NCBI GenBank assembly: GCA_963719325.1
Contig: CAVRBW010000024.1
Coordinates: 16,968 to 80,967 of the forward strand
Source of the DNA: an uncultured Actinomycetes bacterium
GTDB taxonomy: Bacteria; Actinomycetota; Thermoleophilia; Gaiellales; Gaiellaceae
Direction: 5' to 3'
Length of the DNA stretch: 64,000 nucleotides
Made by a program: the position numbers and the translations under genes. Shown here piece after piece: positions 1 to 64,000 of this stretch. How positions within the stretch are numbered: position 1 is the first letter of the stretch; each line of letters opens with the position of its first letter. The notes below the pieces were generated by a model. The model did no database searches. It had not been told where the DNA came from and saw only the letters and a list, made by a program, of their open reading frames with translations.

Positions 1-61
1 GCCGGCGGCCGATACGGCCAGCAGGACGAGGACGGCCAAAAAGAGTCGTTTCCGGGGCCGT

Positions 62-529
62 TTGCGGGGGTACACTCGGAAGCCGATAGCGAGCGAAAGG
101 ACGCGGAGAATGCCCAAGACCAGGGAGAAGGTGACCGGCGCGGCCGGTACGGCGAAACCTTACGTGGAGCGCGCCTTGCACGACGAGGAGCTCCGCGAGC
201 ACGTGAAGCAGGCCTACTCGGCGGCGCGCGAGATCTACAACGAGCTCCTCGGGCCGCGCGGCGTGAGCGGGATCGCCTCCCGCGTGGCCGGCGACAACGA
301 GATCCAGGACAATCTGCGAACGGCGGTCGCCGAGCTGCGTCAGGCCGCGAACAGGTTCCAGGGGCGGAGCGAGCGTCGCAGCGGTCGAGGGCTGCTCCTG
401 CTCGCCGGTCTCGTCGCCGGACTGCTCTTCAACCCGGTGACCGGGCCTGAGACGAGGCGCTGGTTGAAGGACAAGCTCTTCGGCGGCGGCGAGTTCGGCT
501 TCGACCAGTCCGGGAACGGCGCCGGGTAG
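62..529 (+). CDS. hypothetical protein with a single C-terminal hydrophobic helix
   Basis: 155-aa ORF with a charged, helix-prone N-half and one TM-like stretch, LLLLAGLVAGLLF. TTG start at 62, alternative ATG at 110. No family recognised. Confidence 0.4.
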   Translation: MRGYTRKPIASERTRRMPKTREKVTGAAGTAKPYVERALHDEELREHVKQAYSAAREIYNELLGPRGVSGIASRVAGDNEIQDNLRTAVAELRQAANRFQGRSERRSGRGLLLLAGLVAGLLFNPVTGPETRRWLKDKLFGGGEFGFDQSGNGAG

Positions 530-573
530 AGCGCACGATTCCCGGACCGGCCGGCGACCCGAGGGCGGTCGCG

Positions 574-1569
574 CTACGCCCTCGAGCCCAACGCGGATCG
601 GAACCCGAGTCCACCGAAGTGTCTCGATCCCGGGCCAAGACCCAGACCCGGTAGCCGCCGCGTGCCGTTGACGAAGTCGGTGACGTTCTGCTGCAGGTCA
701 GACTCGATCTCCTGAGCCTGGCTCGAAGTCAGCGTGCCCGCGGCGACGTCCGCATCGAGCTCCTTCTTCGCAGCGTCCACGAGCGCCGACACGAGCCCGT
801 CGACGCTCTTGTCCTGGTCGGCTGCGACGCCGGCCAGAGTCTTGCCGTCGCGCAGCGCCGAATCGAGCTGCTCTTCTGTTACTCCGAGGTAGGACTGCGC
901 CGCCGATTCGAGCCCAGGGAGGGCAAGGCCGCCGAGCCCGAGCTTGCCGCCGAAGCGGGGTAGCGCCGGCAGCTTCCGGTTCACGAGGTTTGTGATGCGC
1001 TCATGCAGGTTCTGCTCGATCGTCTGCTTCTGGTCCTGCGTCAACGTGCCCGCGGCCACCCTGGCATCCAGCTGCTTCGCCACCGCATCCTCCAGCGCCG
1101 ACACGAGCCCGTCGACGCTCTTGCCCTGGTCGGCCGCGACCTCCGCCAGGGACTTCCCGTCGCGCAGGGACGAAAGCAGCTTCGCCTGCGTCAGTCCCAG
1201 GTAGCTCGACGCGGCGTCGAGATCGATCGCGAATCCCACCCCGCCGAGGCGACCCAAACCCGGGCCGACCCCGAAACCGGCAAGCGGAAGGTCTCCGGCC
1301 TCGATCGCGCTCTTGAGCGCGTCGCCACGCTCCTTCGTGAGCCGTCCCGCGGCGACGTCCGCGTCGATCTGATCCTCCTCCGCCTTCTTGAGTGCCGCCG
1401 AGAGTGCCTCCGGCTGAATACCGAGCTGCTTCGCCGCGTCGCTGACGATCGCGTCGCTACGTGCACCCGGCGAATCGAACTGGGTCGCTGCGATCGCCGC
1501 TCCACCACCACCGGCTGCGAGCGCCGCAGCTGCCGCAACGACAACGTTGCGTTTGTTGATCGGTTTCAT
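574..1569 (-). CDS. secreted protein built from three ~100-aa internal repeats, function unknown
   Basis: N-terminal signal-like segment MKPINKRNVVVAAAAALAAGGGGAAIAA. Repeat unit is YLG[LV]T..L.S.LRDGK[ST]LA.VAADQ.KSVDGLVSAL....K.LDA.VAAGTLT, followed by Gly-rich linkers (GLGLGG, GLGLGPG). Confidence 0.55.
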   Translation of the reverse strand: MKPINKRNVVVAAAAALAAGGGGAAIAATQFDSPGARSDAIVSDAAKQLGIQPEALSAALKKAEEDQIDADVAAGRLTKERGDALKSAIEAGDLPLAGFGVGPGLGRLGGVGFAIDLDAASSYLGLTQAKLLSSLRDGKSLAEVAADQGKSVDGLVSALEDAVAKQLDARVAAGTLTQDQKQTIEQNLHERITNLVNRKLPALPRFGGKLGLGGLALPGLESAAQSYLGVTEEQLDSALRDGKTLAGVAADQDKSVDGLVSALVDAAKKELDADVAAGTLTSSQAQEIESDLQQNVTDFVNGTRRLPGLGLGPGSRHFGGLGFRSALGSRA

Positions 1570-1674
1570 CGTCGCTCCTTTTGCCTGCGCCTGTCTGGAC
1601 CGTCTGTTGTACGCGGTCAGCCTGAAACGCTCCTGAGATCGGTGTAAGAAAGCGTCGAAGCCCGCGGGGCGGTC

Positions 1675-3177
1675 TCAAGCCCGATCGAGCAACGGGAGCG
1701 GCACCGGCAGGTTCGCAACGCCCGACCCCGTGGCGTCGACGATCGCGGGCGCCTTCATCGCGCGCACCAACGAGCCCGGGTCGAGACCGCTCGCCGTCGA
1801 GATGTCGGTGCTCTGGAGCAGGATCGCGCCCGGGGTGGGCGCATTGCTCGCCTGTGCGGTTTGGGGGTCGAACGGAACCGCGGGCAGGATGCGGACGTCC
1901 TCGAGCTGCTCCCACGCCTCGAGGTACTTGGTCGGATCGACCGCGCCGTCGTAGCCCAGGAAGAGCATCGCCACGGGGTGAACCTCGAAGTGAAGGTGGA
2001 AGGGCGTGCCCTCCGCGTCGCCGGTATTGCCGACGAAGCCGAGCACGTCGCCTGCCCGCACGTGCCGCCCGTTGACCGCCAGGGTCGTGAAGGCGGAGAG
2101 ATGCGCGTAGTAGAACTCGTTTCCGCCCTGGTCGCGAAGCCACAGGCGATAGCCGCCGACGTCGTTCCGGCCGACGGAGAAGACGGCGCCGTCGGCGACT
2201 GCGAGGATCGGAGCCCCGAGTGGGGCGAAGATGTCGTCGCCGTGATGCCAGCCGCCGGACACGTCGCCGCGCGGGGCGCCGAACGAGTCACCGTAGCCCG
2301 AGGGTCCGTAGACGGGGAAGACGTACCGGTTGCCGGTCAGCTTCGGCGTCACGTTCGGGGGCGCGATCACCAGCGGCCCCGCGCCGAAGAGTTGCGCACT
2401 CGCCGATGCGCCTGCGAGACGCACGGCACCCGCCGCGCCGATGCCGGACGTACGCTTCTGCTCGGGCTCTGTCTTAGGCTGCGCCGGCTTCGGTTTCGCC
2501 GACGTCGTCGTCTGGGTCCTCGTCCCTGGCGGCTGCGGCGGGCTCGCGAACGCATCCGCGAAGCCGACCCGAATCTCGGCCCCTGCGGGTAGGCCGCCGT
2601 GGTCGGTGTCGAGGTGGACGACGAGGGCGGTGACGGTGCCCCGCCAGGACGGCGACGAGGCGTCGCCCTCGCTCGTCGTCTGGCCGAGCAGAAGCGCGTA
2701 GCCCCAGTCTGCGAGCGGCACCTTCGTGTTCGGAACGATGTCGGCGACGGCTTGGCCGAGGAGAACGAGACCCGTGACCGTCGAGTCAGACACGTCGCCG
2801 ACGGTTCCAGCCGAGCTCACGGATGTGTGCACCTGCGCGGCCGTGATCTCCCCGCCGAAGAGCGACAGATTGGTCGCCTCGCTGACCGCCTCCGCAGTCC
2901 CGTCCTGGGCGCTCGCCGATACGGTCGCCGAGGCCGATTCAGCCGAGACGATCGAGCCGTCCTCGGGGTAGAGGAAGGGTGCCGGAGCGGGCTCCGCCTC
3001 CGGTGGCGCAGCGACCTCGGCCGTGGAGGCGACTAACGACTGATCGGCGGCGACGATCTCGACGGCAAACCCCTGCGCAGTGGGCATCGGCGGGGAGAGC
3101 GGCGGGGTGGCCGACGCTGCACCGTCGAGAAGGCCGAGACAGGCAAGGGCGGCCGCCGCAAACAAACGTGCCGTCAC
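1675..3177 (-). CDS. M23-family metallopeptidase (secreted)
   Basis: Signal peptide MTARLFAAAALACLGLLDGAASA. C-terminal LytM/M23 motifs HHGDDIFAPLGAPILAVADG and GNTGDAEGTPFHLHFEVH. Confidence 0.8.
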   Translation of the reverse strand: MTARLFAAAALACLGLLDGAASATPPLSPPMPTAQGFAVEIVAADQSLVASTAEVAAPPEAEPAPAPFLYPEDGSIVSAESASATVSASAQDGTAEAVSEATNLSLFGGEITAAQVHTSVSSAGTVGDVSDSTVTGLVLLGQAVADIVPNTKVPLADWGYALLLGQTTSEGDASSPSWRGTVTALVVHLDTDHGGLPAGAEIRVGFADAFASPPQPPGTRTQTTTSAKPKPAQPKTEPEQKRTSGIGAAGAVRLAGASASAQLFGAGPLVIAPPNVTPKLTGNRYVFPVYGPSGYGDSFGAPRGDVSGGWHHGDDIFAPLGAPILAVADGAVFSVGRNDVGGYRLWLRDQGGNEFYYAHLSAFTTLAVNGRHVRAGDVLGFVGNTGDAEGTPFHLHFEVHPVAMLFLGYDGAVDPTKYLEAWEQLEDVRILPAVPFDPQTAQASNAPTPGAILLQSTDISTASGLDPGSLVRAMKAPAIVDATGSGVANLPVPLPLLDRA

Positions 3178-3252
3178 GGCTCACCATTATGGACGTGCTA
3201 CGCGATTGCGCAGCAGTCGGAGCTGATGCCGGTCACCTCGACCGTGTGAGCG

Positions 3253-3645
3253 TTAGGCGTCGAGCTCGCGGCGCGCAAACTCTCGGAACCGCTCGCGGGC
3301 GTCGTCGTCCGGGCCGACCTGCTCCTCGCCGGCATAGCGCGGATCGGCGGCGACCTCCTCGGCGACCGCGCGCACCTCGGCGCGGACTCGTGCGCTGTGA
3401 GCCGGTTCGCGCATCAGCTGGTCGACCCAGGTCTCGCTGCCGTCGTATGGATCGAGGTCGTTGTCGACCAGAAGCTGACCGAGCAGCAACCCGACGCGGA
3501 TGTACGCGAACGTCTTGAAGGCGAGCAGCCGGCGAGGCGAGTCGACCAGCGCACGGATCCCCGGCTCGGCTTCCTCGACCTGGCCGACGATTCCCCCGAT
3601 GGGCTCGTCGACGAGCGGGATCCAGACGTCGTCGAGACCGGTCAT
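3253..3645 (-). CDS. hypothetical cytoplasmic protein
   Basis: 130-aa ORF with normal, non-Arg/Pro-biased composition, lying in a gap between neighbouring genes. No motif recognised. Confidence 0.4.
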   Translation of the reverse strand: MTGLDDVWIPLVDEPIGGIVGQVEEAEPGIRALVDSPRRLLAFKTFAYIRVGLLLGQLLVDNDLDPYDGSETWVDQLMREPAHSARVRAEVRAVAEEVAADPRYAGEEQVGPDDDARERFREFARRELDA

Positions 3646-3655
3646 CGACGGGAGG

Positions 3656-4024
3656 CTAGCGCCTCCGAACTCGCCACGCGATCTGCGCGGCGACGAGGAT
3701 CAGCAACGCACCGAACAGCCGTCGCAGTACGTGCTCCGGCAGTGTCTCGGCCAGCGCGACGCCACCCTCGACGCCGCCAATCGCCACGAGCCCGATCACG
3801 ATCGCGGATCGCCAACGAATGTTGCCGTAGCGCTGCTGCCGCCAGGTACCGGCGAGAACGGTGGGGATGATCGCCAGCAGCGAGCTCGCCTCGGCGTGGA
3901 GCTGGGTCAACCCGAGGCCGAGCGTCAGCGTCGGAACGAAGAGGATCCCGCCGCCCACACCGAACAATCCCGCAAGCACGCCCGCGACCAGGCCGAGCGC
4001 GACCGCCAGCAGAACCGTCCACAT
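3656..4024 (-). CDS. TauE/SafE (DUF81) family membrane protein, half-size unit 2
   Basis: Starts at the internal M of the 202-aa ORF (MWTVLLAVALGLVAGVLAGLFGVGGGILFVPTL) and repeats the same GVGGG..VP motif. About 122 aa, about 4 TM. Confidence 0.6.
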   Translation of the reverse strand: MWTVLLAVALGLVAGVLAGLFGVGGGILFVPTLTLGLGLTQLHAEASSLLAIIPTVLAGTWRQQRYGNIRWRSAIVIGLVAIGGVEGGVALAETLPEHVLRRLFGALLILVAAQIAWRVRRR

Positions 4025-4368
4025 CAGACGAGCAGCCTCACGCCCAAACCCGTGAGCAGGAGCGCGAACAGAATCGACAGAGTGCGGTTGGCAAGGCGCT
4101 GCTGGAGCGCTGTCCCGGCAACCGCTCCGGCCGCCGCCGGAAGGCCGACGATCGCCGCAGCGCCCGGCTTCAGCTCGCCGCGCAGGCCGTAGGACACGGA
4201 GCCGGCGAGGGCAATGATCCCGATCGCCGCAAGCGAGGTCGCCATCGCGGGCCGCTGCTGCCACCGACCGAGCAGAAGCAGCAGGGGCACCACGATGATC
4301 CCGCCGCCGACCCCGAAGAGTGCGCTGAAGAAGCCGGCGGCGAGCCCGATCAGGACGAGCTGAACCAC
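4024..4368 (-). CDS. TauE/SafE (DUF81) family membrane protein, half-size unit 1
   Basis: 114 aa, about 4 TM. Family signature near the N-terminus: FFSALFGVGGGIIVVPLLL. GTG start. Its stop overlaps the ATG of the next half-size gene. Confidence 0.65.
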   Translation of the reverse strand: MVQLVLIGLAAGFFSALFGVGGGIIVVPLLLLLGRWQQRPAMATSLAAIGIIALAGSVSYGLRGELKPGAAAIVGLPAAAGAVAGTALQQRLANRTLSILFALLLTGLGVRLLV

Positions 4369-4388
4369 GACAGCCCTATTCTCTCGGA

Positions 4389-5108
4389 ATGGTCGAGACC
4401 GGGAACGTCCTCGTCCGCTTCGCCGAGCGCCCGGACGAGGCGGCCCTGCTTCTGGACGTCGACGGTACCCTCGCGCCGATCGTCGACCGGCCCGAGCAAG
4501 CGTCGGTTCCCGCCACGACGCGAGACCTGCTGCGCGACCTCGCCGGTCGCTACGCGCTCGTCGCCTGCATCAGCGGCCGCACAGCCGACGAGGTCCGGCG
4601 CCTCGTCGCCGTCGACCAGATCGTTCCGGTCGGCGAGCACGGCCTCGAGCTCGACCCGCGCGCACAACAGTGGGCCTCGGAGATTCACGCGTTCGCAGAC
4701 TCGGTCGACTGGCCGGCAGAGCGCAAGCGGCTGACCGTCTCGTTTCATTTCCGCACGGCCGAGGACGAGGGCGCCGCCGTGGCCGAGCTTCGGCGGATCG
4801 CCAGTCTCGCGCGCGAGGCGGGCCTGCGCCCGCGCTGGGGTCGAAAGGTGCTCGAGATCCGCCCTCCGGTGGACGCTGACAAGGGAACGGCGGTTCGCGC
4901 GCTGCTGACCGAGCGTGGTCTCAGACGGGCTCTCTACGCCGGTGACGACGCGACCGATCTGGATGCGTTCCGCAGCCTCGACGGCCTGGAGGTGGCCGTG
5001 CGAGTCGCCGTCGTCTCCGACGAGGGCCCGAGCGAGCTCGGGTGGGCCGCCGACCTCGTCGTCGGCAGCACCGAGGCCCTCGTCGAGGTGCTGCGGCAGC
5101 TGCTCTGA
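4389..5108 (+). CDS. otsB: trehalose-6-phosphate phosphatase-like HAD hydrolase
   Basis: HAD motif I LLLDVDGTLAPIV; GRKVLEIRPP.VDKGTAV; motif YAGDDATDLDAF. Layout is typical of OtsB. Confidence 0.65.
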   Translation: MVETGNVLVRFAERPDEAALLLDVDGTLAPIVDRPEQASVPATTRDLLRDLAGRYALVACISGRTADEVRRLVAVDQIVPVGEHGLELDPRAQQWASEIHAFADSVDWPAERKRLTVSFHFRTAEDEGAAVAELRRIASLAREAGLRPRWGRKVLEIRPPVDADKGTAVRALLTERGLRRALYAGDDATDLDAFRSLDGLEVAVRVAVVSDEGPSELGWAADLVVGSTEALVEVLRQLL

Positions 5109-5677
5109 TGCATCTCACAGAGCAGGTCCTCGCGCCTGTCCGCGCCCGGTACGGAGACCCGGCGGTGCTCGAGTGGGAGGGGGAGATCAGCGAGGCGGAA
5201 TACGAGCTCGCGACCTACAACCCCGGCCGCGTACACGACGTCACCCTGTTCATCCTCAACCAGGACCGGCTGGCGCTGATCCGGAAGCCGATGTTCCCGC
5301 CCGATGTCTGGCGGCCGCCGGGAGGCGGAGTGAAACCCGGCGAGGACTTCGTGAAGGCAGTCCGACGCGAGGCCCTCGAGGAGACCGGACTGGCGGTCGA
5401 GCTGAGGCGGTACCTCGTCGAGGCCCGCGCCCGGTTCGTGCACGGCTCGTCGGACCTCGACTGGCGAACCCACGTCATGCTCGCCTCGACGGTCGACGCC
5501 GAGCTCGGACCACTCGACACGGACGAGATCGCCGAGGCCCGCTGGGGCACCCTCGACGAGCTGGCCGGCCCCATTCGCGAGCGTCTGCTCGCAACCGGGC
5601 GGGCGTTCTGGCGCTACCGCGTCGCCTTGCACGACGCGACGCTGACCGCGCTCCGCCAAAGGCAGGGACAGTCCTAG
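5108..5677 (+). CDS. NUDIX hydrolase
   Basis: Nudix box GGGVKPGEDFVKAVRREALEETGL. Start chosen at the ATG overlapping the otsB stop (TGATG). Confidence 0.8.
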   Translation: MHLTEQVLAPVRARYGDPAVLEWEGEISEAEYELATYNPGRVHDVTLFILNQDRLALIRKPMFPPDVWRPPGGGVKPGEDFVKAVRREALEETGLAVELRRYLVEARARFVHGSSDLDWRTHVMLASTVDAELGPLDTDEIAEARWGTLDELAGPIRERLLATGRAFWRYRVALHDATLTALRQRQGQS

Positions 5678-5707
5678 GTTGTCCTGGACCTGGCTCGGGC
5701 CCACAGC

Positions 5708-7006
5708 TCAGCCGGCTGCCGCACGAAGGACGTCCCAGGCGCGGCGCACGTCGCCCTCGGTCGTCCGTTCGCTCCCGATTGCGAGCCGGAGCACGTACCG
5801 GTCGTCCAGCCGGGTGTGGGAGAGGAAGATCTCGCCGGAGGCGTTGACACGCTCGAGCAGCGCTTCGTTCTCCTCGTCGGGGCCCTGGCGTCTGAAGCAC
5901 ACGACCGAGAACGGCCGCGGAGCGCACAGCTCCCAGCCAGGCTCGTCGCGCACCCAGCCCTCGAAGAGCTCACCCAGACGGATAGCCTCGCGAATCCTGA
6001 GCTGGAGCCCTTCGCGCCCGTAACAGCGCAGTACCGCCCAGAGCTTCAGCGAGCGGAAGCGGCGCCCGAGCGCAGGGCCGTACTCGCTGATGTTGAAAGC
6101 GTCCTCGTCGGTCGTGCGCAGGTACTCGGGGATGAGCGAGAACGCCTCGCGGAAGTCCGCCGGGCGGCTCGTCCAGAGGAGCGAGCAGTCCATCGGCGTG
6201 AACATCCACTTGTGCGCGTTGACGACCAGCGAGCCGGCGCGATCGACCCCCTCGAACGCCCAGCGCAGCTCCGGGCACACCATCGCCGAACCCGCGTACG
6301 CCGCGTCGACGTGCAGCCAGGCTCCCGCCTCGGCACAGCGATCGGCGATCGCCGGGACCGGGTCGACGGAGGTGGACGAGGTCGTTCCGACCGTCGCCAC
6401 CACAACGGCGACGTCGTCCAGCTCCAGCGTCTCGGGCCGCATCCGGAAGGCCCCGTCCGCCGGAGCCTTGCGCAGCTCCATCCCGAGGATGCGAGCGCCC
6501 TTCTCGACAGAGGAGTGCGCGTGCTCGGAGCACACGACGACGTTGCGGCCCGTGGCCTGGCGTGCAGCGGCGAGCGCCGCGAGCGTCGACGTCGAGGCCG
6601 TGTCCTCGATGTGCCCGTGCCAGCCGGATGGCAGGCCGATCAGCTGGGCGACCCAGTCCAGCACCGTCACTTCGAGCTCGGTCGAGGCCGGAGCAGTGCG
6701 CCACAAGACGGCGACCGAGTTCAGCGTCGCCGCGAGAAGCTCGGCGAGGATTCCCGGCTCGGAGCCCGAGACCGCGAAGTAGGCGAAGAATCGCGGGTGC
6801 TGCCAGTGGGTGATCCCGGGGAGCAGGATCTCGTCCAGATCGCGCAAGATCGCCTCGAACGGCTCGCCGTGCTCCGGCGGCGCGGCCGGGAGCCGCGCTC
6901 GAATCTCTCCCGGCTTGACGTTCGCGAGCACAGGCAGGTCGCCGACCCGTTCGAGGTAGTCGGCCGCCCAGTCGACGGCCGCGTACCCGTCGTCGCGAAA
7001 GCTCAT
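5708..7006 (-). CDS. PLP-dependent group II decarboxylase (aromatic-L-amino-acid / tyrosine decarboxylase family)
   Basis: Matches the DDC family along its length: HWQHPRFFAYF, HVDAAYAGSA, and the PLP-lysine motif NAHKW. Start taken at MSFRDDGY (internal M of the 474-aa ORF). Confidence 0.8.
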   Translation of the reverse strand: MSFRDDGYAAVDWAADYLERVGDLPVLANVKPGEIRARLPAAPPEHGEPFEAILRDLDEILLPGITHWQHPRFFAYFAVSGSEPGILAELLAATLNSVAVLWRTAPASTELEVTVLDWVAQLIGLPSGWHGHIEDTASTSTLAALAAARQATGRNVVVCSEHAHSSVEKGARILGMELRKAPADGAFRMRPETLELDDVAVVVATVGTTSSTSVDPVPAIADRCAEAGAWLHVDAAYAGSAMVCPELRWAFEGVDRAGSLVVNAHKWMFTPMDCSLLWTSRPADFREAFSLIPEYLRTTDEDAFNISEYGPALGRRFRSLKLWAVLRCYGREGLQLRIREAIRLGELFEGWVRDEPGWELCAPRPFSVVCFRRQGPDEENEALLERVNASGEIFLSHTRLDDRYVLRLAIGSERTTEGDVRRAWDVLRAAAG

Positions 7007-7031
7007 CCGTCTGCACCCCGGCCGTGCGGGA

Positions 7032-7160
7032 CGTGTCCCGGGGACAGGCCCTCGGACCTGGCCCCTTCTGCGCAGGCAACCGGCGACGTGAGTCTGCAGG
7101 CGCGGTTGCCGGACAGCCACGGCTTCTCGCACCGTGTCCCGGGGACTGTCCCCGGGGCAC
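7032..7160. repeat. direct repeat of a palindromic GC-rich 14-mer in the polX / decarboxylase spacer
   Basis: CGTGTCCCGGGGAC at 7032-7045 and 7133-7146. The second copy continues as TGTCCCCGGGGCAC, giving a ~27-nt near-palindrome. GGCAACCG...CGGTTGCC hairpin arms lie between the copies (~7077-7110). Confidence 0.5.
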
Positions 7161-7175
7161 CGCTCGAACGGACTG

Positions 7176-8876
7176 TCACTTCTTGACCTTCGACCAGGGC
7201 CGGGTGTTGACGATCTGCTCCTTCGTCAGCCAGGCGCGGCGGGCCTGGCCGATGCCGAGCGAGGCGTAGGCGAGCGCCTGCGTCGAGTGCGAGTCCGTCG
7301 AGACGACGATCCGCACACCGCGCTCACCCGCCAGGCGTGCGTCGGCGTCGCGCAGATCGAGCCGGTCGGGCTGAGAGTTCATCTCGACCGCAGTGCCGGT
7401 CTCCAGGGCCGCTGCGAAGACACGCTCGAGGTCGACGTCCATCGGACCGCGCTTGTTGATCTTCCGTCCGGTGAGGTGGCCGATGCAGTCGACGTGCGGA
7501 TTCTCCATCGCAGCAATCACCCGCTCGGTCGGGCTGCTGCCGAACGCGGCGTGGATCGAGGCGACGACCCAGTCGAGCCCGGCCAGCGTCTCGTCGGACA
7601 TGTCCAGCGTCCCGTTTGCACGAATGTTGACCTCGATCCCGTGCAGCAGCTTGAACGGCTTCAGCCGCCGATTGAGGGCGGCGAGCTCCTCGGCCTGGGC
7701 CTCGAGCCTCCCCTCCCGGAGGTAATGCGAATGATCGGTGATCGCCAGGTACGAGTAGCCCCGCCCCTTGGCGGCGAGCGCCATCTCCTCCATCGTGCTC
7801 TTCCCGTCCGCCGACCACCTCGTGTGCGCGTGGAGATCGCCACGGAGATCGCCCTCCTCGACGAGCTTCGGAAGCTCCCCGCGACGGGCCGCCGCCAGCT
7901 CGCCCGCGTCCTCGCGCAGCTCTGGCGGGATGAACTGATAGCCGAGGTACGCGTACAGCTCCTCCTCGGTCGTGAACGTCCGCACCTCGCCGCTCTCGAC
8001 CTCGGTGACCCCGTACTCGGAGATCGACAATCCCCGGCGCTGCGCCTCCTCGCGCATCGCGACGTTGTGGTTCTTCGAGCCGGTGAAATGCTGGAGGAGG
8101 TTGCCGTAGCACTCGGGCGGCACGACACGCAGGTCGAAGCGGAGGCCGTCGAACGAGATGACCGTCGCCTTGGTCCCGCCCTTCGCGACCACCTCCGCCA
8201 CCCAGTCGAGTCCGGTAAAGGCGTCGATCAGCGCCCGCGCGTCGGTCGCGGTGGCGATCATGTCGAGGTCTCGAAACGTCTCGCGACGGCGGCGCACGCT
8301 GCCGGCCTCGCTGACCCGGGTCGCTGCGGGATGAGCACGGAGCGATTCGACCACGCCGAGGACTGCGGGCAGGCCGGCACCGAGCAACGCCCGGGTGGGC
8401 GCCTTCGGCTTCGCTTGCTCCCTGAGCGCACGGAGGACGTTCTCCTCGACCTTCGGACCAAGGCCGGTGAGCGTGCGGAGACGCTCCTGCTCGGCTGCTG
8501 CCCGCAGATCGTGGAGGGTGGAGATCCCGAGCTCGAGCCAGATCCGGCGGGCCGTCTTCGGGCCGAGACCTGGCAGCCGCATGAACGAGACCACGTCGGG
8601 CGGGATCCGCTTCCGCCGCCTCGCGAGGGCCTCGATCTCTCCGGCTTCGACGATCTGCACGATCTTCTCCTCGATCGTCTTGCCGATCCCCTGCAATGCC
8701 TTCGCCTTGCCGTCGAGGGCGAGCTGTGCAATCGAGCCGCCCGCCTCCTTGATCCGCTGAGCCGCCCGCCGGTACGCGAGGACCCGGAAGGCCTGCTCCC
8801 CTTCGAGCTCGAGCATGTCCGCGAGGAGCTCCAGTTGGTCGATCACGTCCGCGTTCCTCGGCAGCGTCGTCGCCAT
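7176..8876 (-). CDS. polX: family X DNA polymerase with C-terminal PHP domain (PolX)
   Basis: N-terminal HhH/Pol-beta-like region (LPGLGPKTARRIW, GSVRRRRETFRDLDMI) followed by a PHP domain (GDLHAHTRWSADG ... VVSTDSHS). Confidence 0.85.
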   Translation of the reverse strand: MATTLPRNADVIDQLELLADMLELEGEQAFRVLAYRRAAQRIKEAGGSIAQLALDGKAKALQGIGKTIEEKIVQIVEAGEIEALARRRKRIPPDVVSFMRLPGLGPKTARRIWLELGISTLHDLRAAAEQERLRTLTGLGPKVEENVLRALREQAKPKAPTRALLGAGLPAVLGVVESLRAHPAATRVSEAGSVRRRRETFRDLDMIATATDARALIDAFTGLDWVAEVVAKGGTKATVISFDGLRFDLRVVPPECYGNLLQHFTGSKNHNVAMREEAQRRGLSISEYGVTEVESGEVRTFTTEEELYAYLGYQFIPPELREDAGELAAARRGELPKLVEEGDLRGDLHAHTRWSADGKSTMEEMALAAKGRGYSYLAITDHSHYLREGRLEAQAEELAALNRRLKPFKLLHGIEVNIRANGTLDMSDETLAGLDWVVASIHAAFGSSPTERVIAAMENPHVDCIGHLTGRKINKRGPMDVDLERVFAAALETGTAVEMNSQPDRLDLRDADARLAGERGVRIVVSTDSHSTQALAYASLGIGQARRAWLTKEQIVNTRPWSKVKK

Positions 8877-8893
8877 GCCGCGATCATAGGTCG

Positions 8894-9619
8894 GTGCCGC
8901 GAGCCTGCGTCTGCCTCCCGACCTACAACGAGCGCGAAAACCTCGAGCCGATGGCCAATGCGCTACTCGAGCGTCTCGGCTCAGACGATCGCATCCTCGT
9001 GATCGACGACTCGTCGCCCGACGGAACCGGCGAGCTCGCCGACCGGCTGGCCGCCCGAGAACCCCGCATCGAGGTCCTCCACCGCCCGCAGAAGGAGGGT
9101 CTGGGCCCCGCCTATCTCGCAGGCTTCCGCCACGCGCTCGCCGAGGGCGCCGAGCTCGTGCTGGAGATGGACTGCGACTTCTCCCACAACCCCGACGACG
9201 TGCCCCGCCTGATTGCGGCGGCGGCGGCGGACGCGGACGTCGTGCTCGGCTCCCGCTACGTTCCCGAGGGCGGCGTGAGGAACTGGAGCCTCGTCCGGCG
9301 GATCGTCTCGCGGTGCGGTTGCCTGTACGCGCAGGCGGTGCTCTCGACGCGCGTCCGCGACCTGACCGGCGGCTTCAAGTGCTACCGCCGGGACGTGCTG
9401 GAGGCGATCGATCTCGAAGCTGTTTCCTCGCGCGGGTACGCGTTCCAGATCGAGACCACCTACCGCGCGCTCCGCAAGGGGTTTCGCGTCGTCGAGCTGC
9501 CGATCACGTTCACCGATCGAGAGGTCGGCAGCTCGAAGATGGGCCGGGCGATCGTGCTCGAGGCGATCTGGCGGGTTCCGCTCCTACGCGGGCAGGCAAT
9601 GCTCGGACGTCTAGGCTGA
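8894..9619 (+). CDS. polyprenol/dolichol-phosphate mannosyltransferase (GT2)
   Basis: PTYNERENL, VIDDSSPDGTGELA, EMDCDFSHNPDD. Typical Ppm1/DPM1-type GT2. Confidence 0.75.
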   Translation: MPRACVCLPTYNERENLEPMANALLERLGSDDRILVIDDSSPDGTGELADRLAAREPRIEVLHRPQKEGLGPAYLAGFRHALAEGAELVLEMDCDFSHNPDDVPRLIAAAAADADVVLGSRYVPEGGVRNWSLVRRIVSRCGCLYAQAVLSTRVRDLTGGFKCYRRDVLEAIDLEAVSSRGYAFQIETTYRALRKGFRVVELPITFTDREVGSSKMGRAIVLEAIWRVPLLRGQAMLGRLG

Positions 9620-9623
9620 CAGC

Positions 9624-9938
9624 GTGGTCGAGGTGACCGATGCCGGCTTCGCCGCGGAGGTGCTGGAGTCCGAGCGGCCGGTGGTCGTGGACTTCTGGGC
9701 TCCGTGGTGCGGCCCCTGCAAGGCAGTCGATCGTGTGCTCGGCGAGCTCGAGTCGGAGCACGCCGGCCGGATCTCGTTCGCGAAGGTGAACATCGACGAC
9801 CACCCGCAGCGGGCAGCCGGCCTCGGTGTGCTCTCCATCCCGACGGTGATGCTGTTCGACGGTGGCGAGTGCCGGGCGACGGTGGTCGGCGCGCGCCCGC
9901 GCGCCCATTTCGAGCAGGCCTTCGCCGCCTGGCTCTGA
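9624..9938 (+). CDS. trxA: thioredoxin
   Basis: 104 aa with active site WAPWCGPCK. Confidence 0.9.
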   Translation: MVEVTDAGFAAEVLESERPVVVDFWAPWCGPCKAVDRVLGELESEHAGRISFAKVNIDDHPQRAAGLGVLSIPTVMLFDGGECRATVVGARPRAHFEQAFAAWL

Positions 9939-9941
9939 GAA

Positions 9942-10769
9942 CTAGATGCGGGCAGAGCCGAAATGCTCGAAGCCGCCGAGCTGGACCTCTTCGCCGGCGA
10001 CGCGGAGCTCGACACCCTCGCCTTCGTCGCAGCGACCGATCTCACGGAACGAGCCTGGTTCGGCAACGGCGGCCAGCAGCTCGTAGTCCTCTCCGAACCC
10101 GAGATCGTCGACGGTCGCCCCCTCTGCAAGCTGGACGCGCTCCAGATCGATCACCAGCCGGCACCCAGAGCGCGCCGCGATGTGGCCGGCATCGTGTTGC
10201 AGGCCATCCGAGATGTCGGTCAGGGCGTGTGCGGTTGCCGCCAGCAGCCGGCCTTCGGCAATTCTGAGCGGCGGCCGGACGTACCGCTGCTCGCGAAACG
10301 CGGCGCCGGCAGCGCCGAGCGGGCCCGTCACGATCAGAACGTCGCCCGCGCATGCGCCTCCTCGTCCTGGAACGCGTTCGGAGCGGCCGAGCGCGGTGAC
10401 GCTCAACAGCAGCCGGTCGGAGGCAGAGGTATCGCCCCCGATCACGGGCACGCCCGCCTCGCCGAGACCTTCGTACAGCTCGACGACGTCTGCAACCGCC
10501 GTGTCCGGCCGCACCGCGAGGCTGACGACGAGACCCTCGGGCTCGGCGCCGGACGCTGCGAGGTCGCTGATGTTGACAGCGGCGGCCCGGAAGCCGAGGT
10601 CGCGCCACGAGATCCAGTCGAGCCGGAAGTGCACGCCCTCGACGAGAGCGTCCTGCGTGACGATCCGGCCGCCCGAAAGCTCGGCCGCGTCGTTCTCGAT
10701 CCGAACCGCGAGCCCGCGGCGCTCCAGCTCCGCCAGCAGCCCGAGCTCGCCGACGTCAGCGAGACGCAT
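9942..10769 (-). CDS. thiL: thiamine-monophosphate kinase
   Basis: [15 protein letters not shown]..., DALVEGVHFRLDW, and an AIR-synthase-like fold pattern. Start at the internal M. Overlaps the thiD end. Confidence 0.8.
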   Translation of the reverse strand: MRLADVGELGLLAELERRGLAVRIENDAAELSGGRIVTQDALVEGVHFRLDWISWRDLGFRAAAVNISDLAASGAEPEGLVVSLAVRPDTAVADVVELYEGLGEAGVPVIGGDTSASDRLLLSVTALGRSERVPGRGGACAGDVLIVTGPLGAAGAAFREQRYVRPPLRIAEGRLLAATAHALTDISDGLQHDAGHIAARSGCRLVIDLERVQLAEGATVDDLGFGEDYELLAAVAEPGSFREIGRCDEGEGVELRVAGEEVQLGGFEHFGSARI

Positions 10770-11535
10770 GGATTCCCAGGACGTCCACCGGCCCCTCGCC
10801 GGCGCCAATCTCCGTCAGGCCCTGCGCGACGGCGCGCCCGGCGGCCGCGGCTGCGCCGCGCGCTGCCTCCACGAGCGGCTCGCCCCGTGCGAGGAGCGCG
10901 GCCAGCGTCGCCGAGTGCGTACAGCCCGCTCCGTGAGTCGCGGCCACCTGATGACGCTCGATCGGAAGCTCGACATGGTCGCGGCCGTCGAACAGGTGGT
11001 CGACAGCCTCAGCCCCGTGACCCCCGGTGACGACGACGGCTCGGGCTCCGAGCTCGTGGATACGCTCGGCCAGCCCCCGGCGGCTACCCGTCATGCCGGC
11101 GAGCGCCTCCGCCTCGGGGACGTTCGGCGTAACGACGGCCGCGAGCGGGAAGAGCCGGCGAACGTACGCCTCGACCGCGTCCTCCTGGAGGAGGCGTGCT
11201 CCGGAGCTCGCGACCATGACGGGGTCGACGACGAGCGGCACGTCCCGGCCGTCGAGGAAGTCGGCGACGGTCTCGATCAGGAGCCGCGAGAAGAGCATGC
11301 CGGTCTTGGCGGCGTCGACGCCGATGTCGTCGAAGACGGCCTCGAGCTGCGCGCGTACGAACTCGGGCGGCAACTCGTGAATCGCGGTCACCGCACGGGT
11401 GTTCTGCGCGGTGAGGGCGACCAGGACACTCGAGCCGTGGCAGCCAGCCGCCGCGAACGCCTTCAGGTCGGCCTGGATGCCGGCGCCGCCGCCCGAGTCG
11501 GAGGTCGCGATCGTCAGGCACCGCGGAACAGCCAC
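10756..11535 (-). CDS. thiD: hydroxymethylpyrimidine/phosphomethylpyrimidine kinase
   Basis: [21 protein letters not shown] and C-terminal [17 protein letters not shown]. Typical ThiD. Confidence 0.85.
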
Positions 11536-11636
11536 AACGAAACGGTACTCGGTTCGGTACCGGCCGCCCGCGCCCGGACAATCGACGCGGACGGGTTAGC
11601 ATCCTGAGACGGCAACGCCACTCCGCGGAGGTCCCG

Positions 11637-11933
11637 ATGGGAACCACGTTCACGCACACCACCTGGAAGGTGAAGCCCGGTCGCGAGGAGGAGTTCGTCG
11701 AGCGCTGGCTCGACTGGGTCGCGTGGAGCCACCGGCAGGGGCTGCGAGCCCACGCCCGCCTCCTCCGGGACATGGAGCATCCCGGGACGTTCGTGAGCTT
11801 CGGGCCGTGGGAGACGGTCGGCGCGGTGCGAAGCTGGCGCGCGGAGGAGGGATATCACGAGCGCGTCGCGCGACTGCAGGAGCTCGTCGAGCACTTCGAG
11901 CCGCGAACGCTCGAGCAGGTGGCGGAAAGCTAG
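11637..11933 (+). CDS. small ABM (antibiotic biosynthesis monooxygenase)-like protein
   Basis: 98 aa; W.VKPGREEEF...W and FVSFGPWETVGAVRSWR resemble the dimeric alpha/beta barrel ABM fold. Family assignment is tentative. Confidence 0.5.
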   Translation: MGTTFTHTTWKVKPGREEEFVERWLDWVAWSHRQGLRAHARLLRDMEHPGTFVSFGPWETVGAVRSWRAEEGYHERVARLQELVEHFEPRTLEQVAES

Positions 11934-11956
11934 GGCACGAGCGCTACGCTCGTCGC

Positions 11957-14194
11957 GTGGCAGTGGGCGCGGCGACGTGGGACGGCATTCTCGCCGGAGA
12001 GGAGCTCGCGTACCTGACCGACGAGGCGGCCCGTGAGGCCCGGACCGCTCCGTTCCCGGACGACGTGCACCCGAAGGTGCGTGCGGCGCTGGAGGCGCGC
12101 GGCGTCGATCGGCTCTACGAGCATCAGGCGGAGGCCTGGGACCTCGCGGCGCGCGGCAAGCACGTTGCCGTCGTCACCGGCACCGCGAGCGGCAAGTCGC
12201 TGGCGTTCAACCTCCCCGTCCTCGACGCCCTCGCCCGTGAGCCGAAGCGGCGTGCGATCTACCTCTATCCGACCAAGGCGCTCGCTCAGGATCAGCTGCG
12301 CTCGATCGCCGCGCTGCAGCCCCCCCGCGTCCGCGCCGCGATCTACGACGGCGACACGGAGGTCGAACGCCGCTGGCAGATCCGCAAGTGGTCGAACCTC
12401 ATCCTCTCGAACCCGGACATGCTCCACGTCGGCGTGCTGCCGCACCACGACCGCTGGGGCGACGTGCTCACCAACCTCGCCTACGTCGTCGTCGACGAGG
12501 CGCACGTCTACCGCGGCGTCTTCGGCTCGCACGTCGGAAACGTCCTGCGACGACTGCGCAGGGTCGCCCGGATCTACGGTGCCGACCCGCAGTTCCTCCT
12601 CGCCTCCGCCACGATCGCGAACCCCGGTGACCTCGCCCGATCGCTGCTCGGGCTCGACGTCACCGTGATCGGCGACGACGCGGCGCCACGCGCGGAGCGG
12701 ACGATCGCGCTCTGGAACCCGCCGCTGGTCGACGAAGAGCTCGGCCTGCGCGCGAGTGCCCTCGGCGAGGCGTCACGGCTGATGGCCGAGCTCGTCTCGC
12801 GCGGGCTGCGGACGCTGTGCTTCGCGAAGAGCCGGAAGTCGGCCGAGCTGATTCACCGCTTCACGGCCGACCGCCTCGGCCGTGAGTACCGCACCCGGCT
12901 CTCGCCGTACCGAGCCGGCTACACGCCCGCCCAGCGACGCGAGATCGAGCAGCGACTCGCCGCCGGGGAGCTCCTCGGCGTGGCCGCCACGGACGCGCTC
13001 GAGCTCGGCATCGACATCGGCCTGCTCGATTGCGTGATCTCGACCGGATTCCCGGGCACGATCGCGAGCCTCCGCCAGCAGTGGGGACGGGCCGGCCGCC
13101 GCGGCCACGGGCTCGCGGTGCTCGTCGCGAGCGAGGACGCGCTCGACCAGTACTTCATGCGCGAGCCGGAGACGCTGCTGGGTCGGCGAGTGGAGGCGGC
13201 GATTCTCGACCATACGAACCCGCGCGTCCTCGACGGGCACGTGCGAGCAGCCGCGTTCGAGGCGCCGCTCGACGACGCCGACCGTTCGGTGCTCGGCGAT
13301 TCGGCGCTCGAGCGGGCGGCGCTGCTCCCGGAGCTCCGGCAAACGCCGGCCGGCTTCGTCTGGGCGGGCCGCGACTACCCGGCCGCACGCGTCCCGCTGC
13401 GCTCGACCAGCCAGGATTCGTTCTCCGTGATCGACACCACGACGGGCTCGGTGCTCGGCCTCGTCGAACGGGAGCGGGCGTACTCGACGGTCCACGACGG
13501 CGCGGTGTACCTGCACCTCGGGGAGGCCTACCGGGTGACCGCGCTCGACCTGGACGCCCGCCAGGCCCTCGTTTCGCCCTTCGCCGGCGATCTCTACACG
13601 CAGGCCAAGAAGGACACGACCACGGCGATCGACCACGCCGAGCGCACGGAGAAGCGCCTGGGCCTCGAGCTCAACTGGGGTGCCGTGTTCGTCACCGAGC
13701 AGGTCGTCGCGTACCAGCTCAAGAAGGCCTCGACCCAGGAGACCCTCGATCTCGTCGGGCTCGACCTTCCGGAGACGACCTTCGATACCGAGGCGGTCTG
13801 GTTCTGTCCGGAGCCGTGGATGCTCGAGGGGCTCGAGCGCATGCCGAAGCTGCTCAGCAGCCTGCACGCGGCCGAGCACGCCCTGATCGCGCTGCTGCCG
13901 CTCTGGGCGATGTGCGACCGCTGGGACATCGGCGGCCTGTCGACGAACACCCACTTCCAGACGGGGCGCCCGACGATCTTCGTCTACGACGGCCACCCAG
14001 GCGGGGTCGGGATTACGGAACGCGGCTTCGAGGCCTTCGAGGGCTGGGTCGAAGACACGGCGAAGCTGATCGCCGGCTGCCCCTGCGAGAAGGGTTGCCC
14101 ATCGTGCGTTCAGTCCCCCAAGTGCGGCAACCTGAACGACATGCTCGACAAGGCCGGCGCGCTCGACCTGCTCCGACGATTGCTGTCGAGCTAG
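11957..14194 (+). CDS. DEAD/DEAH-box helicase with C-terminal DUF1998 zinc-ribbon (MrfA/YprA-like)
   Basis: Walker A TGTASGKS, DEAH-type VVDEAH, helicase C motifs, and a C-terminal four-Cys motif CPCEKGCPSCVQSPKCGN. GTG start chosen after the upstream stop; the longer 823-aa ORF overlaps the ABM gene. Confidence 0.8.
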   Translation: MAVGAATWDGILAGEELAYLTDEAAREARTAPFPDDVHPKVRAALEARGVDRLYEHQAEAWDLAARGKHVAVVTGTASGKSLAFNLPVLDALAREPKRRAIYLYPTKALAQDQLRSIAALQPPRVRAAIYDGDTEVERRWQIRKWSNLILSNPDMLHVGVLPHHDRWGDVLTNLAYVVVDEAHVYRGVFGSHVGNVLRRLRRVARIYGADPQFLLASATIANPGDLARSLLGLDVTVIGDDAAPRAERTIALWNPPLVDEELGLRASALGEASRLMAELVSRGLRTLCFAKSRKSAELIHRFTADRLGREYRTRLSPYRAGYTPAQRREIEQRLAAGELLGVAATDALELGIDIGLLDCVISTGFPGTIASLRQQWGRAGRRGHGLAVLVASEDALDQYFMREPETLLGRRVEAAILDHTNPRVLDGHVRAAAFEAPLDDADRSVLGDSALERAALLPELRQTPAGFVWAGRDYPAARVPLRSTSQDSFSVIDTTTGSVLGLVERERAYSTVHDGAVYLHLGEAYRVTALDLDARQALVSPFAGDLYTQAKKDTTTAIDHAERTEKRLGLELNWGAVFVTEQVVAYQLKKASTQETLDLVGLDLPETTFDTEAVWFCPEPWMLEGLERMPKLLSSLHAAEHALIALLPLWAMCDRWDIGGLSTNTHFQTGRPTIFVYDGHPGGVGITERGFEAFEGWVEDTAKLIAGCPCEKGCPSCVQSPKCGNLNDMLDKAGALDLLRRLLSS

Positions 14195-14664
14195 CCGAGA
14201 GGCGCAGCGACGACGAGCACGCGGCAGCTCGCCTTCCGCAGCACGTACTGGACCGTTCGCCCGAAGGCCGGCGCCTGCTTGCTCGACCGCCGGCGGCGCC
14301 GGGCACCGACCACGATCAGCTCGAACTCGTCCGCATCCAGTTGCTCGACGATCGCCACGGCGGCGTCACGCGCCCGCACGCTGTGCGCAACGACCGCCAC
14401 GCCGTACGCATCCGCGAGCGACTCCGCTCGCGCGAGCAGCCTGCGCGCGTCTTCCTCCTCGTCCTTCATGTGCGCGTCCAGGGGAAGCAGAGACGGAATC
14501 TCGATCACCGCCAGCGCGGTGATGGAGGCGTGGCGCTCGGCCGCCAGCTTGCAGGCAGCCCCCATCGCCCGCTCCGACTGGGGGTCGTCGACCATCGGCA
14601 CGAGCAGCTTGCGATAGCCCCGATCGACGTGCGCGACCCGGCGGGGAAGCGCGCGCGCGGCCAT
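14191..14664 (-). CDS. universal stress protein (UspA family)
   Basis: 157 aa; KLLVPMVDDPQSERAM ... ELIVVGARRR ... GRTVQYVLRKASCRVLVV. Typical Usp ATP-binding-type C-terminus. Confidence 0.75.
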   Translation of the reverse strand: MAARALPRRVAHVDRGYRKLLVPMVDDPQSERAMGAACKLAAERHASITALAVIEIPSLLPLDAHMKDEEEDARRLLARAESLADAYGVAVVAHSVRARDAAVAIVEQLDADEFELIVVGARRRRRSSKQAPAFGRTVQYVLRKASCRVLVVAAPLG

Positions 14665-14699
14665 GCCTCCACGCTAGAGCGCACCCCGCGAAGCGGCCC

Positions 14700-14737
14700 T
14701 TAAGGTACCGCGGTGACGTCTCAAGACGGTCTTAAGA
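14700..14737. promoter_or_regulatory. candidate OmpR/KdpE-type operator upstream of the usp gene
   Basis: TTAAGG (14700), TCAAGA (14721) and TTAAGA (14732). The last two hexamers are 11 bp apart (6-5-6 layout). Shares the 11-mer ACGTCTCAAGA with the site at 16794-16804. Lies 36-73 nt upstream of the usp start and overlaps the kdpE stop. Confidence 0.45.
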
Positions 14738-15421
14738 CGTCTGTGGATTGACGAGGCGGTACCCGACCCCGGGCTGGTTGAGGAGGTACCGCGGCCGGGC
14801 GGGGTCGGGCTCGATCTTCCGGCGGAGCTGGGAGACGTAGACGTGTAGGTAGTTGGACTCGCCGCCGTAGGCCGGACCCCAGATCTCTCGGAGAATCGCC
14901 GGGTGCGTGAGCAGCTTGCCCTCGTTGCGGGCCATCAGTCCGAGTAGCGCATATTCGATCGGGGTCAGCGAGATCGGATCGCCTGCCATCGTCACCGTCC
15001 GCTTCTCGAGGTCGATCTTCAGCTCCCCGATCTCGAGCACGGGACGGCCGGAAGGCACCGTCCGCCGGAGCACCGCCCGAAGGCGCGCGAGCAGCTCGTC
15101 GCCGCTGAAAGGCTTCGTGACGTAGTCGTCGGCGCCGGCGTCCAGCGCCGCGATCTTCTCCCGTTCGTCTCCGACGGCCGAGAGAACGACGATCGGAGCC
15201 GAGCTCCAGGTCCGGAGCTCGCGACAGACGTCGGTGCCGTCGCCGTCGGGAAGGACGAGATCGAGGATGACCGCCGCCGGCGGGCGCATCGCCGCTCTGG
15301 CCACGGCGTCCTGGGCGGTCGCAGCCGTCTCGACGGCGTAACCCGCTGTCCGCAGTTTCATCTGCACCGCCCGGAGGATCTGCGGCTCGTCGTCGACGAC
15401 GAGAATCCTCGCCCTGCTCAT
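14732..15421 (-). CDS. kdpE: OmpR-family response regulator, KdpE type
   Basis: Receiver domain ILVVDDEPQI...LDLVLPDGDG. The winged-helix region LLTHPAILREIWGPAYGGESNYLHVYVSQLRRKIEPDPARPRYLLNQPGVGYRL closely follows the KdpE pattern. Confidence 0.8.
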   Translation of the reverse strand: MSRARILVVDDEPQILRAVQMKLRTAGYAVETAATAQDAVARAAMRPPAAVILDLVLPDGDGTDVCRELRTWSSAPIVVLSAVGDEREKIAALDAGADDYVTKPFSGDELLARLRAVLRRTVPSGRPVLEIGELKIDLEKRTVTMAGDPISLTPIEYALLGLMARNEGKLLTHPAILREIWGPAYGGESNYLHVYVSQLRRKIEPDPARPRYLLNQPGVGYRLVNPQTS

Positions 15422-16755
15422 ACGCTCACCGGAATCGGGGCCGCGGGCAGCGCGAGCGCAAACACCGCGCCTCTCCCCGGCTCGGAATCGACCCACAGAC
15501 GGCCCGCATTCACCTGTGCGAATCCGCGCGCAATCGCCAGCCCGAGTCCAGAGCCGCGCTCGCCGCCGCCCGTGCCTTGCCGGAACGGCGCGAAGATCAT
15601 CTCCTGCTCGTCCCGGGCGATCCCCGGCCCGCGATCGACGACGCGTACGACGACGTCTCCGTTCGCCGGCTCGGCTCGAATCTCGACCGGGTCGGCCGGC
15701 GACGAGTGCTGAAGGGCGTTCTCCAGCAGGTTGACGAGGACCCGTTCGAGCTGCGCAGCGTCGACGCGGACTGTCAGAGGCTCCTCCGGCAGGACGACGA
15801 CCACTCGATTGCTGTCCGGGCCGATCGCCTCGAGCGCCTGAGCGACGAGCCCGTCGACGGCCCAGAGCTCGAAGACCGGAGCGGCGGCGTCGGCCTCGAG
15901 ACGCGACAGGTCGAGCAGGTTTCCGACCAACCGATCGAGCCGCCGCGTCTCCGCATGGATGGAGGCGAGCAGCTCCTCACGGTCGGCGACCGAGAGCGCT
16001 TCCTCCGGCACGGAGAGGAGCTCGCTCGCCGTGCTGATCGCCGTCAGCGGGGAGCGCAGGTCGTGACTGACCGACCGCAACACCGCAGTCTTCACGACGT
16101 CGCTGCGACTCAGCTCCTCTCGCTCGATCGCCGTCGCGAGCAAGAACGCGAGGCCCGCCACTACCCGACGCGTGACTGCAGGATCAGGGCGGCCGTCGAG
16201 AAAGAGCCGCCCGACGTATCGAGCCCCTGCGCGAAGATCGTGCGCCTGCTCGTCGGGATCCGGCTCACGAGCGTCCCCGAGCTCGACCCAGCAGTGAGAC
16301 ACACGGAGGAGGTCGGCCGCCCGGATCGCGATCTCGCCGAGCAGCGGCGCGACCTGGGGCCGCTCGAGCAGCATCGCGGACACCTCGGCGGCAAAGGCAG
16401 CCTCGCGGCGTTGCTGCTCCGCCTCGGCGGCCCGCCGGCGCGCCCGCGTCGCCAGGCCGCTCACGCTGACGGCACTGACGAGGTACACGGCCAAGGCAAC
16501 CCAGTTCTCGGACTCTGAAAGGTGGAACGTGTGCCGGGGGGGCAGGAAGAGCCAGTTGAACGCGAGCATGCTGACAACCGAGACGGCGGTGGCAAAGGGC
16601 AATCCCCACAGCGCCGCGACCGGTAGCACCGCGAACAGGTAGAGCACGCCGAGGCTGAGCACGGGAGCGACCGGCCGGAGCGCGTACACGGCACCCGAGA
16701 CGACCGCGACCGCGGCCAGGCTCGCCAGCGACGCGACCACGACTCGAGCGTTCAT
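15418..16755 (-). CDS. sensor histidine kinase, KdpD C-terminal type (membrane DUF4118 + GAF-like + HisKA + HATPase), lacking the N-terminal KdpD/Usp sensor module
   Basis: Begins directly with 4 TM helices. H-box VLRSVSHDLRSPLTAI; N, G1 and G2 boxes (LVNLLENALQHS, DRGPGI, GSGLGLAI). Overlaps the kdpE start. Confidence 0.8.
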   Translation of the reverse strand: MNARVVVASLASLAAVAVVSGAVYALRPVAPVLSLGVLYLFAVLPVAALWGLPFATAVSVVSMLAFNWLFLPPRHTFHLSESENWVALAVYLVSAVSVSGLATRARRRAAEAEQQRREAAFAAEVSAMLLERPQVAPLLGEIAIRAADLLRVSHCWVELGDAREPDPDEQAHDLRAGARYVGRLFLDGRPDPAVTRRVVAGLAFLLATAIEREELSRSDVVKTAVLRSVSHDLRSPLTAISTASELLSVPEEALSVADREELLASIHAETRRLDRLVGNLLDLSRLEADAAAPVFELWAVDGLVAQALEAIGPDSNRVVVVLPEEPLTVRVDAAQLERVLVNLLENALQHSSPADPVEIRAEPANGDVVVRVVDRGPGIARDEQEMIFAPFRQGTGGGERGSGLGLAIARGFAQVNAGRLWVDSEPGRGAVFALALPAAPIPVSV

Positions 16756-16787
16756 GGCCAGAGCATAGGCCTGCGGGCGAGCTCGGC

Positions 16788-16804
16788 TTAAGAACGTCTC
16801 AAGA
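16788..16804. promoter_or_regulatory. candidate OmpR/KdpE-type operator in the divergent kdpD-like / kimA-like intergenic region
   Basis: TTAAGA-ACGTC-TCAAGA: direct hexamer repeat with 11-bp spacing, AT-rich against a GC-rich background. Lies 33 nt from the kdpD-like ATG and 55 nt from the kimA-like GTG. Confidence 0.45.
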
Positions 16805-16858
16805 TCGCGGCGGGAGCTTCTGGCACCGAATCGGCGCCACTAGCGTGACGCCCGGGAG

Positions 16859-19174
16859 GTGTCGAACCTGGGTGGTATTCACGAACCGCCGCTGCGGGCG
16901 GCACATGCGGAGCGGCCGGACCGGATCGAGGCCCTCAAGCGTGCCCTGATCGGTCGGCCCCGGTCGGGGACGGAGATGGACGAGACGCTCCTCTCGAAGA
17001 AGCTCGCGCTGCCGGTCTTCGCGTCGGACCCCCTCTCGTCGGTGGCGTACGCGACCGAGTCGGGCCTCGTCGTCCTCGTTGCCGCCTCGGCGGCCGCCGC
17101 CAGCCGCATCCTCCCGATCTCGTTCGTGATTGCGGCCCTGCTCGCGATCGTCATCCTCTCGTATCGCCAGACGGTGCGTGCGTACGAGACGAGCGGCGGC
17201 GCCTACGTCGTCGCCAAGGACAACCTGGGAACGCTGCCGAGCCTGATCGCCGCCGCCGCCCTCCTCGTCGACTACATCCTCACCGTCGCGGTCTCAGTCG
17301 CCGCCGGGATCCTTGCAATCACGTCGCTGGCACCCTCGGTCGCGTCGCACAAGGTCGCTCTCTGCCTCGCCGCGGTGGCGTTGCTCACGGTCGTCAACCT
17401 GCGCGGCGTCCGAGAGTCCGGAATCGCCTTCGCGCTTCCGACCTACTCGTTCGTGGTCGCGATGTACGTGATGGTCGCGTTCGGAGTCGGCAAGTGCGTC
17501 GCAGGGAGCTGCGCGCAAGCGGTGGTTCCCGATCCAGTCGCGATGGGCTCCGGCGCGATCGGCGTGTTCCTGCTCGTTCGGACTTTCGCATCCGGAGCCG
17601 TCGCGCTGACGGGCGTCGAAGCGATCTCGAACGGCGTGGGGGCATTCCGACCCCCGAAGGGACGGAACGCGGCCACGACGCTCGGGGTGCTCGGGGCCAT
17701 CTCGATCACGCTGTTCCTCGGGGTCTCCTACCTCACCGTGCGGATGCACGCGCGCCCGAGCGACACCGTCTCGCTCGTGTCCGAGATCGCGCGGGCGACC
17801 TTCCCGGCGGGCTCGCCCGGCTCGTTCATGTACTACGCCGTCCAGATTCTCACCTTCGCGATCCTGGTCCTCGCGGCGAACACCTCCTACCAGGGCTTCC
17901 CGCGCCTGGCCGCCGTGCTCGCCCAGGATCGGTTCTTCCCGCGCCAGTTCGTCAATCTCGGCGACCGCCTCGTCTACTCGAATGGAATCATCGTCCTCGC
18001 CGGCCTGGCGTCGCTCCTGATCTGGATCTTCGACGCCGACGTGATCGCGCTGATCCACCTCTACGTCGTCGGGGTCTTCACCGCCTTCACGCTCTCGCAA
18101 GCCGGCATGGTCCGCTACTGGCGCCGCTACAAGCAGCCCGGCTGGCGACGCCGGGCGGCGATCAACGGCGTCGGCGGGGTCACGACGGGCGTCGTCACGC
18201 TGCTCGTCATCCAGGCGAAGTTCCTTGCCGGCGCGTGGATGGTGACGATCGCGGTGCCGACCCTGATCGGAGTCTTCTTCCTGATCAACCGCCACTACCG
18301 CAAGGTCGCGCGCCGCCTGCGCGCCGGGGTCGCCGCCGTCGTCGCCGCTCCGCCGGCGACCAACCAGGTCGTCCTGTACGTCGAGTCGTTCGACACCGCT
18401 CTGCGCGAGGCGGTCTGGTACGCCCGCCAGATCGCCGGCCACGACTTCCGGGCGATCCACGTCCCCGGTCCTCATACGGACACCGGAATCCGTCCCCGGT
18501 TCCGTCAGCTGACCGACGTTCGGCCCGACCTGGAGATTGTCAGGCCAGAGGCCGGCCGGGCTGACGCGGTGATCGACTACCTCTGGGCGCTGCCGCGCGG
18601 AGAGTCGAACTTCGTCACCGCAATCATTCCCGAGAGCTTCCGGCGGCCCTCGCTGACGGCGGCGCTCGCGCACCGGATGCAGTTCTCGCTCAAGGTGCGT
18701 CTGCTCGCGGAGCCCGGCGTGGTGATCAGCGACGTACCTGTTCTCGCACGGAGGGCACCCGCGTGGCAGCCGCCCAAGCGCGCAGTCTGTCGCGTACTCG
18801 TCTCCGGGTCGCACGCAGCCTCCATGCGCGCCGTCAACTACGCGAGCGCGCTCGGGCTCCCCGACACGACTGCGCTCTTCTTCGCCTTCGACTCCGACGA
18901 GGTCGAGCGGATCGAGACCGAGTGGGAGCTACGCCCGATGCCGATCCCGCTCGAGGTCGAGCAGGCGCACTTCCGCGACCTCGGCGACCCGCTGCTCCGG
19001 TACCTCCGCCAGATCACGGCAGATCCAGACACGGTCGCGGTCGTGGTCATGCCCGAGCTGATCTTCAGCGGCCCGCAGCGGCTCCTGCACAACCAGCGGG
19101 CCCTCTACATCAAACGGCTGCTTCTGTTCGAGCCACGTGTGATCCTGACCAGCGTTCCCTACCGACTCAGCTGA
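16859..19174 (+). CDS. APC-superfamily permease, KimA-like K+ transporter candidate, with tandem C-terminal cytoplasmic domains
   Basis: The N-terminus LKRALIGRP...LSKKLALPVFASDPLSSVAYATE...ILSYRQTVRAYETSGGAYVVAKDNLG...LLVDYILTVAVSVAAG matches my recollection of the B. subtilis KimA/YdaO N-terminal pattern. About 12 TM, then two related ~110-aa soluble repeats. Confidence 0.7.
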   Translation: MSNLGGIHEPPLRAAHAERPDRIEALKRALIGRPRSGTEMDETLLSKKLALPVFASDPLSSVAYATESGLVVLVAASAAAASRILPISFVIAALLAIVILSYRQTVRAYETSGGAYVVAKDNLGTLPSLIAAAALLVDYILTVAVSVAAGILAITSLAPSVASHKVALCLAAVALLTVVNLRGVRESGIAFALPTYSFVVAMYVMVAFGVGKCVAGSCAQAVVPDPVAMGSGAIGVFLLVRTFASGAVALTGVEAISNGVGAFRPPKGRNAATTLGVLGAISITLFLGVSYLTVRMHARPSDTVSLVSEIARATFPAGSPGSFMYYAVQILTFAILVLAANTSYQGFPRLAAVLAQDRFFPRQFVNLGDRLVYSNGIIVLAGLASLLIWIFDADVIALIHLYVVGVFTAFTLSQAGMVRYWRRYKQPGWRRRAAINGVGGVTTGVVTLLVIQAKFLAGAWMVTIAVPTLIGVFFLINRHYRKVARRLRAGVAAVVAAPPATNQVVLYVESFDTALREAVWYARQIAGHDFRAIHVPGPHTDTGIRPRFRQLTDVRPDLEIVRPEAGRADAVIDYLWALPRGESNFVTAIIPESFRRPSLTAALAHRMQFSLKVRLLAEPGVVISDVPVLARRAPAWQPPKRAVCRVLVSGSHAASMRAVNYASALGLPDTTALFFAFDSDEVERIETEWELRPMPIPLEVEQAHFRDLGDPLLRYLRQITADPDTVAVVVMPELIFSGPQRLLHNQRALYIKRLLLFEPRVILTSVPYRLS

Positions 19175-19190
19175 CCCCGCATGGCACCGT

Positions 19191-20453
19191 ATGGGCGTGA
19201 ACCGCGAGGCGCGAGGAGGAACACTGATCGCCGGCGGCGGCTATGCCGGCTCGATGGTGGCACGGCTGCTCGGCCGCCGCGGCGCGACGATCGTCAGCCC
19301 CGAGAACTTCATGCTCTTCACGCCCCTGCTTCCGGAGGCCGCGTCGGGAACACTCGAGCCGCGGCATGTCGTCGTCCCCCTGAGGTTGATGTGCCCGCAC
19401 GCCGAGCTCGTCCTCGGACGGATGACCGGCCTGGACGCCGAGCGCAAGGTCGTTACCGTGGATGCGCTCGACGGGCCGATCGAGCTCCGCTACGAGCAGC
19501 TCGTCGTCGCGCTCGGGTCCGTTTCCCGCGTTCTCCCGGTGCCGGGGCTCGCCGAGCACGGGCACGGATTCCGAGACCTCGCGGACGCGATCGCGCTCCG
19601 CAACCACGTGCTTCGCCGGCTCGAGGCCGCCGACGCAGCGTCGACGCCCGAAGTCGCCGCACGCCACCTCGGCTTCGTCTTCGTCGGCGCGGGCTACGCG
19701 GGCGTCGAGGCGCTCGCCGAGCTCTCCGACCTCGTTCGAGATGCGCTGCGCCACTATCCGCGACTCCGTGCCGTACGCCAGCGTTGGGTTCTCGTCGATG
19801 CCGCGCCGAAGATCCTCCCGGAGATTCCATCGCGGCTCGGCGACTACGCGGCCGCGCAGCTCCAGCGCAGGGGCGTCGAGATCCACGTCTCGACGCGACT
19901 CGAATCCGCCGATGCGACCGGCGTGCTGCTCTCGGACGGCAGGCGGATCGAAAGCGGCACGCTCGTCTGGACCGCCGGGGTTCGCGCCAACCCGCTCCTG
20001 GGCGCGCTCGGCCTGCCGCTGGACGACCGCGGCCGCGTCGTCGTCGACGAGCACCTACGCGTCGAAGGCCACGGCGACGTCTGGGCGCTGGGCGACGGCG
20101 CGGCCGTCCCGAACCTGGCGACACCGGGCCGGCGCGACCCACCCACATCGCAGCACGCTCTCCGGCAGGCCCGCCGGCTCGCGCGGAACCTCACGGGCGA
20201 CCCCGCGCCGTACCGGTACCGGATGCTCGGCCAGGTGGCGACGCTCGGCCGCTACAAGGGGATCGCCGACGTCTTCGGACTCCCGCTACGCGGGTTCCGG
20301 GGGTGGTTCGTCACGCGGACGTATCACCTCTACCAACTTCCGCTCCTCTCGCGGAAGCTGCGCGTTCTCGTCGACTGGACCGTGGCGCTCTTCTTCCGGC
20401 GGGACATTGCCGAGCTGGGCCTGCTCGGCCACCCGCGGCGGCTGACGCCGTAA
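19191..20453 (+). CDS. ndh: type II NADH dehydrogenase (NDH-2) / FAD-dependent pyridine nucleotide-disulfide oxidoreductase
   Basis: Two dinucleotide-binding motifs, IAGGGYAG and FVGAGYAGVE. WALGDGAAVPN near the C-terminus. Length 420 aa. Confidence 0.8.
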   Translation: MGVNREARGGTLIAGGGYAGSMVARLLGRRGATIVSPENFMLFTPLLPEAASGTLEPRHVVVPLRLMCPHAELVLGRMTGLDAERKVVTVDALDGPIELRYEQLVVALGSVSRVLPVPGLAEHGHGFRDLADAIALRNHVLRRLEAADAASTPEVAARHLGFVFVGAGYAGVEALAELSDLVRDALRHYPRLRAVRQRWVLVDAAPKILPEIPSRLGDYAAAQLQRRGVEIHVSTRLESADATGVLLSDGRRIESGTLVWTAGVRANPLLGALGLPLDDRGRVVVDEHLRVEGHGDVWALGDGAAVPNLATPGRRDPPTSQHALRQARRLARNLTGDPAPYRYRMLGQVATLGRYKGIADVFGLPLRGFRGWFVTRTYHLYQLPLLSRKLRVLVDWTVALFFRRDIAELGLLGHPRRLTP

Positions 20454-23198
20454 CGCAGACGACGCAACCGCAAGCGTTCGGTTCTTGCCGTCCAGCTTCG
20501 CGCGGTACATCGCCCGGTCGGCCGCCCGGAGGAGATCGACGAGAGCAGCGCCGTCGCTGGGATACGAGGCAACACCGAACGTCGCGGTGATCGGCTGCCC
20601 CGACTCGAGCCCCTGCTCGATCAGCGCACGGCGGAGACGTTCCGCGACGGCAACGGCGACCTCGGTCGTCGCGTCGGGAATCGCCAGGCCGAACTCGTCG
20701 CCACCGAGACGGGCGGCGACGTCCTCACGCCGTTTCTCGGACCGCAGGAACTGCCCGATCATCTGCAAGACCGCGTCGCCGCGCTCGTGCCCGCCGCGGT
20801 CGTTCACCGCCTTCAGATCGTCGCAATCGAGCATGACCAGAGCGAGCGACTGGCCCGTCCGCGCGGCGCGTTCCAGCTCATCGCGGCAGCGATCCCGGAA
20901 GCCGCGGCGGTTCAGCAGCCCCGTCAGCTCATCCGTGACCGCCGCCCGCTGTTCCCGTCGTAGCGCCAGCGCCGCGTCGAGAAGCGACGCGGCATGCTGA
21001 GCGACCAGCGTGGCCGCTTCGATCTGATCCTGGGTCAGGTGCAGGGGCCCCGGCGCACGACCGACCAGCACGCCGAGCTCCTTGCCTCCCACCCGCAACG
21101 GCAGCCAGATCAGACGGTGGTTCGAGTCTCCGCCCTTGGGTCGATCGATCCCGAGCGACTGGAAGTCGAGGATGGAGCAGGTCGTCTCGACCGACTCGGC
21201 CTCCCGGGCGGCCTGCGCGAGAACCTCGGCCGGAAGCGGATCGACCACCGACTGCGACTGCCGCCAGAACCGCTCGATCGCGAATGCGCCCCGAGAGGTC
21301 ATGATGTTGATCTGGGCCGCCTCCAGGCCGAGCAGGCGCCCGAGCGTGCGGCAGGCGAACTCCGAGATCTCGCCTGCGCCGCGCAGCGAGCTCGCCTCCA
21401 CGAACACCCTCGCGAGGCTCGCTACGTCGGACCCGACGCCACGGCGCATCCGCTCGACTCGCTCACCGAGCTTGCGCGCGAGCTCCGCCAGAATCGCGAC
21501 CGACTCGGGCGGAAGGGCACGGTTGCGGGTCTCGAGATTGAGCACGCCCGCGGCAGGCGTGCAGTCGCCGAAGGGAATCGCCACCTCCGAGCAGATCGCC
21601 GTCGCTGCGGCGATGAAATCGGGGTCGTCGCCGACGTTCGGGACGAACTGCGGCGCACCCGTGCGTGCGGCCCTGGCCAGTACCCCCTGATCGAGCCGAA
21701 AGCCGTCGCGGACCTGGTCGTACCCTTGCTGCGCCACGAGCCACAGCCGGTCGTGGTCGACGACGTAGACGCTCGGAAGCAGGTGGCGACCTCCACTCTC
21801 GACCAATGCCCTGAGTGCCGCGTCGACGCAGCGCGCATCGTCGCCGACGCTGCGCAACGCCGCCTGCGCGCTCTCGGCTGCGGCGGCGAGCACGCTTGGC
21901 GAGACCGTCTCGGGCGCAGACGCACCCTGCAACATCCGGTCGGCCGGTGCGATGCACGCCACCGGCTCGAGCTCGGCGCGCCGGCTCGTGAGCATCGGCG
22001 CAGAGTCGAAGAAGAGCTCGAGCAGCAGCGGATCGAACTGTGCCCCTCCCTCGGGGGCCATCAACTCGAATGCGTCCTTCGCCGAGTAGGCCCGTCGGTA
22101 CGGCCGGTCGCTCGTGAGCGCGTCGAACACATCGGCGACAGCGGCGATGCGCCCCTCGAGCGGGATGTCTTCGCCCGCCAGCTTGTTCGGATATCCGGCC
22201 CCGTCGAATCGCTCGTGATGGGTAAGCGCGATCGTCGCGGCCAGCTCGAGCAACGGCGAGACCGATCCGGCAAGAATCGTGTGCCCGATCACGGTGTGCC
22301 GCTCGGCCAGCCGGCGCTCCTCCGGGGTGAGCTCGGACGTCTTGAGGAGGATGCTGTCCGGAATCGCGATCTTGCCGATGTCGTGCAGGCCACTTGCGAC
22401 CCGGATCAGCTCGCAATGCTCCTCCTCGAGGCCGAGACGGCGGGCCAGAACGGAGCAATACCGACCCATGCGCTCGGTGTGACGCCCGGTCTCCGCATCC
22501 CGGAACTCGATCGCCCAGGCAAGCCGGCGGATCATCTCCTCGCGAGACATCTCGAGATCCGCCTCCGAGCGCCGCAGCTGGGCGATCGCCTGGTGAAGGT
22601 CCTCTTCGGCGTGCGTCCGCTCGACCAGCTCCTCCTTCAGCGCCGCGTAGATCTTGGCGTTGTTGAGCGCCAGCGAAGCGAGGCGCGCGAATCGCTCGAG
22701 GACCGCGAGCTCCGAGGGCCCGAACGTACCGGCTTCGTCCATGTACGCGAGCCCGATGACTCCGACGACGGTCGGCCCGTTGCGGAGCGGAACGCCGACG
22801 AGAGCCCCGATGTTCAGGTAATCCAGGTCGCGCAGACGATGCTCCCAGCGTCGGTAGCAATCCACCATGAGCGGCGCCCCGGTCTCGAGCACTCGCCCGG
22901 CGAGTCCGCTCCCCCGCCCGACCGTGTGGCCGATCGTGTCGACGAAGATCCCGGTCGCAACCTCTCCGCGAAGGAGCTCGCCCCCGTCCTCGACGAGGTA
23001 GAGGTACCCGTGTGGCGTCCCGATCAGGCGGCCCGCCCGGTCGACGATCGCGTCGAGGACGACGCTGGGATCGAGCCCTTCGACCAGCCCGAGTGCGGTC
23101 TCGTGCAGCGCTTCGAGCTCGGTGTTGCGCCGCCGGAGCTCGTCGACCGGCGCGCTCGATGAAAGGCGGGGAACGGCCCTTCCGGACGGCCTCGTCAC
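20286..23198 (-). CDS. multidomain c-di-GMP signalling protein: GAF - HD-GYP - GAF - GAF - GGDEF
   Basis: HD-GYP motifs HDIGKIAIP ... HHERFDGAGYP. GGDEF domain with RGGHERGD and intact GGDEF (RLGGDEFGL). Three GAF-like segments. GTG start at 23198 chosen downstream of the nif3 stop; the ORF track extends to 23423. Confidence 0.8.
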   Translation of the reverse strand: MTRPSGRAVPRLSSSAPVDELRRRNTELEALHETALGLVEGLDPSVVLDAIVDRAGRLIGTPHGYLYLVEDGGELLRGEVATGIFVDTIGHTVGRGSGLAGRVLETGAPLMVDCYRRWEHRLRDLDYLNIGALVGVPLRNGPTVVGVIGLAYMDEAGTFGPSELAVLERFARLASLALNNAKIYAALKEELVERTHAEEDLHQAIAQLRRSEADLEMSREEMIRRLAWAIEFRDAETGRHTERMGRYCSVLARRLGLEEEHCELIRVASGLHDIGKIAIPDSILLKTSELTPEERRLAERHTVIGHTILAGSVSPLLELAATIALTHHERFDGAGYPNKLAGEDIPLEGRIAAVADVFDALTSDRPYRRAYSAKDAFELMAPEGGAQFDPLLLELFFDSAPMLTSRRAELEPVACIAPADRMLQGASAPETVSPSVLAAAAESAQAALRSVGDDARCVDAALRALVESGGRHLLPSVYVVDHDRLWLVAQQGYDQVRDGFRLDQGVLARAARTGAPQFVPNVGDDPDFIAAATAICSEVAIPFGDCTPAAGVLNLETRNRALPPESVAILAELARKLGERVERMRRGVGSDVASLARVFVEASSLRGAGEISEFACRTLGRLLGLEAAQINIMTSRGAFAIERFWRQSQSVVDPLPAEVLAQAAREAESVETTCSILDFQSLGIDRPKGGDSNHRLIWLPLRVGGKELGVLVGRAPGPLHLTQDQIEAATLVAQHAASLLDAALALRREQRAAVTDELTGLLNRRGFRDRCRDELERAARTGQSLALVMLDCDDLKAVNDRGGHERGDAVLQMIGQFLRSEKRREDVAARLGGDEFGLAIPDATTEVAVAVAERLRRALIEQGLESGQPITATFGVASYPSDGAALVDLLRAADRAMYRAKLDGKNRTLAVASSALRRQPPRVAEQAQLGNVPPEEERHGPVDENAQLPREERKLVEVIRPRDEPPPEPA

Positions 23199-23235
23199 AC
23201 CTGAAACAATCGTGCCTCTACAAGAAAGGCAACAT

Positions 23236-23249
23236 CCCCCGGGTGGGGG
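23236..23249 (-). terminator. weak hairpin after nif3
   Basis: On the minus strand: CCCCC-ACCC-GGGGG, 5 nt after the nif3 TAG, followed by the T-containing ATGTTGCCTTTCTTG. The stem is only 5 bp. Confidence 0.3.
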
Positions 23250-23254
23250 TCGGG

Positions 23255-24121
23255 CTATTTCGGGCCGTCCGGCACGAACGCGGCTTCGAGGCCGCGCAAC
23301 CGGAACCAGTCGACCATCGCCACCTGAGGCGGCTTCTCCATGCCGTAGTGCATGGCATCGATCAGGGCGACCCCCTCGGCGTCGGCCAGCCGCCGGAACG
23401 CGCGAACCTGCTCCTGAACCCACTCGAGCCGGCAGTTCGTCGCCGCGTTACCGGTGACGTAGGTCTGACAACCGCGGGAGAGCGAGGCCTCGAGAATCTC
23501 GGCCGACGCCCCACCGCCCGCGACCATCGCCACGCGACCGGCCTCGCCGCGAGGGCGGGTGAGCACGTGCACCTTGATCTCCGGGCCTAGGTAGCCGCGA
23601 AGCGCGTCGGCGAGCCCGTTCACGGTCAGGTTGCTCTGCCCGATCACTGCGGCGCCGCCGGAGATGCCGGCGCAGATCGGGAAGTACTCCTCGAGCTCCT
23701 GGAGGCCGGCGCCCTGAGCGCAGAGCCTGGAAGGCGATACCTCCGGATGCATGTCGAGCGGCGCGTGCGCGTTGTAGAAACTGATTCTCCGCTCACGCAT
23801 CGACTCGTACGTCTCCGCGGCGAGCGGCAGAAAGCCCGGCTCGTCGCCGAAGTCGAGGGGATGCTCCGAGAAGAGGAACGTGCCCGGCTCGAGGGAGGCG
23901 ACGATCCGGTCGCTCGGAAAGACGCACGTCGCCACCCGTTGCACGTCGCTCGTCCCTCGGACGGACAACCCGTTCCAGCGGCCCTCCCACTCCGGCATGA
24001 CGTACTCGCGCCAGTACGGCTCCGGGTAGACGGCTGCAAAGACATCCGCCCAGTCGTCGTCACGGACGTCGGAGATCCTGAAGTAGGCATCGAGCTCGGC
24101 GACGAGCCCCGCGAGCCTCAC
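23255..24121 (-). CDS. Nif3-family dinuclear metal centre protein (GTP cyclohydrolase 1 type 2 homologue)
   Basis: Last ~288 aa of the 826-aa ORF: LDAYFRISD ... FSEHPLDF ... AHAPLDMH ... GNAATN ... IDAMHYGMEKP. GTG start overlaps the ligD-Pol stop (GTGA). Confidence 0.75.
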   Translation of the reverse strand: MRLAGLVAELDAYFRISDVRDDDWADVFAAVYPEPYWREYVMPEWEGRWNGLSVRGTSDVQRVATCVFPSDRIVASLEPGTFLFSEHPLDFGDEPGFLPLAAETYESMRERRISFYNAHAPLDMHPEVSPSRLCAQGAGLQELEEYFPICAGISGGAAVIGQSNLTVNGLADALRGYLGPEIKVHVLTRPRGEAGRVAMVAGGGASAEILEASLSRGCQTYVTGNAATNCRLEWVQEQVRAFRRLADAEGVALIDAMHYGMEKPPQVAMVDWFRLRGLEAAFVPDGPK

Positions 24122-26468
24122 CTGACCGACTCCAGGGCAGCCCGCAGGCTCTGTCGAGAGGAGAGCATGCCTTCGAAGAGGTCTCCGTGCCGCTCGATCC
24201 GGTCGAGCACGACGTCCATCGTGAAGGCGAGCGGGTCGAGCTCCTCGCCCACCTCCTCCCAGCGGAGTGGCGTCGACACGGGGGCGCCCTGACGGGGGCG
24301 CACCGAGTACACGGACGCGATCGTCTTGCCCTCGCCGTTCTGGTTCGCGTCGATCAGCACGCCCCGTCTCTTCACCTTCGTCCACTCCGTCGTGACCAGA
24401 CCCTGGTTCGTGCGGGCAAGCGTGCCGGCGACGATCTCGGCGAACTCGCGCGTCTCGGCGTAGGTGTGCCGCCGCTGGACCGGTACGAGAACGTGGAAGC
24501 CGTCGCTTCCGCTCGTCTTCGGAAAGCCGACGAGCCCGACTGCGTCGAGCACCTCCTTGACGAGCAGCGCAACCTCGACGACCTCCGGAAAGCCGGCGTC
24601 CTCCGCCGGATCGAGATCGAAGAGCACGAAGTCGGGACGCGACGGCTTGTCCACGCGCGAGTACCACGTGTTCAGGTCGATGCAGCCCATGTTGACCGCC
24701 CACAGGAGGGCCAGTTCGTCGTTGACGAGCGGCGCCTGGATCGTCCTCGTCCGCCGCGGCCGGTCCCGGGTCGTCGCCTCGACGGCCACGGTCGGGATCC
24801 AGTCCGGCATGTGGGAGGGCGCGTCCTTCTGGAAGAAATGGCCGCCCGCGATCCCGTCCGGGTAGCGCTTGAGCGTGAAGGGGCGATTCCGCAGGTGGGG
24901 AAGAAGCACGGGCGCAACCGCCCGGTAGTAGGCGAGCAGATCGCCTTTCCGGATGCCGTCCTCGGGCCAGAAGACCTTGTCGAGATTCGAGAGCTTGAGC
25001 ACCCGCTTGCCCCGGCGAATCTCGTTCGGCAGCGGCTCCTCCCTGTGCACCGCGCGACGCCGGCTTGTCTTCCCGCAGTCCCTGGAACGACGGTGCCCGC
25101 AACCGTCCGTCATGTGTCCACTCGACGAACTCCACCTCGCAGACCAACTCGGGCCTCACCCAGACCACGTCCGCCTTCCGCACTTTCGGCATCTTCGGGA
25201 CGGCCGCGAACGCGGCCTCCTTCTGCTCGAGGGGACGAAGCTGTTCGAGCAGCTCGTCGATCACCTTGTCCGTGAAGCCCGTGCCGCAATTCCCGACGTA
25301 GGAGAGCTCGTCCCCGCGCCACACGCCGAGGACGAGCGAGCCGAAGCGTCCCGACCGTCGGCCCTGGCCTTTCGTGTAGCCGGCGATCACGAACTCCTGC
25401 CGGCGGTGGGTCTTGATCTTCAACCACTCGCGGGTCCGCTTGCCCTGCCGGTAGGGGCAATCGGCGCGCTTGGCGACGATTCCTTCGAGGCCCTGCTCCT
25501 TGGCGGCGTCGTAGAGAGCACGCCCGTCCTCGAACGCCTCCGACAGGCGCACGGTTCCTTTCCGTCCGTCGACGAGCGCCTCCAGCCGGGCTCGCCGTTC
25601 CCTGAGCGGCAGATCGAGCAGCGGCTCGCCGTCGACTTCGAGGACGTCGAACACCTCGTAGACCACCGGGGTGCTCGTCTTCGCCTGTTGCATCGCCGAG
25701 AAGCTCGGCCGGCCTTGCTCGTCCAGTGCACACACCTCGCCGTCGAAGACTGCCGATGGCGAGCTTCGTCGCCCGCGGCATGGCGCGGGCGATTGCGGTA
25801 AAGCGCTCCGTGAGGTCGTTGCCGTTTCGGCTGATCAAGCGTGCCTTGCCCTCGCGGACGTACGCGACCGCACGGTAACCATCCCATTTCACTTCGAAGA
25901 GCCAATCGGGCCCTGCCGGGACCTCCTCTGCGAGCGTCGCGAGCGTCGGCCGGTAGTCACGTGCTATGGCGGGCGGGGCGCCGCCCCGGCTGCCAGTGGC
26001 GTCGGAATCGCGCTTCTTGATCAACAGCCAATTCTGAGGATCGCCGTCGAGCTTCGCGGGCACCAGAGTCCAGAGGCCCTGCAGGCGCTTCCCCTCGAGC
26101 CGAACGGTGAGCCCTCCGTCCTTCTTCTCCTCGACCAGCTCGTAGGTGCCCCGATCCCAGAGCTCGACCGTGCCGGCGCCGTACTGCCCCTTCGGGATCT
26201 CACCCTCGAAGTCCGCGTAGTCGAGCGGATGGTCCTCGACGTGAACGGCGAGCGCGCGCTGGCCTGCTTCCAGCGGAACGCCCTTCGGGACCGCCCAGCT
26301 GGCAAGCACGCCGTCCCGTTCGAGCCGGAAGTCGTAGTGGAGGCGCCGGGCGTCGTGCCGCTGAACGACGAAGAGCGGGGCTTTCCCCCCGTGCCGCGCG
26401 CCGAACGGCTCAGGCGTTCGCTTCGGATCCCGTTTCTTGCGGTACTCGGCGAGGTCACCTCGAGCCAT
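24118..26468 (-). pseudogene. ligD: ATP-dependent DNA ligase LigD (phosphoesterase-ligase-polymerase order) interrupted by two +1 frame changes
   Basis: Three consecutive frames carry the gene. Frame 1 (26468 down to ~25760): PE domain (KRTPEPFG, FVVQRHDARRLHYDFRLE) and ligase motif I EVKWDGYR. Frame 2 (~25760 down to ~25055): AVFDGEVCALDEQGRPSF...EGIVAKR...WLKIK...FVEWTHDGRLRAPSFQGLREDKPAS. Frame 3 (~25055 down to 24118): Pol/primase domain (LKLSNLDKVFWPEDG...FDLDP...SGSDGFHVLVP). Confidence 0.75.
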
Positions 26469-26590
26469 CGAGCGAAGCTTGCCTCACCACGACCGGCGCG
26501 AACCGTCGCTAGAGGCCGGCGTAGGCCGAACAATGCTCGGTATCGGTTTCGGAACGGTGAACAACTGGGGTTCTGGGCCGGGGAAAAGCC

Positions 26591-26608
26591 TGTGGAGAGT
26601 GTGGAATG
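26591..26608. promoter_or_regulatory. tandem DnaA-box-like 9-mers outside oriC
   Basis: TGTGGAGAG-TGTGGAATG, directly abutting. Same head-to-tail geometry as TGTGGAGCG-TGTGGGAGA in the oriC candidate. Lies between the accA terminator and the ligD start. Confidence 0.3.
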
Positions 26609-26610
26609 TC

Positions 26611-26651
26611 CCCGCAAAAGCGGGATGGTTAGGCAAAAACACCCATCCCGC
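26611..26651 (-). terminator. candidate intrinsic terminator of the accD-accA unit
   Basis: On the minus strand: GCGGGATGG-(14 nt loop containing the accA TAA)-CCATCCCGC, followed directly by TTTT. Confidence 0.5.
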
Positions 26652-27561
26652 GGAACTTTGCCCGCCGCCGCCGCCGCAGCTCCTCTCCCGGTAGGCCTTC
26701 GAGCTCGTCGAGAGCCTCGAGGAGCGATTCCCTGAGCAACCGAGCCGCCTCGCCGGAGTCGTTTTGGGCACCCCCGTCGGGCTCGGGCACGATCGCGTCG
26801 ACGACGCCGAGCTCGAGGCAATGGGTGGCGTCCGGCTTGAAAGCCGCAGCTGCTTTCCGGGCCTCGCCGGCGTCACGCCACAGAATGGCGGCGCAGCCTT
26901 CAGGGGAGATCACGGAGTAGATCGCGTTCTCCTGCATCAGCACACGGTCGGCGAGAGCGATGGCGATCGCGCCGCCGGAGCCTCCTTCTCCGATCACGCA
27001 GGCGACGATCGGCACCTCGAGCCGTGCCATCAGCGCCTGCGATCGCGCGATCGCTCCACCCTGGCCGTGCTGCTCGGCCGCAACGCCCGGATAGGCGCCC
27101 GGCGTATCGACGAGGCTGATGACCGGGAACCCGTGCCGGTCGGCCAGCGCCATGGCGCGCATCGCCTTCCGGTACCCCTCGGGATACGGCATGCCGAACT
27201 GGCGTTTCGTCCGTTCCTGGAGATCGCGCCCCTTCTGCTGCCCGATGAGCACGACGGTTCGGCCGTCGAAGCGGCCGAAGCCGGTGACCATCGCGCCGTC
27301 GTCGGCGCGCCCGCGATCCCCGTGCAGCTCGAACCAGTCGTCCAGGATGCGCTCGACGTAGTCGAGCGTGTACGGCCGGTCCGGGTGCCGTGCCAGCTCG
27401 ACGGAGCGCCAGATCTCCTCGTCGGTCGGCTCGGTCTGGAGCTTCTCGAGCTGCCGTTGCAACCGCTCGAGCTCGCCGGAGAGCTTGGTGCCGCCAAGGA
27501 GGGAAAGCTGGCGGAGCCTGCTCAGACGCTCGCGCAAGCGGCGCTCGGCCTCACCCGGCAT
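26629..27561 (-). CDS. accA: acetyl-CoA carboxylase carboxyltransferase alpha subunit
   Basis: ARHPDRPYTLDY, GMPYPEGYRKAMRAM, VDTPGAYPG, GEGGSGGA. Full-length AccA pattern. Confidence 0.9.
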   Translation of the reverse strand: MPGEAERRLRERLSRLRQLSLLGGTKLSGELERLQRQLEKLQTEPTDEEIWRSVELARHPDRPYTLDYVERILDDWFELHGDRGRADDGAMVTGFGRFDGRTVVLIGQQKGRDLQERTKRQFGMPYPEGYRKAMRAMALADRHGFPVISLVDTPGAYPGVAAEQHGQGGAIARSQALMARLEVPIVACVIGEGGSGGAIAIALADRVLMQENAIYSVISPEGCAAILWRDAGEARKAAAAFKPDATHCLELGVVDAIVPEPDGGAQNDSGEAARLLRESLLEALDELEGLPGEELRRRRRAKFRGMGVFA

Positions 27562-28402
27562 TGCCGAAGAGCCGAAGCAGCCGGCCCAGGTGTGGACGCA
27601 ACTCCTCCCGCGTGACGATCGCGTCCACGTGGCCGAAGCGAAAGTTCGACTCTGCGAGGCCGAAGTCGTCCGGAAGCTTCTCGCGTGTCGTCTGCTGGAC
27701 GACGCGCGGGCCGGTAAAGGAGATCAGCGCACCGGGCTCTGCCAGCGTCACGTCTCCGAGGCTCGCGAAGCTGGCGAGCACGCCCGCCGTCGTGGGGTGG
27801 GTGAAGACATTGATCAGCGCGCACCGGGCGTCGTGAAGGTCCTCGACCGCGCAGACAGTCTTCGGCAGCTGCATCAGCGACAGGATCCCTTCCTGCATCC
27901 GCGCACCACCCGAAGCGGTTATGGAGACGAGCGGAACCCGGCGGTCGCCCGCGCGCTCGCACGCCCGGACGAACTTCTCGCCGACGACGCTCCCCATCGA
28001 GCCGCCCATGAAGGCGAAGTCCATGACCGAGAGCTCGCACGCCTCGCCGTCGATCTCGGCGCGACCGGCCACGATTGCGTCACCCTGCCCGGTCTTCAGC
28101 TCCGCCTCCGCGAGCCGTTCCGTGTAGGGACGCAGGTCGTAGAACCCGAGCGGATCTGCTGAGCGCAGGCCGGCGTCCTCCTCCTCGAAGGTGCGGCTGT
28201 CGACCAGCTGGTCGATCCGCTCATGAGCCGTCAGCGGAAAGTGGTGGCCGCACTGCGGGCAGACGCTCAGATGCCGCTCGAGCTCGTCGTTACGGTAGTG
28301 GGATCCGCACGAGGGGCAGGTGTTGGGATGCTTCTTGCCTTCGTCCGCCGGCGTGGACGAGCCCTTGTGCTCGATCGAGACGTCGATTCGGCTGCGCGGC
28401 AT
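27551..28402 (-). CDS. accD: acetyl-CoA carboxylase carboxyltransferase beta subunit
   Basis: N-terminal zinc ribbon CPSCGSH...CPQCGHH, followed by MDFAFMGGSMGSVVGEK and SGGARMQEG. Start at the internal M (MPRSRIDV). Confidence 0.9.
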   Translation of the reverse strand: MPRSRIDVSIEHKGSSTPADEGKKHPNTCPSCGSHYRNDELERHLSVCPQCGHHFPLTAHERIDQLVDSRTFEEEDAGLRSADPLGFYDLRPYTERLAEAELKTGQGDAIVAGRAEIDGEACELSVMDFAFMGGSMGSVVGEKFVRACERAGDRRVPLVSITASGGARMQEGILSLMQLPKTVCAVEDLHDARCALINVFTHPTTAGVLASFASLGDVTLAEPGALISFTGPRVVQQTTREKLPDDFGLAESNFRFGHVDAIVTREELRPHLGRLLRLFGNAG

Positions 28403-28519
28403 ACGTTCGGATCTTAGACCGGGCCTGCCCGGCGAGCGGTTACAGACCAAGCGCCGCGCAGAGGCGCAGGAGAGGAGCGACGCTCGCGGCCTCGGGCACG
28501 AGCCCCGCGAGATCGGAGG

Positions 28520-29410
28520 TTAGCTGCACTTCTCGTACACGTCCTCCTGGCCGCCGACCCGCATGCCCGCGCTCTCGTAGAGCCGCACCGCTCCGGTCTC
28601 GTTGCCCGCGTCGACGCCGAGGCCGATCCGCCGCTTGGATTTTGCGTACAGCGCGCCGAACCCCTGCAGGAGCAGCGCCCGTCCGAGGCCCCGGCCGCGC
28701 CAGGCCGTTCGCACTCCGAGAATGCCGACGAACGCATCACCGAGGTAGTTCTCGTTGCAGACGACCGCGCCGGCGACGGCGTCTCCTTCTCGAGCGAGAA
28801 ACGTCACCTCGGGCTCGAGCAGCACGTTTCGGCGCCACTGGTCGAAGCCCTGGGGGACATGTCCCCAATGCTCCGCGAACGACTCTTCGACGACCTCGTG
28901 GAGAATGCGCTCCTCACCCTCGCGCAGACGAGCGGCGGTGATGCCCGCCGGCCACCGGGCCTGAGGCGGCGGGGCGGCGAGGTCGATGACCATCCGGTAG
29001 AAGCTGCGGACGTACGTGAATCCGCGCTCGACCACGAGCCGCCGGGCGGCGTCGTCGCCGGCCAGGGTCGAGACCCGGAAGATGCGGCCCCGTTTCCTGT
29101 GCGCCTCCCGTTCCGACCAGTCGAGCAGGAACGAGCCGATGCCGCGACCGGTCTCGCCGGGCAGCACCGCGCCGTCGCTCAACACCGCCTCGCCTCGAAA
29201 GACAATCCTCGTGCAGCCGACGATCTCGCCGGCGTCGTTGGTCACGACGATCGCCGCGATCGCCCGTTCGAGCCAGCGGCCCACCTCCAGCTCGCCGACC
29301 CGAACCGGCTCGGGAACGTACGCGGCTTCGCACGAGTTGACGACGGACGCAATCGCAGTGGCGTCGGTGCGCGTCACCGGGCGCGAGCTGTACCCCCGGG
29401 GCAGCGTCAC
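28520..29410 (-). CDS. two-domain GNAT N-acetyltransferase (MshD-like architecture)
   Basis: C-terminal ~296 aa of the 559-aa ORF. Two acetyl-CoA motifs: PGETGRGIGSFLL and RTAWRGRGLGRALL. GTG start overlaps the upstream HAD stop (GTGA). Confidence 0.65.
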   Translation of the reverse strand: MTLPRGYSSRPVTRTDATAIASVVNSCEAAYVPEPVRVGELEVGRWLERAIAAIVVTNDAGEIVGCTRIVFRGEAVLSDGAVLPGETGRGIGSFLLDWSEREAHRKRGRIFRVSTLAGDDAARRLVVERGFTYVRSFYRMVIDLAAPPPQARWPAGITAARLREGEERILHEVVEESFAEHWGHVPQGFDQWRRNVLLEPEVTFLAREGDAVAGAVVCNENYLGDAFVGILGVRTAWRGRGLGRALLLQGFGALYAKSKRRIGLGVDAGNETGAVRLYESAGMRVGGQEDVYEKCS

Positions 29411-30111
29411 TCCGGCACGAGCTCGTCCAGCACAGCCGGAAGCGACGTCAGGTCGGCGATCTCCCTGGTCGGCTCGGGTTCGGCGCGCTCGCCGAGGCGG
29501 TTCACCCACACCGACCGCAGCCCGAGCTCGCGGGTGGGCGCGACATCGTGGTACAAGCTCGCCGCCACGTGGACGTGGCGGTCCCGCTCGGCCCCCGTCT
29601 GAAGGAAGAACTCCTGCCAGTGGCGGTGCCGCGGCTTGTAGGAGCCGATTGCAGAAGCGACGATCGTCTCGTCGAACGTCACGCCCAGCCTTGCCTTCGA
29701 CGCTTCGATCAGGTCCGGATCCGTGTTCGAGAGGATCGCGAGCCGCCACCCGCGAGCGCGTGCCTCCTCGAGCGCCGCCGGCACCTCGGGAAACGGGGGC
29801 CAGTCGGGCAGAGAGCGTGCAAGCGCATCCGCCTCGCCGTGCGCGAGCCCGATGTCCTCCTCCGAGGCGAGCTGCTCGAGCGAGCGGCGCAACACCGAGC
29901 GGTAGGTCTGGTGCGGGTCCTCCGCTTGGACCTTCGGCTCGACGTCGTGGTAGCACTGCAGCAGCCGGTCGGCCGCGCCTGCGCCGAACAGCCGGGCCAG
30001 CTCGCCGCCGATCCCCCCGTTCCAGTCGATCAGCGTGCCGTAGCAGTCGAATGTCGCCCACCGCTTGAGCGTGGGGGAACCCAGGGTTCCCCCACGAGCC
30101 CCCACCTTCAC
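29407..30111 (-). CDS. HAD-superfamily hydrolase (haloacid dehalogenase type II-like)
   Basis: Motif I FDCYGTLIDW, ILSNTD, SYKP. The first ~15 codons lie inside palindromic repeat copy a, so the true start (GTG 30111, GTG 30105 or CTG 30083) is uncertain. Confidence 0.7.
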   Translation of the reverse strand: MKVGARGGTLGSPTLKRWATFDCYGTLIDWNGGIGGELARLFGAGAADRLLQCYHDVEPKVQAEDPHQTYRSVLRRSLEQLASEEDIGLAHGEADALARSLPDWPPFPEVPAALEEARARGWRLAILSNTDPDLIEASKARLGVTFDETIVASAIGSYKPRHRHWQEFFLQTGAERDRHVHVAASLYHDVAPTRELGLRSVWVNRLGERAEPEPTREIADLTSLPAVLDELVPE

Positions 30112-30216
30112 CGCGGCGCACCGCCTGCGTCACATGGGCTCCCGCCGGGCAAAGTTCGTCGGCAGCGTCGTCGGGCAAAGCTCGCCGACGCGCCACCACC
30201 GGGGGCCCGGCTCCGC
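30062..30216 (-). repeat. palindrome-terminated dispersed repeat, copy a
   Basis: Palindrome GTGGGGGAACCCAGGGTTCCCCCAC at 30071-30095. On the minus strand it is preceded by GGTGAAGGTGGGGGCTC, TTTGCCCGGCGGGAG and GGAGCCGGGCC blocks shared with copy b. Confidence 0.8.
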
Positions 30217-30243
30217 CCGAGAAAGGTTCGCGCTTCCAAGGGC

Positions 30244-31497
30244 CTACTCCTCGTACCGCTTGAGCACGATCGACGCGTTGTGGCCGCCGAACCCGAAGGA
30301 GTTCGACATTGCCACGCGTACGTCAGCGTGGCGCGCCTCGTTCGGGATGTAGTCCAGGTCGCACTCCGGGTCGGGCACCTCGTAGTTGATCGTCGGCGGC
30401 AACACACCGTCCACGATCGCCATGGTCGAGAAGATCGCTTCGACCGCGCCGGCGGCGCCGAGACAATGCCCGGTCGAGCCCTTCGTCGAGGAGATCGGCG
30501 TCTTCCTGGCGTTCTCCTCCCCGAACGCGAGCTTGATCACACGGGTCTCGCTCGCGTCGCCCAGTGGCGTCGAGGTTCCGTGAGCGTTCACGTAGTCCAC
30601 CTCCGACACGTCGATGCCGGCGTCGGTGAGTGCCATCTGCATCGCCCGCGCCGGGTTCACGCCCGTCGGGTCGGGTTCGGTGATGTGCTGTGCGTCCGAC
30701 GAGACGCCGTAGCCGGCCAGCTCCGCATAGATCTTCGCGCCGCGGGCCTTCGCCCGCTCGAGCTCCTCGAGGACGACCACCGCTCCGGCCTCCCCCATCA
30801 CGAATCCGTCCCGGCCGCTGTCGAACGGCCGGCTCGCGTGCTCGGGATCGTCGTTTCGCCGTGAGAGCGCACGCATAGCGCCGAACCCCGCGATTCCGAC
30901 CTCGGTGACCGGCGCCTCCGTTCCGCCGCAGAACATGACGTCGGCGCGGCCGAGCTTGATCGCGTCCGCACCCTCGCCGATTGCCATGTTCGAGGCGGCG
31001 CAAGCGGTGCACTGAGCGCTGAGCGGCCCCCGCGTCCCCAACTCGATCGAGACCCAGCCGGCGCCGAGGTTGGGGATGATCGCCGGGATCGAGAACGGAT
31101 TGACTCGATCCGGGCCGCGCTCGCGTAGCTGCGTGTGGCAGTCCTGGAACGACTGGAGGCCGCCGATACCCGTCGCGATCGACGCCCCCACGCGATCGGA
31201 CTCCTTGGCGATGTCGATGCCGCAGTCCTGCTCTGCCATTCGCGCGGCGGCAACGACCATCTGGGCGAAACGGTCCATCCGCCGGGCGGTCTTGTACTCG
31301 ATCCAGTCCGTCGGTTCGAAGTCCTTCAGCTCGCAGGCGAAGTTCACGAAGTACGCGCTCGAGTCGAACTGCGTGATCGGCCCTGCACCGGATTTTCCGG
31401 AAACGAGGTTCTGCCACGACGTCTGCACGTCGTTACCGAGCGGTGTAACCGCTCCCATCCCGGTGATGACGACTCTGCGGTGCCCGTCGGCGCTCAT
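30244..31497 (-). CDS. fabF: 3-oxoacyl-ACP synthase II
   Basis: 417 aa starting MSADGHRRVVITGMGAVTPLG. Active-site Cys context QCTACAASN; HGTSTPLGD and GHCLGAAG. The ATG shares one base with the fabG TAA (TAATG). Confidence 0.9.
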   Translation of the reverse strand: MSADGHRRVVITGMGAVTPLGNDVQTSWQNLVSGKSGAGPITQFDSSAYFVNFACELKDFEPTDWIEYKTARRMDRFAQMVVAAARMAEQDCGIDIAKESDRVGASIATGIGGLQSFQDCHTQLRERGPDRVNPFSIPAIIPNLGAGWVSIELGTRGPLSAQCTACAASNMAIGEGADAIKLGRADVMFCGGTEAPVTEVGIAGFGAMRALSRRNDDPEHASRPFDSGRDGFVMGEAGAVVVLEELERAKARGAKIYAELAGYGVSSDAQHITEPDPTGVNPARAMQMALTDAGIDVSEVDYVNAHGTSTPLGDASETRVIKLAFGEENARKTPISSTKGSTGHCLGAAGAVEAIFSTMAIVDGVLPPTINYEVPDPECDLDYIPNEARHADVRVAMSNSFGFGGHNASIVLKRYEE

Positions 31498-32234
31498 TAC
31501 ATTCCCAATCCTCCGTCGACGAGCAGCACCTCGCCGGTCACGAACGAGGCCTCGTCGGAGCAGAGGAAGCGTACCGCTCCCGCCACGTCCTCCGGCGTGC
31601 CGAGACGACCGAGCGGCGTGTTCCCGAGAATCGCCTGCTGGACCTCTCCGGGGAGCACGTCGGTCAGCGCAGTCTGGATGTAGCCCGGCGCGACCGCGTT
31701 CGCACGAACGCCGCGCGAGGCGAGCTCGCGGGCCAACGACTTCGTGAACCCGATGATCCCCGCCTTCGAGGCGGCGTAGTTCGTCTGCCCGGGGTTGCCG
31801 TGGATCCCGACGACGCTGGTCAGATTGACGATCGCGCCGCTCCGGCGACGCATCATCCCGCGGGCTGCGGCTCGGCAGGTGTGGAACACGCCTCCGAGGT
31901 TCGTGTCCAGCACGATCCGCCAATCCTGGTCGGACATCCGTGCGATCAGGCCGTCACGGGTCAAGCCTGCGTTGTTCACGAGGATGTCGAGCTCGCCGGC
32001 CTCATCGACCAGACGAGCGGCCTGCTCGGCATCGGAGACGTCGGCCTGCACCGCGCGACCGCCGATCGCTCCGACGAGTGCCTCTGCTTCCTCGGAACCG
32101 GTTCGGTACCCGATCACCACCTGCGCGCCGGCCCGTGCCAGCTCCGACGCGATCGCACGTCCGATGCCGCGCGAAGCACCGGTGACGAGCGCGAGCTTGC
32201 CCTCCAGCGAGCAGAACTCGCTCGAATCCCTCAC
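31497..32234 (-). CDS. fabG: 3-oxoacyl-ACP reductase
   Basis: SDR motifs LVTGASRGIG, NNAG and YAASKAG. GTG at 32234 gives a standard ~245-aa FabG; the ORF track extends to 32306. Confidence 0.85.
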   Translation of the reverse strand: MRDSSEFCSLEGKLALVTGASRGIGRAIASELARAGAQVVIGYRTGSEEAEALVGAIGGRAVQADVSDAEQAARLVDEAGELDILVNNAGLTRDGLIARMSDQDWRIVLDTNLGGVFHTCRAAARGMMRRRSGAIVNLTSVVGIHGNPGQTNYAASKAGIIGFTKSLARELASRGVRANAVAPGYIQTALTDVLPGEVQQAILGNTPLGRLGTPEDVAGAVRFLCSDEASFVTGEVLLVDGGLGM

Positions 32235-32283
32235 AGGCCAACCCCGCAGCTCACGCTGATTCCCGTCGCCGCGACCGACATGG

Positions 32284-32372
32284 CAGGCGCGGCTCCCAGC
32301 GGTCACTGAGGTGCGAACGGGTCAGAGGATGGGGCACACGGGGGAAACCGACCGTTTCCCCCGTGAAAGCGA
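32284..32372 (+). repeat. palindrome-terminated dispersed repeat, copy e
   Basis: CACGGGGGAAAC-CGACC-GTTTCCCCCGTG at 32337-32365, preceded by GCGAACGGGTCAGAGGATGGGG. That block aligns with the reverse complement of copies c and d. Sits in the fabD-fabG spacer. Confidence 0.75.
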
Positions 32373-32390
32373 GCCGGAGGCGAGCGCCTC

Positions 32391-33314
32391 TCACGTGGGC
32401 GCGATCGCTTCCTCGATCTTCTCGAGCGAGGCGAGGTCGTTGACGGAGATCGCCTTCACGCTGCGGTCGATGCGCTTGACGAGCCCGGAGAGGACGTTGC
32501 CCGGCCCCACCTCGACGAAGGTGCGCACGCCCTCCTTGACGAGCTCGGACGCAGCCTGCGTGAAACGTACGGGCGCCGTCAGCTGGTCGACGAGCAGCGC
32601 GGCCATTCGTTGCGCCTCCTCGAAGCGAGCGGTGACGGTCGACATGAACGCGGCCTCGGGCTCGCTGAACATCACGCGCTCGATCGCCGGCCGAAGCCGT
32701 TCCGCCGCCCGGGCGACGAGCGGCGAATGGAATGCACCCGAGACCTTCAGCTTGACCGTCCGCCGCGCGCCCTCCTCTTCAGCCAGCGCGCAGCACTCGT
32801 CCACGGCCTCGTTCTCGCCCGAGACGACGATCTGGCCGGGGCAGTTGTAGTTTGCCGGCCAGACTCCGATGATTCTCCGGCAGAGCCGCTCGACGACCTC
32901 GTCCTCGAGCCCGAGGATCGCCGCCATCGAGCCGGGTCGCACCCTCGCCGCTTCGGCCATCGCGAGCCCGCGCTCGCGCACGAGCGCGATCGTCTCTTCG
33001 ATGCCGACCGACTCCGCGGCCGCAAGTGCCGCAAACTCGCCGACCGAGTGCCCGATCACGTAGTTGGGCTCGATCCCACGCCGGCGCAGCGCCGCAAGGA
33101 CGGCGAGGCTCGTGGCGACGAGCGCCGGCTGCTGGATCTCCGTCCCGACCATCTCCTCGAGTGGGGTCTCGAAGCAGAGCTTGCGGAGATCCAGACCGCT
33201 CGCCTCGCTTCCCCGGTCGAACACCGCCATCGCCTCGGGCACCGCCTCGGCGATGTCACGGCCCATGCCACGCGCGAGCGCGCCTTGACCCGGGAAGCAG
33301 AACGCAATCTTCAT
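32391..33314 (-). CDS. fabD: malonyl-CoA-ACP transacylase
   Basis: FPGQGA, GHSVGEFAAL, and SGAFHSPL. Start MKIAFCF; its ATG overlaps the fabH stop. Confidence 0.9.
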   Translation of the reverse strand: MKIAFCFPGQGALARGMGRDIAEAVPEAMAVFDRGSEASGLDLRKLCFETPLEEMVGTEIQQPALVATSLAVLAALRRRGIEPNYVIGHSVGEFAALAAAESVGIEETIALVRERGLAMAEAARVRPGSMAAILGLEDEVVERLCRRIIGVWPANYNCPGQIVVSGENEAVDECCALAEEEGARRTVKLKVSGAFHSPLVARAAERLRPAIERVMFSEPEAAFMSTVTARFEEAQRMAALLVDQLTAPVRFTQAASELVKEGVRTFVEVGPGNVLSGLVKRIDRSVKAISVNDLASLEKIEEAIAPT

Positions 33315-34318
33315 CACGCCTCCGTCCATTGCAGTAGCGCCGACCCCCAAGTCAGTCCCGCCCCCATGCCGGTCATCAGCACGGTGTCCCCACGGTGGAT
33401 TCGCCCTTCCGCGACTGCGTCTGCCAGGGCGAGCGGGATCGACGCAGACGAGGTGTTCCCGTATCGGTCGACGTTCATGACGACGCGGTCCTCCGGGATC
33501 CCGAGTTTGGTAACGGCATGATCGATAATCCTGACATTTGCCTGGTGGGGAACGTAGACATCTACGTCGTCCACCGAAAGATCACATTCTGCAAGCACGT
33601 TCTGCGCAGAGCTGACGAGCACGCGCGTCGCGAACCTGAACACCTGCCGGCCGTTCATATGCACATAGTGCTGGCCGGTGGCGACGGTCTCGGCGCTCGC
33701 CGGCATGCGTGACCCGCCTGCCGGGATCAGCAGATCGACTCCGCCCGCCCCGTCGACTCCGAGCTCGAAGCCGAGAAAGCCGCGCTCCTCGACGCGTTCG
33801 ACGACGACTGCCCCCGCTCCGTCGCCGAAGAGCACGCACGTCGAGCGGTCTGTGAAGTCCATCACCTTGGAGAGCACGTCACCCCCGACGACGAGCGACC
33901 GGCTGACCAAGCCGCTCGAGACCATGCTGAACGCCTGAGCCAAGCCGTACATGAACCCCGTGCAGCCGGCCGCGAGGTCGAATGCGCCGGCCTCGCCGGC
34001 GCCTAGCTGGTCGGCGAGAATCGCCGCCGTCGACGGAAACGCCATGTCGGGCGTAACCGTCGCGACGATGATCAGGTCGAGATCGCTCCCCCGCATCCCG
34101 GCCCGCTCGAGCGCTGACCGCGAAGCGGGCAGCGCAAGTTCCGAGAGCGCTTCGCCAGGCGCGGCAAACCGCCGCTCGCGAATCCCGGTGCGCGCTCGAA
34201 TCCACTCGTCCGAGGTGTCGACCATCTGGGCGAGTTCCTCGTTCGTGACTACCCGCTCCGGCACATGGCAACCCAGGCCGGTAATCGACACGGAGACTCC
34301 GTTTGCTCTTCCGATCAT
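33314..34318 (-). CDS. fabH: 3-oxoacyl-ACP synthase III
   Basis: TSDEWIRARTGIRERR, active-site AAGCTGF, HQANVRI, and GNTSSASIP. Confidence 0.9.
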   Translation of the reverse strand: MIGRANGVSVSITGLGCHVPERVVTNEELAQMVDTSDEWIRARTGIRERRFAAPGEALSELALPASRSALERAGMRGSDLDLIIVATVTPDMAFPSTAAILADQLGAGEAGAFDLAAGCTGFMYGLAQAFSMVSSGLVSRSLVVGGDVLSKVMDFTDRSTCVLFGDGAGAVVVERVEERGFLGFELGVDGAGGVDLLIPAGGSRMPASAETVATGQHYVHMNGRQVFRFATRVLVSSAQNVLAECDLSVDDVDVYVPHQANVRIIDHAVTKLGIPEDRVVMNVDRYGNTSSASIPLALADAVAEGRIHRGDTVLMTGMGAGLTWGSALLQWTEA

Positions 34319-34758
34319 GCGGCCGCCGTCGCGAACGTCAGCGTGCCCCGAACCGCCAGGTCGTCGCCGACGCGAGCGACCGCCTTGCCCTTGCCGATCG
34401 GTCCGCGTGCGGTCTCGAGCTCGCAGAAGAGCGTGAGCTCGTCACCGGGCTCGACGAGCCGCTTGAAACGAACGCCGTCGATGCCGGCGAACAGGGCGAG
34501 CTTGCCGCGGTTCTCCTCGAGCGAGAGCGCCGCGATCGCGCCTGCCTGTGCCAGCGCCTCGACCATGATCACACCGGGCATGATCGGACGGCCCGGGAAG
34601 TGACCCGGAAAGAACCACTCGTCTCCGCGAACGTGCTTGCGGGCGACCACGCGTGCGCCGGGCTCGAGCTCGAGCACCTCGTCGAGGAAGAGAAACGGGT
34701 CGCGGTGGGGAATGATCGTCTCGATCACGTCTCGCCCGAACGGCGCAGCGAGGGTCAC
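34315..34758 (-). CDS. fabZ: 3-hydroxyacyl-ACP dehydratase
   Basis: IPHRDPFLFLD, FFPGHFPGRPIMPGV, EALAQ. GTG start overlaps the sigma-factor stop (GTGA). About 147 aa. Confidence 0.85.
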   Translation of the reverse strand: MTLAAPFGRDVIETIIPHRDPFLFLDEVLELEPGARVVARKHVRGDEWFFPGHFPGRPIMPGVIMVEALAQAGAIAALSLEENRGKLALFAGIDGVRFKRLVEPGDELTLFCELETARGPIGKGKAVARVGDDLAVRGTLTFATAAA

Positions 34759-35354
34759 CCTGCGAGTCGATCTCGAAGGGACCGGCGCGCGCGGTGCGCG
34801 TAGCACTTGGCCGTTCCGACCGGGATGCCTGCAGTCGAGGCGATCTCTGGGAACGACCACTCGAACGCATCCTTGAGCACGACCACGCGTGCCTGTTGCG
34901 TGGAGAGCGTGCCGAGCCGGGACGAGAGCTCCGAGCGCAATTCGGACAGCTCGAGGGCCCGGACCGGATCTCCGTCCGCGGCAACACGGCGATCCTCGAG
35001 GAGCGGCTCGAACCGCCGCGACCGCTGTCTCGTCGCCACGTCGTGGCACGTGTTCACCACGAGTCGGTGAAGCCACGTCGAGAACTGCGCCTCCCCCCGA
35101 AACTGCCGGATCCGAACACACAGCTTCGCCAGCGAGTCCTGGGCCGCGTCCCGCGCGTCCTCGGAGTCGGCCAGGAGATGGGACGCGAGACGCTCGACCC
35201 GCGGAGCGTGCCGTTCACAAAGCGCCGCCAGCGCGTCGGGGTCTCCGTTCTTCGCTCTCGTCACCAGGATCGGGTCGCTCAGCTTCGCGTATTCGAGCGG
35301 CCGTGCCGGCCGCAACTCGATCTTCTGACGGCGTGCGCGCCCAAGCGGTTGCAC
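34755..35354 (-). CDS. ECF-type sigma-70 family RNA polymerase sigma factor
   Basis: 199 aa. Region 2 is DAAQDSLAKL...FRGEAQFSTWLHRLVVN. Region 4 HTH is LKDAFEWSFPEIASTAGIPVGTAKCYAHRARRSL. Confidence 0.8.
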   Translation of the reverse strand: MQPLGRARRQKIELRPARPLEYAKLSDPILVTRAKNGDPDALAALCERHAPRVERLASHLLADSEDARDAAQDSLAKLCVRIRQFRGEAQFSTWLHRLVVNTCHDVATRQRSRRFEPLLEDRRVAADGDPVRALELSELRSELSSRLGTLSTQQARVVVLKDAFEWSFPEIASTAGIPVGTAKCYAHRARRSLRDRLAG

Positions 35355-35375
35355 CCTGCGAGTCTAGTCGGGCGG

Positions 35376-37271
35376 TCAGCGCTGAACCGTGAACGCAACG
35401 GCGTGGCGCGTCTCGCCAAACGGGCCCCTGGCGAGCGCCACCGCCTCGTAGGCGCCGTCGAGCGCAGGGCCGGCGGGCGCCGATCCGTCCCAGGAGACTT
35501 GGCCCGCGCCCGCCGGCAGCTGACCGGCGAAGACGGTCGCGACCACCGTCCCGGCCTGCTCGATCTGAACCGTGACGTCGGCCGGTGCCGCGAGCGCGAA
35601 CCCGATCCCGAGCAGGTCGTCGGTACCGTCGCCGTTGGGCGTCAGCGCGACCGTCGACAGCGTCAGCCCGGACAGCGTCCGGTCGATGGAGAGTGACGCC
35701 GTCGCCTGCGCCGACCGGCCGTCCTGTCCGGCGGCGGCGACCGTCAACACGTACGCACCGTCCGGAAGGCCTTCCGCCGCATACGGGAAGGATTGGCGCC
35801 GAGCGGATTGCAGCTGATCCGCAAACAGGGTGGCAACCACGGCGCCGCTCGCATCGGTCACCGTCGCCGTCACAGCCGCTTTCGTCGACAGCGTGTACGA
35901 GATCGTCGTCGCGTCGGCGATTCCGTCGCCGTCGGGAGAGAGCACCGCAGGATCGACGACGAGCCCGGAGAGGAGCGCGGCCGGTGGCGGAATCGGAGCC
36001 GCCGAATCGATTGTTCCCTGCGCAGGCCGAGTCTCCGAACCGGCTTCGATCGTCCACGTGTAGGAGCCCGGCGCAACGCCGGTCGAGCTCCACGTCCACG
36101 TAACCGCCCGGCCGCTGCCCGCTCCCCGTGCGACCACCTGACCGGACGAGCTTCGTACGCTCACCGTCCAGGCGTGCGCGGCAGAGAGCCGCGCGGTGAA
36201 CGCGACCGGCCCGCCGAGCGACCCCCGAACCTGCGGCGCATACAACTTCGGCAGCCCGATCGACGCCGCCTCACGGGCCAGATCGGGCAACCTCGCATAC
36301 AGGGACGCCCCCGGACAGCTCGTAAAGCCCGTGTCTCGATGGCCGGAGATCGCGCGCAGACGCGCCGGAGTTCCGCGCGAGAACTTCGCGTTTCCGCCGG
36401 ACGTCCACGTAACGAGTCCGAGCGGGTCGACGTGCGCGACGTCGAGCCGCCAGGCAAGCAGCTTCGCGAGCGCATGCTGGGCAGCCGGCGAGATCGGCGC
36501 CGAGGAGTAGTTCCCGATCACCGCCACGCCCACCGAGCCGGTGTTGAAGCCCTCCGCGTGCGCCCCGATCACATTCCGATCGATCCCACCGGCACGCCCT
36601 TCGAAGACCTGGCCGTACCGATCGACGAGAAAGTTGTAGCCGATGTCGTTCCAGCCGTTTCCACGCACGTGGTAGAGCTCGATCCCGCGTACGATCGCGG
36701 CCGACGCTCCGGGACCGTAGTTCGCCGAGCCGGCCGTGTGATGGACGACGGCGAAGGACACCGCCTTCGCATAGCGCGGGCGGCCCCGCAGGATCTCCTC
36801 GTCGGCCCTCCACCCCGTGCGCGAGACGATTTGCGGGGCCGCAGCCGCTGCCGTCGTCCGCACCGGCCCGGCGCCGACCGGGCTCCATACGTACCAGACC
36901 CTGACCCTATGTACGTCCCCGATCAGCCGGTACCCGATCCGGTCCGACGGCCCAACCCAGTACGGATTGCCGAGCCGCCACCCTCGGCGCGTGCGGGCTT
37001 CGGCCGTCCGCGTGTCGGGCAGATCCTCGGCCTCGGGGGCGACCTGCCGCCATGCACTCCAGCGCCCGACCCGGCTGCGGGTGCGGAAGAGGACGCGGCC
37101 CGAGCCCTGCCAGTGGAATCCGACCAGATCGAAGCGCGCCGGCGAGGTCGCCGCAGCCGTCGTGCGCGTAACGCCGATCGGGAGGTCCTGCGAGACGATG
37201 GTCGCGTCGCCCGCCCGGGCTACCCCGGGGAGCGCAACGAGCAGGAACAGGGCGACGCGGAGCATTCTCAT
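35376..37271 (-). CDS. secreted N-acetylmuramoyl-L-alanine amidase (Amidase_2/PGRP domain) with two C-terminal FlgD-Ig-like repeats
   Basis: Signal peptide MRMLRVALFLLVALPGVARA. Amidase_2 pattern VVHHTAG...WNDIGYNFLVDRYGQVFEGR...GAHAEGFN. Repeats contain SPDGDGIAD and TPNGDGTDD. Confidence 0.8.
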   Translation of the reverse strand: MRMLRVALFLLVALPGVARAGDATIVSQDLPIGVTRTTAAATSPARFDLVGFHWQGSGRVLFRTRSRVGRWSAWRQVAPEAEDLPDTRTAEARTRRGWRLGNPYWVGPSDRIGYRLIGDVHRVRVWYVWSPVGAGPVRTTAAAAAPQIVSRTGWRADEEILRGRPRYAKAVSFAVVHHTAGSANYGPGASAAIVRGIELYHVRGNGWNDIGYNFLVDRYGQVFEGRAGGIDRNVIGAHAEGFNTGSVGVAVIGNYSSAPISPAAQHALAKLLAWRLDVAHVDPLGLVTWTSGGNAKFSRGTPARLRAISGHRDTGFTSCPGASLYARLPDLAREAASIGLPKLYAPQVRGSLGGPVAFTARLSAAHAWTVSVRSSSGQVVARGAGSGRAVTWTWSSTGVAPGSYTWTIEAGSETRPAQGTIDSAAPIPPPAALLSGLVVDPAVLSPDGDGIADATTISYTLSTKAAVTATVTDASGAVVATLFADQLQSARRQSFPYAAEGLPDGAYVLTVAAAGQDGRSAQATASLSIDRTLSGLTLSTVALTPNGDGTDDLLGIGFALAAPADVTVQIEQAGTVVATVFAGQLPAGAGQVSWDGSAPAGPALDGAYEAVALARGPFGETRHAVAFTVQR

Positions 37272-37341
37272 CCTCGAGTCCTCGGCAAGTGTGCCCACCC
37301 GCTCAGGCGTCGGCCTGAGCATTGATAGAATCCTTACGACT

Positions 37342-38646
37342 GTGAAACCCGCTCTCCTGCGGGCCTTTCTCGCCTCGCTGGCCGTGATCGCAGCGATCCT
37401 CTCTATTGGGGGATCTGCCTCGGCGGCAGCGCCGCGCGTCCTCGTCGTTCAGTTCGACAACGACATCAACCCGGTGACGGCCGACTTTCTGAACGACGAG
37501 ATCAATCGCGCGAACAAGGGCAACTACGCGGCAATCGTGATCGAGTTCGACACGCCAGGCGGGCTCGTCGACTCGATGAACAAGATCGTGAAGAAGGAGC
37601 TCGGCTCGAAGGTTCCCGTGATCGTCTACATCGCTCCGGAAGGAGCAGGCGCGGGCTCGGCGGGGGTCTTCATCTCCGAGGCGGCGGACGTCCTGGCGAT
37701 GGCGCCGCAGACGACCATCGGCGCGGCGACCCCGATCACCGGCAGCGGCAACTTGCCGTCAGACCTGCGCCGAAAGGAGATCAACTTCTACGCCAGCAAG
37801 GCGAGGAGCCTCGCGGCGACGCACGGACGGAACGGGACGTGGGCAGACGCCGCCGTTCGCCGAGCGTCGAGCCGAACCGCAAACGAGGCGGTGAGCCAGA
37901 ACATTGCCGACCTCCAGGCCTTGACGCTCCCCGAGTTGCTGACGAAGATCGACGGCCGCAAGACGATTCCGAAGGGCCTGGTCCTGCACACAGCGGGCGC
38001 GGAGATCACCACCGTGAAGATGGGGTTCTGGAAACGCCTGCTCGACACGCTGATCGACCCGAACCTGATCGCGTTGATGCTGACGCTCGGCGTCCTCGGA
38101 ATCATCGTCGAGCTCTGGCACCCGGGCCTGATCTTCCCCGCGACGTTCGGCGTCCTCTGCCTGGCGATCGCGTTCTTCGGCCTCGACGTCCTGCCGATCA
38201 GCTGGGCAGGCCTGCTGCTCATCGCCGCGGCTTTTGTGTTCTGGATCGTCGAACTCTTCATCGCGTTCAGCCATGGTGCGTTGACCGTCGCAGGCGCAGC
38301 CTGCTTCGTCTTCGGCTCGCTGCTTCTGTTCGAACCGGCCGGTTCCGGCTACCAAGTCTCCCTCTCGCTCTCGTTGAGCGTCGCCGGCGTGGTCTCGCTC
38401 TTCTTCGCCTTCGCGCTCGCGAAGGTGGTGCAGATCCGCCGTCGGCCGGCCTCGGTGGGGACGCACATGATCATCGGCGCCCACGGCCAGGTCCGGCGCG
38501 ACGGCCTCGTCGCCGTCCGGGGCGAGCTCTGGCAGGCTCGCGACGAGGACGGGGGAGACCTCGAGCTCGGGGAAGAGATCGAGGTTGTGCGAGTCGAGGG
38601 CCTCTCTCTGGTCGTCCGCCAGGTCCAGACCCCCGCGCACGTCTAG
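37342..38646 (+). CDS. NfeD-family membrane-bound ClpP-class serine protease
   Basis: From GTG 37342: signal/TM, then IEFDTPGGLVDSM, GAGSAGVFI, several TM helices, and a C-terminal OB-like NfeD tail (GELWQARDEDG). Confidence 0.8.
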   Translation: MKPALLRAFLASLAVIAAILSIGGSASAAAPRVLVVQFDNDINPVTADFLNDEINRANKGNYAAIVIEFDTPGGLVDSMNKIVKKELGSKVPVIVYIAPEGAGAGSAGVFISEAADVLAMAPQTTIGAATPITGSGNLPSDLRRKEINFYASKARSLAATHGRNGTWADAAVRRASSRTANEAVSQNIADLQALTLPELLTKIDGRKTIPKGLVLHTAGAEITTVKMGFWKRLLDTLIDPNLIALMLTLGVLGIIVELWHPGLIFPATFGVLCLAIAFFGLDVLPISWAGLLLIAAAFVFWIVELFIAFSHGALTVAGAACFVFGSLLLFEPAGSGYQVSLSLSLSVAGVVSLFFAFALAKVVQIRRRPASVGTHMIIGAHGQVRRDGLVAVRGELWQARDEDGGDLELGEEIEVVRVEGLSLVVRQVQTPAHV

Positions 38647-38811
38647 ATGGTTGACCGGCAATTCCTCGCTACGCGGCTGGTGGCTGAGACGCGGCGCCGG
38701 CTGGCGCCGCCCGCCCTCACCCGTATTCCCGATACGACCTCGGACGAGCGGCGTCTCCGGCTTGGTCTCAGCCATCTCCGCGTCAGCGTCAATTACCGAT
38801 CAACCATCTAG
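38643..38811. repeat. long-range inverted repeat spanning the nfeD-stomatin spacer
   Basis: CTAGATGGTTGA(C)CGG at 38643-38658 pairs with CCG(A)TCAACCATCTAG at 38796-38811 (15 of 16). Nested second pair: GGCTGAGAC (~38681) and GTCTCAGCC (~38765). Confidence 0.6.
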
Positions 38812-38823
38812 GATGGGAGCACC

Positions 38824-39609
38824 GTGACTGCAGCCGTCGTCGTCATCGTCGTCGTCGTCGTCCTCCTCCTCCTGTTCACGCTGGCCGCCGTGAAGGTGGC
38901 GCGGGAGTACGAACGCGGAATCGTCTTTCGTCTCGGGCGGCTCCTCCCGGCACCGAAAGGCCCTGGTCTCTTCCTGCTGATCCCGATCATCGACCGGATG
39001 GTGAAGGTCGATCTGCGGACGATCACGCTGAACATCCCGCCGCAGGAGGTGATCACGAAGGACAACGTCCCCGCGCGGGTGAACGCGGTCGCCTACTTCC
39101 GGATCGTCGACCCGAACGCGGCGATCGTCCAGATCGAGAACTTCATGGTCGCGACCTCGCAGATCGCCCAGACGACGCTTCGTTCGGTGCTCGGGCAGCA
39201 CCTGCTGGACGAGCTGCTCTCGGAGCGCGACAAGATCAACACGATTCTTCAGGGGATCATCGACGAGGCGACCTCGCCCTGGGGGATCAAGGTCTCGATC
39301 GTCGAGGTCAAGGATGTCGAGATCCCGTCCGGGATGCAGCGGGCGATGGCCCGGCAGGCCGAAGCCGAGCGCGAGCGCCGCGCGAAGGTGATCAACGCGG
39401 AGGGCGAGTACCAGGCTTCCGAGCGGTTGAAGGACGCGGCGCTCGTGATCGAGGAGCATCCGATCGCGCTCCAGCTCCGCTACCTGCAGACGCTGCTCGA
39501 GCTCGGTTCCTCGCAGGCGACGACGATCGTCTTCCCGGCGCCGATCGACCTGATCACGCCGTTCCTCGAGCGCGCCACCAAGCCGGGTTCGAACACCGCG
39601 AGCTCGTAG
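38824..39609 (+). CDS. SPFH/band-7 (stomatin-like) protein
   Basis: N-terminal TM, then [13 protein letters not shown]..., [10 protein letters not shown], and a coiled [20 protein letters not shown] segment. Forms the classic NfeD-stomatin gene pair. Confidence 0.85.
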
Positions 39610-39694
39610 CCGCCCTTCGCGGTTCCCCGGATGCGTGGGATGCGTGAAGAGGTGGCAGCTTCTTTCGGCTCTCGGGGCGCTGCGCGCGGCCGCC

Positions 39695-39797
39695 GGAGCC
39701 GGGCCTTGCCCGGCGGGAGGCTTGCTGCGGCAGGAGGATCGCTGCGACGGAGGAGGGGGTTCGTGGGGGAACCATGGGTTCCCCCACGCTGAGGCGC
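39695..39797 (+). repeat. palindrome-terminated dispersed repeat, copy b
   Basis: GTGGGGGAACCATGGGTTCCCCCAC at 39763-39787, preceded by GGAGGAGGGGGTTC, TTGCCCGGCGGGAGG and GGAGCCGGGCC. Confidence 0.8.
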
Positions 39798-40646
39798 GAC
39801 CCGCTCTCGGGTCGACTCGTCGCGATCGCCCCCGGCCGCGCAAGCCGTCCGGGGACGGCAGACGCCGCGCTGATCGAGCCGGCGGCCGAGGGCGAGTTGG
39901 AGGAGTGCCCGTTTTGCGCCGGGCACGAGGAGCGCACGCCTCCCGAGGTCCTGCGGATCGGCGACCCCTGGCAAGTGCGAGTCGTCCCGAATCTGTATCC
40001 GGCGGTCGAGCGCCAGGAGGTGGTCATCCATTCGCCTCGCCACGTGCGCTCGTTTGCCGAGTTGACCGACGGCGAGGTCGAGGCGGTCGCGAGCGCCTGG
40101 CACCAGCTTGCCACTCGAGCTGCCGGAACCGAGTGGACCTATCTCCACGTCCTGATCAACGAGGGACGGGCGGCCGGCAGCAGCCTGCCGCACTCGCATT
40201 CGCAGGTCGTGTATCTCCGGGAGCCGCCGCCGGCCGCGACCGCCGAACGTCACGGTCCCGGGTGTCCGGTCTGCGAGGTCGTGGCCGCCGCCCGGCCCGG
40301 CCTGGAGCTCGCCCAGGACAACGGGGCAGTTGCGGTCGTGCACCCCGCCGGACGGCTGCCGTACGAAGCTCTGATCGCCGGCCCGCACCCGGATCTCGAC
40401 CTCGCCGCCGCTCTACGGATTCTCCGAGGCTGCGTGCGGGCTCTGCAAACGATCGAAGGACCTGTGGCCTGGAACACCTGGCTGCACAACGCCTGGCAAG
40501 GGCTCGACCACCCCGACGTCCACCCGCACATCGAGTGGGTGCCGCGATTGACGGTGATGGCCGGCCTGGAGCTCGGAGCCGAGATCTACGTCAACACGCT
40601 GCCGCCGGAAGAAGCCGCTGCGCGACTCCGCAACGCCTGGAGCTAG
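39774..40646 (+). CDS. GalT-like (HIT superfamily) hexose-1-phosphate nucleotidyltransferase
   Basis: RRDPLSGRLVAIAPGRASRP, CPFCAGHE, and catalytic SLPHSHSQV. The ATG sits in the centre of palindromic repeat copy b. Confidence 0.7.
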   Translation: MGSPTLRRDPLSGRLVAIAPGRASRPGTADAALIEPAAEGELEECPFCAGHEERTPPEVLRIGDPWQVRVVPNLYPAVERQEVVIHSPRHVRSFAELTDGEVEAVASAWHQLATRAAGTEWTYLHVLINEGRAAGSSLPHSHSQVVYLREPPPAATAERHGPGCPVCEVVAAARPGLELAQDNGAVAVVHPAGRLPYEALIAGPHPDLDLAAALRILRGCVRALQTIEGPVAWNTWLHNAWQGLDHPDVHPHIEWVPRLTVMAGLELGAEIYVNTLPPEEAAARLRNAWS

Positions 40647-40999
40647 GACGACCGGACGCGAGCGCCGTTCTGCTCGCGAAATCGGCGGGCAGCGTCGATC
40701 GCCGCGCCCAGGTTCAGCCCTTTGTCCTTCGCCTGCTTGATCAGCATCACCGTCTCGACCGCGTCCATGTCGTAGATGCGCTGCTTCTTGCCCTTGGTGG
40801 GGATCTGCGCCTTGTTCGTCCAGTAGTCGAGCTGCATCTTCGAGATCCCGGCGACCTGGCAAACCTGGCCGAGGTAGAGCTCGACCTTGTCGAGATGGTC
40901 CGCCAGGTTTATCGGTTCCAGGAAATCGACGTGTCCGCCGAACGCCATATTGGGCACCTTTTCCGACGACTCCTTGGTCAGCATGTGCGGTTCTATCAC
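40643..40999 (-). CDS. small MerR-like HTH protein
   Basis: 118-aa ORF. The putative HTH YLGQVCQVAGISKMQLDYWTNKAQIP resembles a MerR-type N-terminal domain. Alternative ATG start at 40948. Lies immediately downstream of gyrA on the same strand. Confidence 0.5.
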   Translation of the reverse strand: MIEPHMLTKESSEKVPNMAFGGHVDFLEPINLADHLDKVELYLGQVCQVAGISKMQLDYWTNKAQIPTKGKKQRIYDMDAVETVMLIKQAKDKGLNLGAAIDAARRFREQNGARVRSS

Positions 41000-41032
41000 C
41001 CCTGCTGACTCTTGTGAAGAGCGGAGAAAGCG

Positions 41033-45968
<4,936 letters not shown>

Positions 45969-45992
45969 CTATTGCGGCCACTCGTAAGTCTA

Positions 45993-46454
45993 TCAGAACG
46001 GCCTGTCGGAGCGGCCCGCCGACAGGCTCAGCGCAGCGGCCCGCGCGATGCGCTCGCGGAGCTCGACGTCGGCGATGCTCCCGGTCAGTTCGGCCGCCGT
46101 TTGCAGGGCTTCTGGCGTCGGCTCCGGAACCTCGGCGGGCGCCTCCTCGGCCGAAGCCGGCGCGGCCTCCGGTAGGTGACCGACAGAAAAACGAAGCGCT
46201 TTCGGCGCGTTTGCGCCGAGCGTTTCCCGCAGACGCTCCAGGACGTTCGAGGCGAGCTGCGTCAACTCGAACGCCCACGCGGACGACGAGGTGTTCACGA
46301 GCAGCGTTCCATCACGAGAGATCCGCGCCGGCCACGCGTTCGCGGCGACCATCTCGCCGACTGCCGCGGGCCACGCCGCCACGAGCTCCGGCATACCGCC
46401 TTGCGCCCCGAAGCGCGCAAGCTCGGCTCGAACCGCGCTCGTCAGCCGCTCCAT
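45993..46454 (-). CDS. DUF721 domain protein (DciA-like) in the conserved recF-gyrB slot
   Basis: 153 aa. WPAAVGEMVAANAWPARISRDGTLLVNTSSSAWAFEL fits the DUF721 pattern. Its position between recF and gyrB matches the mycobacterial DciA locus. Confidence 0.65.
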   Translation of the reverse strand: MERLTSAVRAELARFGAQGGMPELVAAWPAAVGEMVAANAWPARISRDGTLLVNTSSSAWAFELTQLASNVLERLRETLGANAPKALRFSVGHLPEAAPASAEEAPAEVPEPTPEALQTAAELTGSIADVELRERIARAAALSLSAGRSDRPF

Positions 46455-47492
46455 CGCACCTCGCCCGGGGACACTCGAAGGAGCTGCGTCGGCTCGCCCG
46501 GCAGCGTATCGGCCGTCGTCGCGGTGATCAGTGTCTGCCCCCGGTCTCGAACCTGCTCGACCAGCGCCCGGCGGCGATCAGGGTCCAGCTCCGAGAGGAC
46601 GTCGTCCAGGAGCAGCAGCGGCCGGTCCCCTCGACGCTCGACCAGCAGCTCGGCCTCTGCCAGCAGCAGGCCCAACACGGCAGTTCGCTGCTCGCCCTGG
46701 GATCCGAACGAACGAAGGTCTCGGTCCCCGGCCGCGATCGAGACGTCGTCGAGGTGAGGCCCGATTCCGGTCGCTCCTCGCTCGAGGTCACGCTCGAGGC
46801 GCGCCTCGAGCGAGTCGGCGGTCGGCGGGACGCCCTCGTAGGCCAAGCATGCGTCGGGGAGGCCGAGAGCGGCAGCAACCCGGTCGAACGGCCGAAGCAA
46901 GAAGCTCGAGGAGCTCGGTCCGAGCCGCGACGAGCTCCGCGCCGAGCGTTGCCGCCTGCTCGGTCCAGGGACGAATGGCGTCGCGGTGACCACGCTTCAG
47001 GGCGGCGTTCCGTTGCGCGAGCACGGCTGCATAGTCCGCCGGCAAGCCGCTGCGCGACGGATACAACCGTCCCAGCGCCCGGTCGAAGTAGGCGCGGCGC
47101 GTGGCGGGGCCGCCTTTCACGATCGCCAGGCGGTCGGGTGTGAACACGAGCGTCGCCGTCTCGCTCCGCAGTTGCTCCGCGGCTCGAAGGCGCGCACCGT
47201 TCAACTCGGCGCGCTTGGCTTCCCCCCTCGACAACCCCACGACAATGCGGGTCTGGGTCTCGTTTCGCGTTCCGGCGACTTGGATTCGCGCTGCGGTCTC
47301 GCCAAAGCGGATGAGCTCCCCGTCCGAGCGCGTTCGTGGCGAGAACCCCTGCGTGGCGACGTGCAACGATTCGAGCAGGTTCGTCTTGCCCGCTCCGTTC
47401 GGACCGACGGCCAGGACGAGACCTGCCTCGAGCGCGAGCTCGAGGCGCGCATAGGAGCGAAAGTCGACGAGGGAGAGCGTGGCGACGATCAG
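46442..47492 (-). pseudogene. recF: recombination protein RecF with no canonical start codon and one +1 frame change
   Basis: My own translation gives an N-terminal part IVATLSLVDFRSYARLELALEAGLVLAVGPNGAGKTNLLESL (Walker A). It has no in-frame ATG/GTG/TTG upstream, only a CTG overlapping the dnaN TGA. The frame changes near 46892-46907 (...TELLELL | LRPFDRVAAALG...). The C-terminal part carries the signature GSQGEQRT and Walker B LLLLDDVLSELD. Confidence 0.75.
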
Positions 47493-48586
47493 CCGGCCAA
47501 GCGGATCGGCATGATCAGGTACCAGAAGTCGTCGCTCGGCCCCTGGATCAAGCCTGGCCGCAAGGGGTCGATCAAGCGCAGCCGGAGCTCGTCTCCCGTC
47601 GCAGACTCGATCCCGTCGCGCAGGAACTCGGCGTTGAACCCGATCTCGAGCGGTTCGCCTTCGAACCGGATCGGCAGCGTCTCCCTCGCTTCACCGACAT
47701 CCTGTGTCTGCGTCCACACCGTCACCTCGCCCTCGGCAAATCGCAGCCTGAGCGGCGAGTTCCGATGGGCCATCACCGACGTGCGGCGGACGACCTCGAG
47801 GAGCTCCTCTCGCGGCAGGGTCACCTCGTGCTTGAACTCCTTGGGCCGGAGCTCGTCGAACTTCGGAAACTGCCCTTCGATACGGCGAGTCGTCAACCAG
47901 GTTCCCTCGACGCCGAAGACAACCTGGTTCTCCTGCACCCCGAGCTCCAACGAACCGCCGGTGCGAACCAGTCGGCGAAGCTCCTCGAGCGCGCGCGCCG
48001 GCACGATCGCCTCGAGCTCGGGGACGGAGCCCTCGACGGGCGTCTCGCGGTACGACAGGCGGTACGAATCGGTCGCCGCCATCACGAGCTTGCCGTCGCC
48101 GAAACGGACGAGGATACCGGTGAGAACGGGCCGTGCTTCGTCCCGAGATACCGCACGGCTAACCGACGCGAGGGTTTCGAGCAAGACGTCTGCACCGATT
48201 GCGGAAAGGGGCGCGACGTCCGTGTCGGGTAGACGCGGAAAGTCCTCGGCGCCGAACGTGTTCAGCCGATATTCGGCTGGGCCGCACTGGACGTGGAGGA
48301 CGTTCTCCTCCTCACGGTGCTCGAGCGTCACCTCGCTCTCGGGCAGCAGGCGCGACAGGTCGACGAGGAGCCGGCCCGGCACGACGACGGCACCTTCGCC
48401 GTCCACCTGCGCGTCGAGCAGTGTTCGAATCGAAAGCTCCATGTCCGTCGCGGCGAGCTCGACGCGACCTCCGCTCGCGCGAACGAGGATCCCGCTCAAG
48501 ATCTGAACGGCGGTGCGCGTGGACACTCCACGACCGACGACAGCGAGCTTCTGCGCGAGCTCCTCTCGTGAGCAAACGATCTTCAA
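47489..48586 (-). CDS. dnaN: DNA polymerase III beta sliding clamp
   Basis: Full-length clamp pattern. TTG at 48586 gives MKIVCSREEL, like the canonical MKF..ER..L N-terminus, and has GGGGCAGGG upstream. The ORF track start is ATG 48619. Confidence 0.9.
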   Translation of the reverse strand: MKIVCSREELAQKLAVVGRGVSTRTAVQILSGILVRASGGRVELAATDMELSIRTLLDAQVDGEGAVVVPGRLLVDLSRLLPESEVTLEHREEENVLHVQCGPAEYRLNTFGAEDFPRLPDTDVAPLSAIGADVLLETLASVSRAVSRDEARPVLTGILVRFGDGKLVMAATDSYRLSYRETPVEGSVPELEAIVPARALEELRRLVRTGGSLELGVQENQVVFGVEGTWLTTRRIEGQFPKFDELRPKEFKHEVTLPREELLEVVRRTSVMAHRNSPLRLRFAEGEVTVWTQTQDVGEARETLPIRFEGEPLEIGFNAEFLRDGIESATGDELRLRLIDPLRPGLIQGPSDDFWYLIMPIRLAG

Positions 48587-48771
48587 CCCTGCCCCTATCA
48601 CGCTTTCTACTTGATTCATTTAATCCTTTCGTCGTAGTACATAGGGGGTGTGGAGCGTGTGGGAGACGGTGTCGAACCGCATGGTTGAGCGACGAACAGG
48701 TGTGGAGGCAGATGGGGACGAATCGGTGTTCTCCACTGCCGAGCCGAAGCGCCGTTGTTCTGTCCACACCG
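48587..48771. other. oriC candidate (dnaA-dnaN intergenic): DnaA-box cluster plus AT-rich unwinding element
   Basis: DnaA-box-like 9-mers: TGTGGAGCG (48649), TGTGGGAGA (48658), TGTGGAGGC (48701), TTCTCCACT (48729), CTGTCCACA (48760). Locally AT-rich tract TTCTACTTGATTCATTTAATCCTTTCGTCGTAGTACATAG (48604-48643) in an otherwise ~70% GC sequence. Confidence 0.7.
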
Positions 48772-50115
48772 TCACCGGACTTGTTTGATCCGAGCAGTCA
48801 GCTCCTGCACAAGGTTGTACACAGAGCGATCCGCCCGGATCATGTTCTGGATCTTCGCATTCGCGTGGAGCACGGTCGTGTGGTCGCGGTCGCCGAAGTA
48901 CTTGCCGATCTTCGGTAGTGAGGAGTCGGTCAACTCGCGAGAGAGGTACATCGCGACTTGTCTCGGGTAGACGATGTTCTGCGATCGCTTGTGACTGCAG
49001 AGCTCGTCGAGGCTCATGCTGAAGCGGTCGCAGACGACCTCCTGGATGCGCTCGATCGTCACCCGGGGAAGGTCTCCTTGTGGGAAGACATCTTTGAGCA
49101 CGTCCTGGGCGAGATCGGCGGTCATCGGCCGGCCGGTAAGGGAAGCAAACGCGACGACACGGGTGAGTGCCCCTTCGAGCTCGCGGATGTTCGTCGAGAT
49201 TCGCCCGGCGATGAACGTCAGAAGTTGCGGGTCGGCGATGTGGATGCCGTCTGTCTTCACCTTCTTGCGCAGGATCGCGATCCGTGTCTCGAGATCCGGT
49301 GGCTGGATGTCGGTGATCAGTCCCCATTCGAATCGCGAGCGCAGGCGCGCCTCGAGCGTGGCGATCTCCTTCGGCGGCCGGTCCGACGAGAGAACGATCT
49401 GGCTGCCCGACTCGTAGAGCGAGTTGAAGGTGTGGAAGAACTCCTCCTGGATGCGCTCCTTGCCCTCGAAGAACTGAACGTCGTCGATCAGCAGCACGTC
49501 GTAGTTGCGGTAGCGCTGCTTGAAGCCCTCGATCCGCTTGTCACGAAGCGAGTTGATGAAGTCGTTCACGAACGCCTCGCTGGTCACGTAGCGGACGGAC
49601 AGGTTGCCGGGATGCTCCATGACGTACTGCGCGATCGCTTGCAGAAGGTGCGTCTTGCCCAAGCCGGTGCTGCCGTAGATGAAGAGCGGGTTGTACGCCT
49701 GCGCCGGCGCCTCGGCGACAGCCAGCGCGGCTGCGTGCGCGAAGCGGTTCGACGACCCGATCACGAACAGGTCGAAGGTGTACTTCGTGTTCAGCCCGGA
49801 GTCGGGGCTGATCCGCTGCGCGGGAAAGCGCGCGGTGTCCGGGGCGGCGTCGAGCTCGGCGATCGTCAGCTGGACCCGTCGTTGCTGGCCGGTTGCGTCG
49901 CGAACTGCGGCTCGAATCAGCTCGAGGAAGTGCCCTTCGATCCACTCGCGCGTGAAGTCGTTGGGCACGGCGAGGACGAAGGAGTCGTCCGAGAGCTCCA
50001 TTCCTTGCACTTCGCCGAACCACGTGCGATAGGTCGATTCGTTGAGGGCTCCCTTGAGCCGCCCGGAAACCTCGGTCCACAGGCTCTCAGCAGTCAGCTC
50101 AATCGGTTGCTCCAC
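48772..50115 (-). CDS. dnaA: chromosomal replication initiator DnaA
   Basis: AAA+ motifs [11 protein letters not shown] and VLLIDDVQF. Domain IV is [23 protein letters not shown]...[19 protein letters not shown] at 50115 gives ~447 aa. Confidence 0.9.
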
Positions 50116-50441
50116 CCGCCCGGCCCCGGCCCCTTCGTCGACGACAGCGAGGGCCGAGCATAGCAACGTGGGACCGGCCGGACAATGGCCTCCTTTCGCC
50201 CGGGCGCAGCTCTCAAAACAGGTGGTTTTGCAGGGGTTTCTCGTACTTCCACACCGCTCTCCACAGGTGTGGAAAGATCGCCTCGAACGGGGTAGGGTCG
50301 CGGCCGAAAAAGGACCCTGCGCACGGTCTTTGCCCGCCGCGGTTGTCCACACAACCCCTGTGGAGAACCGGCTCGGAGAACCTCGTCTATACTGGCTATC
50401 CGCGGCCTGACGGGCCGCCGTTTTCTTGCCCCGGAGACCTC
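50116..50441. promoter_or_regulatory. rpmH-dnaA intergenic region with a second DnaA-box cluster and divergent promoters
   Basis: Boxes ACTTCCACA (50245), CTCTCCACA (50257), TGTGGAAAG (50268), perfect TTGTCCACA (50343) and TGTGGAGAA (50359). A TATACT hexamer at 50388-50393, about 49 nt upstream of the rpmH GTG, is a possible -10. Confidence 0.6.
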
Positions 50442-50576
50442 GTGAAGCGGACGTACCAGCCCAATGTGCGACGGCGGAAGCGCAAGCATGGCTTTCGCGC
50501 CCGGATGTCGACCCGCGCCGGCCGGCTCATCCTGAAACGGCGCCGGGCGAGGGGCCGCAAGCGGCTGTCCGCCTGA
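50442..50576 (+). CDS. rpmH: 50S ribosomal protein L34
   Basis: [48 protein letters not shown] lies 7 nt upstream of GTG 50442. Confidence 0.9.
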
Positions 50577-50605
50577 CGCGGACCGTAGTTCGGGGTCGGG
50601 AAACC

Positions 50606-50950
50606 GTGCATCGCCGCTACCGGCTTTCCCGTTCGCGGGACTTCGACGCGGTCTATCGGCACGGGCGGTCGGTCTCGACCCGCTTCCTCGTCCTCTACTG
50701 GTTCCCTCGCGACGACGACAGCGAGCCACGCCTCGGGATCGCCGTTCCGAAGGGAACCGGCAGCGCCGTCGAGCGGAATCGTGTGAAGCGCCGGCTTCGT
50801 GAGGCCTGGCGCGCACGCCTCCAGGACGTGCCGGCCGGCCGGGACTACGTGCTGATCGCGCGGCCGGCTCTCTCTGATGCGCTCGAGGATCGTGACGCCG
50901 AGTGGCTTGCGGAACGACTCGACGAGCTACTCGGAAAGGCAGCTGCGTGA
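50606..50950 (+). CDS. rnpA: ribonuclease P protein component
   Basis: [15 protein letters not shown]..., [13 protein letters not shown] (RNR motif). GTG start. About 114 aa. Confidence 0.8.
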
Positions 50951-51237
50951 AGTACCTCAGCCTGCTGGTTCGCGGGCTCTTTCCTTCCTTCGGCGTCGCG
51001 GGCGCGCCGGTTTGCAAGTACCACCCGTCCTGCTCCGAGTACTCGTCGCTTGCCTTCCGTGAGTTCGGCTTCGTGCGTGGAACGGCGAAGACCGCTTGGC
51101 GGCTCCTGCGCTGCAATCCCTGGAGCCGCGGCGGAGTCGACTATCCGGGCCACCTCAGGCCTGGAAGCGCCACCGGCGAAGCCGGCGACGCCCGGGTGCA
51201 AAGACCGAGGCGCCGGAGGCGCCTCTTTGGCTCGTGA
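50947..51237 (+). CDS. yidD: membrane protein insertion efficiency factor YidD
   Basis: [48 protein letters not shown] overlaps the rnpA TGA. Confidence 0.8.
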
Positions 51238-52040
51238 TCGTCGCCGGCGTTCTCTCTCCGATCGAGAACGCGCTCGCTTGGCTGCTTCGGCATCTGCACG
51301 ACTCGGCTGGGCTCTCCTGGGGCTGGTCGATCATCGCGCTGACCGTGATCGTCCGTGTGGCACTTGTACCGCTGATGGTCCGTCAGATCCACTCGATGCA
51401 GTCGATGCAGCAGCACATGCCCGAGATGAAGGCGATTCAGCAGAAGTACAAGGGCGACCGGCAGCGCATGAACGAGGAGATGATGAAGTTCTACAAGGAG
51501 AACAGCATCAACCCGGCCTCCTCGTGCCTGCCGATGCTGTTCCAGTTCCCGATCTTCATCGCCCTCTACTTCGTTCTGAAGAACTTCACGAAGCACGTGA
51601 CGGCGACGCCGCACGAGCTCGGCTGGCTGATCGTGCCCAACATCACGCACAAGATCACCTCGCATTGGTCGGGCGCGGTCCTCCTCGTCGTCTACGTCGT
51701 CAGCCAGGTTTCCTCGGGCTACTTCGCGTCCACGTCGGCGCAGAAGAGCCAGCGGATTCTGCTGATGGTGTTGCCCGTCTTCTTCGTCCCGGTGATCACT
51801 CGCTTCCCGGTCGGTCTACTCCTGTACTGGGTGACGACCAACCTGTGGACGGTGGGCCAGGGAGTCATCACGCGGCGAATGGTGCCGAAGCCAGAACCCC
51901 CGCCCAAGCGCTCGTCACGAACGCCGCCGAAGGACGGCGGCGGGCCTGCGCCAGATCAGTCGCAGAAGCCTGCGCCGGCGTCTGCACGGCCGGCACCGCC
52001 GCGGCGCGTGAAGCGAAAGAAGAAGCGGACGCGGCGATGA
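51234..52040 (+). CDS. yidC: YidC/Oxa1-family membrane insertase (short form)
   Basis: [62 protein letters not shown], and a basic C-terminal tail. GTG overlaps the yidD TGA. Confidence 0.85.
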
Positions 52041-52789
52041 GCCGTAGGCTCGACGGAGGCGATTCAGGAGCGGAGGTGCCGGCTTTGCCGGAGCGGGGCA
52101 CGAGCGAGCCGCTTCGCGTCGAGACGACCGGCGAGACGGTCGGCGAGGCGAAATGGCACGCACTGCGCGAGCTGGAGCGCCTCGCGCCCGGGCTCGACAA
52201 GGCGGCGGTGCAATTCGAGGTGATCTCGGAAGGCGAGCGCGGCCTGCTCGGTGTCGGGTACGCGCCCGCGCGTGTGGTCGCGATGCTGGCTGCGGCGGCT
52301 GCTCCTGCCGCTCCGCGTGCGGAGCCTGTTCCCGGAGAGTCGGGCATGGCAGGGGACGTGCGTGAGCTGCTCGAGCGGATCACCGCCGAGCTTGGTGTCC
52401 GCTGCAGGGTGGACGTGGCCGAGGGCGAGGACGCCGTCACCGCCTCGCTCACGGGCGACGACCTCGGGCTTCTGATCGGCCGCCACGGGCAAACGATCGA
52501 CGCGATCCAGTACTTGGCAAACGTGATCGCCTGGCGCGCGTACGGCGATGAGCGCAAGGACGTGGTCGTCGACGCCGCCGGCTACCGCGAGCGTCGCCGT
52601 GTGACCCTCGAGTCGCTGGCCATGACGAGCGCGGAGCGGGCCAGGGCGACGGGCGAGACGGTCGAGCTCGAGCCGATGACGTCGATCGAGCGTCGCATCG
52701 TGCACCTCTGTCTCAAGGAGCTTCCCGGCGTCAGCACCCGCAGCGAAGGCGAGGAGCCGTACCGCCACGTCGTCGTCGAGCCGGACTGA
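52037..52789 (+). CDS. jag: Jag/KhpB-type RNA-binding protein (Jag_N + KH + R3H)
   Basis: Contains TGETVGEAKWHALREL, GLLIGRHGQTIDAIQYL (KH) and MTSIERRIVHLCL (R3H). ATG overlaps the yidC TGA. Confidence 0.8.
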   Translation: MSRRLDGGDSGAEVPALPERGTSEPLRVETTGETVGEAKWHALRELERLAPGLDKAAVQFEVISEGERGLLGVGYAPARVVAMLAAAAAPAAPRAEPVPGESGMAGDVRELLERITAELGVRCRVDVAEGEDAVTASLTGDDLGLLIGRHGQTIDAIQYLANVIAWRAYGDERKDVVVDAAGYRERRRVTLESLAMTSAERARATGETVELEPMTSIERRIVHLCLKELPGVSTRSEGEEPYRHVVVEPD

Positions 52790-52844
52790 TCCACGGCTCG
52801 AGCGGTGGCTCGAGCGGCTACTCCAGACTCCGGGCCTGACCGCA

Positions 52845-53372
52845 ATGCGCGGGCGTGACGAGGCCCACCGCGTTCACGTCGCCGAAAGCCTGGCCGCCGT
52901 GCCGCAGGTCGCGCGATTCCCAGGCGGCATCGTGGACGTGGGCTCGGGCGGGGGTGCGCCGGGGATCCCGCTGGCCGCCGCGCTTCCGGATCGGGAGGTG
53001 GTTCTGCTCGAGGCGAGCCGACGGAAGTGCATGTTCCTCGAGTCGTTCGCCGCCGAGTTCTCCAACGTCCGAGTCGTCTGCCGCCGCGCGGAGGAATGGG
53101 AGGTCAACCAGATGGGGGTGGCGGTTGCGAAGGCGCTGGCGCCTCCGCCCGTAGCTCTCGAGTGGTGTCTGCCGCTCGTCGCCCCGGGCGGAGCGGCGAT
53201 TCTGTTCGTCGGGCCCACGGCGGATGCCGCTGCACTCGCTCGCGTCGCTTCTCAGCTCGGCGGTGGCGAGCCTGAGGAACACCGGGGGCTGGTCGTCGTC
53301 CGAAAGGTCACGGCGACGCCACCGGGCTTCCCTCGACGCGCCGGCGTCGCACGCAAGCGTCCGCTGGCCTGA
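52845..53372 (+). CDS. rsmG: 16S rRNA (guanine527-N7)-methyltransferase RsmG
   Basis: SAM motif VDVGSGGGAPGIPLA; HVAESL corresponds to H..DSL. In-frame homology to RsmG (PRLERWLERLLQTPGLTA) continues upstream of ATG 52845 without a canonical start. Confidence 0.8.
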   Translation: MRGRDEAHRVHVAESLAAVPQVARFPGGIVDVGSGGGAPGIPLAAALPDREVVLLEASRRKCMFLESFAAEFSNVRVVCRRAEEWEVNQMGVAVAKALAPPPVALEWCLPLVAPGGAAILFVGPTADAAALARVASQLGGGEPEEHRGLVVVRKVTATPPGFPRRAGVARKRPLA

Positions 53373-53413
53373 CGAAGGCCCGGGCCGTCCGCCGGCGAAG
53401 AAAGAATGTTCGG

Positions 53414-54169
53414 GTGGCCGGACGGGTCTATGCAGTCGCGAACCAGAAGGGCGGAGTCGGGAAGACCACGACCGCCGTCAATCTCGCCGCGTGCCTGGCC
53501 GAGGCCGGTCAGCGGGCGCTTGTCATCGATCTCGATCCTCAGGCGAACGCCACCTCGGGACTCGGCATGCGCGCGAACGGCACGTCCAGCTACGACCTCC
53601 TGGACGGCGTTCCGCTGGGCGAGCTGGCGAAGCCGACCCGGTTTCAGAACCTCTGGCTGGTGCCCTCGAAGCCCGATCTGGCCGGTGCGGCGGTGGAGCT
53701 CGCGCGACGGGACGACGGCGAGCGCTTCCTCGCCGAATCGCTGGTCGGCGCGGGCGAACAGTACGACTTCGCCTTTCTCGACTGTCCGCCGTCGCTCGGC
53801 CCGCTGACGGTGAATGCGCTCGCGGCCGCCGACCGCGTGCTGGTTCCCGTCCAGGCCGAGTACTACGCGCTCGAGGGGCTGTCGCAGCTGCTTCGGTCGG
53901 TCGACATCATCAAGGCGCGCCTGAACCCGCGGCTTGCGATCGCGGGCGTGCTGCTGACGATGGTCGACGGCCGCACCCGCCTTTCCGCAGATGTCGACGC
54001 CGAGCTCCGCCGGCACCTCGGTGAGCTGGTCTTCGAGACCGTCGTCCCACGGTCGGTTCGCCTCGCGGAGGCGCCGAGCCACGGTCTCCCCGCAATCGCC
54101 TACGACCGCCGTTCGGCGGGCGCCGAGGCCTACTGGAAGGTGGCGATGGAGCTTGTCGAGCGTCCCTGA
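53414..54169 (+). CDS. parA: chromosome partitioning ATPase ParA/Soj
   Basis: Deviant Walker A NQKGGVGKTTT and DLDPQANAT. 251 aa. Confidence 0.9.
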   Translation: MAGRVYAVANQKGGVGKTTTAVNLAACLAEAGQRALVIDLDPQANATSGLGMRANGTSSYDLLDGVPLGELAKPTRFQNLWLVPSKPDLAGAAVELARRDDGERFLAESLVGAGEQYDFAFLDCPPSLGPLTVNALAAADRVLVPVQAEYYALEGLSQLLRSVDIIKARLNPRLAIAGVLLTMVDGRTRLSADVDAELRRHLGELVFETVVPRSVRLAEAPSHGLPAIAYDRRSAGAEAYWKVAMELVERP

Positions 54170-55040
54170 TCGAAACGGCCGCCGCGGCCTCGGCCGCGGC
54201 CTTGAAGTCCTGATGGGCGGTGCGCCGGAGTCGGAGCTCGCGCAGTTGCCGGTGGAGACCATCCATCCGAACCCCCGTCAGCCGCGCAGGCGGCACGACT
54301 CCGAGGCGGCAGTCGGACTGGCCGACTCCGTCCGTGCTCAGGGCGTGATCCAGCCCGTCGTCGTCCGGCCGCGTCGGGCAGGCGGCTGGGAGCTGATCGC
54401 CGGCGAGCGGCGCTGGCGGGCTGCACGTGATGCAGGGCTGGCGAATGTGCCGGCGCTCGTGCGGGAGGCCGACGACCGCGACTCGCTCCTGCTCGCGCTC
54501 GTCGAGAACGTCGCCCGCGAGCAGCTCTCGGCACCGGAAGAGGCGCGCGCGTACGCGCTGCTGATCGACGAGTTCGGCCTGTCGCTGGGTGAAGTGTCCG
54601 AGCGAGTCGGACGGTCGAAGCCGGCAGTGTCGAACCGAATGCGCCTGCTCGAGCTCCCCGACGACGTGCTCGCGATGGTCGAGCGCGGCGAGCTGAGCGA
54701 AGGTCATGCCCGTGCGGTGCTCGCGGTCCCGGATCAGGACGGCCGCCGCCGGCTTGCTCGTGAGATCGTCAAGACCGGGATGTCCGTTCGGGCGGCCGAG
54801 CAGAAGGCACGCTGGGCCGGTGCCAAGCAGAAGCCGCGCCGCGCCGGTGCGCCGGTCGATCCGGCCTTGGCCGCACGCGTTCGGCTCGCCGCCGAGCGGC
54901 TCACCGGCCTCCCCGTCCGGCTGACGCGCGGTCGACTCGAGGTCCTGTTCGCGGACGACTACGAGCTTGCGGAGCTGGCCGAAGCACTCGAGCTTGCATG
55001 GGGGAAACGGTCGGTTTCCCCCATGGACCCCCTTCCCTGA
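54153..55040 (+). CDS. parB: chromosome partitioning protein ParB/Spo0J
   Basis: GLGRGLEVL, ParB box GERRWRAA, and HTH GLSLGEVSERVGRSKPAVSNRMRLL. TTG 54153 chosen. The last ~13 codons (WGKRSVSPMDPLP) are encoded by palindromic repeat copy c. Confidence 0.85.
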   Translation: MSSVPDRNGRRGLGRGLEVLMGGAPESELAQLPVETIHPNPRQPRRRHDSEAAVGLADSVRAQGVIQPVVVRPRRAGGWELIAGERRWRAARDAGLANVPALVREADDRDSLLLALVENVAREQLSAPEEARAYALLIDEFGLSLGEVSERVGRSKPAVSNRMRLLELPDDVLAMVERGELSEGHARAVLAVPDQDGRRRLAREIVKTGMSVRAAEQKARWAGAKQKPRRAGAPVDPALAARVRLAAERLTGLPVRLTRGRLEVLFADDYELAELAEALELAWGKRSVSPMDPLP

Positions 55041-55112
55041 TCCGTTTCGAACCCTTGATCCGTTTGTGTGCTGCGCCTGCACAGGCCGGTCGCGGCGGCA
55101 AATTGCGAACCC
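54997..55112 (-). repeat. palindrome-terminated dispersed repeat, copy c
   Basis: CATGGGGGAAAC-GGTCG-GTTTCCCCCATG at 54997-55025, followed by CCCCCTTCCCTGATCCGTTTCGAA...GTGTGCTGCGCCTGCACAGGCCGGTCGCGGCGGC. Overlaps the parB 3' end. Confidence 0.8.
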
Positions 55113-55142
55113 GCGCCTCGCCGCTACAATCCGCCGTCGCGC

Positions 55143-55216
55143 GGGCGATTAGCTCAGTCGGTTAGAGCGCCGCTCTGATAAGGCGGAGGTCCGTGGTTCG
55201 AATCCACGATCGCCCA
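55143..55216 (+). tRNA. tRNA-Ile (anticodon GAT)
   Basis: Hand-folded cloverleaf. Acceptor GGGCGAT/ATCGCCC, D-arm GCTC..GAGC, anticodon stem CCGCT/GGCGG with loop CTGATAA, T-arm CGTGG-TTCGAAT-CCACG. No encoded CCA. Confidence 0.9.
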
Positions 55217-55250
55217 ACCGCTTCGCTCGCGGCCTACGGCCGCGTCGCTT

Positions 55251-55348
55251 CACGGGGGAAACGGCCGGTTTCCCCCGTGTTCCCCCTTCCCTCCGCGCAC
55301 CCTCGGATCGGCCGTGTGCCGCGCCCGCACAGGTCGGTCGCGGCGACG
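55251..55348 (-). repeat. palindrome-terminated dispersed repeat, copy d
   Basis: CACGGGGGAAAC-GGCCG-GTTTCCCCCGTG at 55251-55279, followed by TTCCCCCTTCCCTCCGCGC...GTGTGCCGCGCCCGCACAGGTCGGTCGCGGCGAC. Colinear with copy c. Confidence 0.8.
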
Positions 55349-55548
55349 GACGGGCGGCCGTCCGCGCGCAGGACCCGACGGCATTCGCGAAGCACGACAA
55401 TCGGCTCTCGCACCAGGCATCGAAATCCTCGGCTCGAAGGCCGAAGGCTCTCAACGTCTCGGCAACTTGGGTCGCTGGCTCGCCCACCCGGCCGCGACGA
55501 CCGTTTTGGTTCGAGAACCCTTGGCTAACATCCAGGCGAGGCCTGGTC

Positions 55549-56046
55549 TTGCAGGAGATGCACATCTACGGCGTCAGCTTCGACATCGTCGGCAAGCAGC
55601 CGATCGTCCTGCTGAAGACCGCCGACGGGAACAAGTTCTTGCCGATCTGGATCGGCCACCCCGAGGCGGCGGCGATCCTGATGAAGCTGCAGGGCGCCGA
55701 GACGCCGCGGCCGATGACGCACGACCTCGTCACGGCGATGCTCTCTCAGCTGGAGGCGCGGGTGACCAGGATCACGGTCACCGAGCTTCGCGACAACACG
55801 TTCTACGCGAGCATCACCATCCAGCAGGACGGCTCCGAGATCGAGATCGACTCGAGGCCCTCCGACGCGATCGCGCTGGCCGTCCGCGCCGAGGCGCCGA
55901 TCTTCGCCGACGACCGCGTGATCGAGGAGTCGGCGATCGAGTTCGAGGGCGAAGAGGTGAACGAGGAGGAGATCGTCGACGAGTTCCGCAAGTTTCTCGA
56001 CCAGGTCACGCCCGACGAGTTCGCGGTCGAGGACGGCGACGAGTAG
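55549..56046 (+). CDS. bifunctional nuclease domain protein (BFN/DUF151)
   Basis: PIVLLKTADGNKFLPIWIGHPEAAAI...RPMTHDL...YASI...SRPSDAIALAVR, followed by an acidic tail. Confidence 0.75.
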   Translation: MQEMHIYGVSFDIVGKQPIVLLKTADGNKFLPIWIGHPEAAAILMKLQGAETPRPMTHDLVTAMLSQLEARVTRITVTELRDNTFYASITIQQDGSEIEIDSRPSDAIALAVRAEAPIFADDRVIEESAIEFEGEEVNEEEIVDEFRKFLDQVTPDEFAVEDGDE

Positions 56047-56049
56047 GTA

Positions 56050-56535
56050 CTAGGGCCGGCCGAGCCACGAGAAGTAGACACGCTTCGTCGTGGCCGGGAT
56101 CTCGATCAGGCGGTACGGGGACGTCAGCCGCGCCTCGCCGGGGTTACCGAGCGACGGGGTGATCTCGCGTGCCAGGACGCGAATGTCACCGCGCCGTTCG
56201 CGGACCCGCAGGACCTCGACCCCGTACCCCGTGCTCGATCGCGGCCCGGCGGCGACGAGGACGAGCCGGTAGCGTGAGAAGTCGATGCGCGGAACCGCCG
56301 GCGGGCTTCGCGGGAAGGTTCTCGCGAGATAGTGGACGACTTGCCGCCGTTTCCAGAACGACCGGGTGACGGACTTCGGCCACAGCACGGGCCCCATTCG
56401 AGCGGTGACGTCGATCCAGGGCACGGTCTTCGAGCTGCCTGTCTCGACGACCTGCGTCCACAGTGCGCCGCCTGCGATCGCGAGCACGACTGCACCGACC
56501 GCCGCGACGCTAAGCGATCGCGGTGGAGGCCTCAT
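56050..56535 (-). CDS. hypothetical membrane-anchored protein
   Basis: 161-aa ORF with an N-terminal TM helix (LSVAAVGAVVLAIAGGALW). No family recognised. Confidence 0.45.
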   Translation of the reverse strand: MRPPPRSLSVAAVGAVVLAIAGGALWTQVVETGSSKTVPWIDVTARMGPVLWPKSVTRSFWKRRQVVHYLARTFPRSPPAVPRIDFSRYRLVLVAAGPRSSTGYGVEVLRVRERRGDIRVLAREITPSLGNPGEARLTSPYRLIEIPATTKRVYFSWLGRP

Positions 56536-56546
56536 GCGGCCTCACG

Positions 56547-57698
56547 CTAGTAGACGTAGACGGCTTCGCCGTACGGCTCCGACGGGAACAGCCGGTAGAT
56601 CACGAAGTTCGGTACCCGAACGCAGCCGTGGGAGGCTGGATACGGCGGCACGGACGGGTTCCCGTGAATCGCGTACCCGCCCACGAAATACATCGGGTCG
56701 AGCAGGACGCCGAGCGGGCTGGGGTCGAATCCGACGACCTTGCGGTAGATGGCGAATCGCCCCTCGGGCGTGTGGTACCCGGCGATCCCGGCGGTCGAGA
56801 CCGGCGAGATCAGGGCGATCGCTCCGTCTCGGACCAGGTAGAGAACCTGATGGGTCTTGTCGATCTCGATGTGGCCGCCGGGCTCCCTGTACCGTGGCTG
56901 CGGGATCCGAGGCGCCTCCAGCCTGGTCCAGAACGCCGTATCGACCGACCCGGTGCGCTCGAGGCCCTGCACCTTCTGGAAGGCGTAGACGCTCTGCACG
57001 AAGTCGTCCGAGAACGTCGAGGACAGTGACGGCACGACGTAGTGCAGCGCCGACAGCCGGCGGGCGAGCTCGGCAACTGCCGCGCTGGTCGTCCCGACTG
57101 CCAGGTTGGGCGGACGAAGCATCGTGGCCAGCTCACGGGAGAGCGGCTCGAAGCCCGGCTTCGGAAGCGTGCTCACTCGCACCTGCAGCGGGCCAACCGC
57201 CGTGGTTCCGAGCGAGACCTGCGCTCTGCCCGGAAAGCTGCGGTCGAAGCCGACCCGGCCGCTCCGGACCACCTGCACCCGCACTCGTCCGGCACTCGTC
57301 GGCTCGAGCGAGGCGACGAGGTGGAGCGGGGCGCCCGCCACCCGGCTGCCGACCAGCTGGGTCTCGAGGCGAGGCCGGATCCGGACGGTCACCTCCGGCG
57401 AGCTCGTGTGAAGCCAGGCGACGTGGAACGGGCCCGGGTTCGCAATCCGCACGGGGATGACGAAGCTCCCGTCGGCACGGACCGGCGCCGTGGCGACCAG
57501 GGTCGTTCCTCGCAACAGACGCACGCGTGCGTCCTTCGCATGCGGGCTGAGCCGACCGGCGAAATCGACCTTGTGGAGGTAGGTGGTGGCCTTCGGCGCC
57601 TTCAGGGTCAGTGCCGGGCCGGACTGCGCGGTCGACGAGGCGGGCCACGCGAGTACGACGATGATCACGGCAAACGCGCGGCGCACCGAAACAAGCAT
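56547..57698 (-). CDS. L,D-transpeptidase (YkuD domain) with peptidoglycan-binding-like domain
   Basis: Signal peptide. PG-binding-like segment VAELARRLSALHYV...VYAFQKVQGLERTG. Catalytic motif IHGNPSVPPYPASHGCVRV. Confidence 0.8.
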   Translation of the reverse strand: MLVSVRRAFAVIIVVLAWPASSTAQSGPALTLKAPKATTYLHKVDFAGRLSPHAKDARVRLLRGTTLVATAPVRADGSFVIPVRIANPGPFHVAWLHTSSPEVTVRIRPRLETQLVGSRVAGAPLHLVASLEPTSAGRVRVQVVRSGRVGFDRSFPGRAQVSLGTTAVGPLQVRVSTLPKPGFEPLSRELATMLRPPNLAVGTTSAAVAELARRLSALHYVVPSLSSTFSDDFVQSVYAFQKVQGLERTGSVDTAFWTRLEAPRIPQPRYREPGGHIEIDKTHQVLYLVRDGAIALISPVSTAGIAGYHTPEGRFAIYRKVVGFDPSPLGVLLDPMYFVGGYAIHGNPSVPPYPASHGCVRVPNFVIYRLFPSEPYGEAVYVY

Positions 57699-57707
57699 AG
57701 ACAGCGC

Positions 57708-58364
57708 TTATGTCGTCACAGACACGATCAGGGCGATCGCGTTGAACGCGGCGTGGATCGCAATTCCCGGGTAGACGCTGTCGGTACGAGAGCGAACGTA
57801 CGCGAGGCCGGCCCCGAACACGATCAGGATCGGCAAGCCCTCGAGGAGGCCGTGTGCGAGCCCGAACGCGACCCCGATCCAGAGAATCGCCGTCAGCCGG
57901 CCGAGAGGTTGCAACAACGAGTAGCCGAGTCCTCGGAACATCAGCTCCTCGACCACGGGCGCGACGGCGGCGAAGACGACGAAGTTGACGGCGAACGGCG
58001 TCGCCCGGTGCGGGTCCCAATCCGTCGGAGTCAGACCTTGCTCGCGACCAGGGTCGCTGTACGCGGACACGATCGCGCTGGTCAGATAGACGGCGGCGAA
58101 CGCGGCGAGCGCCGTCGAGAGCACGCGCCGATACGACGAAGGTGCGCGCAGCGCGAGGAGCTCGACGTGCGGCCGAGCGATCGCGAGCACCACCGCGAGG
58201 ATGATCGCGTACTGGATCAAGCCCGAGACGGCGGTCGAGTACTGGTACGCGGCGTCCTTTGGGGGCTTGCCCCCTGCCGCCCGGGACGCATAACCGAGAA
58301 GCGTGAGCAGCGAGACGAGCGCGATCCAGGCGGTCAGACGCCCCCGGTCGAGGCGTGCCGTCAC
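57708..58364 (-). CDS. CPBP-family intramembrane glutamic endopeptidase (CAAX protease/Abi)
   Basis: Motifs EELMFRG, FGLAH and HAAFN within a polytopic membrane protein. GTG overlaps the upstream HAD stop (GTGA). Confidence 0.75.
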   Translation of the reverse strand: MTARLDRGRLTAWIALVSLLTLLGYASRAAGGKPPKDAAYQYSTAVSGLIQYAIILAVVLAIARPHVELLALRAPSSYRRVLSTALAAFAAVYLTSAIVSAYSDPGREQGLTPTDWDPHRATPFAVNFVVFAAVAPVVEELMFRGLGYSLLQPLGRLTAILWIGVAFGLAHGLLEGLPILIVFGAGLAYVRSRTDSVYPGIAIHAAFNAIALIVSVTT

Positions 58365-58993
58365 GTCCACCCCCGGAACGCGGCCGCGAGCGGCGCCGGG
58401 GCAAAGTGCATCCCGGCGGCGCGCGCGCCTTCCTCGTCCTCCGGTTCGTCGCCGACGTGCAGCGCTCGTCTCGGGTCGACCCCCAGCCGCTCGAGCGCCA
58501 GCCGAAACACCGCCGGATCGGGCTTTGGTGCGCCTGCCTCGGCGGTGGTCACGATCGCCCTGAAGAGCGATGCGGCTCCGATCCGCTCGAGCAGCTCGGC
58601 CAGGCCGATGTCCCAGTTCGAGACGACCGCGACCTCGAGCCCGCGGCTGCGTAGCGCGGCTGCGGTCTCGAGTGCTCCGGGCATCGGCTCCAGCACGATG
58701 GAGGCCATGAACGCCTCGACGAACGATTCGGCGGCCAGATCGGCATCCGCGGCTTCGAGAAAGACGCGGGCACACTCGAGCCGGAGCGCCGCCAGTGTCT
58801 CCGGGTCGCGGCCGCTGGCTGCCCTCGGCCGGTAGTAGGCAACCTCTGCTGCGAATGCCTCCCGGACGTCGTCCAGGCTCCGCTCGAGCCCGCGCTCTCG
58901 CAGAGCTTGCGCGAGCGGTGGTACCGGATCGAGCAACCGGACGAGCGTGCCGAAACCGTCGACCGTGACGGCGTCGAGCTCAGCGAAACGCAT
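58361..58993 (-). CDS. HAD-superfamily hydrolase (subfamily IA-like)
   Basis: Motif I VTVDGFGTL, VVSNWD, KPDP and VGDEPEDEEGA. Confidence 0.65.
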   Translation of the reverse strand: MRFAELDAVTVDGFGTLVRLLDPVPPLAQALRERGLERSLDDVREAFAAEVAYYRPRAASGRDPETLAALRLECARVFLEAADADLAAESFVEAFMASIVLEPMPGALETAAALRSRGLEVAVVSNWDIGLAELLERIGAASLFRAIVTTAEAGAPKPDPAVFRLALERLGVDPRRALHVGDEPEDEEGARAAGMHFAPAPLAAAFRGWT

Positions 58994-59831
58994 TCGGATG
59001 GAGCAGATGGGCGAGCTGGACGAGTCCCTGTCCGATCTGTGGCCCGGCCTGAAGGAGGTTCACGTCCACGGTGCCGAAGCGTTTCTGTCGAACGGCCTTC
59101 AGCTTTCGCAGCTTCGGGTTACGACGCAGATCGGCAAGCGTGAGCATCGAGTCCGATGTCGCCAGGTAGACGTCCGGGTCGAGCTCGAGCAGGTCGGCGG
59201 GCTCGATCGGCCCTGCCGATGCCGATTCTCCCCCGACGTTCTGTCCGTGCGCCTCACGGATCATGTCGCCGATGAGCGATTGATCGGAGACGGTGGTGAA
59301 GAACCCGGTGTCGACGAAGACCTTGACGTGAGGGACGCCGACGAGCCGCGCGGCCACCGCCCGGCGCTGCGTCTCGATCTTCCGCACGAGTGCCCGTGCC
59401 GTCACGGGCCGGTCCGTCAGCAGGCCGAGCTCTGTGATCGCACGCTCGACTTGGCGGATCGAGTCACCCTGGACGGTGTAGACGCCGGCGTGAGTGAGGG
59501 ACACCGCACGCGAGAGGTTGCGCTCGTCGGTGTCCTCGGCCGCGACGATCAGGTCGGGCTTTGCCCGGCGCAGCGCGGCGAAGTCGATCTCGCCGGAGGG
59601 CGGAGGTCCGACGATGCGTGTCCCCGCTCCCAGTGCCCGCACCAGTGACTCGGCAGACATGTCGAGGACGGCGATCCGCTCGGCCGGCCCCGTGGCGACG
59701 AGCGGGCGCTCGGCCGATTGCACGGTCACGGGATAGAGGCGAGCCGACGTTCCGGTCGGCTCGGCCCGCTCTCCGCAAGCAGTCGTCGCGAGCAGGACGA
59801 CCGCCGTCAGCGCCAGCGCTACGCGACCCAT
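58980..59831 (-). CDS. lipoprotein; ABC-type periplasmic substrate-binding protein (Fe3+-siderophore/cobalamin class)
   Basis: Lipobox LLATTAC. The pattern RIAVLD...PDLIVA...(linker helix)...PDVYLA is typical of class III binding proteins. No cognate permease or ATPase is adjacent. Confidence 0.6.
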   Translation of the reverse strand: MGRVALALTAVVLLATTACGERAEPTGTSARLYPVTVQSAERPLVATGPAERIAVLDMSAESLVRALGAGTRIVGPPPSGEIDFAALRRAKPDLIVAAEDTDERNLSRAVSLTHAGVYTVQGDSIRQVERAITELGLLTDRPVTARALVRKIETQRRAVAARLVGVPHVKVFVDTGFFTTVSDQSLIGDMIREAHGQNVGGESASAGPIEPADLLELDPDVYLATSDSMLTLADLRRNPKLRKLKAVRQKRFGTVDVNLLQAGPQIGQGLVQLAHLLHPNAFR

Positions 59832-61132
59832 TGCCAGAGCGCCCACTGAGTCACAGCGACTCCGAGCATGATCGAGCTGATCACGAGAATCGCCGTGTGC
59901 GTGCGGGGGCGACCGCCGAGGGCAGCGAGTGCAAGGAAGCATGGAAACAGGACGAGCCCGAACCGCGGCAGCGAGAGCAGCGGCCACCGCGCGCTCGGCG
60001 CGCTCAACGGTATCGCCAGGCTGATCGCACAGAACAAGCCGTACGGCGCGCCGAAGCGCCGCCAGGCGATGACGGTCAAGCAGGCGAGGAGAACGAGAAA
60101 GACGAGCGCCTCGAGGTTGACCGCTGCGGCTCGCATCGGGTCCGTGTCTTGGACCGGCGTCCAGTACGCGTGGGTATGCGAGCCGGAGACGAGCTGCTCG
60201 ACGCCGGCCCAGCCGGAGCGCAGGCCGTCCCAGAGACCTCCGAACGGGCCGGCTGAAGAGAGATGCCGGTTCCAGAAGCCCTGCGCCCTGGTGAACGCGA
60301 ATGCGTCACCGCGATCGACCTGGAGGTAGAGCGGGTAGGCGGAAAAGATGATCGGCGCCACTCCGAGACCGAGCAGAGCCCGCCCGCGTTCGGGGCGTCG
60401 CCAGGCCATCAGGGCGAGCGCGGGCAGCAGAGCGACGCCCGAGATGCGGGTCAGCACGGCCAGGCCGGACGCCGTCCCCGCGCCGAGCCAGCGCTGGCGT
60501 TCTGCGAGGAGAAAGGCAGCAAGCGCGAGCGCCAGGAACAGCGACTCGCTGTAGACGGCCTGGAGGAAGAGGCTCATCGGAAAGACCGCAAGGTAGAGGA
60601 CGGCGCGTCTCGCACCCTCGGCTCCCAGCCGATCTTCGGCAAGGCGATGCAGCAGCACGAACGAGACCAGCGTGGCGCCGAGCGACACGAGGATCCCCGC
60701 GAGCACGTAGTGCCCGCCGAGGGCCCTCCCGATCCCGGCGAGTGTCAACGGGTACAGCGGGTAGAAGGCCGAGGCGGCGCCGGATGCGGCGCCGTATCCG
60801 TGCTCGGCAATGCGGAGGAACCAGACGCTGTCCCAACGGGCCCAGACGTCGGTGACCCAACCCAGATCCCGGGTCAAGGAAGGATCGTCCCAGCGCGCCG
60901 CGCGGGGATGCTGGTTCGGCTCGAAGACGAGCCACGCGAACAGCGCGGCAGCCCAGATCGCGGCCCGGCTCCAGGCGAAGACGGCAAACGCCGGGCCCCG
61001 TGTTGACGGGACCCGTAGCTCCGCGAGACGTGCGCGCCCCCGGGGTCGCCCCGGTTGTCCGGCCGGGCGTCGCCGACTTTGCCGGCGGCGCTTCCAGGCT
61101 CGCGGTTCCAGAACCCGTTGACCGGCGCTCAC
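59819..61132 (-). CDS. polytopic GT-C-type glycosyltransferase (PIG-V/mannosyltransferase-like)
   Basis: About 10 TM helices. First loop contains WARWDSVWFLRIAEHGY, resembling the Mannosyl_trans2 signature. Start uncertain; GTG 61132 chosen. Confidence 0.5.
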   Translation of the reverse strand: MSAGQRVLEPRAWKRRRQSRRRPAGQPGRPRGRARLAELRVPSTRGPAFAVFAWSRAAIWAAALFAWLVFEPNQHPRAARWDDPSLTRDLGWVTDVWARWDSVWFLRIAEHGYGAASGAASAFYPLYPLTLAGIGRALGGHYVLAGILVSLGATLVSFVLLHRLAEDRLGAEGARRAVLYLAVFPMSLFLQAVYSESLFLALALAAFLLAERQRWLGAGTASGLAVLTRISGVALLPALALMAWRRPERGRALLGLGVAPIIFSAYPLYLQVDRGDAFAFTRAQGFWNRHLSSAGPFGGLWDGLRSGWAGVEQLVSGSHTHAYWTPVQDTDPMRAAAVNLEALVFLVLLACLTVIAWRRFGAPYGLFCAISLAIPLSAPSARWPLLSLPRFGLVLFPCFLALAALGGRPRTHTAILVISSIMLGVAVTQWALWQWVA

Positions 61133-61156
61133 GAGGCCCCGATCATACTTTCGACG

Positions 61157-61552
61157 GTGCAACGCCGATTCTCTCCCGACGAGGCCAACGACGCCCTTCC
61201 CCGGGTGCGATCTCTGGTCGAGGAGATGGTTGCGGCAAAGCGGTTGCTCGACGAGGCGCAAGAGCGCGGGGACGAGGCTTCACGAAGCATCAGCGGAAAC
61301 GGGGGCGGCATTCAACCCCATGAGCTCGGCGCGCTGCACGACGACGTGGAGCGCCGCGCCGGAGAGCTCGCCGCGATCGTGGCGCAGATCGAGGAGCTCG
61401 GGGTGCTCGTGAAGGACCTCGACAACGGGCTCGTCGACTTCCCCTCCCTGCGAGACGGCGAGGAGGTTCTCCTGTGCTGGCAGCTCGGTGAAGAGAGCGT
61501 GAGCTTCTGGCACGGCCCCTCCGACGGCTTCGCCGGACGGCAGCCGCTCTGA
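61157..61552 (+). CDS. DUF2203 domain protein
   Basis: FSPDEANDALPRV...GVLVKDLDNGLVDFPSLRDGEEVLLCWQLGEESVSFWHG...GFAGRQPL matches the DUF2203 pattern. GTG 61157 chosen. Confidence 0.55.
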   Translation: MQRRFSPDEANDALPRVRSLVEEMVAAKRLLDEAQERGDEASRSISGNGGGIQPHELGALHDDVERRAGELAAIVAQIEELGVLVKDLDNGLVDFPSLRDGEEVLLCWQLGEESVSFWHGPSDGFAGRQPL

Positions 61553-61594
61553 GAGCTCTGAGGATTACGACCCGTGCAGGTCGAATAGGAACAG

Positions 61595-62326
61595 TTGGAT
61601 ATGCACCACTGGGAGCGATTTGCGGTTCTGGGCGGCGTCGTGCTCGGCAGCTTCCTGCTTGCCCAGCTGCTCGACATGCGCATCCGCCACCGGCATCTGC
61701 CGGCCGGCGCCGAGACGCGGTACCGGGTCCTGCGCCGGAGCATGATGAGCGCGATCGTCTTCATCGCCCTGCTCTCCGGCCTGTTGGTGATCCCGCAGGT
61801 GCGGGCCGTTGCCGGGGCGTTGCTGGCGTCGGGCGCCGTCATCGTGCTGACGTTCGGCTTCGCCGCGCAGAGGACGATGGCAAACTTTGCCGCAGGTCTA
61901 CTGATCGCGTTCACTCAGCCGTTGCGGCTCGGCGACCGGATCGTGGTCGAGGACGTCGAAGGCGTCGTCGAGGAGATTCGGTTGACGTTCACCTTCGTCC
62001 ACGCCGACGACGACACGAGGTTCGTGATCCCGAACGAGAAACTGGTGTCCGGCATCATCCGAAACTCGACGATCCTCACGAGAGCGCAGCGCGCCGAGAT
62101 CACGGTGCAGGTTCCGCTGGACTCCGACCTCGAGAACGTCGTCGAGCTTCTGCGCGGCGAGTGCACGGACGAGGGTGAGCCCGAGGTCTTCGTCAGCAGC
62201 TTCGCGGAACGCGCGACCGTGACGATGCGGATGCGCGCGGAGGATCCGGCCGACGCCGACCGGATTCGACGTGAGCTCCGTCTGCGGGCACACCGGCGCC
62301 TCCGAGCGGCCGGAGTCTTCGAGTGA
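61595..62326 (+). CDS. small-conductance mechanosensitive channel (MscS family)
   Basis: Three TM helices, then FGFAAQRTMANFAAGLLIAFTQPLRLGDRIVV.DVEGVVEEI (pore-lining helix plus beta domain). Confidence 0.8.
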   Translation: MDMHHWERFAVLGGVVLGSFLLAQLLDMRIRHRHLPAGAETRYRVLRRSMMSAIVFIALLSGLLVIPQVRAVAGALLASGAVIVLTFGFAAQRTMANFAAGLLIAFTQPLRLGDRIVVEDVEGVVEEIRLTFTFVHADDDTRFVIPNEKLVSGIIRNSTILTRAQRAEITVQVPLDSDLENVVELLRGECTDEGEPEVFVSSFAERATVTMRMRAEDPADADRIRRELRLRAHRRLRAAGVFE

Positions 62327-64000
62327 CGAAGACCCGGGGGCGCGGTCCCGACGACCTGCCGAACGGGGGGAGGCGGCGCCGGCTGAGGGCGCGGGGCCGC
62401 CGTCACGGCCGCCGCAACGCGGTTACGGTCGTGCTCGTCGTCATCTTCGGGATCCCGGTTGCGTTGATCCTCGCCGGCCTGGGCGCGACGGCTGCATTCA
62501 AGTCGAGCTGCTCGCTGTCCGCGCTTCAGCCCGTGTCGATCGGTCAGAACTCGTTCGCCTATGCCGCCGACGGAACGCTGCTCGGGTCGATCCCGGCCGA
62601 GCGAAACCGTCAACCCGTACCGCTCTCCCAGATCAACCCCTGGATGGCGAGAGCAGCGATCGCGGTCGAGGATCGGCGGTTCTACGAGCACGGCGGCGTG
62701 GACTACGAAGGCATCTTTCGGGCGGCGTGGCGCGACCTGACGGCGGGCCGCGTCGTCGAGGGTGGATCGACGATCACACAGCAGCTCGTCCGCAACCTCT
62801 ACATCTCGCGGGAGCGCACCTTCGAGCGGAAGATCAAAGAGGCGTGCCTGGCGATCAAGCTCAGCAGAGCCTGGTCGAAGGACAGAATCCTCGCCGCCTG
62901 GATGAACCAGGTGTACTTCGGCAACCATGCCTACGGAGTCGAAGCGGCAGCGCAGACGTACTTCTCCAAGCCTGCCGAGGACCTGAATCTCATGGAGGCG
63001 GCACTGCTCGCCGGCCTCCCTCAGGCCCCTTCGCTCTACGACCCGATCGCTCATCCCGACGCCGCGTTCGCACGGCGCACGGAGGTTCTGAAGGCGCTCT
63101 ACGACAACGGCGACATCTCCTTCTATCGCTACCGCGCGGCACTGGGCGATCGGAGTCTTCACCTCAAGCCAGGCAAGCTCTACACGCGGATCCGGGAACC
63201 GTACTTCTTCGGCTACGTCCGTGACCAGCTGATTGCCAAGTACGGTGTGGCAACGGTCCAGTCGGGCGGCCTGCGCGTCTATACGACGATCGACCCGGCC
63301 TTCCAGCGTGCTGCGAGCGACGCGATCAGACAGACGCTCTACCTGAAGGACGATCCGGCCGCGGCGCTCGTTTCGATCAACCCGGCGAACGGGGCGATCC
63401 GGGCGATGACCGCGGTCTATCCGGGCCGGGCGCAGAACCAGTTCAACCTCGTCGCCCAGGCCCGGCGCCAGGCGGGCTCGACGTTCAAGGCGTTCGTGCT
63501 CACCGAAGCGGTTCGCCAGGGAATCAACCCGGCGTCGGCGACGTACTACTCGGCTCCGTTCCGCTACCAACCCGACCCGGGCATCAAGCCGTGGGAGGTC
63601 TCCACCTACAGCCATACCTACTCTGGGTTGATCTCGGTCCAGCAGGCGACGCTTCAGTCGGACAACACCGTCTATGCGCAGCTCACCCTCGACGTCGGCC
63701 CCGAGAACGTCGCCAACATGGCGCACCGGCTCGGCGTCAAGAGTCCGCTCGAGCCCGTCCCGTCGATCGGCCTCGGCTCGAACGCGGTTTCACCGCTCGA
63801 CATGGCCTCTGCCTACGCGACCCTGGCGGCCGGCGGCGTCTACTCGCAGCCCATGGCGATTCGCAAGGTGATCCTCGCCGGCGGGAAGGAGGACGACAAA
63901 GCCGGGTGGGGCCACGCGGCCCGGAAGCGCGTCATCCCCGACGGTGTCGCCTACACCGTGACGAAGATCCTGGAGCAGAACGTGCTCTACGGCACCGGCA
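62323..64000 (+). CDS. class A penicillin-binding protein (GT51 transglycosylase + transpeptidase), 3' end outside the window
   Basis: Not in the ORF track because there is no stop in the window. My translation from GTG 62323 (overlapping the mscS TGA) gives EDRRFYEHGGVD, GGSTITQQLVRN and RKIKE. Further on it gives SDNTVYAQL and LGSNAVSPLDMASAYATLAAGG. The frame stays open to 64000. Confidence 0.85.
   Translation, partial: MTKTRGRGPDDLPNGGRRRRLRARGRRHGRRNAVTVVLVVIFGIPVALILAGLGATAAFKSSCSLSALQPVSIGQNSFAYAADGTLLGSIPAERNRQPVPLSQINPWMARAAIAVEDRRFYEHGGVDYEGIFRAAWRDLTAGRVVEGGSTITQQLVRNLYISRERTFERKIKEACLAIKLSRAWSKDRILAAWMNQVYFGNHAYGVEAAAQTYFSKPAEDLNLMEAALLAGLPQAPSLYDPIAHPDAAFARRTEVLKALYDNGDISFYRYRAALGDRSLHLKPGKLYTRIREPYFFGYVRDQLIAKYGVATVQSGGLRVYTTIDPAFQRAASDAIRQTLYLKDDPAAALVSINPANGAIRAMTAVYPGRAQNQFNLVAQARRQAGSTFKAFVLTEAVRQGINPASATYYSAPFRYQPDPGIKPWEVSTYSHTYSGLISVQQATLQSDNTVYAQLTLDVGPENVANMAHRLGVKSPLEPVPSIGLGSNAVSPLDMASAYATLAAGGVYSQPMAIRKVILAGGKEDDKAGWGHAARKRVIPDGVAYTVTKILEQNVLYGTG

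Follow-up and report, generated by a model that had tools for sequence, protein, structure and literature searches.

To our knowledge, nearly all descriptions of the KdpD/KdpE (KdpDE) two-component system, the textbook switch for K+ limitation, concern its control of the Kdp pump. The transporter KimA is described as being controlled by c-di-AMP, which is its usual master regulator. In one class of KdpDE systems, KdpD is split into a KdpD/Usp serine-kinase chain and a separate membrane/GAF/kinase chain, and the latter has been argued to carry the K+-sensing parts of the protein (Silberberg et al. 2024, PMC11018627).

We analyzed a locus from a soil Gaiellaceae actinobacterium, represented by a metagenome assembly of 2.77 Mb that is 88% complete. 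The window, by which we mean the whole stretch of 64,000 nucleotides that was analyzed, carries four confirmed genes at this locus: usp, a KdpE-like regulator, a short kinase, and a divergently transcribed kimA homolog (Table 1). Because a spare KdpD/KdpE copy sits beside kimA, and because KdpE-type boxes precede both kimA and usp, this switch probably controls KimA and not the Kdp pump. Our main reading, to which we assign a probability of about 0.62, is thus that comparison of sequences has uncovered a second, paralogous KdpDE-type system controlling a KimA-family K+/H+ symporter together with a small Usp. Literature searches on KimA together with KdpE or with two-component systems in Actinobacteria, and on DUF4118 together with Kup, yielded no description of such wiring.

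Table 1. Features of the kimA locus, in coordinates of the window
Feature	Position	Strand	Basis
usp, stand-alone universal stress protein, 157 aa	14191..14664	-	Pfam Usp 4.2e-20
Putative usp -10 TAGCGT, 6 nt before ATG, leaderless-type	14671..14676	-	Read from sequence; inferred
KdpE-type box 2, CTTAAGACCGTCTTGAGA	14719..14736	-	Second-best genome match (position-weight matrix), score 23.9
KdpE-like OmpR-family response regulator, 229 aa from M26	14732..15421	-	Pfam, NCBIfam, paralog alignment
Short KdpD-type histidine kinase, 445 aa	15418..16755	-	Pfam DUF4118, HisKA, HATPase_c
Putative kinase/regulator operon -10 TATGCT, 6 nt before ATG	16762..16767	-	Conserved in L021, L025; inferred
KdpE-type box 1, CTTAAGAACGTCTCAAGA	16787..16804	+	Top genome match (position-weight matrix), score 34.2
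Putative kimA -10 TAGCGT, 12 nt before GTG start	16841..16846	+	Conserved TAGCGT/TAGCTT in orthologous promoters; inferred
kimA homolog, 771 aa	16859..19174	+	phmmer vs PDB 6S3K, Pfam AA_permease_2

The sensor, the regulator, and the transporter

The kinase comprises four membrane helices (DUF4118, PF13493; Pfam E 1.1e-23, residues 10-114), a putative, reduced GAF-like module, a DHp domain, and a catalytic domain, and in this it resembles the kinases of split-class KdpDE systems (PMC11018627). The best PDB sequence match of its catalytic core is KdpD (6lgq), and the phospho-accepting residue, His231, is invariant in 33 aligned sequences. A Pfam search of the kinase found neither KdpD-N (PF02702) nor a Usp domain. 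The same search gave no GAF match, and GAF_2 or GAF_3 is matched in six of the 33 aligned relatives (best 4e-8). In an AlphaFold2 model with a mean pLDDT of 86.7, the GAF-like module consists only of a helix and three strands (residues 136-187). Histidine kinase catalytic cores dominate the Foldseek matches of this model in the PDB, which leaves the GAF-like module uninformed by that comparison.

The regulator lies in a longer open reading frame (14732-15496, minus strand) that matches Pfam Response_reg and Trans_reg_C. Alignment to a paralog on another contig, C28, places the real start at M26, where the ATG overlaps the kinase stop codon as ATGA. Its best NCBIfam match is KdpE (NF007820), at 222 bits and below the equivalog cut-off of 325. 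Like known KdpE proteins, it is an OmpR-family regulator with the DPARPR signature, and the boxes upstream of its candidate target genes share their 7-4-7 direct repeat. The recognition helix reads NYLHVYVSQLRRK.

The permease aligns with Bacillus subtilis KimA (YdaO; PDB 6S3K, 8B70) over both its membrane and its C-terminal domains (phmmer against 6S3K, E 2.5e-108), and it is a homolog of KUP-family K+/H+ symporters with 12 predicted membrane helices. In B. subtilis KimA, K+ is coordinated by D36, Y43, D117, T121, S125, T230, E233, and Y377 (bioRxiv 10.1101/2023.07.05.547876). Read from the 6S3K alignment, all eight positions are kept, as D57, Y64, D138, T142, S146, T251, E254, and Y402. By similarity the protein is a KimA-type K+ transporter, and its transport activity is predicted on that basis.

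An earlier note, made from the letters of this locus, had described a KdpE-type DNA-binding domain in the regulator, a kinase that lacks KdpD and Usp domains at its N terminus, a stand-alone Usp gene following the regulator on the same strand, and a divergent 771-aa APC permease resembling KimA. These descriptions all stand, and Pfam matches to Usp, DUF4118, and AA_permease_2 confirm the domains. As detailed below, the tie that the note proposed between the KdpDE-type module and KimA is supported by linkage and by the boxes, but the part it gave to Usp in sensing is not.

Conserved linkage and KdpE-type boxes

The partnership between the pair and the transporter recurs in relatives. A short kinase and regulator lie within 3 kb of kimA in 15 of 21 related kimA loci, and in Gaiellales they do so in four arrangements: divergent, co-directional, downstream, and between two kimA copies. 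In other families of Actinomycetota, every paired-kimA locus examined (16 of 16) has the pair next to the two copies or between them. Usp homologs adjoin kimA or the kinase/regulator pair in 12 of the 21 related loci. At kdp loci, kimA directly follows kdpD-N in about 15 of 80 cases, and none of the short gaps contains a box.

A direct repeat of the form CTTAAGA-N4-CTCAAGA occurs upstream of both kimA and usp. In a search with a position-weight matrix, these two boxes are the best matches in the whole genome. The third-best match, at C5:281803 with a score of 20.4, falls in the region between ftsQ and ftsZ and was treated as a chance occurrence. Because the matrix was built from kimA promoters, matches within those promoters are circular, and only those at new positions, namely between the regulator stop codon and usp, or just after the regulator stop codon in co-directional loci, count as independent. 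Box 2 is an exact match to CTYRAGA-N4-CTYRAGA, of which the window holds two sites against 0.30 strand matches expected by chance, and a box occupies the same place in L011, L012, L014, and L025. Upstream of kimA, the box is conserved in L006, L008-L012, L014, L021, L024, and L025. A characterized counterpart is the KdpE site of Mycobacterium smegmatis, CCGTAAAGAAACCATCAAGGCC, which was defined by DNase footprinting (PMC5401905), and box 1 matches 10 of its 12 fixed positions in the same register.

Box 1 lies 36 nt upstream of the putative kimA -10. On the other strand it falls in the -35 region of the promoter of the kinase/regulator operon, 19 nt upstream of the putative kinase -10. The putative usp -10 is found 42 nt downstream from box 2, which overlaps the regulator stop codon. 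A -35 region, or a location about 36-42 nt upstream of the -10, is a typical position for an activator of the OmpR family. The hexamer TAGCGT precedes both usp and kimA here and kimA in relatives. A scan for the sigma-70 consensus returned no promoter match, a result that is uninformative at 69% G+C, and a scan for the terminator consensus gave a single terminator-like match, which lies within the kinase gene and is no more than chance would yield. Because the half-site, CTTAAG, reads the same on both strands, the orientation of the box is ambiguous.

This gene differs from kimA of B. subtilis in that it adjoins a two-component system and that no c-di-AMP riboswitch precedes it. An Rfam scan of positions 13500-20000 at E <= 1 gave no match, and the c-di-AMP riboswitch (RF00379) was not found in a search of the whole assembly, so a riboswitch upstream of kimA was rejected. 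This agrees with the earlier suggestion that kimA is wired differently here. The diadenylate cyclase (DAC) domain was likewise not found, in an assembly whose 88% completeness means that absence is not proven, and among 13 near-complete genomes from this family, 8 gave no match to the enzyme. If a KdpDE paralog drives KimA, this would offer a ready account of the control of K+ uptake in the absence of c-di-AMP signaling, and, across a large group of uncultured Actinomycetota from soil, the KdpE regulon would be broader than has been assumed.

The kdp operon and its own regulators

Matches to KdpA, KdpC, and KdpD-N in the 2.77-Mb assembly are confined to contig C28, and none lies in the window. 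The earlier statement that kdpFABC is absent was therefore true of the window and untrue of the genome. Contig C28 encodes a short kinase, a regulator, kdpF-A-C-B, and, after kdpB, a stand-alone KdpD-N/Usp chain that forms a separate 362-aa protein (C28:7007-8095). This locus is a classic instance of the split class (PMC11018627). It also resembles the kdp systems of Synechocystis, Anabaena, and Deinococcus, where a truncated, N-terminal KdpD chain is encoded in the operon downstream from the pump and the histidine kinase is a separate gene, part of a separate two-component system. Those systems have been described only as kdp regulators, whereas here a duplicate of the separate two-component system sits with kimA.

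Because the split-KdpD layout on C28 includes a pair of its own, the kinase/regulator pair in the window is a paralog. The two kinases are 48% identical and the two regulators 71%. In a tree of 86 regulators, the window protein falls in a five-member kimA-linked clade (support 100/99) that nests among regulators linked to kdp operons. Unlike KdpDE/kdpFABC systems, however, the window pair is not beside kdp genes, and its boxes precede kimA and usp. The earlier note would have given up its reading had a kdp operon elsewhere been the only KdpE target; the operon on C28 instead comes with a regulator of its own and with another variant of the box.

The two regulator/box pairs differ. The same box family is found in kdp promoters, and the kdp promoter on C28 carries the variant CTGAAG...GTGAAG; no Y-type box scoring above 13 occurs anywhere on that contig. 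In the recognition helix, NYLHVY of the window regulator stands against NLLQVH of the kdp-linked copy, as CTYAAG stands against CTGAAG in the boxes. All 30 members of the kdp clade, including the genome's own kdp-linked regulator, have the helix NLL(H/Q/R)V(N/H), and wherever a box was found with them it is of the CTGAAG type. All other regulator clades have xYLHV(Y/F/H) and boxes of the type CT(T/C/A)AAG. The correspondence of helix types with box types comes from a single clade and thus from one evolutionary event. From the box variant on C28 and the changed helix of its regulator, we infer that the Kdp and KimA circuits are probably insulated from one another.

A tentative history, which we consider somewhat less than an even bet, is that an ancestral Gaiellales KdpE regulon comprising the Kdp pump, KimA, and Usp was duplicated into two insulated circuits. 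After duplication, the kimA/usp copy would have kept the old box, CTYAAGA-N4-CTCAAGA, and the helix xYLHVY, and the kdp copy would have moved to CTGAAG boxes through two substitutions in the helix, one replacing Tyr by Leu and the other replacing Tyr by Asn or His. Two such co-resident regulator/box pairs would provide a clean case of cross-talk avoidance between duplicated two-component systems, with natural insulation of paralogs at the DNA-reading step in a lineage that is often without c-di-AMP.

A proposed mechanism and its alternatives

That the KdpDE-type pair is wired to KimA is well supported by these comparisons. How it would operate can be proposed by analogy to the C-terminal half of Escherichia coli KdpD and to M. 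smegmatis KdpE. The short kinase would use its membrane and GAF-like parts to sense that K+ is scarce, autophosphorylate on His231, and pass the phosphate to the regulator. A regulator dimer would then bind CTTAAGA-N4-CTCAAGA at 16787-16804 and activate kimA and, on the opposite strand, the operon that encodes the kinase and the regulator itself, and binding to the repeat at 14719-14736 would activate usp. The Kdp pump would be served by the short kinase and regulator on C28, along with the separate KdpD-N/Usp serine-kinase chain.

The same wiring could follow another logic, with the kinase responding to pH, turgor, ionic strength, or membrane state rather than K+, or with the regulator acting as a repressor. 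Among relatives, the box and the putative -10 are 11 to about 42 nt apart, so repression is conceivable, and the kinase has neither KdpD-N nor Usp and retains only a remnant of the GAF-like module. Additionally, KimA is proton-coupled, which makes pH a sensible input, and the presence of two paralogous sensors in a single genome suggests that their inputs or thresholds differ. We nonetheless regard this logic as unlikely, though worth keeping in mind, because the box lies where OmpR-family activators typically bind, in the kinase -35 region and upstream of the kimA and usp -10s. Moreover, it resembles an activating KdpE site (PMC5401905), and the K+-sensing parts of KdpD are argued to reside in just this kind of membrane/GAF/kinase chain (PMC11018627). 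Less probable still is that the pair regulates only itself, or that there is cross-talk between it and the kdp operon, so that lying next to kimA would have no regulatory meaning. Box 1 does sit in the pair's own promoter, and the high identity of the two regulators makes cross-binding conceivable. Yet linkage to kimA is kept through four arrangements and in distant families, boxes between usp and kimA persist in loci without an adjacent pair, such as L008 and L024, and the kdp contig is devoid of Y-type boxes above the score given earlier.

E. coli UspC binds KdpD, and in Staphylococcus aureus the Usp domain of KdpD binds c-di-AMP. Such contacts, and the position of usp after the regulator gene on the same strand, lend some appeal to the earlier proposal that the stand-alone Usp is a detached sensor domain of a split KdpD, forming one sensing module with the short kinase. 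We judge this quite improbable, if a shade less so than an adjacency without meaning. The genuine KdpD-N/Usp chain is the one encoded in the kdp operon on C28, and the window Usp has no meaningful similarity to that Usp-containing ORF (E 0.10); its identification as the lost Usp domain of KdpD was rejected on these grounds. Usp also stays with kimA in L008 and L024, where the available sequence contains no kinase gene, and in L037 its ORF overlaps the kdpD-N stop codon and abuts kimA, thus lying between the two. Because a KdpE-type box of its own, with a putative -10, lies upstream of usp, the protein looks like a regulated target. From these comparisons, Usp looks like a conserved companion of kimA and not a piece of the sensor.

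The Usp domain (PF00582) spans residues 17-152. By eye, its ATP motif, G-x2-G-x9-G-S/T, reads G120-A-R-R...G134-R-T and looks degenerate, with the second Gly replaced by Arg and the spacing off by one. Unlike the 607-aa B. subtilis protein, the 771-aa KimA homolog carries the cytoplasmic domain duplicated in tandem, at residues 497-640 and 641-771. Permease residues 25-525 align to 4-497 of 6S3K, and residues 641-769 align to 473-604. Profile comparison finds the two C-terminal halves to be homologous with 99.9% probability (E 1.1e-32), and BLASTP between them gives E 0.094 only. The conserved Usp may act directly on these duplicated cytoplasmic domains.

Gene content of the kimA locus

The window (G+C 69%; C24:16968-80967) belongs to a 2.77-Mb assembly of 29 contigs that is 88% complete, and is most closely related to metagenome bins of the Gaiellaceae and Thermoleophilia. 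Matches in Pfam, NCBIfam and the PDB bear out the gene and domain calls of the earlier note: a Usp protein, a regulator, a kinase without KdpD-N or Usp domains (neither was found by Pfam) and a KimA-like permease. The top NCBIfam matches are KdpE for the regulator and KdpD for the kinase, both below equivalog cut-offs, and KdpD 6lgq is the best PDB sequence match to the kinase catalytic core. The kinase stop and the regulator ATG overlap as ATGA. In an AlphaFold2 model of the kinase built from 33 relatives (mean pLDDT 86.7), a long helix connects four membrane helices to a small module of one helix and three strands (residues 136-187), which DHp and the catalytic domain follow. We term this module GAF-like; Pfam GAF models are matched by six of the 33 relatives and leave the window kinase unmatched.

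The permease is matched by B. subtilis KimA (PDB 6S3K) with an E-value of 2.5e-108, and it retains all eight listed K+-coordinating residues of KimA (in the permease, D57, Y64, D138, T142, S146, T251, E254 and Y402). Its cytoplasmic tail (18347-19171, residues 497-771) contains the KimA C-terminal domain twice in tandem, as profile comparison of residues 497-640 with 641-771 gives 99.9% probability and an E-value of 1.1e-32. The flanking genes, for an MrfA-type helicase and an NDH-2-like oxidoreductase, are both unrelated.

Features of the kimA locus, of the kdp contig (C28) of the same assembly, and of related loci (L-numbers); bare coordinates are window positions
Feature	Position	Strand	Details
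usp	14191-14664	-	157 aa; Pfam Usp 4.2e-20
box 2	14718-14736	 	18-nt core 14719-14736; matrix score 23.9, second-best in assembly
regulator, OmpR-family	14732-15421	-	start M26 by alignment to paralogue; full ORF 14732-15496
kinase	15418-16755	-	445 aa; DUF4118 (residues 10-114), HisKA, HATPase_c (Pfam)
box 1	16787-16804	 	matrix score 34.2, best in assembly
permease (KimA homologue)	16859-19174	+	771 aa; divergent from kinase
short DUF4118 kinase	C28:237-1595	 	 
KdpE-like regulator	C28:1592-2284	 	 
C28 box	C28 about 2291-2308	reverse	CTGAAGGAAACGTGAAGC
kdpF-like small ORFs	C28 about 2360-2560	 	read by eye
kdpA	C28:2664-4352	 	 
kdpC	C28 about 4373-4927	 	 
kdpB	C28 about 4936-7002	 	 
stand-alone KdpD-N/Usp protein	C28:7007-8095	 	362 aa; PF02702 4.5e-89; weak Usp 231-344
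Usp-containing ORF	C28:8082-9083	 	 
permease-Usp repeat pairs	L017:4239-8106, L018:6721-10594, L019:8408-12294, L026:9672-12125	 	downstream of kimA

The kdp locus and the paralogous pairs

The earlier note had proposed a system without kdpFABC. No such genes are present in the window, but the whole-genome search reveals them on C28, a contig of 9.15 kb. This locus corresponds to the split-KdpD class, in which a KdpD/Usp serine-kinase chain remains encoded downstream of the pump genes and a gene of its own encodes the membrane/GAF/kinase chain (Silberberg et al. 2024, PMC11018627). The earlier note also suggested a domain-split KdpD plus Usp sensing module, with the detached window Usp in place of the missing KdpD sensor domain. 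However, the KdpD-N/Usp chain is encoded on C28, and the window Usp has no meaningful similarity to the Usp-containing ORF there and therefore is not that missing domain.

Judged by sequence, the window kinase/regulator pair is a paralogue of the C28 pair, with 71% identity between regulators and 48% between kinases. A tree of 86 regulators places the window protein in a five-member kimA-linked clade (support 100/99) and the C28 protein in a 30-member kdp-linked clade (100/99). A second kimA-linked clade has eight members, and both nest among kdp-linked regulators. The 30-member clade combines the recognition helix NLL(H/Q/R)V(N/H) with the DNA half-site CTGAAG, whereas all other clades, including every kimA-linked one, combine xYLHV(Y/F/H) with CT(T/C/A)AAG (Y-type). 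Thus, the two regulator/box pairs of this genome differ at the third half-site base and at two helix positions. These differences fit insulation after duplication, and because they represent a single evolutionary event the helix-box correlation is descriptive only. Where a bin has a single pair and its helix is Y-type, Y-type boxes lie at both kdp and kimA/usp (e.g., L027 with L010; L031 with L024, on one contig), which suggests an ancestral single regulon covering both.

The gene order on C28 (2664-7002) and in all 80 related kdp loci (L027-L106) is kdpF-kdpA-kdpC-kdpB rather than the textbook kdpFABC. In every relative kdpA and kdpB are separated by about 590 bp, the gap that kdpC fills on C28. 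In addition, a 206-bp segment with the promoter of the kdp-linked kinase and its first 48 codons is duplicated at 98.5% identity (C17:89399-89603 versus C28:172-376). On C17 the kinase frame breaks off and is followed by an AbrB/MazE-like small ORF. The duplicate may be the scar of a rearrangement, may reflect different strains in the bin, or may stem from a join made during assembly.

Linkage of kimA to the kinase/regulator pair

Of 21 loci that encode permease relatives, 15 have the short kinase and regulator within 3 kb of kimA. The pair is divergent, as in the window, in L011, L012, L014, L021 and L025; co-directional and upstream in L007, L015-L019, L022 and L026; downstream in L013; and between two kimA copies in L020. 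Of the remaining loci, one (L006) retains only a fragment of the regulator gene, four have a divergent usp alone beside kimA (two of these end at a contig edge), and one, from a Gammaproteobacteria bin, has neither pair nor usp. In other Actinomycetota families the pair is beside or between the copies in 16 of 16 paired-kimA loci, a biased sample picked for gaps of about 2.3 kb. Less selected loci outside the order have the pair at 4 of 12 single long-type genes and 0 of 12 short-type genes (about 610 aa); long-type KimA of roughly 770 aa is the only type found adjoining it.

In the same group, the 80 kdp loci usually run in the order short kinase, regulator, kdpF-A-C-B and kdpD-N. About 15 of them have kimA directly after kdpD-N on the same strand. 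In L037 a weak Usp ORF overlaps the kdpD-N stop and fills the gap of about 450 bp to kimA, so in loci of this type kimA is probably co-operonic with kdp. Three loci (L074, L080 and L092) are arranged back to back, with kimA, usp, regulator and kinase on one strand and kinase, regulator and kdp on the other.

Co-directional loci also carry a conserved ORF of about 198 aa between regulator and kimA (L016:5378-5974; also L017-L019, L022 and L026), which apparently has two membrane helices, lacks a Pfam match and overlaps the kimA start with its stop (GTGA). Many genes in MFD-labelled bins, including L021, L025, L026 and L092, appear in several tblastn pieces, which indicates frameshifts. These splits look like sequencing or assembly indels, not pseudogenes, and the affected rows were therefore excluded from protein alignments.

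Candidate operators and a proposed circuit

By-eye alignment upstream of kimA brought out the direct repeat CTTAAGA-N4-CTCAAGA, with a TAGCGT hexamer after it, in the window and in L006, L008-L012, L014, L021, L024 and L025. A position-weight matrix from nine of these kimA-upstream sites was scanned over both strands of the whole assembly, where scores above 14 occur at only 10 positions. Box 1, upstream of kimA, and box 2 rank highest; the latter overlaps the regulator stop codon, and 42 nt downstream of it lies a TAGCGT hexamer, ahead of the usp start. A degenerate pattern gives four strand matches in the window, at these two sites, versus 0.30 expected, and four was never reached in shuffles. 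The third-best match (CTGAAGTAGACCTTGAGAT, C5:281803, score 20.4) lies between ftsQ and ftsZ (L147 about 2785-2910) and is probably a chance occurrence.

The M. smegmatis KdpE site CCGTAAAGAAACCATCAAGGCC, which is DNase-footprinted and activating (PMC5401905), has the same 7-4-7 layout and matches the window repeat at 10 of 12 fixed positions. We regard this match as good support for reading the repeats as KdpE-type operators. Independent support for the repeat comes from boxes at the regulator/usp junction, positioned as in the window, in L011, L012, L014 and L025, and directly after the regulator stop in the co-directional L016-L018, L022 and L026. L008 and L024 keep a box between usp and kimA although no pair adjoins, and most kdp loci have the same box family directly after the regulator stop, upstream of kdpA.

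We propose, with a probability of about 0.6, that a K+-sensing kinase and its regulator activate kimA via box 1 and usp via box 2; here we infer the signal, the direction of control and the binding specificity. K+ scarcity would be sensed by the window kinase, leading to phosphorylation of the regulator, which would activate kimA from a site about 36 nt upstream of the putative kimA -10. Because box 1 on the other strand lies in the -35 region of the kinase/regulator promoter, the regulator probably activates its own operon too. A separate circuit would serve the Kdp pump, with the serine-kinase chain adding post-translational control. Control of KimA in the Bacillus manner is probably unavailable in this genome, since neither a c-di-AMP riboswitch nor a diadenylate cyclase (PF02457) was found in the 88%-complete assembly and, in an order sample of 61 genomes, the cyclase was found in just 5 of the 13 near-complete genomes from the same family versus 13 of 13 and 12 of 12 in two sister families.

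Literature searches turned up no account of KimA being controlled by a KdpDE-type system, and a Streptomyces review that names KimA-like genes makes no such connection; the arrangement is apparently undescribed. What the locus contributes is a defined operator with a footprinted KdpE box as its counterpart, a second, predicted target in usp, and two co-resident paralogous circuits that are apparently insulated. The constant association of Usp with kimA, even within kdp operons, suggests that Usp is either a stress protein induced alongside KimA or one that partners the duplicated cytoplasmic domains of KimA directly. Downstream of kimA, several relatives also repeat a two-gene unit, a distant APC permease (23-26% identity to KimA) and then a Usp gene, which points to a wider permease-Usp partnership.

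Follow-up and report, generated by a model that had tools for sequence, protein, structure and literature searches.

REP elements of Proteobacteria have known roles in the stabilisation of mRNA 3′ ends. In Actinobacteria, MIRU elements (Supply et al. 1997, as summarised in PMC3184786 and PMC12548453) constitute repeats within operons, for which both empty and filled sites are described. According to these summaries, short direct repeats occur at filled sites, an internal ORF overlaps the neighbouring genes (−4 spacing), and insertion is thought to preserve translational coupling. Five sequences in the window (the whole 64-kb stretch of DNA that was analysed) are most probably non-autonomous, modular mobile elements of ~100–160 nt that belong to soil actinobacteria of the Gaiellales and related Thermoleophilia. 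The family is undescribed and is a REP/MIRU-like repeat. Literature searches for the palindrome sequence, and for Gaiellales or Thermoleophilia together with REP or MITE, returned nothing relevant. No Rfam family matches the elements: tRNA-Ile is the sole match above the gathering threshold, and the element regions gave nothing at E ≤ 1.

A preliminary description had reported five near-perfect palindromes, and these are present exactly as described (30073–30093, 32340–32362, 39765–39785, 55000–55022 and 55254–55276). The pattern GGGGGAAMC-N(1-9)-GKTTCCCCC matches five times in the window against 0.00 expected from 100 dinucleotide shuffles, and within the window the 9-mer half-sites of the palindrome are confined to the five copies. 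Likewise, when a covariance model was trained on copies from elsewhere, it matched exactly these five in the window (E 2e-20 to 6e-6). Once a covarying 3-bp base is counted, each palindrome becomes a 12-bp stem-loop, hp1, with arms of the form GGGGGAA[C/A]C; it is joined on one side by a CCCCCT(C/T)CTT tail, and a second hairpin follows 45–50 nt away. In type A this is hp2 (arms GGAGCCGGGCC and TTTGCCCGGCGGGAG), which is unrelated to hp1 and forms with it a doublet of fixed order and spacing. The three GGGGGAAAC copies carry a different second hairpin, hp2′ (GTGTGCYGCGCCYGCACAGGYCGGTCGCGGCG). The G-rich and shared blocks of the preliminary description are real, and its extents needed slight adjustment for copies 2 and 3. 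The features are as follows, the strand being that of the C-rich tail.

30068–30218, + strand: copy 1, type A (covariance model 66.7 bits, E 3.6e-14), between the fabF stop codon (30244–30246, − strand) and a HAD-hydrolase gene (− strand)
30070–30096: hp1 of copy 1, followed by the tail AGCCCCCACCTTC at 30097–30109
30136–30154 and 30205–30217: hp2 of copy 1, split by a nested insert of ~50 nt (30155–30204) with its own hairpin
32235–32390 (approximate extent), − strand: copy 2, type B2 (36.5 bits, E 3.7e-7)
32366–32390: leader of copy 2, 25 nt
32337–32365: hp1 of copy 2
32325–32336: tail of copy 2, G-rich on the + strand
32265–32295: hp2′ of copy 2
32390–32395 and 32250–32255: CGTGAG at the flanks of copy 2, with TGTGAG at 32230–32235
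39690–39791, − strand: copy 3, type A (93.1 bits, E 2.4e-20)
39690–39721: hp2 of copy 3
39749–39759: G-block GGAGGAGGGGG of copy 3
39762–39788: hp1 of copy 3
54994–55099, + strand: copy 4, type B2 (35.9 bits, E 5.3e-7)
54997–55025: hp1 of copy 4, with its tail at 55026–55038
55066–55099: hp2′ of copy 4
55248–55350, + strand: copy 5, type B2 (31.2 bits, E 6.5e-6)
55251–55279: hp1 of copy 5, with its tail at 55280–55293
55314–55347: hp2′ of copy 5

Both orientations occur, as had been claimed, and the location in spacers or at gene ends holds for all copies, the overlaps being with the parB 3′ end and the starts of a GalT-like and the HAD gene. The G-rich strand of copy 1 runs in the same direction as the fabF and HAD-hydrolase genes. 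Copy 3 lies downstream of an SPFH gene that ends at 39609, and an ATG in its hp1 loop (39774–39776) provides the GalT-like gene on the + strand with its first in-frame start; a general use of the loop ATG as an in-frame start was considered and discarded, copy 3 of the window being the sole case. The parB ORF crosses hp1 of copy 4 and ends at a TGA (55038–55040) within the element, whose spacer contains TGATCCGTTT twice (55038–55047 and 55056–55065). Within the window, the elements supply the GalT start codon, replace the HAD start and lengthen ParB by 13–14 codons. In copy 5, hp1 begins 35 nt past the 3′ end of tRNA-Ile (55143–55216), and a BFN-domain gene lies downstream. A promoter-like TTGCGA-16-TACAAT (55103–55130, + strand) stands outside the repeat, right after copy 4 and 12 nt before tRNA-Ile. 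Three points go beyond the preliminary description: the elements touch and rewrite ORF boundaries, their G-rich block is Shine-Dalgarno-like (AAGGAGG, with CCUCCUU on the opposite strand), and the GGGGGAAAC type is MIRU-like.

A genome scan identified at least 119 loci in which the same tail adjoins the palindrome, nearly all of them in MAGs of Gaiellaceae, Gaiellales, Thermoleophilia or 'Actinomycetes' with 66–74% GC. Applied to related loci, the covariance model found ~112 distinct copies in 720 kb; since an exact match to hp1 was the criterion for choosing these loci, the arms are conserved in part as a result of that selection. Both hairpins, which are very stable, display strong compensatory covariation: pairing holds in 95.8% of cells, compared with 83.4% after shuffling, double-change cells number 53 against 17, and sliding the stem partners abolishes the signal. 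The 3-bp foot of hp1 is variable (CGT, CAC, CGC, CAT) and covaries with its partner, and the purines that precede it (A, then G/A) are weakly conserved. A reading of hp1 as a transcription-factor operator was rejected, since a stem base that covaries and an asymmetric loop speak for a hairpin rather than a site bound by a dimer. Tandem duplicates (L109, L067, L097) and nested copies are also present, and hp1 is found outside coding sequence as well as in antisense orientation. The proposal of a REP/MITE-like element is supported by this dispersal over non-orthologous sites in many Gaiellales and Thermoleophilia genomes. Some copies occupy apparently orthologous sites (the same tRNA in L029, L092 and L099; also L064 and L089), which could reflect long-term retention for a host function.

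That the family is mobile finds further support in two window copies that are missing from orthologous sites in related genomes. Copy 1 is absent from relatives with 70–86% identical FabF (L126, L131, L121), where the fabF–HAD spacer measures 25–60 nt and the ancestral HAD start GTG-(C/G)AG-CGG-TGG stands in place of the element-derived ACG-CTC-AAG-CGG-TGG of the window; HAD alignments that seemed to reach into the element (L122, L016, L124) proved spurious. The site of copy 2 is empty in nine relatives, whose fabD and fabG overlap or nearly abut (GTGA overlap in five of nine, aligned ends ~30 nt apart in eight of the nine), compared with a spacer of ~156 nt in the window. An identical fabD–fabG spacer exists in an independent assembly (Logan SRR28023309), which rules out an assembly artefact at copy 2. 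For FabF, a look-up of the exact protein gave no record. Among the fetched loci, no orthologues of the parB, GalT-like, SPFH or BFN genes were found for an equivalent check of copies 3–5. Around type-A copies, no convincing terminal inverted repeats or target-site duplications were found, and an 8-nt CTCTCGGG repeat around copy 3 was treated as chance since it would cut into conserved GalT codons. B copies bear direct repeats of 5–11 bp anchored on (A/G)TGA in 10 of 11 cases, and in 9 of 11 the repeat reaches at least 6 bp (control P(≥6) = 0.18); an inverse copy adjoins a mini-hairpin near the downstream start. Judged from these comparisons, the copies are insertions.

The insertions lie at gene boundaries, as delimited in the related loci by crude GC3-based ORF calls. 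In the commonest arrangement, hp1 starts 0–4 nt past a stop codon or just past a tRNA 3′ end: 22 of 24 stop-adjacent type-A copies fall within −1 to +4 nt of the stop, and in leader-bearing B copies the stop codon lies exactly 25 nt upstream. About a quarter of copies have the opposite orientation and lie beside gene starts. At copy 2, the boundary is bridged by short relay ORFs.

32231–32394, − strand: relay ORFs across copy 2
32251–32394, − strand: relay ORF 1, 47 codons, GTG overlapping the fabD TGA
32231–32254, − strand: relay ORF 2, 7 codons, GTG overlapping the TGA of relay ORF 1

The TGA of relay ORF 2 overlaps the fabG GTG (32232–32234), a start at 32234 that an independent gene call confirms; fabD, the 47-codon ORF, the 7-codon ORF and fabG are hence all joined by GTGA overlaps. 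Of 16 B copies, 11 carry a relay chain from upstream stop to downstream start. Gene calls made independently place an overlap of 4 nt at either end of the ORF at ftsE/ftsX, between subunits of an ABC transporter and between leuB- and ilvB-like genes, and at least 149 public protein clusters of 44–48-aa 'hypothetical proteins' encode the relay ORF. In the related B1 subfamily, the relay architecture is consistent, the (A/G)TGA target is duplicated and the downstream start codon is covered by a hairpin. The architecture itself is observed; from its layout, it may well work as translational coupling.

The resemblance to MIRU extends to intergenic repeats inside actinobacterial operons, empty and filled sites, flanking short direct repeats, an internal ORF whose start and stop overlap the neighbours, and occasional tandem duplicates. 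The differences are nevertheless considerable. There is no sequence similarity to MIRU292 (PMC7977185), the one MIRU unit compared (local alignment z ≤ 1.5 against shuffles); the 12-bp GGGGGAAMC hairpin and further hairpins dominate here, and the B type is longer (130–160 nt). Type A is found mostly at gene 3′ ends rather than within operons, the B1 subfamily has an inverse target copy that pairs with the downstream start codon, and the host clade is Thermoleophilia and not Mycobacterium. Proteobacterial REP, BIME and REPIN sequences are similar in being short, GC-rich imperfect palindromes with tens to hundreds of copies, extragenic and often behind stop codons, and in forming, as BIMEs do, composite units at fixed spacing with covarying stems. 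However, the conserved GTAG/GTGG head at the 5′ foot of the hairpin is absent here, doublets consist of hp1 and a different hairpin hp2 rather than an inverted pair of one unit as in REPINs, and direct repeats flank the B-type copies, in contrast to REPINs. MITEs such as Correia/NEMIS, ERIC and RUP are likewise small, non-autonomous, intergenic and co-transcribed with neighbours, and they too can contribute or change the ends of genes and regulatory signals; the B type additionally has direct repeats that resemble target sites. In contrast to MITEs, the elements have dissimilar ends without terminal inverted repeats and are without a cognate IS. PATEs, the non-autonomous derivatives of IS200/IS605, also have asymmetric ends, each near its own distinct hairpin, and are free of terminal inverted repeats; here a stretch T′ at the 5′ foot of the 3′ hairpin is complementary to the flank over 5–9 nt in 8 of 11 B1 copies and in the L201–L206 copies, though not in the window's own copies. 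The repeated match spans 5–11 nt on both sides as opposed to 4–5 nt without duplication in IS200/IS605, and hp1 bears no sequence resemblance to the 3′ hairpin.

A mobilising gene linked to the elements was found neither in the window nor in the fetched related loci, which agrees with the earlier report of no accompanying transposase: among the best 25 of 77 Pfam families in 40 window ORFs there is no such domain, and a flanking RAYT gene or an element-linked TnpA was likewise not found. A phmmer search of all fetched ORFs with IS200 and RAYT queries gave one Y1_Tnp (E 1.4e-9) in a related MAG (L046), so that at least one such MAG possesses a Y1 transposase gene; this IS200-like gene has GGGAC-N-GTCCC palindromes at its flanks instead of hp1.

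In the preferred reading of a mobile family, GC-rich hairpin modules (hp1, then hp2, hp2′ or others) are linked through short C-rich motifs that are conserved and read CCUCC/CCUUC on one strand, with the Shine-Dalgarno-like GGAGG/GAAGG on the other, and the mobilising enzyme would presumably recognise the hairpins, probably on single-stranded DNA. The element would land at ORF boundaries, mostly in the stop- or tRNA-adjacent orientation and otherwise with hp1 just upstream of, or on, a start codon, and the B type would enter where translationally coupled genes overlap in an (A/G)TGA stop/start junction. As the junction sequence is present on both sides of the element, both genes stay intact, and because the short ORF overlaps both neighbours by 4 nt, ribosomes could be relayed between them. 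The strong stem-loops at mRNA and tRNA 3′ ends may also protect transcripts. A bolder and rather doubtful extension is that targets are chosen by base pairing of T′ with the (A/G)TGA junction, possibly by an element moved as single-stranded DNA by an HUH/Y1 enzyme. Integration would then leave the junction on both sides, and a hairpin would hold the downstream start codon until a ribosome on the relay ORF opens it. If true, one mobile element would both select pairs of coupled genes as its targets and restore the coupling between them.

It has to be considered whether the repeats are instead host cis-regulatory RNA structures, i.e., a clade-specific terminator or 3′-end stabiliser spread by selection and not by mobility, which seems improbable. 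The position of most hp1 copies directly behind stops or tRNAs would suit such a role, as would their stability, the copy at the same tRNA in three genomes and the excess of stop-adjacent type-A copies at convergent gene ends (11) over tandem genes (5). However, no U-tract or T-run follows the hairpins of the five copies, none of which was called terminator-like by the scan, the reversed copies lie beside gene starts, and copy 2 sits within a fabD–fabG–fabF cluster where the genes of relatives overlap. The transcribed strand has no excess of G-U over A-C, copies are present or absent between relatives, and identical stem sequences at unrelated genes require copying. Wobble pairs in the hp1 foot had hinted at the G strand as the functional one (15 versus 6); this was dropped since the larger set gave 35 on the G strand versus 33 on the C strand. 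Given this balance, both gene-relative orientations and the lack of a promoter or terminator signature, the alternative suggestion of a discrete structured small-RNA family received no specific support.

A still less probable explanation holds that transcripts with the conserved CCUCC/CCUUCUU-type motifs (CCUCC/CCUCCUU) regulate translation in cis or in trans, as anti-Shine-Dalgarno mimics or, from the other strand, as ribosome-binding decoys. In its favour, the complement AAGGAGG matches a Shine-Dalgarno sequence perfectly, and the tail CCCCCUCCUU and the internal-loop CUCC of hp2 are kept in sequence while adjacent stems covary; yet more than 100 copies per genome (extrapolated) would make a very unspecific regulator, and in G-oriented copies the distance of ~45–55 nt between the G-block and the real start codon is too large for the block to act as the Shine-Dalgarno sequence of that start. 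Similarly improbable is a multiplied small protein gene of ~45 aa (M-S/T-x-ARLRLAF-x-GETMFPPRAPFFLRAWGTSRFPTPL...) with incidental hairpins, for although the 149 clusters are uniform in length, called as genes and well conserved in peptide, L078 and L083 keep the ORF and both 4-nt overlaps with hp1 in another frame (...SRGGNPVSPT...), so that the peptide is not what is conserved, compensatory stem changes at the nucleotide level alter amino acids, the same hp1 stands in non-coding and antisense positions, and the relay peptide has no Pfam hit.

Gaiellales and related Thermoleophilia, which abound in soil, have hardly been brought into culture, and to our knowledge their genome dynamics are essentially unstudied. 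The family described here would provide them with a REP/MIRU-type repeat system, which standard annotation misses or mis-calls as hypothetical proteins of ~45 aa. Because gene starts and ends are altered by the elements, their presence bears on gene prediction, the assignment of start codons and models of operons in these genomes. With its relay ORFs, the family would independently provide a second case of the arrangement proposed for MIRU and could be used to test how mobile DNA enters translationally coupled operons without breaking them, and the presence or absence of copies may offer strain-typing markers comparable to MIRU-VNTR in mycobacteria.

The preliminary description had placed five GC-rich palindromes in the window, and all five lie exactly where it located them; the pattern GGGGGAAMC-N(1-9)-GKTTCCCCC matches the window five times as against 0.00 matches expected from dinucleotide shuffles. 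Within the window, the 9-mer half-sites GGGGGAAAC and GGGGGAACC are confined to these palindromes. At the foot of each palindrome, three further base pairs (CGT/ACG, CAC/GTG, or CAT/ATG) complete a 12-bp stem, hereafter hp1. The G-rich block described beside the palindrome corresponds to a purine block (GGAGGAGGGGG and similar) located on one side of every copy, which on the opposite strand reads as a tail, AG-CCCCC-T-(C/T)C-TT-C; it supplies a conserved AAGGAGG/CCUCCUU block. The tail-bearing "C-strand" was used to set the orientation of each copy. The other blocks noticed as shared between copies turned out to belong to a further hairpin, which in type A (hp2) has the layout GGCC / UCCC / 7-bp stem / AAA / 7-bp stem / UCC / GGCC, with conserved CUCC internal loops; type B of the window differs in carrying hp2′ (GCCGCGCC..GGTCGGTCGCGGCG).

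Copies of the element in the window, their hp1 arms and their gene surroundings
Type A arms: GGGGGAACC-N3-GGTTCCCCC, at 30073-30093 and 39765-39785
Type B arms: GGGGGAAAC-N5-GTTTCCCCC, at 32340-32362, 55000-55022 and 55254-55276
Copy 1, ~30068-30218, type A: interval between the fabF stop and the HAD-hydrolase gene, both genes on the - strand
Copy 2, ~32235-32390, type B: interval between fabD and fabG, - strand
Copy 3, 39690-39791, type A: interval between an SPFH gene and a GalT-like gene, + strand
Copy 4, 54994-55099, type B: overlaps the final 13-14 codons of parB, upstream of the tRNA-Ile promoter
Copy 5, 55248-55350, type B: downstream of tRNA-Ile

Two copies show local rearrangements. 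The hp2 of copy 1 is split at 30155-30204 by an insert of ~50 nt that has its own hairpin (GTCGGCGAGCTTTGCCCGAC...), which makes it a nested insertion; a type-A hp1 is likewise inserted within another element in P0104 and P0107, two peptides encoded by short ORFs running through B-type elements. In the spacer of copy 4, the 10-mer TGATCCGTTT is present at 55038-55047 and again, at a distance of 18 nt, at 55056-55065, a local tandem duplication that covers the parB stop codon.

The hairpins are constrained in structure. In an alignment of 25 type-A copies (A1), the distance between hp1 and hp2 is constant at 45-50 nt and the sequence of the intervening spacer is not conserved. Paired cells amount to 95.8% of this alignment versus 83.4% in shuffles, cells changed on both sides number 53 versus 17.3, compensatory changes occur in 12 of 21 pairs, and sliding the partners by 1-3 columns lowers the score from 0.31 to at most 0.05. 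Covariation in A1 is strong. In a larger set of copies, alongside 1753 Watson-Crick pairs and 63 other mismatches, G-U pairs are equally rare by strand (33 versus 35), so that the mismatches appear to reflect copied DNA decaying at random rather than tolerance at the RNA level.

A palindrome scan of 185,579 species genomes identified at least 119 loci. Among the matches listed, nearly all derive from MAGs of Gaiellaceae, Gaiellales, Thermoleophilia, Solirubrobacterales, or "uncultured Actinomycetes" with a GC content of 66-74% (68.5% in the window); the tail is missing from the few that come from unrelated genomes or genomes of low GC. At the high-GC loci, the palindrome is flanked by this same tail and the hp1 loop is asymmetric, reading CAT (38), CAG (12), or CGT (9) on the C-strand and never ATG; hairpin and tail therefore constitute one oriented unit. 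A covariance model (R1) retrieved the five copies and nothing else from the window, and ~112 distinct copies from 720 kb of related loci, ~15 of them not caught by the exact pattern. The density is ~1 copy per 20 kb in related loci, leaving out the seeded copy of each locus, and 1 per 13 kb in the window; extrapolated from density rather than counted, the load would be ~100-250 copies per 3-Mb genome. Solitary hp2 sequences at L094:6179-6230 and L114:6167-6198 (loci from related genomes or metagenomes) lie a few bases 3′ of a stop codon (that of a greA-like gene in L094), which shows that hairpin modules can occur on their own. Four loci of the Chloroflexaceae MAG H28_384 (L033, L056, L071, and L111) harbor a different, often clustered repeat family with a near-identical hairpin, GGGGGAACC-AGG-TTCCCCC, followed by ATACCCCCGCCCGC; the hairpin module could have arisen convergently or spread horizontally.

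The copies occupy gene boundaries. The window includes the chromosomal origin region with dnaA, dnaN, gyrB, gyrA, yidC, parA, and parB (41033-55040; Pfam: DnaA, DnaN, GyrB, GyrA, YidC (60KD_IMP), ParA-like, ParB). Gene strand switches at ~50.5 kb, from - on the left to + on the right, and the C-strand is the gene-sense strand of its own replichore in four of the five window copies. Coding sequence is touched by copies 1, 3, and 4: the only possible starts of the HAD ORF fall within copy 1, the GalT-like gene finds its earliest in-frame start in the hp1 loop of copy 3 (ATG at 39774), and the parB ORF continues through hp1 to a TGA within copy 4. In related loci, where ORFs were called by a crude GC3-based procedure, a long ORF on the C-strand ends directly beside hp1 in ~50 of 95 type A and B copies. 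Of the 24 stop-adjacent type-A copies, 22 have the stop at -1 to +4 nt from the stem; in nine leader-bearing B copies, the stop precedes the stem by exactly 25 nt. Stop-adjacent type-A copies are found at convergent gene ends in 11 cases versus 5 between tandem genes. About one-fifth to one-quarter of copies are inverted relative to this arrangement, their hp1 preceding a start codon by ~10-25 nt, and several copies sit directly after tRNA genes.

Insertion polymorphism is evident at both fab sites. In all relatives' loci obtained by a metagenome search with FabF (70-86% identity), hp1 is absent at the positions orthologous to fabF-HAD and fabD-fabG. In three of these loci (L126, L131, and L121), the fabF-to-HAD gap measures 25-60 nt versus ~150 nt in the window, and HAD starts with GTG-(C/G)AG-CGG-TGG (M-E/Q-R-W-A-T-F-D-C-Y-G-T-L); in the window, the end of the element (...CCCCC-ACG-CTC-AAG-CGG-TGG) stands in place of this ancestral start. 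Most of nine relatives join fabD and fabG by a GTGA overlap or a gap of a few bases versus ~156 additional bases in the window, a spacer that is base-for-base the same in an independent Logan assembly, the gene call of which confirms the fabG start at 32234. Within the "empty" fabF-HAD spacer of L126 (5140-5165), CCCAGGTAGGTTCCCCGCGTG, just 5′ of the HAD start, resembles the hp1 loop and 3′ arm; this could be chance, or the sequence could be what remains of an old copy or a native stretch that attracted the insertion. Some family copies may not be recent. In three related loci (L029, L092, and L099), a copy accompanies the same tRNA; L064 and L089 look orthologous and hold different types, A in one and B in the other. 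Some copies may thus be old, or some sites hit repeatedly.

Copy 2 links fabD to fabG by a relay of short ORFs. fabD terminates at a GTGA, the TGA being its stop codon and the GTG the start of a 47-codon ORF spanning leader, hp1, tail, and hp2′; this ORF ends in a second GTGA, the start of a 7-codon ORF, which in turn ends in a third GTGA, the fabG start. CGTGAG is present at each end of the main element. The related subfamily B1, absent from the window, is laid out as leader-hp1-tail-GGGGAACCTCCCGGTTCCCC-tail-small hairpin, and shows the relay arrangement of copy 2 very regularly: in 11 of the 16 copies of the B1 set, an ORF of 44-49 codons connects the upstream stop to the start of a long ORF downstream. 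A protein search with one B1 relay ORF yielded 149 clusters of 44-48 aa, none of them named. In six contigs fetched for four of these clusters, independent gene calls place a 4-nt overlap on each side of the relay ORF.

Gene junctions bridged by relay ORFs
ftsE / ftsX
ABC-transporter ATPase / permease genes, including one operon with two relay ORFs
permease gene / permease gene
leuB-like / ilvB-like genes

At loci L078 and L083, hp1 lies in another reading frame and the ORF and both overlaps are kept; what is retained thus seems to be translation through the element, not the peptide.

B1 elements are flanked on both sides by (A/G)TGA and the next few bases, so that 10 of 11 copies have direct repeats 5-11 bp long; the repeat reaches at least 6 bp in 9 of 11 copies versus 18% of control (A/G)TGA pairs of equal spacing. 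T′, an inverse copy of the junction sequence T, lies just 5′ of the small GC-rich hairpin abutting the downstream start. A stem of 12-15 bp built from T′, hairpin, and T takes in the downstream start codon, with TCAT pairing to ATGA and TCAC to GTGA. Across the 90 of 120 relay peptides with a scorable motif, the identity of codon 2 (S, T, or N) is correlated with that of the codon within T′: the latter encodes A in 42 of 47 peptides with S, and G or R in 8 of 27 with T versus 1 of 47 with S. The most unusual feature encountered in this analysis, T′ cannot be discerned in the five window copies; it may be a guide picking matching targets or a product of integration.

Several known classes do not accommodate the elements. 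None of the five window copies has a T-run or drew a terminator-like call, the elements have no terminal inverted repeats, no transposase occurs in the window among the Pfam matches listed (best 25 of 77 families), and the one MIRU unit compared has no sequence similarity to them. The sole Y1_Tnp gene (IS200-like) seen in a related MAG, L046:284-738, is flanked, directly upstream, by another palindrome, GGGAC-N-GTCCC. An unrelated second palindrome of the window, GGGAC-N(1-2)-GTCCC (e.g., GTCCCGGGGACTGTCCCCGGGGCAC), is located at 7026-7050, 7136-7160, and 28852-28866; such palindromes are sparse in related loci and could represent a separate REP/RAYT-type system. The window also contains a 44-nt inverted repeat pair (51152-51195 and 61063-61106; 86% complementary) holding a GCCGGC-GAA/AAA-GCCGGC-type hairpin that is loosely hp2-like and was not picked up by the covariance model. 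Three tandem units of ~300-312 nt (657-1404; 72-78% identity) inside a - strand ORF are probably a repeated protein domain.

The elements are best explained as a new family of mobile repeats that are small, modular, and non-autonomous. They resemble REP/BIME in form and, in the way type B sits in operons, MIRU (properties taken from PMC3184786 and PMC12548453). Dispersal and insertion polymorphism uphold the REP/MITE-like reading of the preliminary description, and its suggestion of novelty holds as well, as the family matches no Rfam family and is not described in the searchable literature; the repeat family is new, the kind of element already known. A mobilizing enzyme would recognize the hairpins, an HUH/Y1 enzyme acting on single-stranded DNA being the leading but unproven candidate. 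The mini-ORFs may relay ribosomes from gene to gene, and hp1 may protect 3′ ends. For genome annotation, the family has clear consequences.

Follow-up and report, generated by a model that had tools for sequence, protein, structure and literature searches.

The window analysed here is a 64,000-nt stretch of DNA from a soil actinobacterium of the Gaiellaceae in which two copies of a dispersed repeat sit in operon junctions. On the minus strand, copy a separates a fabF-like beta-ketoacyl synthase gene (30244..31497) from a gene for a HAD-superfamily hydrolase (29407..30111; motif I FDCYGTL). On the plus strand, copy b separates an SPFH/Band-7 gene (38824..39609) from a GalT-like gene (39774..40646) of the galactose-1-phosphate uridylyltransferase family / DUF4921. 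No tandem array is present at either locus. Both the HAD and GalT open reading frames are full length and score as coding; an exact-protein look-up of the GalT-like product gave no record.

Copy b is an M2-type copy spanning 39687..39790 (+): whole-genome BLAST coverage goes up at 39687 and drops after 39790, and the sequence aligns with other M2-type copies, ending in ...CCCCCACGCT. Near its left end lies an internal module hairpin (CCGGGC-CTT-GCCCGG; 39699..39713, +) with GGAG boxes on either side, which is conserved in M2-type copies and present in the centroid fold. Further along is a Shine-Dalgarno-like purine block, GGAGGAGGGGG (39749..39759, +), recognized from the sequence and the alignment of copies as part of the repeat consensus AAGGAGGGGG. 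The copy closes with a terminal hairpin (39762..39788, +) supported by sequence, shuffles, folding and covariation, whose arms are CGTGGGGGAACC (39762-39773) and GGTTCCCCCACG (39777-39788). The first-pass annotation had placed an ATG exactly at the centre of this palindrome, and the 3-nt loop is indeed ATG (39774-39776); the stem, given there as 11-12 bp, measures 12 bp. The reading frame from the loop ATG begins MGSPTLRRDPLSGR..., and with no in-frame ATG, GTG or TTG from the upstream stop to 39774, the loop ATG is the only canonical in-frame start at the head of the GalT-like gene, an assignment made alongside a comparison of orthologue N-termini. The next one is codon 41.

The purine block of copy b is intact and lies 15-25 nt before ATG 39774. 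Its GGAGG stands 6 nt ahead of a GTG at 39763 and 17 nt ahead of the loop ATG; genome-wide, the spacing of GGAGG to starts peaks at 4-10 nt. That GTG opens a mini-ORF of exactly nine codons across the hairpin (GTG...TGA; 39763..39792, +), with its TGA at +16 from the loop and overlapping a CTG in the GalT frame (39789-39791). Judged by sequence, CTG 39789 is a possible near-cognate start for GalT besides the loop ATG.

Copy a, also M2-type (30068..30215, minus strand), was delimited by BLAST coverage and by comparison with intact same-locus copies in three relatives (G024, G016 and G002); its module hairpin contains a further repeated module (~30161-30205). Its terminal 12-bp hairpin (30070..30096, minus strand) reads CGTGGGGGAACC-CAG-GGTTCCCCCACG on the plus strand. 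The loop is therefore CTG and lies in the HAD frame, as originally described, but at 30084-30082, one base from where it had been put; the frame through it reads ...GGT(L)GSPTLKRWATFDCYGTL. A GGAGG-like block had been reported for both copies and survives intact only in copy b: in copy a the block reads GAAGGTGGGGG (30109-30099), with its GGAGG core broken, and this alteration creates an in-frame GTG. GTG 30111-30109 and GTG 30105-30103, both inside the degenerate block (30103..30111, minus strand), are the only canonical HAD start candidates, and no canonical start lies between the repeat and catalytic motif I. An NTG occupies the position equivalent to 30111-30109 in the same-locus copies of G024, G016, G001 and G002. 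The GTGs at 30111 or 30105 are the likelier HAD starts and the loop CTG a less likely one; CTG 30084 or an ACG are possible near-cognate candidates. A promoter scan found no sigma-70-like site, and no TANNNT was read ahead of the candidate starts in either copy.

Relatives that lack the repeat reveal how these junctions look when empty. HAD orthologues without it (72 of the 78 compared family-wide; 10 of the 20 in a genus sample) begin M-x-x-RWATFDC a few nucleotides past the fabF stop, which falls 0-12 nt before the HAD start. Repeat-free GalT orthologues begin MNE-, MGR- or (L)SE- ahead of LRRDP, and in relatives the SPFH stop overlaps or abuts the GalT start: as a GTGA stop/start overlap in G024, as TAG-4 nt-GTG in G011, and as CTGA in G001 and G018, which appear to use the CTG overlapped with the upstream TGA as their GalT start. 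Alignment A2 places an insert of ~180 nt in this genome (G000) immediately before the Leu codon of LRRDP. The proposal that the repeat supplies the start region and first residues of both genes holds up well: the repeat contains every canonical in-frame start that precedes the conserved residues, and orthologues without it do not carry GSPT, so the start region and first residues are repeat-derived rather than ancestral. The derived peptide is shorter than the GSPTL[KR]R first put forward. GSPT(L) is repeat-encoded, but [KR]R is ancestral (RW in HAD, RR in GalT).

Species carrying the repeat at the HAD locus differ in the starts it offers. The loop ATG is in frame and a start candidate in four other species (G002, G001, G008 and L056). 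ATG or GTG stands at the 3' stem base in G024 and G011, TTG directly follows the hairpin in G004 and G010, and only the upstream NTG is available in G016 and in this genome.

The two copies belong to a large family. The palindrome GGGGGAACC-NNN-GGTTCCCCC matches twice in the window against 0.00 expected from shuffles. Across the whole 2.77 Mb Gaiellaceae genome there are 80 matches at ≤1 mismatch (0 for the reversed control) and 95 copies at ≤2 mismatches, which share a common oriented flank. A wider hairpin pattern gives 139 matches against 2 for the control; of these, 125 fall outside predicted genes (89% of the genome is coding), the in-gene and outside-gene counts being those of a crude home-made gene caller. 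The palindrome is the terminal 12-bp hairpin of an oriented repeat of ~100-150 nt, which runs from a GGAG-flanked module hairpin through a linker and AAGGAGGGGG to the 12-bp hairpin and an end in ...ACGCT. Stem covariation is visible among the copies, and the hairpin is unbroken in most copies that host a start. All 24 congeners searched carry the family, as do some sister families, and Gaiellaceae/Gaiellales MAGs contain more than 120 copies that combine a Shine-Dalgarno block and an ATG loop. When the window was scanned against Rfam 15, only a tRNA reached the gathering score, and permissive scans of both window copies and two M1-type copies returned chance-level matches only. With no Rfam match, and no paper on this repeat family found in the literature searched, the family seems to be undescribed.

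Copies are positioned in a characteristic way relative to gene ends. In this genome, 26 of 61 copies (~43%) have the stop of a convergent gene at +13 to +20 from the loop, and several further copies have a same-strand gene start at +12 to +20. The boundary pattern recurs in a wider Gaiellaceae sample, in which 38 of 63 copies face a convergent gene's stop. The hairpin end is thus typically flush with an ORF boundary, mostly the stop of an incoming gene and less often the start of an outgoing one. At the ParB gene of the window, the repeat is located at the 3' end. The loop itself varies among the 61 copies (ACG 22, ATG 15, CTG 8, AGG 7). Family-wide, 10 of the 86 copies with a Shine-Dalgarno block and an ATG loop (~12%) lead into a coding frame, roughly half of them with a better start further downstream; in a genus sample, 10 of 30 ATG-loop copies do so.

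Copy number and the contrast between filled and empty sites suggest that the repeat is, or has been, mobile. The assembly (88% complete) contains three PF01797 matches (Y1 transposase, RAYT-like; 26-33 bits), with no family hairpin within 3 kb of them. The assembly lacks the TnpB zinc-ribbon family, and no linked TnpA or TnpB was found. No target duplication was seen in the 31 M1-type copies examined, and there are no terminal inverted repeats, the left end T[GC][AT]TGG[AT]G[GA]AC... and the right end ...CCCCCACGCT not being inverted copies. An unrelated repeat at 38644-38811 has both terminal inverted repeats and a target duplication. In a poorly resolved HAD protein tree, repeat-bearing species do not form one clade and the repeat label needs at least two changes. 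A single origin of the HAD-locus insertion is therefore unsupported, and one old insertion with later losses looks the same in this tree as repeated insertions; compensatory stem changes may accordingly reflect differing source copies and not changes that arose in place.

By sequence the repeat resembles REP/BIME/REPIN elements: a GC-rich 27-nt palindrome with 95-139 copies, mostly extragenic and often just after stop codons, in a genome with RAYT-like Y1-transposase genes. It differs from them in its greater length, its oriented, non-palindromic body and the distance of its hairpins from those transposase genes. Liang, Rudd and Deutscher are said to have reported in Mol Cell in 2015 that translation termination is affected by REPs located up to about 15 nt from a stop codon. 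Its small size (within 50-500 nt), non-coding nature and many dispersed copies also match MITEs. IS200/IS605-derived PATE/MITE-like elements share the lack of terminal inverted repeats and target duplication, the hairpins near both ends and the one end at a short conserved flank; here, however, no TnpA or TnpB is linked and the TnpB zinc-ribbon is missing.

Other families are closer in their relation to coding sequence. Rickettsia palindromic elements (RPEs) are palindromic dispersed repeats translated within host proteins, inserting in frame inside ORFs and adding internal peptide segments, whereas the repeat described here makes up the very 5' end of the gene, with the start codon and 4-5 residues, or, in ParB, is found at the 3' end. 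MIRUs, small actinobacterial repeats in operon junctions, are described as inserting at start codons and carrying an internal ORF coupled to the downstream gene, whose expression is kept (PMC12548453). In one of our copies, likewise, a mini-ORF preceded by a Shine-Dalgarno sequence terminates at the start region of the following gene. Compared by description, MIRUs are 40-100 bp and often tandem, whereas copies here are single units of 100-150 nt that close with a perfect 12-bp hairpin; the start codon of the gene itself is also inside the repeat, and the mini-ORF is not consistent. The modular BOX elements of Streptococcus pneumoniae include boxC, which encodes the start of expressed ORFs that extend beyond the element (PMC3049150). 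These are new hypothetical ORFs that lack a good Shine-Dalgarno sequence, whereas here conserved enzymes with known orthologues need the repeat's start. The repeat is a further example of a known phenomenon, comparable to MIRU, RPE and BOX.

The explanation we favour, with a probability of about 0.75, is that a non-coding dispersed repeat entered tight gene junctions and that GalT and HAD co-opted start codons from it after insertion. At both junctions the repeat occupies the place of the ancestral start codon plus the first 2-3 codons, so that both genes would have had to use starts inside it: loop ATG 39774 for GalT and GTG 30111 or 30105 for HAD, with GSPT(L) as the translation of the hairpin's 3' arm. 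Such co-option would be occasional and would not be the repeat's function, and the very stable hairpin would probably depress initiation or make it depend on unwinding. That the overlap is an annotation illusion, with genes that start downstream or are decaying pseudogenes and a repeat that is just a 5' leader, is highly improbable. In its favour, a hairpin of this kind should strongly inhibit initiation, and no promoter-like site or other signal was found. Yet a GalT start at codon 41 would remove LRRDPLSGRLVAIAPGRA.RPG, a segment whose protein sequence is kept across species while its synonymous sites differ, HAD offers no canonical start before motif I, and both frames have their full length and score as coding.

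The first-pass annotation had instead seen a dedicated, portable initiation cassette of Shine-Dalgarno sequence plus start codon, with a hairpin that could gate initiation, for example by temperature. Several observations agree with it: the purine block is in the repeat consensus, ATG is the second most common loop triplet, most start-hosting copies keep the hairpin, and the loop ATG is in frame at GalT, at HAD in four species and probably at a phosphoglycerate-mutase-like gene in L228. As general family behaviour it is unlikely, since ACG is the commonest triplet, the many copies facing convergent stops need no start, and 76 of the 86 copies with both signals open no coding frame; the spacing of 17 nt in copy b is also outside the genome's usual range, and copy a combines a CTG loop with a disrupted Shine-Dalgarno block. 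Temperature gating is unlikely. The terminal hairpin alone folds at -23.3 kcal/mol at 37 °C, -15.4 at 60 °C and -8.6 at 80 °C, and the arms of copy b pair with a modelled probability above 0.93 up to 80 °C. With the stem still folded there in a scan from 15 to 95 °C, it cannot sense physiological temperature and an RNA thermometer was rejected.

A MIRU-like coupling at GalT, in which ribosomes would start at GTG 39763, open the hairpin while reading the mini-ORF, stop at TGA 39790-92 and re-initiate at CTG 39789 or, 16 nt back, at ATG 39774, seems doubtful to us. The ideal spacing of GGAGG to GTG 39763, the length of the mini-ORF and the position of its stop all speak for it, as do the CTGA junctions of G001 and G018, the MIRU precedent (PMC12548453) and three other copies (C1:24530, C17:60736 and C17:59812) with the ends ACGCTGATG or ACGCTAGTG, in which the stop of the mini-ORF and the start of the following gene overlap. 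A start codon at -11, however, belongs to the stem-base consensus. In this genome it shows a weak excess (19/29 vs 12/32) that was not replicated across Gaiellaceae (20/25 upstream of genes vs 33/38 beside convergent stops, p=0.5), and coupling was rejected as a selected trait. Few copies of the wider sample have an in-frame stop at +16, and mini-ORFs between co-directional genes that overlap both the flanking stop and the flanking start, an arrangement seen in copy b and a few others, are not enriched there. The HAD copy has a 21-codon mini-ORF in a different frame, to which the scheme does not apply. A mobile junction adaptor, holding everything needed for the tightest junctions, is possible if doubtful: stops at both ends on both strands (T|AGCGT gives TAG), its own Shine-Dalgarno sequence, a short hairpin-unwinding ORF, and starts in the loop and at the stem base. 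If it were true, GalT and HAD would be translated only once an upstream ribosome or a helicase opens the hairpin, and the repeat would be a transferable coupling or gating device.

On the favoured reading, co-option after insertion, the comparison with empty-site relatives as controls shows how conserved enzymes of a compact, GC-rich genome can have their starts overwritten by a high-copy repeat, and species would settle on different replacement starts: loop, stem-base or upstream codons. Annotation of Gaiellaceae MAGs would be systematically affected, both at N-termini (MGSP...) and at repeat-encoded C-termini. GalT and HAD would also be natural test cases for how ribosomes handle start codons enclosed by a 12-bp GC stem.

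The two palindromes at the gene junctions in the window are present as the first-pass annotation described them. Copy b, on the plus strand between SPFH and GalT, reads CGTGGGGGAACC-ATG-GGTTCCCCCACG (39762-39788) with its ATG at 39774-39776. Copy a, between fabF and HAD, reads CGTGGGGGAACC-CAG-GGTTCCCCCACG on the plus strand (30070-30096), giving a CTG loop on the minus strand; this CTG was correctly recognized but lies at 30084-30082, one base from where it had been placed. The pattern GGGGGAACC-N3-GGTTCCCCC matched twice in the window versus 0.00 times expected from shuffles. Pfam confirmed the identities of the GalT-like and HAD genes, with an SPFH/Band-7 gene upstream of the former and a beta-ketoacyl synthase gene upstream of the latter. 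The GalT-like frame translates as MGSPTLRRDPLSGR... and the HAD frame as ...GGT(L)GSPTLKRWATFDCYGTL, and the proposal that one repeat supplies the start region and first residues of two unrelated genes holds.

Across the assembly (2.77 Mb, 29 contigs, 69% G+C), we found 80 matches to the palindrome with at most one mismatch, where the reversed control gave 0, and 95 with at most two; a looser hairpin pattern gave 139 matches versus 2 for its control. Of these hairpins, 125 of 139 fell outside the genes predicted by our own crude codon-based caller, in a genome of which 89% was called coding. An oriented flank is common to the copies, which identifies the palindrome as the hairpin that ends a longer repeat. 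This repeat is laid out as a module hairpin between GGAG boxes, a linker and AAGGAGGGGG; after a further 3-5 nt come a 12-bp stem closed by a 3-nt loop and a terminal ACGCT. At least three module types occur: M1 (GGCGAGACCGCGCTCTCGCC), M2 (CCGGGCTTTGCCCGG, carried by both window copies) and M3, which is paired mostly with a GGCC-loop hairpin. BLAST coverage delimits the repeated part of copy b to 39687-39790 (plus strand) and that of copy a to 30068-30215 (minus strand), the latter with an extra repeated module nested inside. This nested module (30161-30205, minus strand; 9 genome hits) sits in the loop of the module hairpin, is accompanied by a partial duplication of TTTGCCCG and is absent from the same-locus copies of related genomes G024, G016 and G002. 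In the 61 copies whose loop is 3 nt long, the three base pairs at the stem foot covary (T-A 30 versus C-G 18; G-C 40 versus A-T 6). The hairpin was found in all 24 congeneric genomes searched, with 2-70 matches each; among other families of the order, it is present in some and absent from others. No Rfam family matches the repeat.

Copies lie with their hairpin end flush with ORF boundaries. A gene on the opposite strand has its stop codon +13 to +20 from the loop, right at the stem foot, in 26 of 61 copies, and a TAG stop is often made there by the junction of T with AGCGT; other copies have a same-strand start at +12 to +20 (for example, ...ACGCTGATG, ...ACGATG and ...ACGCTAGTG). A wider ATG-loop sample followed the same pattern, with 38 copies at a convergent stop, 25 at a same-strand gene and 10 further off. 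Copies with a GGCC loop and module M3 (GCCGCGACCGACATGGCGGGCGCGGC) form a subfamily whose placement in this genome is highly stereotyped (for example, at contig positions C6:72771, C13:18304, C14:47763, C17:38796 and C18:56544): on the opposite strand, a gene stops at +41 and the next starts at -114 to -120, fixed distances by which the repeat fills co-directional gene junctions in about a dozen unrelated operons. Elsewhere in the window, a ParB-like ORF (53991-55040) reads through a related hairpin at 55000-55024 (GGGGGAAACGGTCGGTTTCCCCC) and ends in ...LAWGKRSVSPMDPLP, its last residues and stop lying within a member of the repeat superfamily; another member lies across tRNA-Ile from this one.

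The repeat had also been read as a portable Shine-Dalgarno (SD) and start-codon cassette with a hairpin that could gate initiation. As a family property this fails, since ATG loops are in the minority and about 43% of all copies point at the 3' end of a gene. Read with the purine block first, the 3-nt loop is ACG in 22, ATG in 15, CTG in 8 and AGG in 7 of the 61 copies that have one. Gaiellaceae and Gaiellales metagenome-assembled genomes hold more than 120 copies with an SD and an ATG loop; in Gaiellaceae, a coding-like frame begins at 10 of 86 such copies, and about half of these 10 are followed downstream by an SD and start in good position. In the genus sample, 10 of 30 ATG-loop copies open a coding frame. 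In this genome, GGAGG is most frequent 4-10 nt ahead of start codons, a peak that shows despite crude start calls, whereas the repeat places it 17 nt from its loop ATG. At most, the cassette-and-gating mechanism is a by-product in a minority of cases. Predicted folding energies are -23.3 kcal/mol at 37 °C and -8.6 kcal/mol at 80 °C, and modelled arm pairing in copy b exceeds a probability of 0.93 up to 80 °C; with the stem predicted to stay folded even then, the hairpin cannot serve as a thermosensor. It should instead depress direct initiation unless a translating ribosome or helicase opens it. A scan placed no promoter-like or canonical terminator-like site at either copy.

The repeat's GGAGG lies 6 nt from a GTG at the stem's 5' foot, which in copy b (GTG 39763) opens a 9-codon mini-ORF through the hairpin, its TGA stop (39790-39792) overlapping a CTG at 39789. 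This geometry suggests MIRU-like coupling, in which an SD-led mini-ORF would carry ribosomes through the hairpin, but in the wider sample the start codon at -11 is not commoner upstream of genes (20 of 25) than beside convergent stops (33 of 38; p=0.5). We therefore keep such coupling only as a local rival at copy b.

SPFH-GalT gene order is preserved across the order. Repeat-free junctions read ...GGA GTGA ACGAGCTCAGACGCGAC in G024, where GTG overlaps TGA (MNELRRDP; protein 79% identical), and TAG-ctgc-GTG in G011 (MGRLRRDP); G038 begins MGELRLD, and G001 and G018 have no canonical start, only CTGA, before (L)SELRRDP. In the last two (loci L007 and L008, around locus position 1490), the CTG overlaps the SPFH stop; G036 and G032 carry ATAG, and several relatives' orthologues have no ATG, GTG or TTG near the conserved N-terminus. 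Such junctions suggest that near-cognate starts may be used in these relatives through termination-reinitiation coupling in the SPFH-GalT operon. In our genome (G000), alignment A2 shows about 180 inserted nucleotides abutting the 5' side of the Leu codon that opens LRRDP. There is no in-frame ATG, GTG or TTG from the upstream stop to 39774, and the next canonical one after it is codon 41. The LRRDPLSGRLVAIAPGRA.RPG segment is conserved as protein across species while its third codon positions differ, so it is translated. Together, the insert site, the lack of another in-frame start and this translated segment indicate that M-G-S-P-T is encoded by the repeat, in its loop and 3' arm. The following Leu may come from either repeat or ancestral sequence, and RR, previously also assigned to the element, is ancestral. 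The nfeD-SPFH spacer (38644-38811) contains another type of repeat, about 170 nt long and present in 16-17 full-length genome copies, with terminal inverted repeats ATGGTTGACCGG...CCGATCAACCAT and CTAG flanking both sides, the left one including the nfeD stop. It looks like a classical MITE, and the three-gene nfeD-SPFH-GalT operon has small repeats in both junctions.

At the HAD locus, fabF-HAD gene order is likewise conserved. In repeat-free junctions (G009, G022, G007, G017, G019, G014, G006, G015 and G013), HAD starts 0-12 nt past the fabF stop and reads M-[S/G/A/E/P]-[D/E]-RWATFD; 72 of 78 Thermoleophilia orthologues in which the motif was found have such a short N-terminus, without the hairpin. 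Among repeat-bearing species the available start differs: the loop ATG is in frame in G002 (MGSPTLERWATFD), G001, G008 and locus L056 (variant stem GGGGGAAAC/GTTTCCCCC), an ATG or GTG stands at the stem's 3' foot in G024 (MPRWATFD) and G011, a TTG directly follows the hairpin in G004 and G010, and only an NTG directly before AAGGAGGGGG is available in G016 and G000. The G008 copy (L031) is a truncated repeat without the purine block, 20 nt past the fabF stop, whose decayed hairpin GCGGGAACC-ATG-AGTTCTCCC keeps its loop ATG in frame; the stem may be eroding once the loop codon acts as a start. Candidates in G000 are GTG 30111, GTG 30105 and the loop CTG, and the purine block there is GGTGG, a change that disrupts the SD and at the same time generates a GTG. 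The first of these positions has an NTG in G000, G024, G016, G001 and G002, mildly favouring GTG 30111, although this may reflect no more than common descent of the copies. Among ten copies compared at the HAD locus, 97.5% of stem cells are paired and three pairs show compensatory changes, covariation that may reflect different source copies. Repeat-bearing species do not form one clade in the HAD tree, which thus accommodates one old insertion with later losses and repeated insertions alike.

Copy number and filled versus empty orthologous sites point to a mobile repeat; mobility is only inferred, because we found no target duplication, terminal inverted repeats or linked transposase, the three weak Y1-transposase matches not being close to family hairpins. 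No TnpB zinc ribbon occurs in the assembly. Two REP-associated tyrosine transposase-like ORFs (C16:118749-119327 and C29:12346-12792; HYHLV... motif; PF01797, 26-33 bits) have no family hairpin within 3 kb. On the features tested, the repeat could not be assigned to REP/RAYT, classical MITEs, MIRUs or any Rfam family, and it looks like a so far undescribed Gaiellaceae repeat. RPEs are translated as portions of host proteins, and REPs cluster just past stop codons. MIRU insertion at start codons in operons has been reported (PMC12548453), and BOX modules can provide an ORF start codon (PMC3049150). The start-codon and boundary behaviour of the Gaiellaceae repeat has parallels in these four. If the starts lie within the repeat, as we favour, the N-terminal peptides would be MGSPTLRR... 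or (M)KVGARGGTLGSPTLKR....
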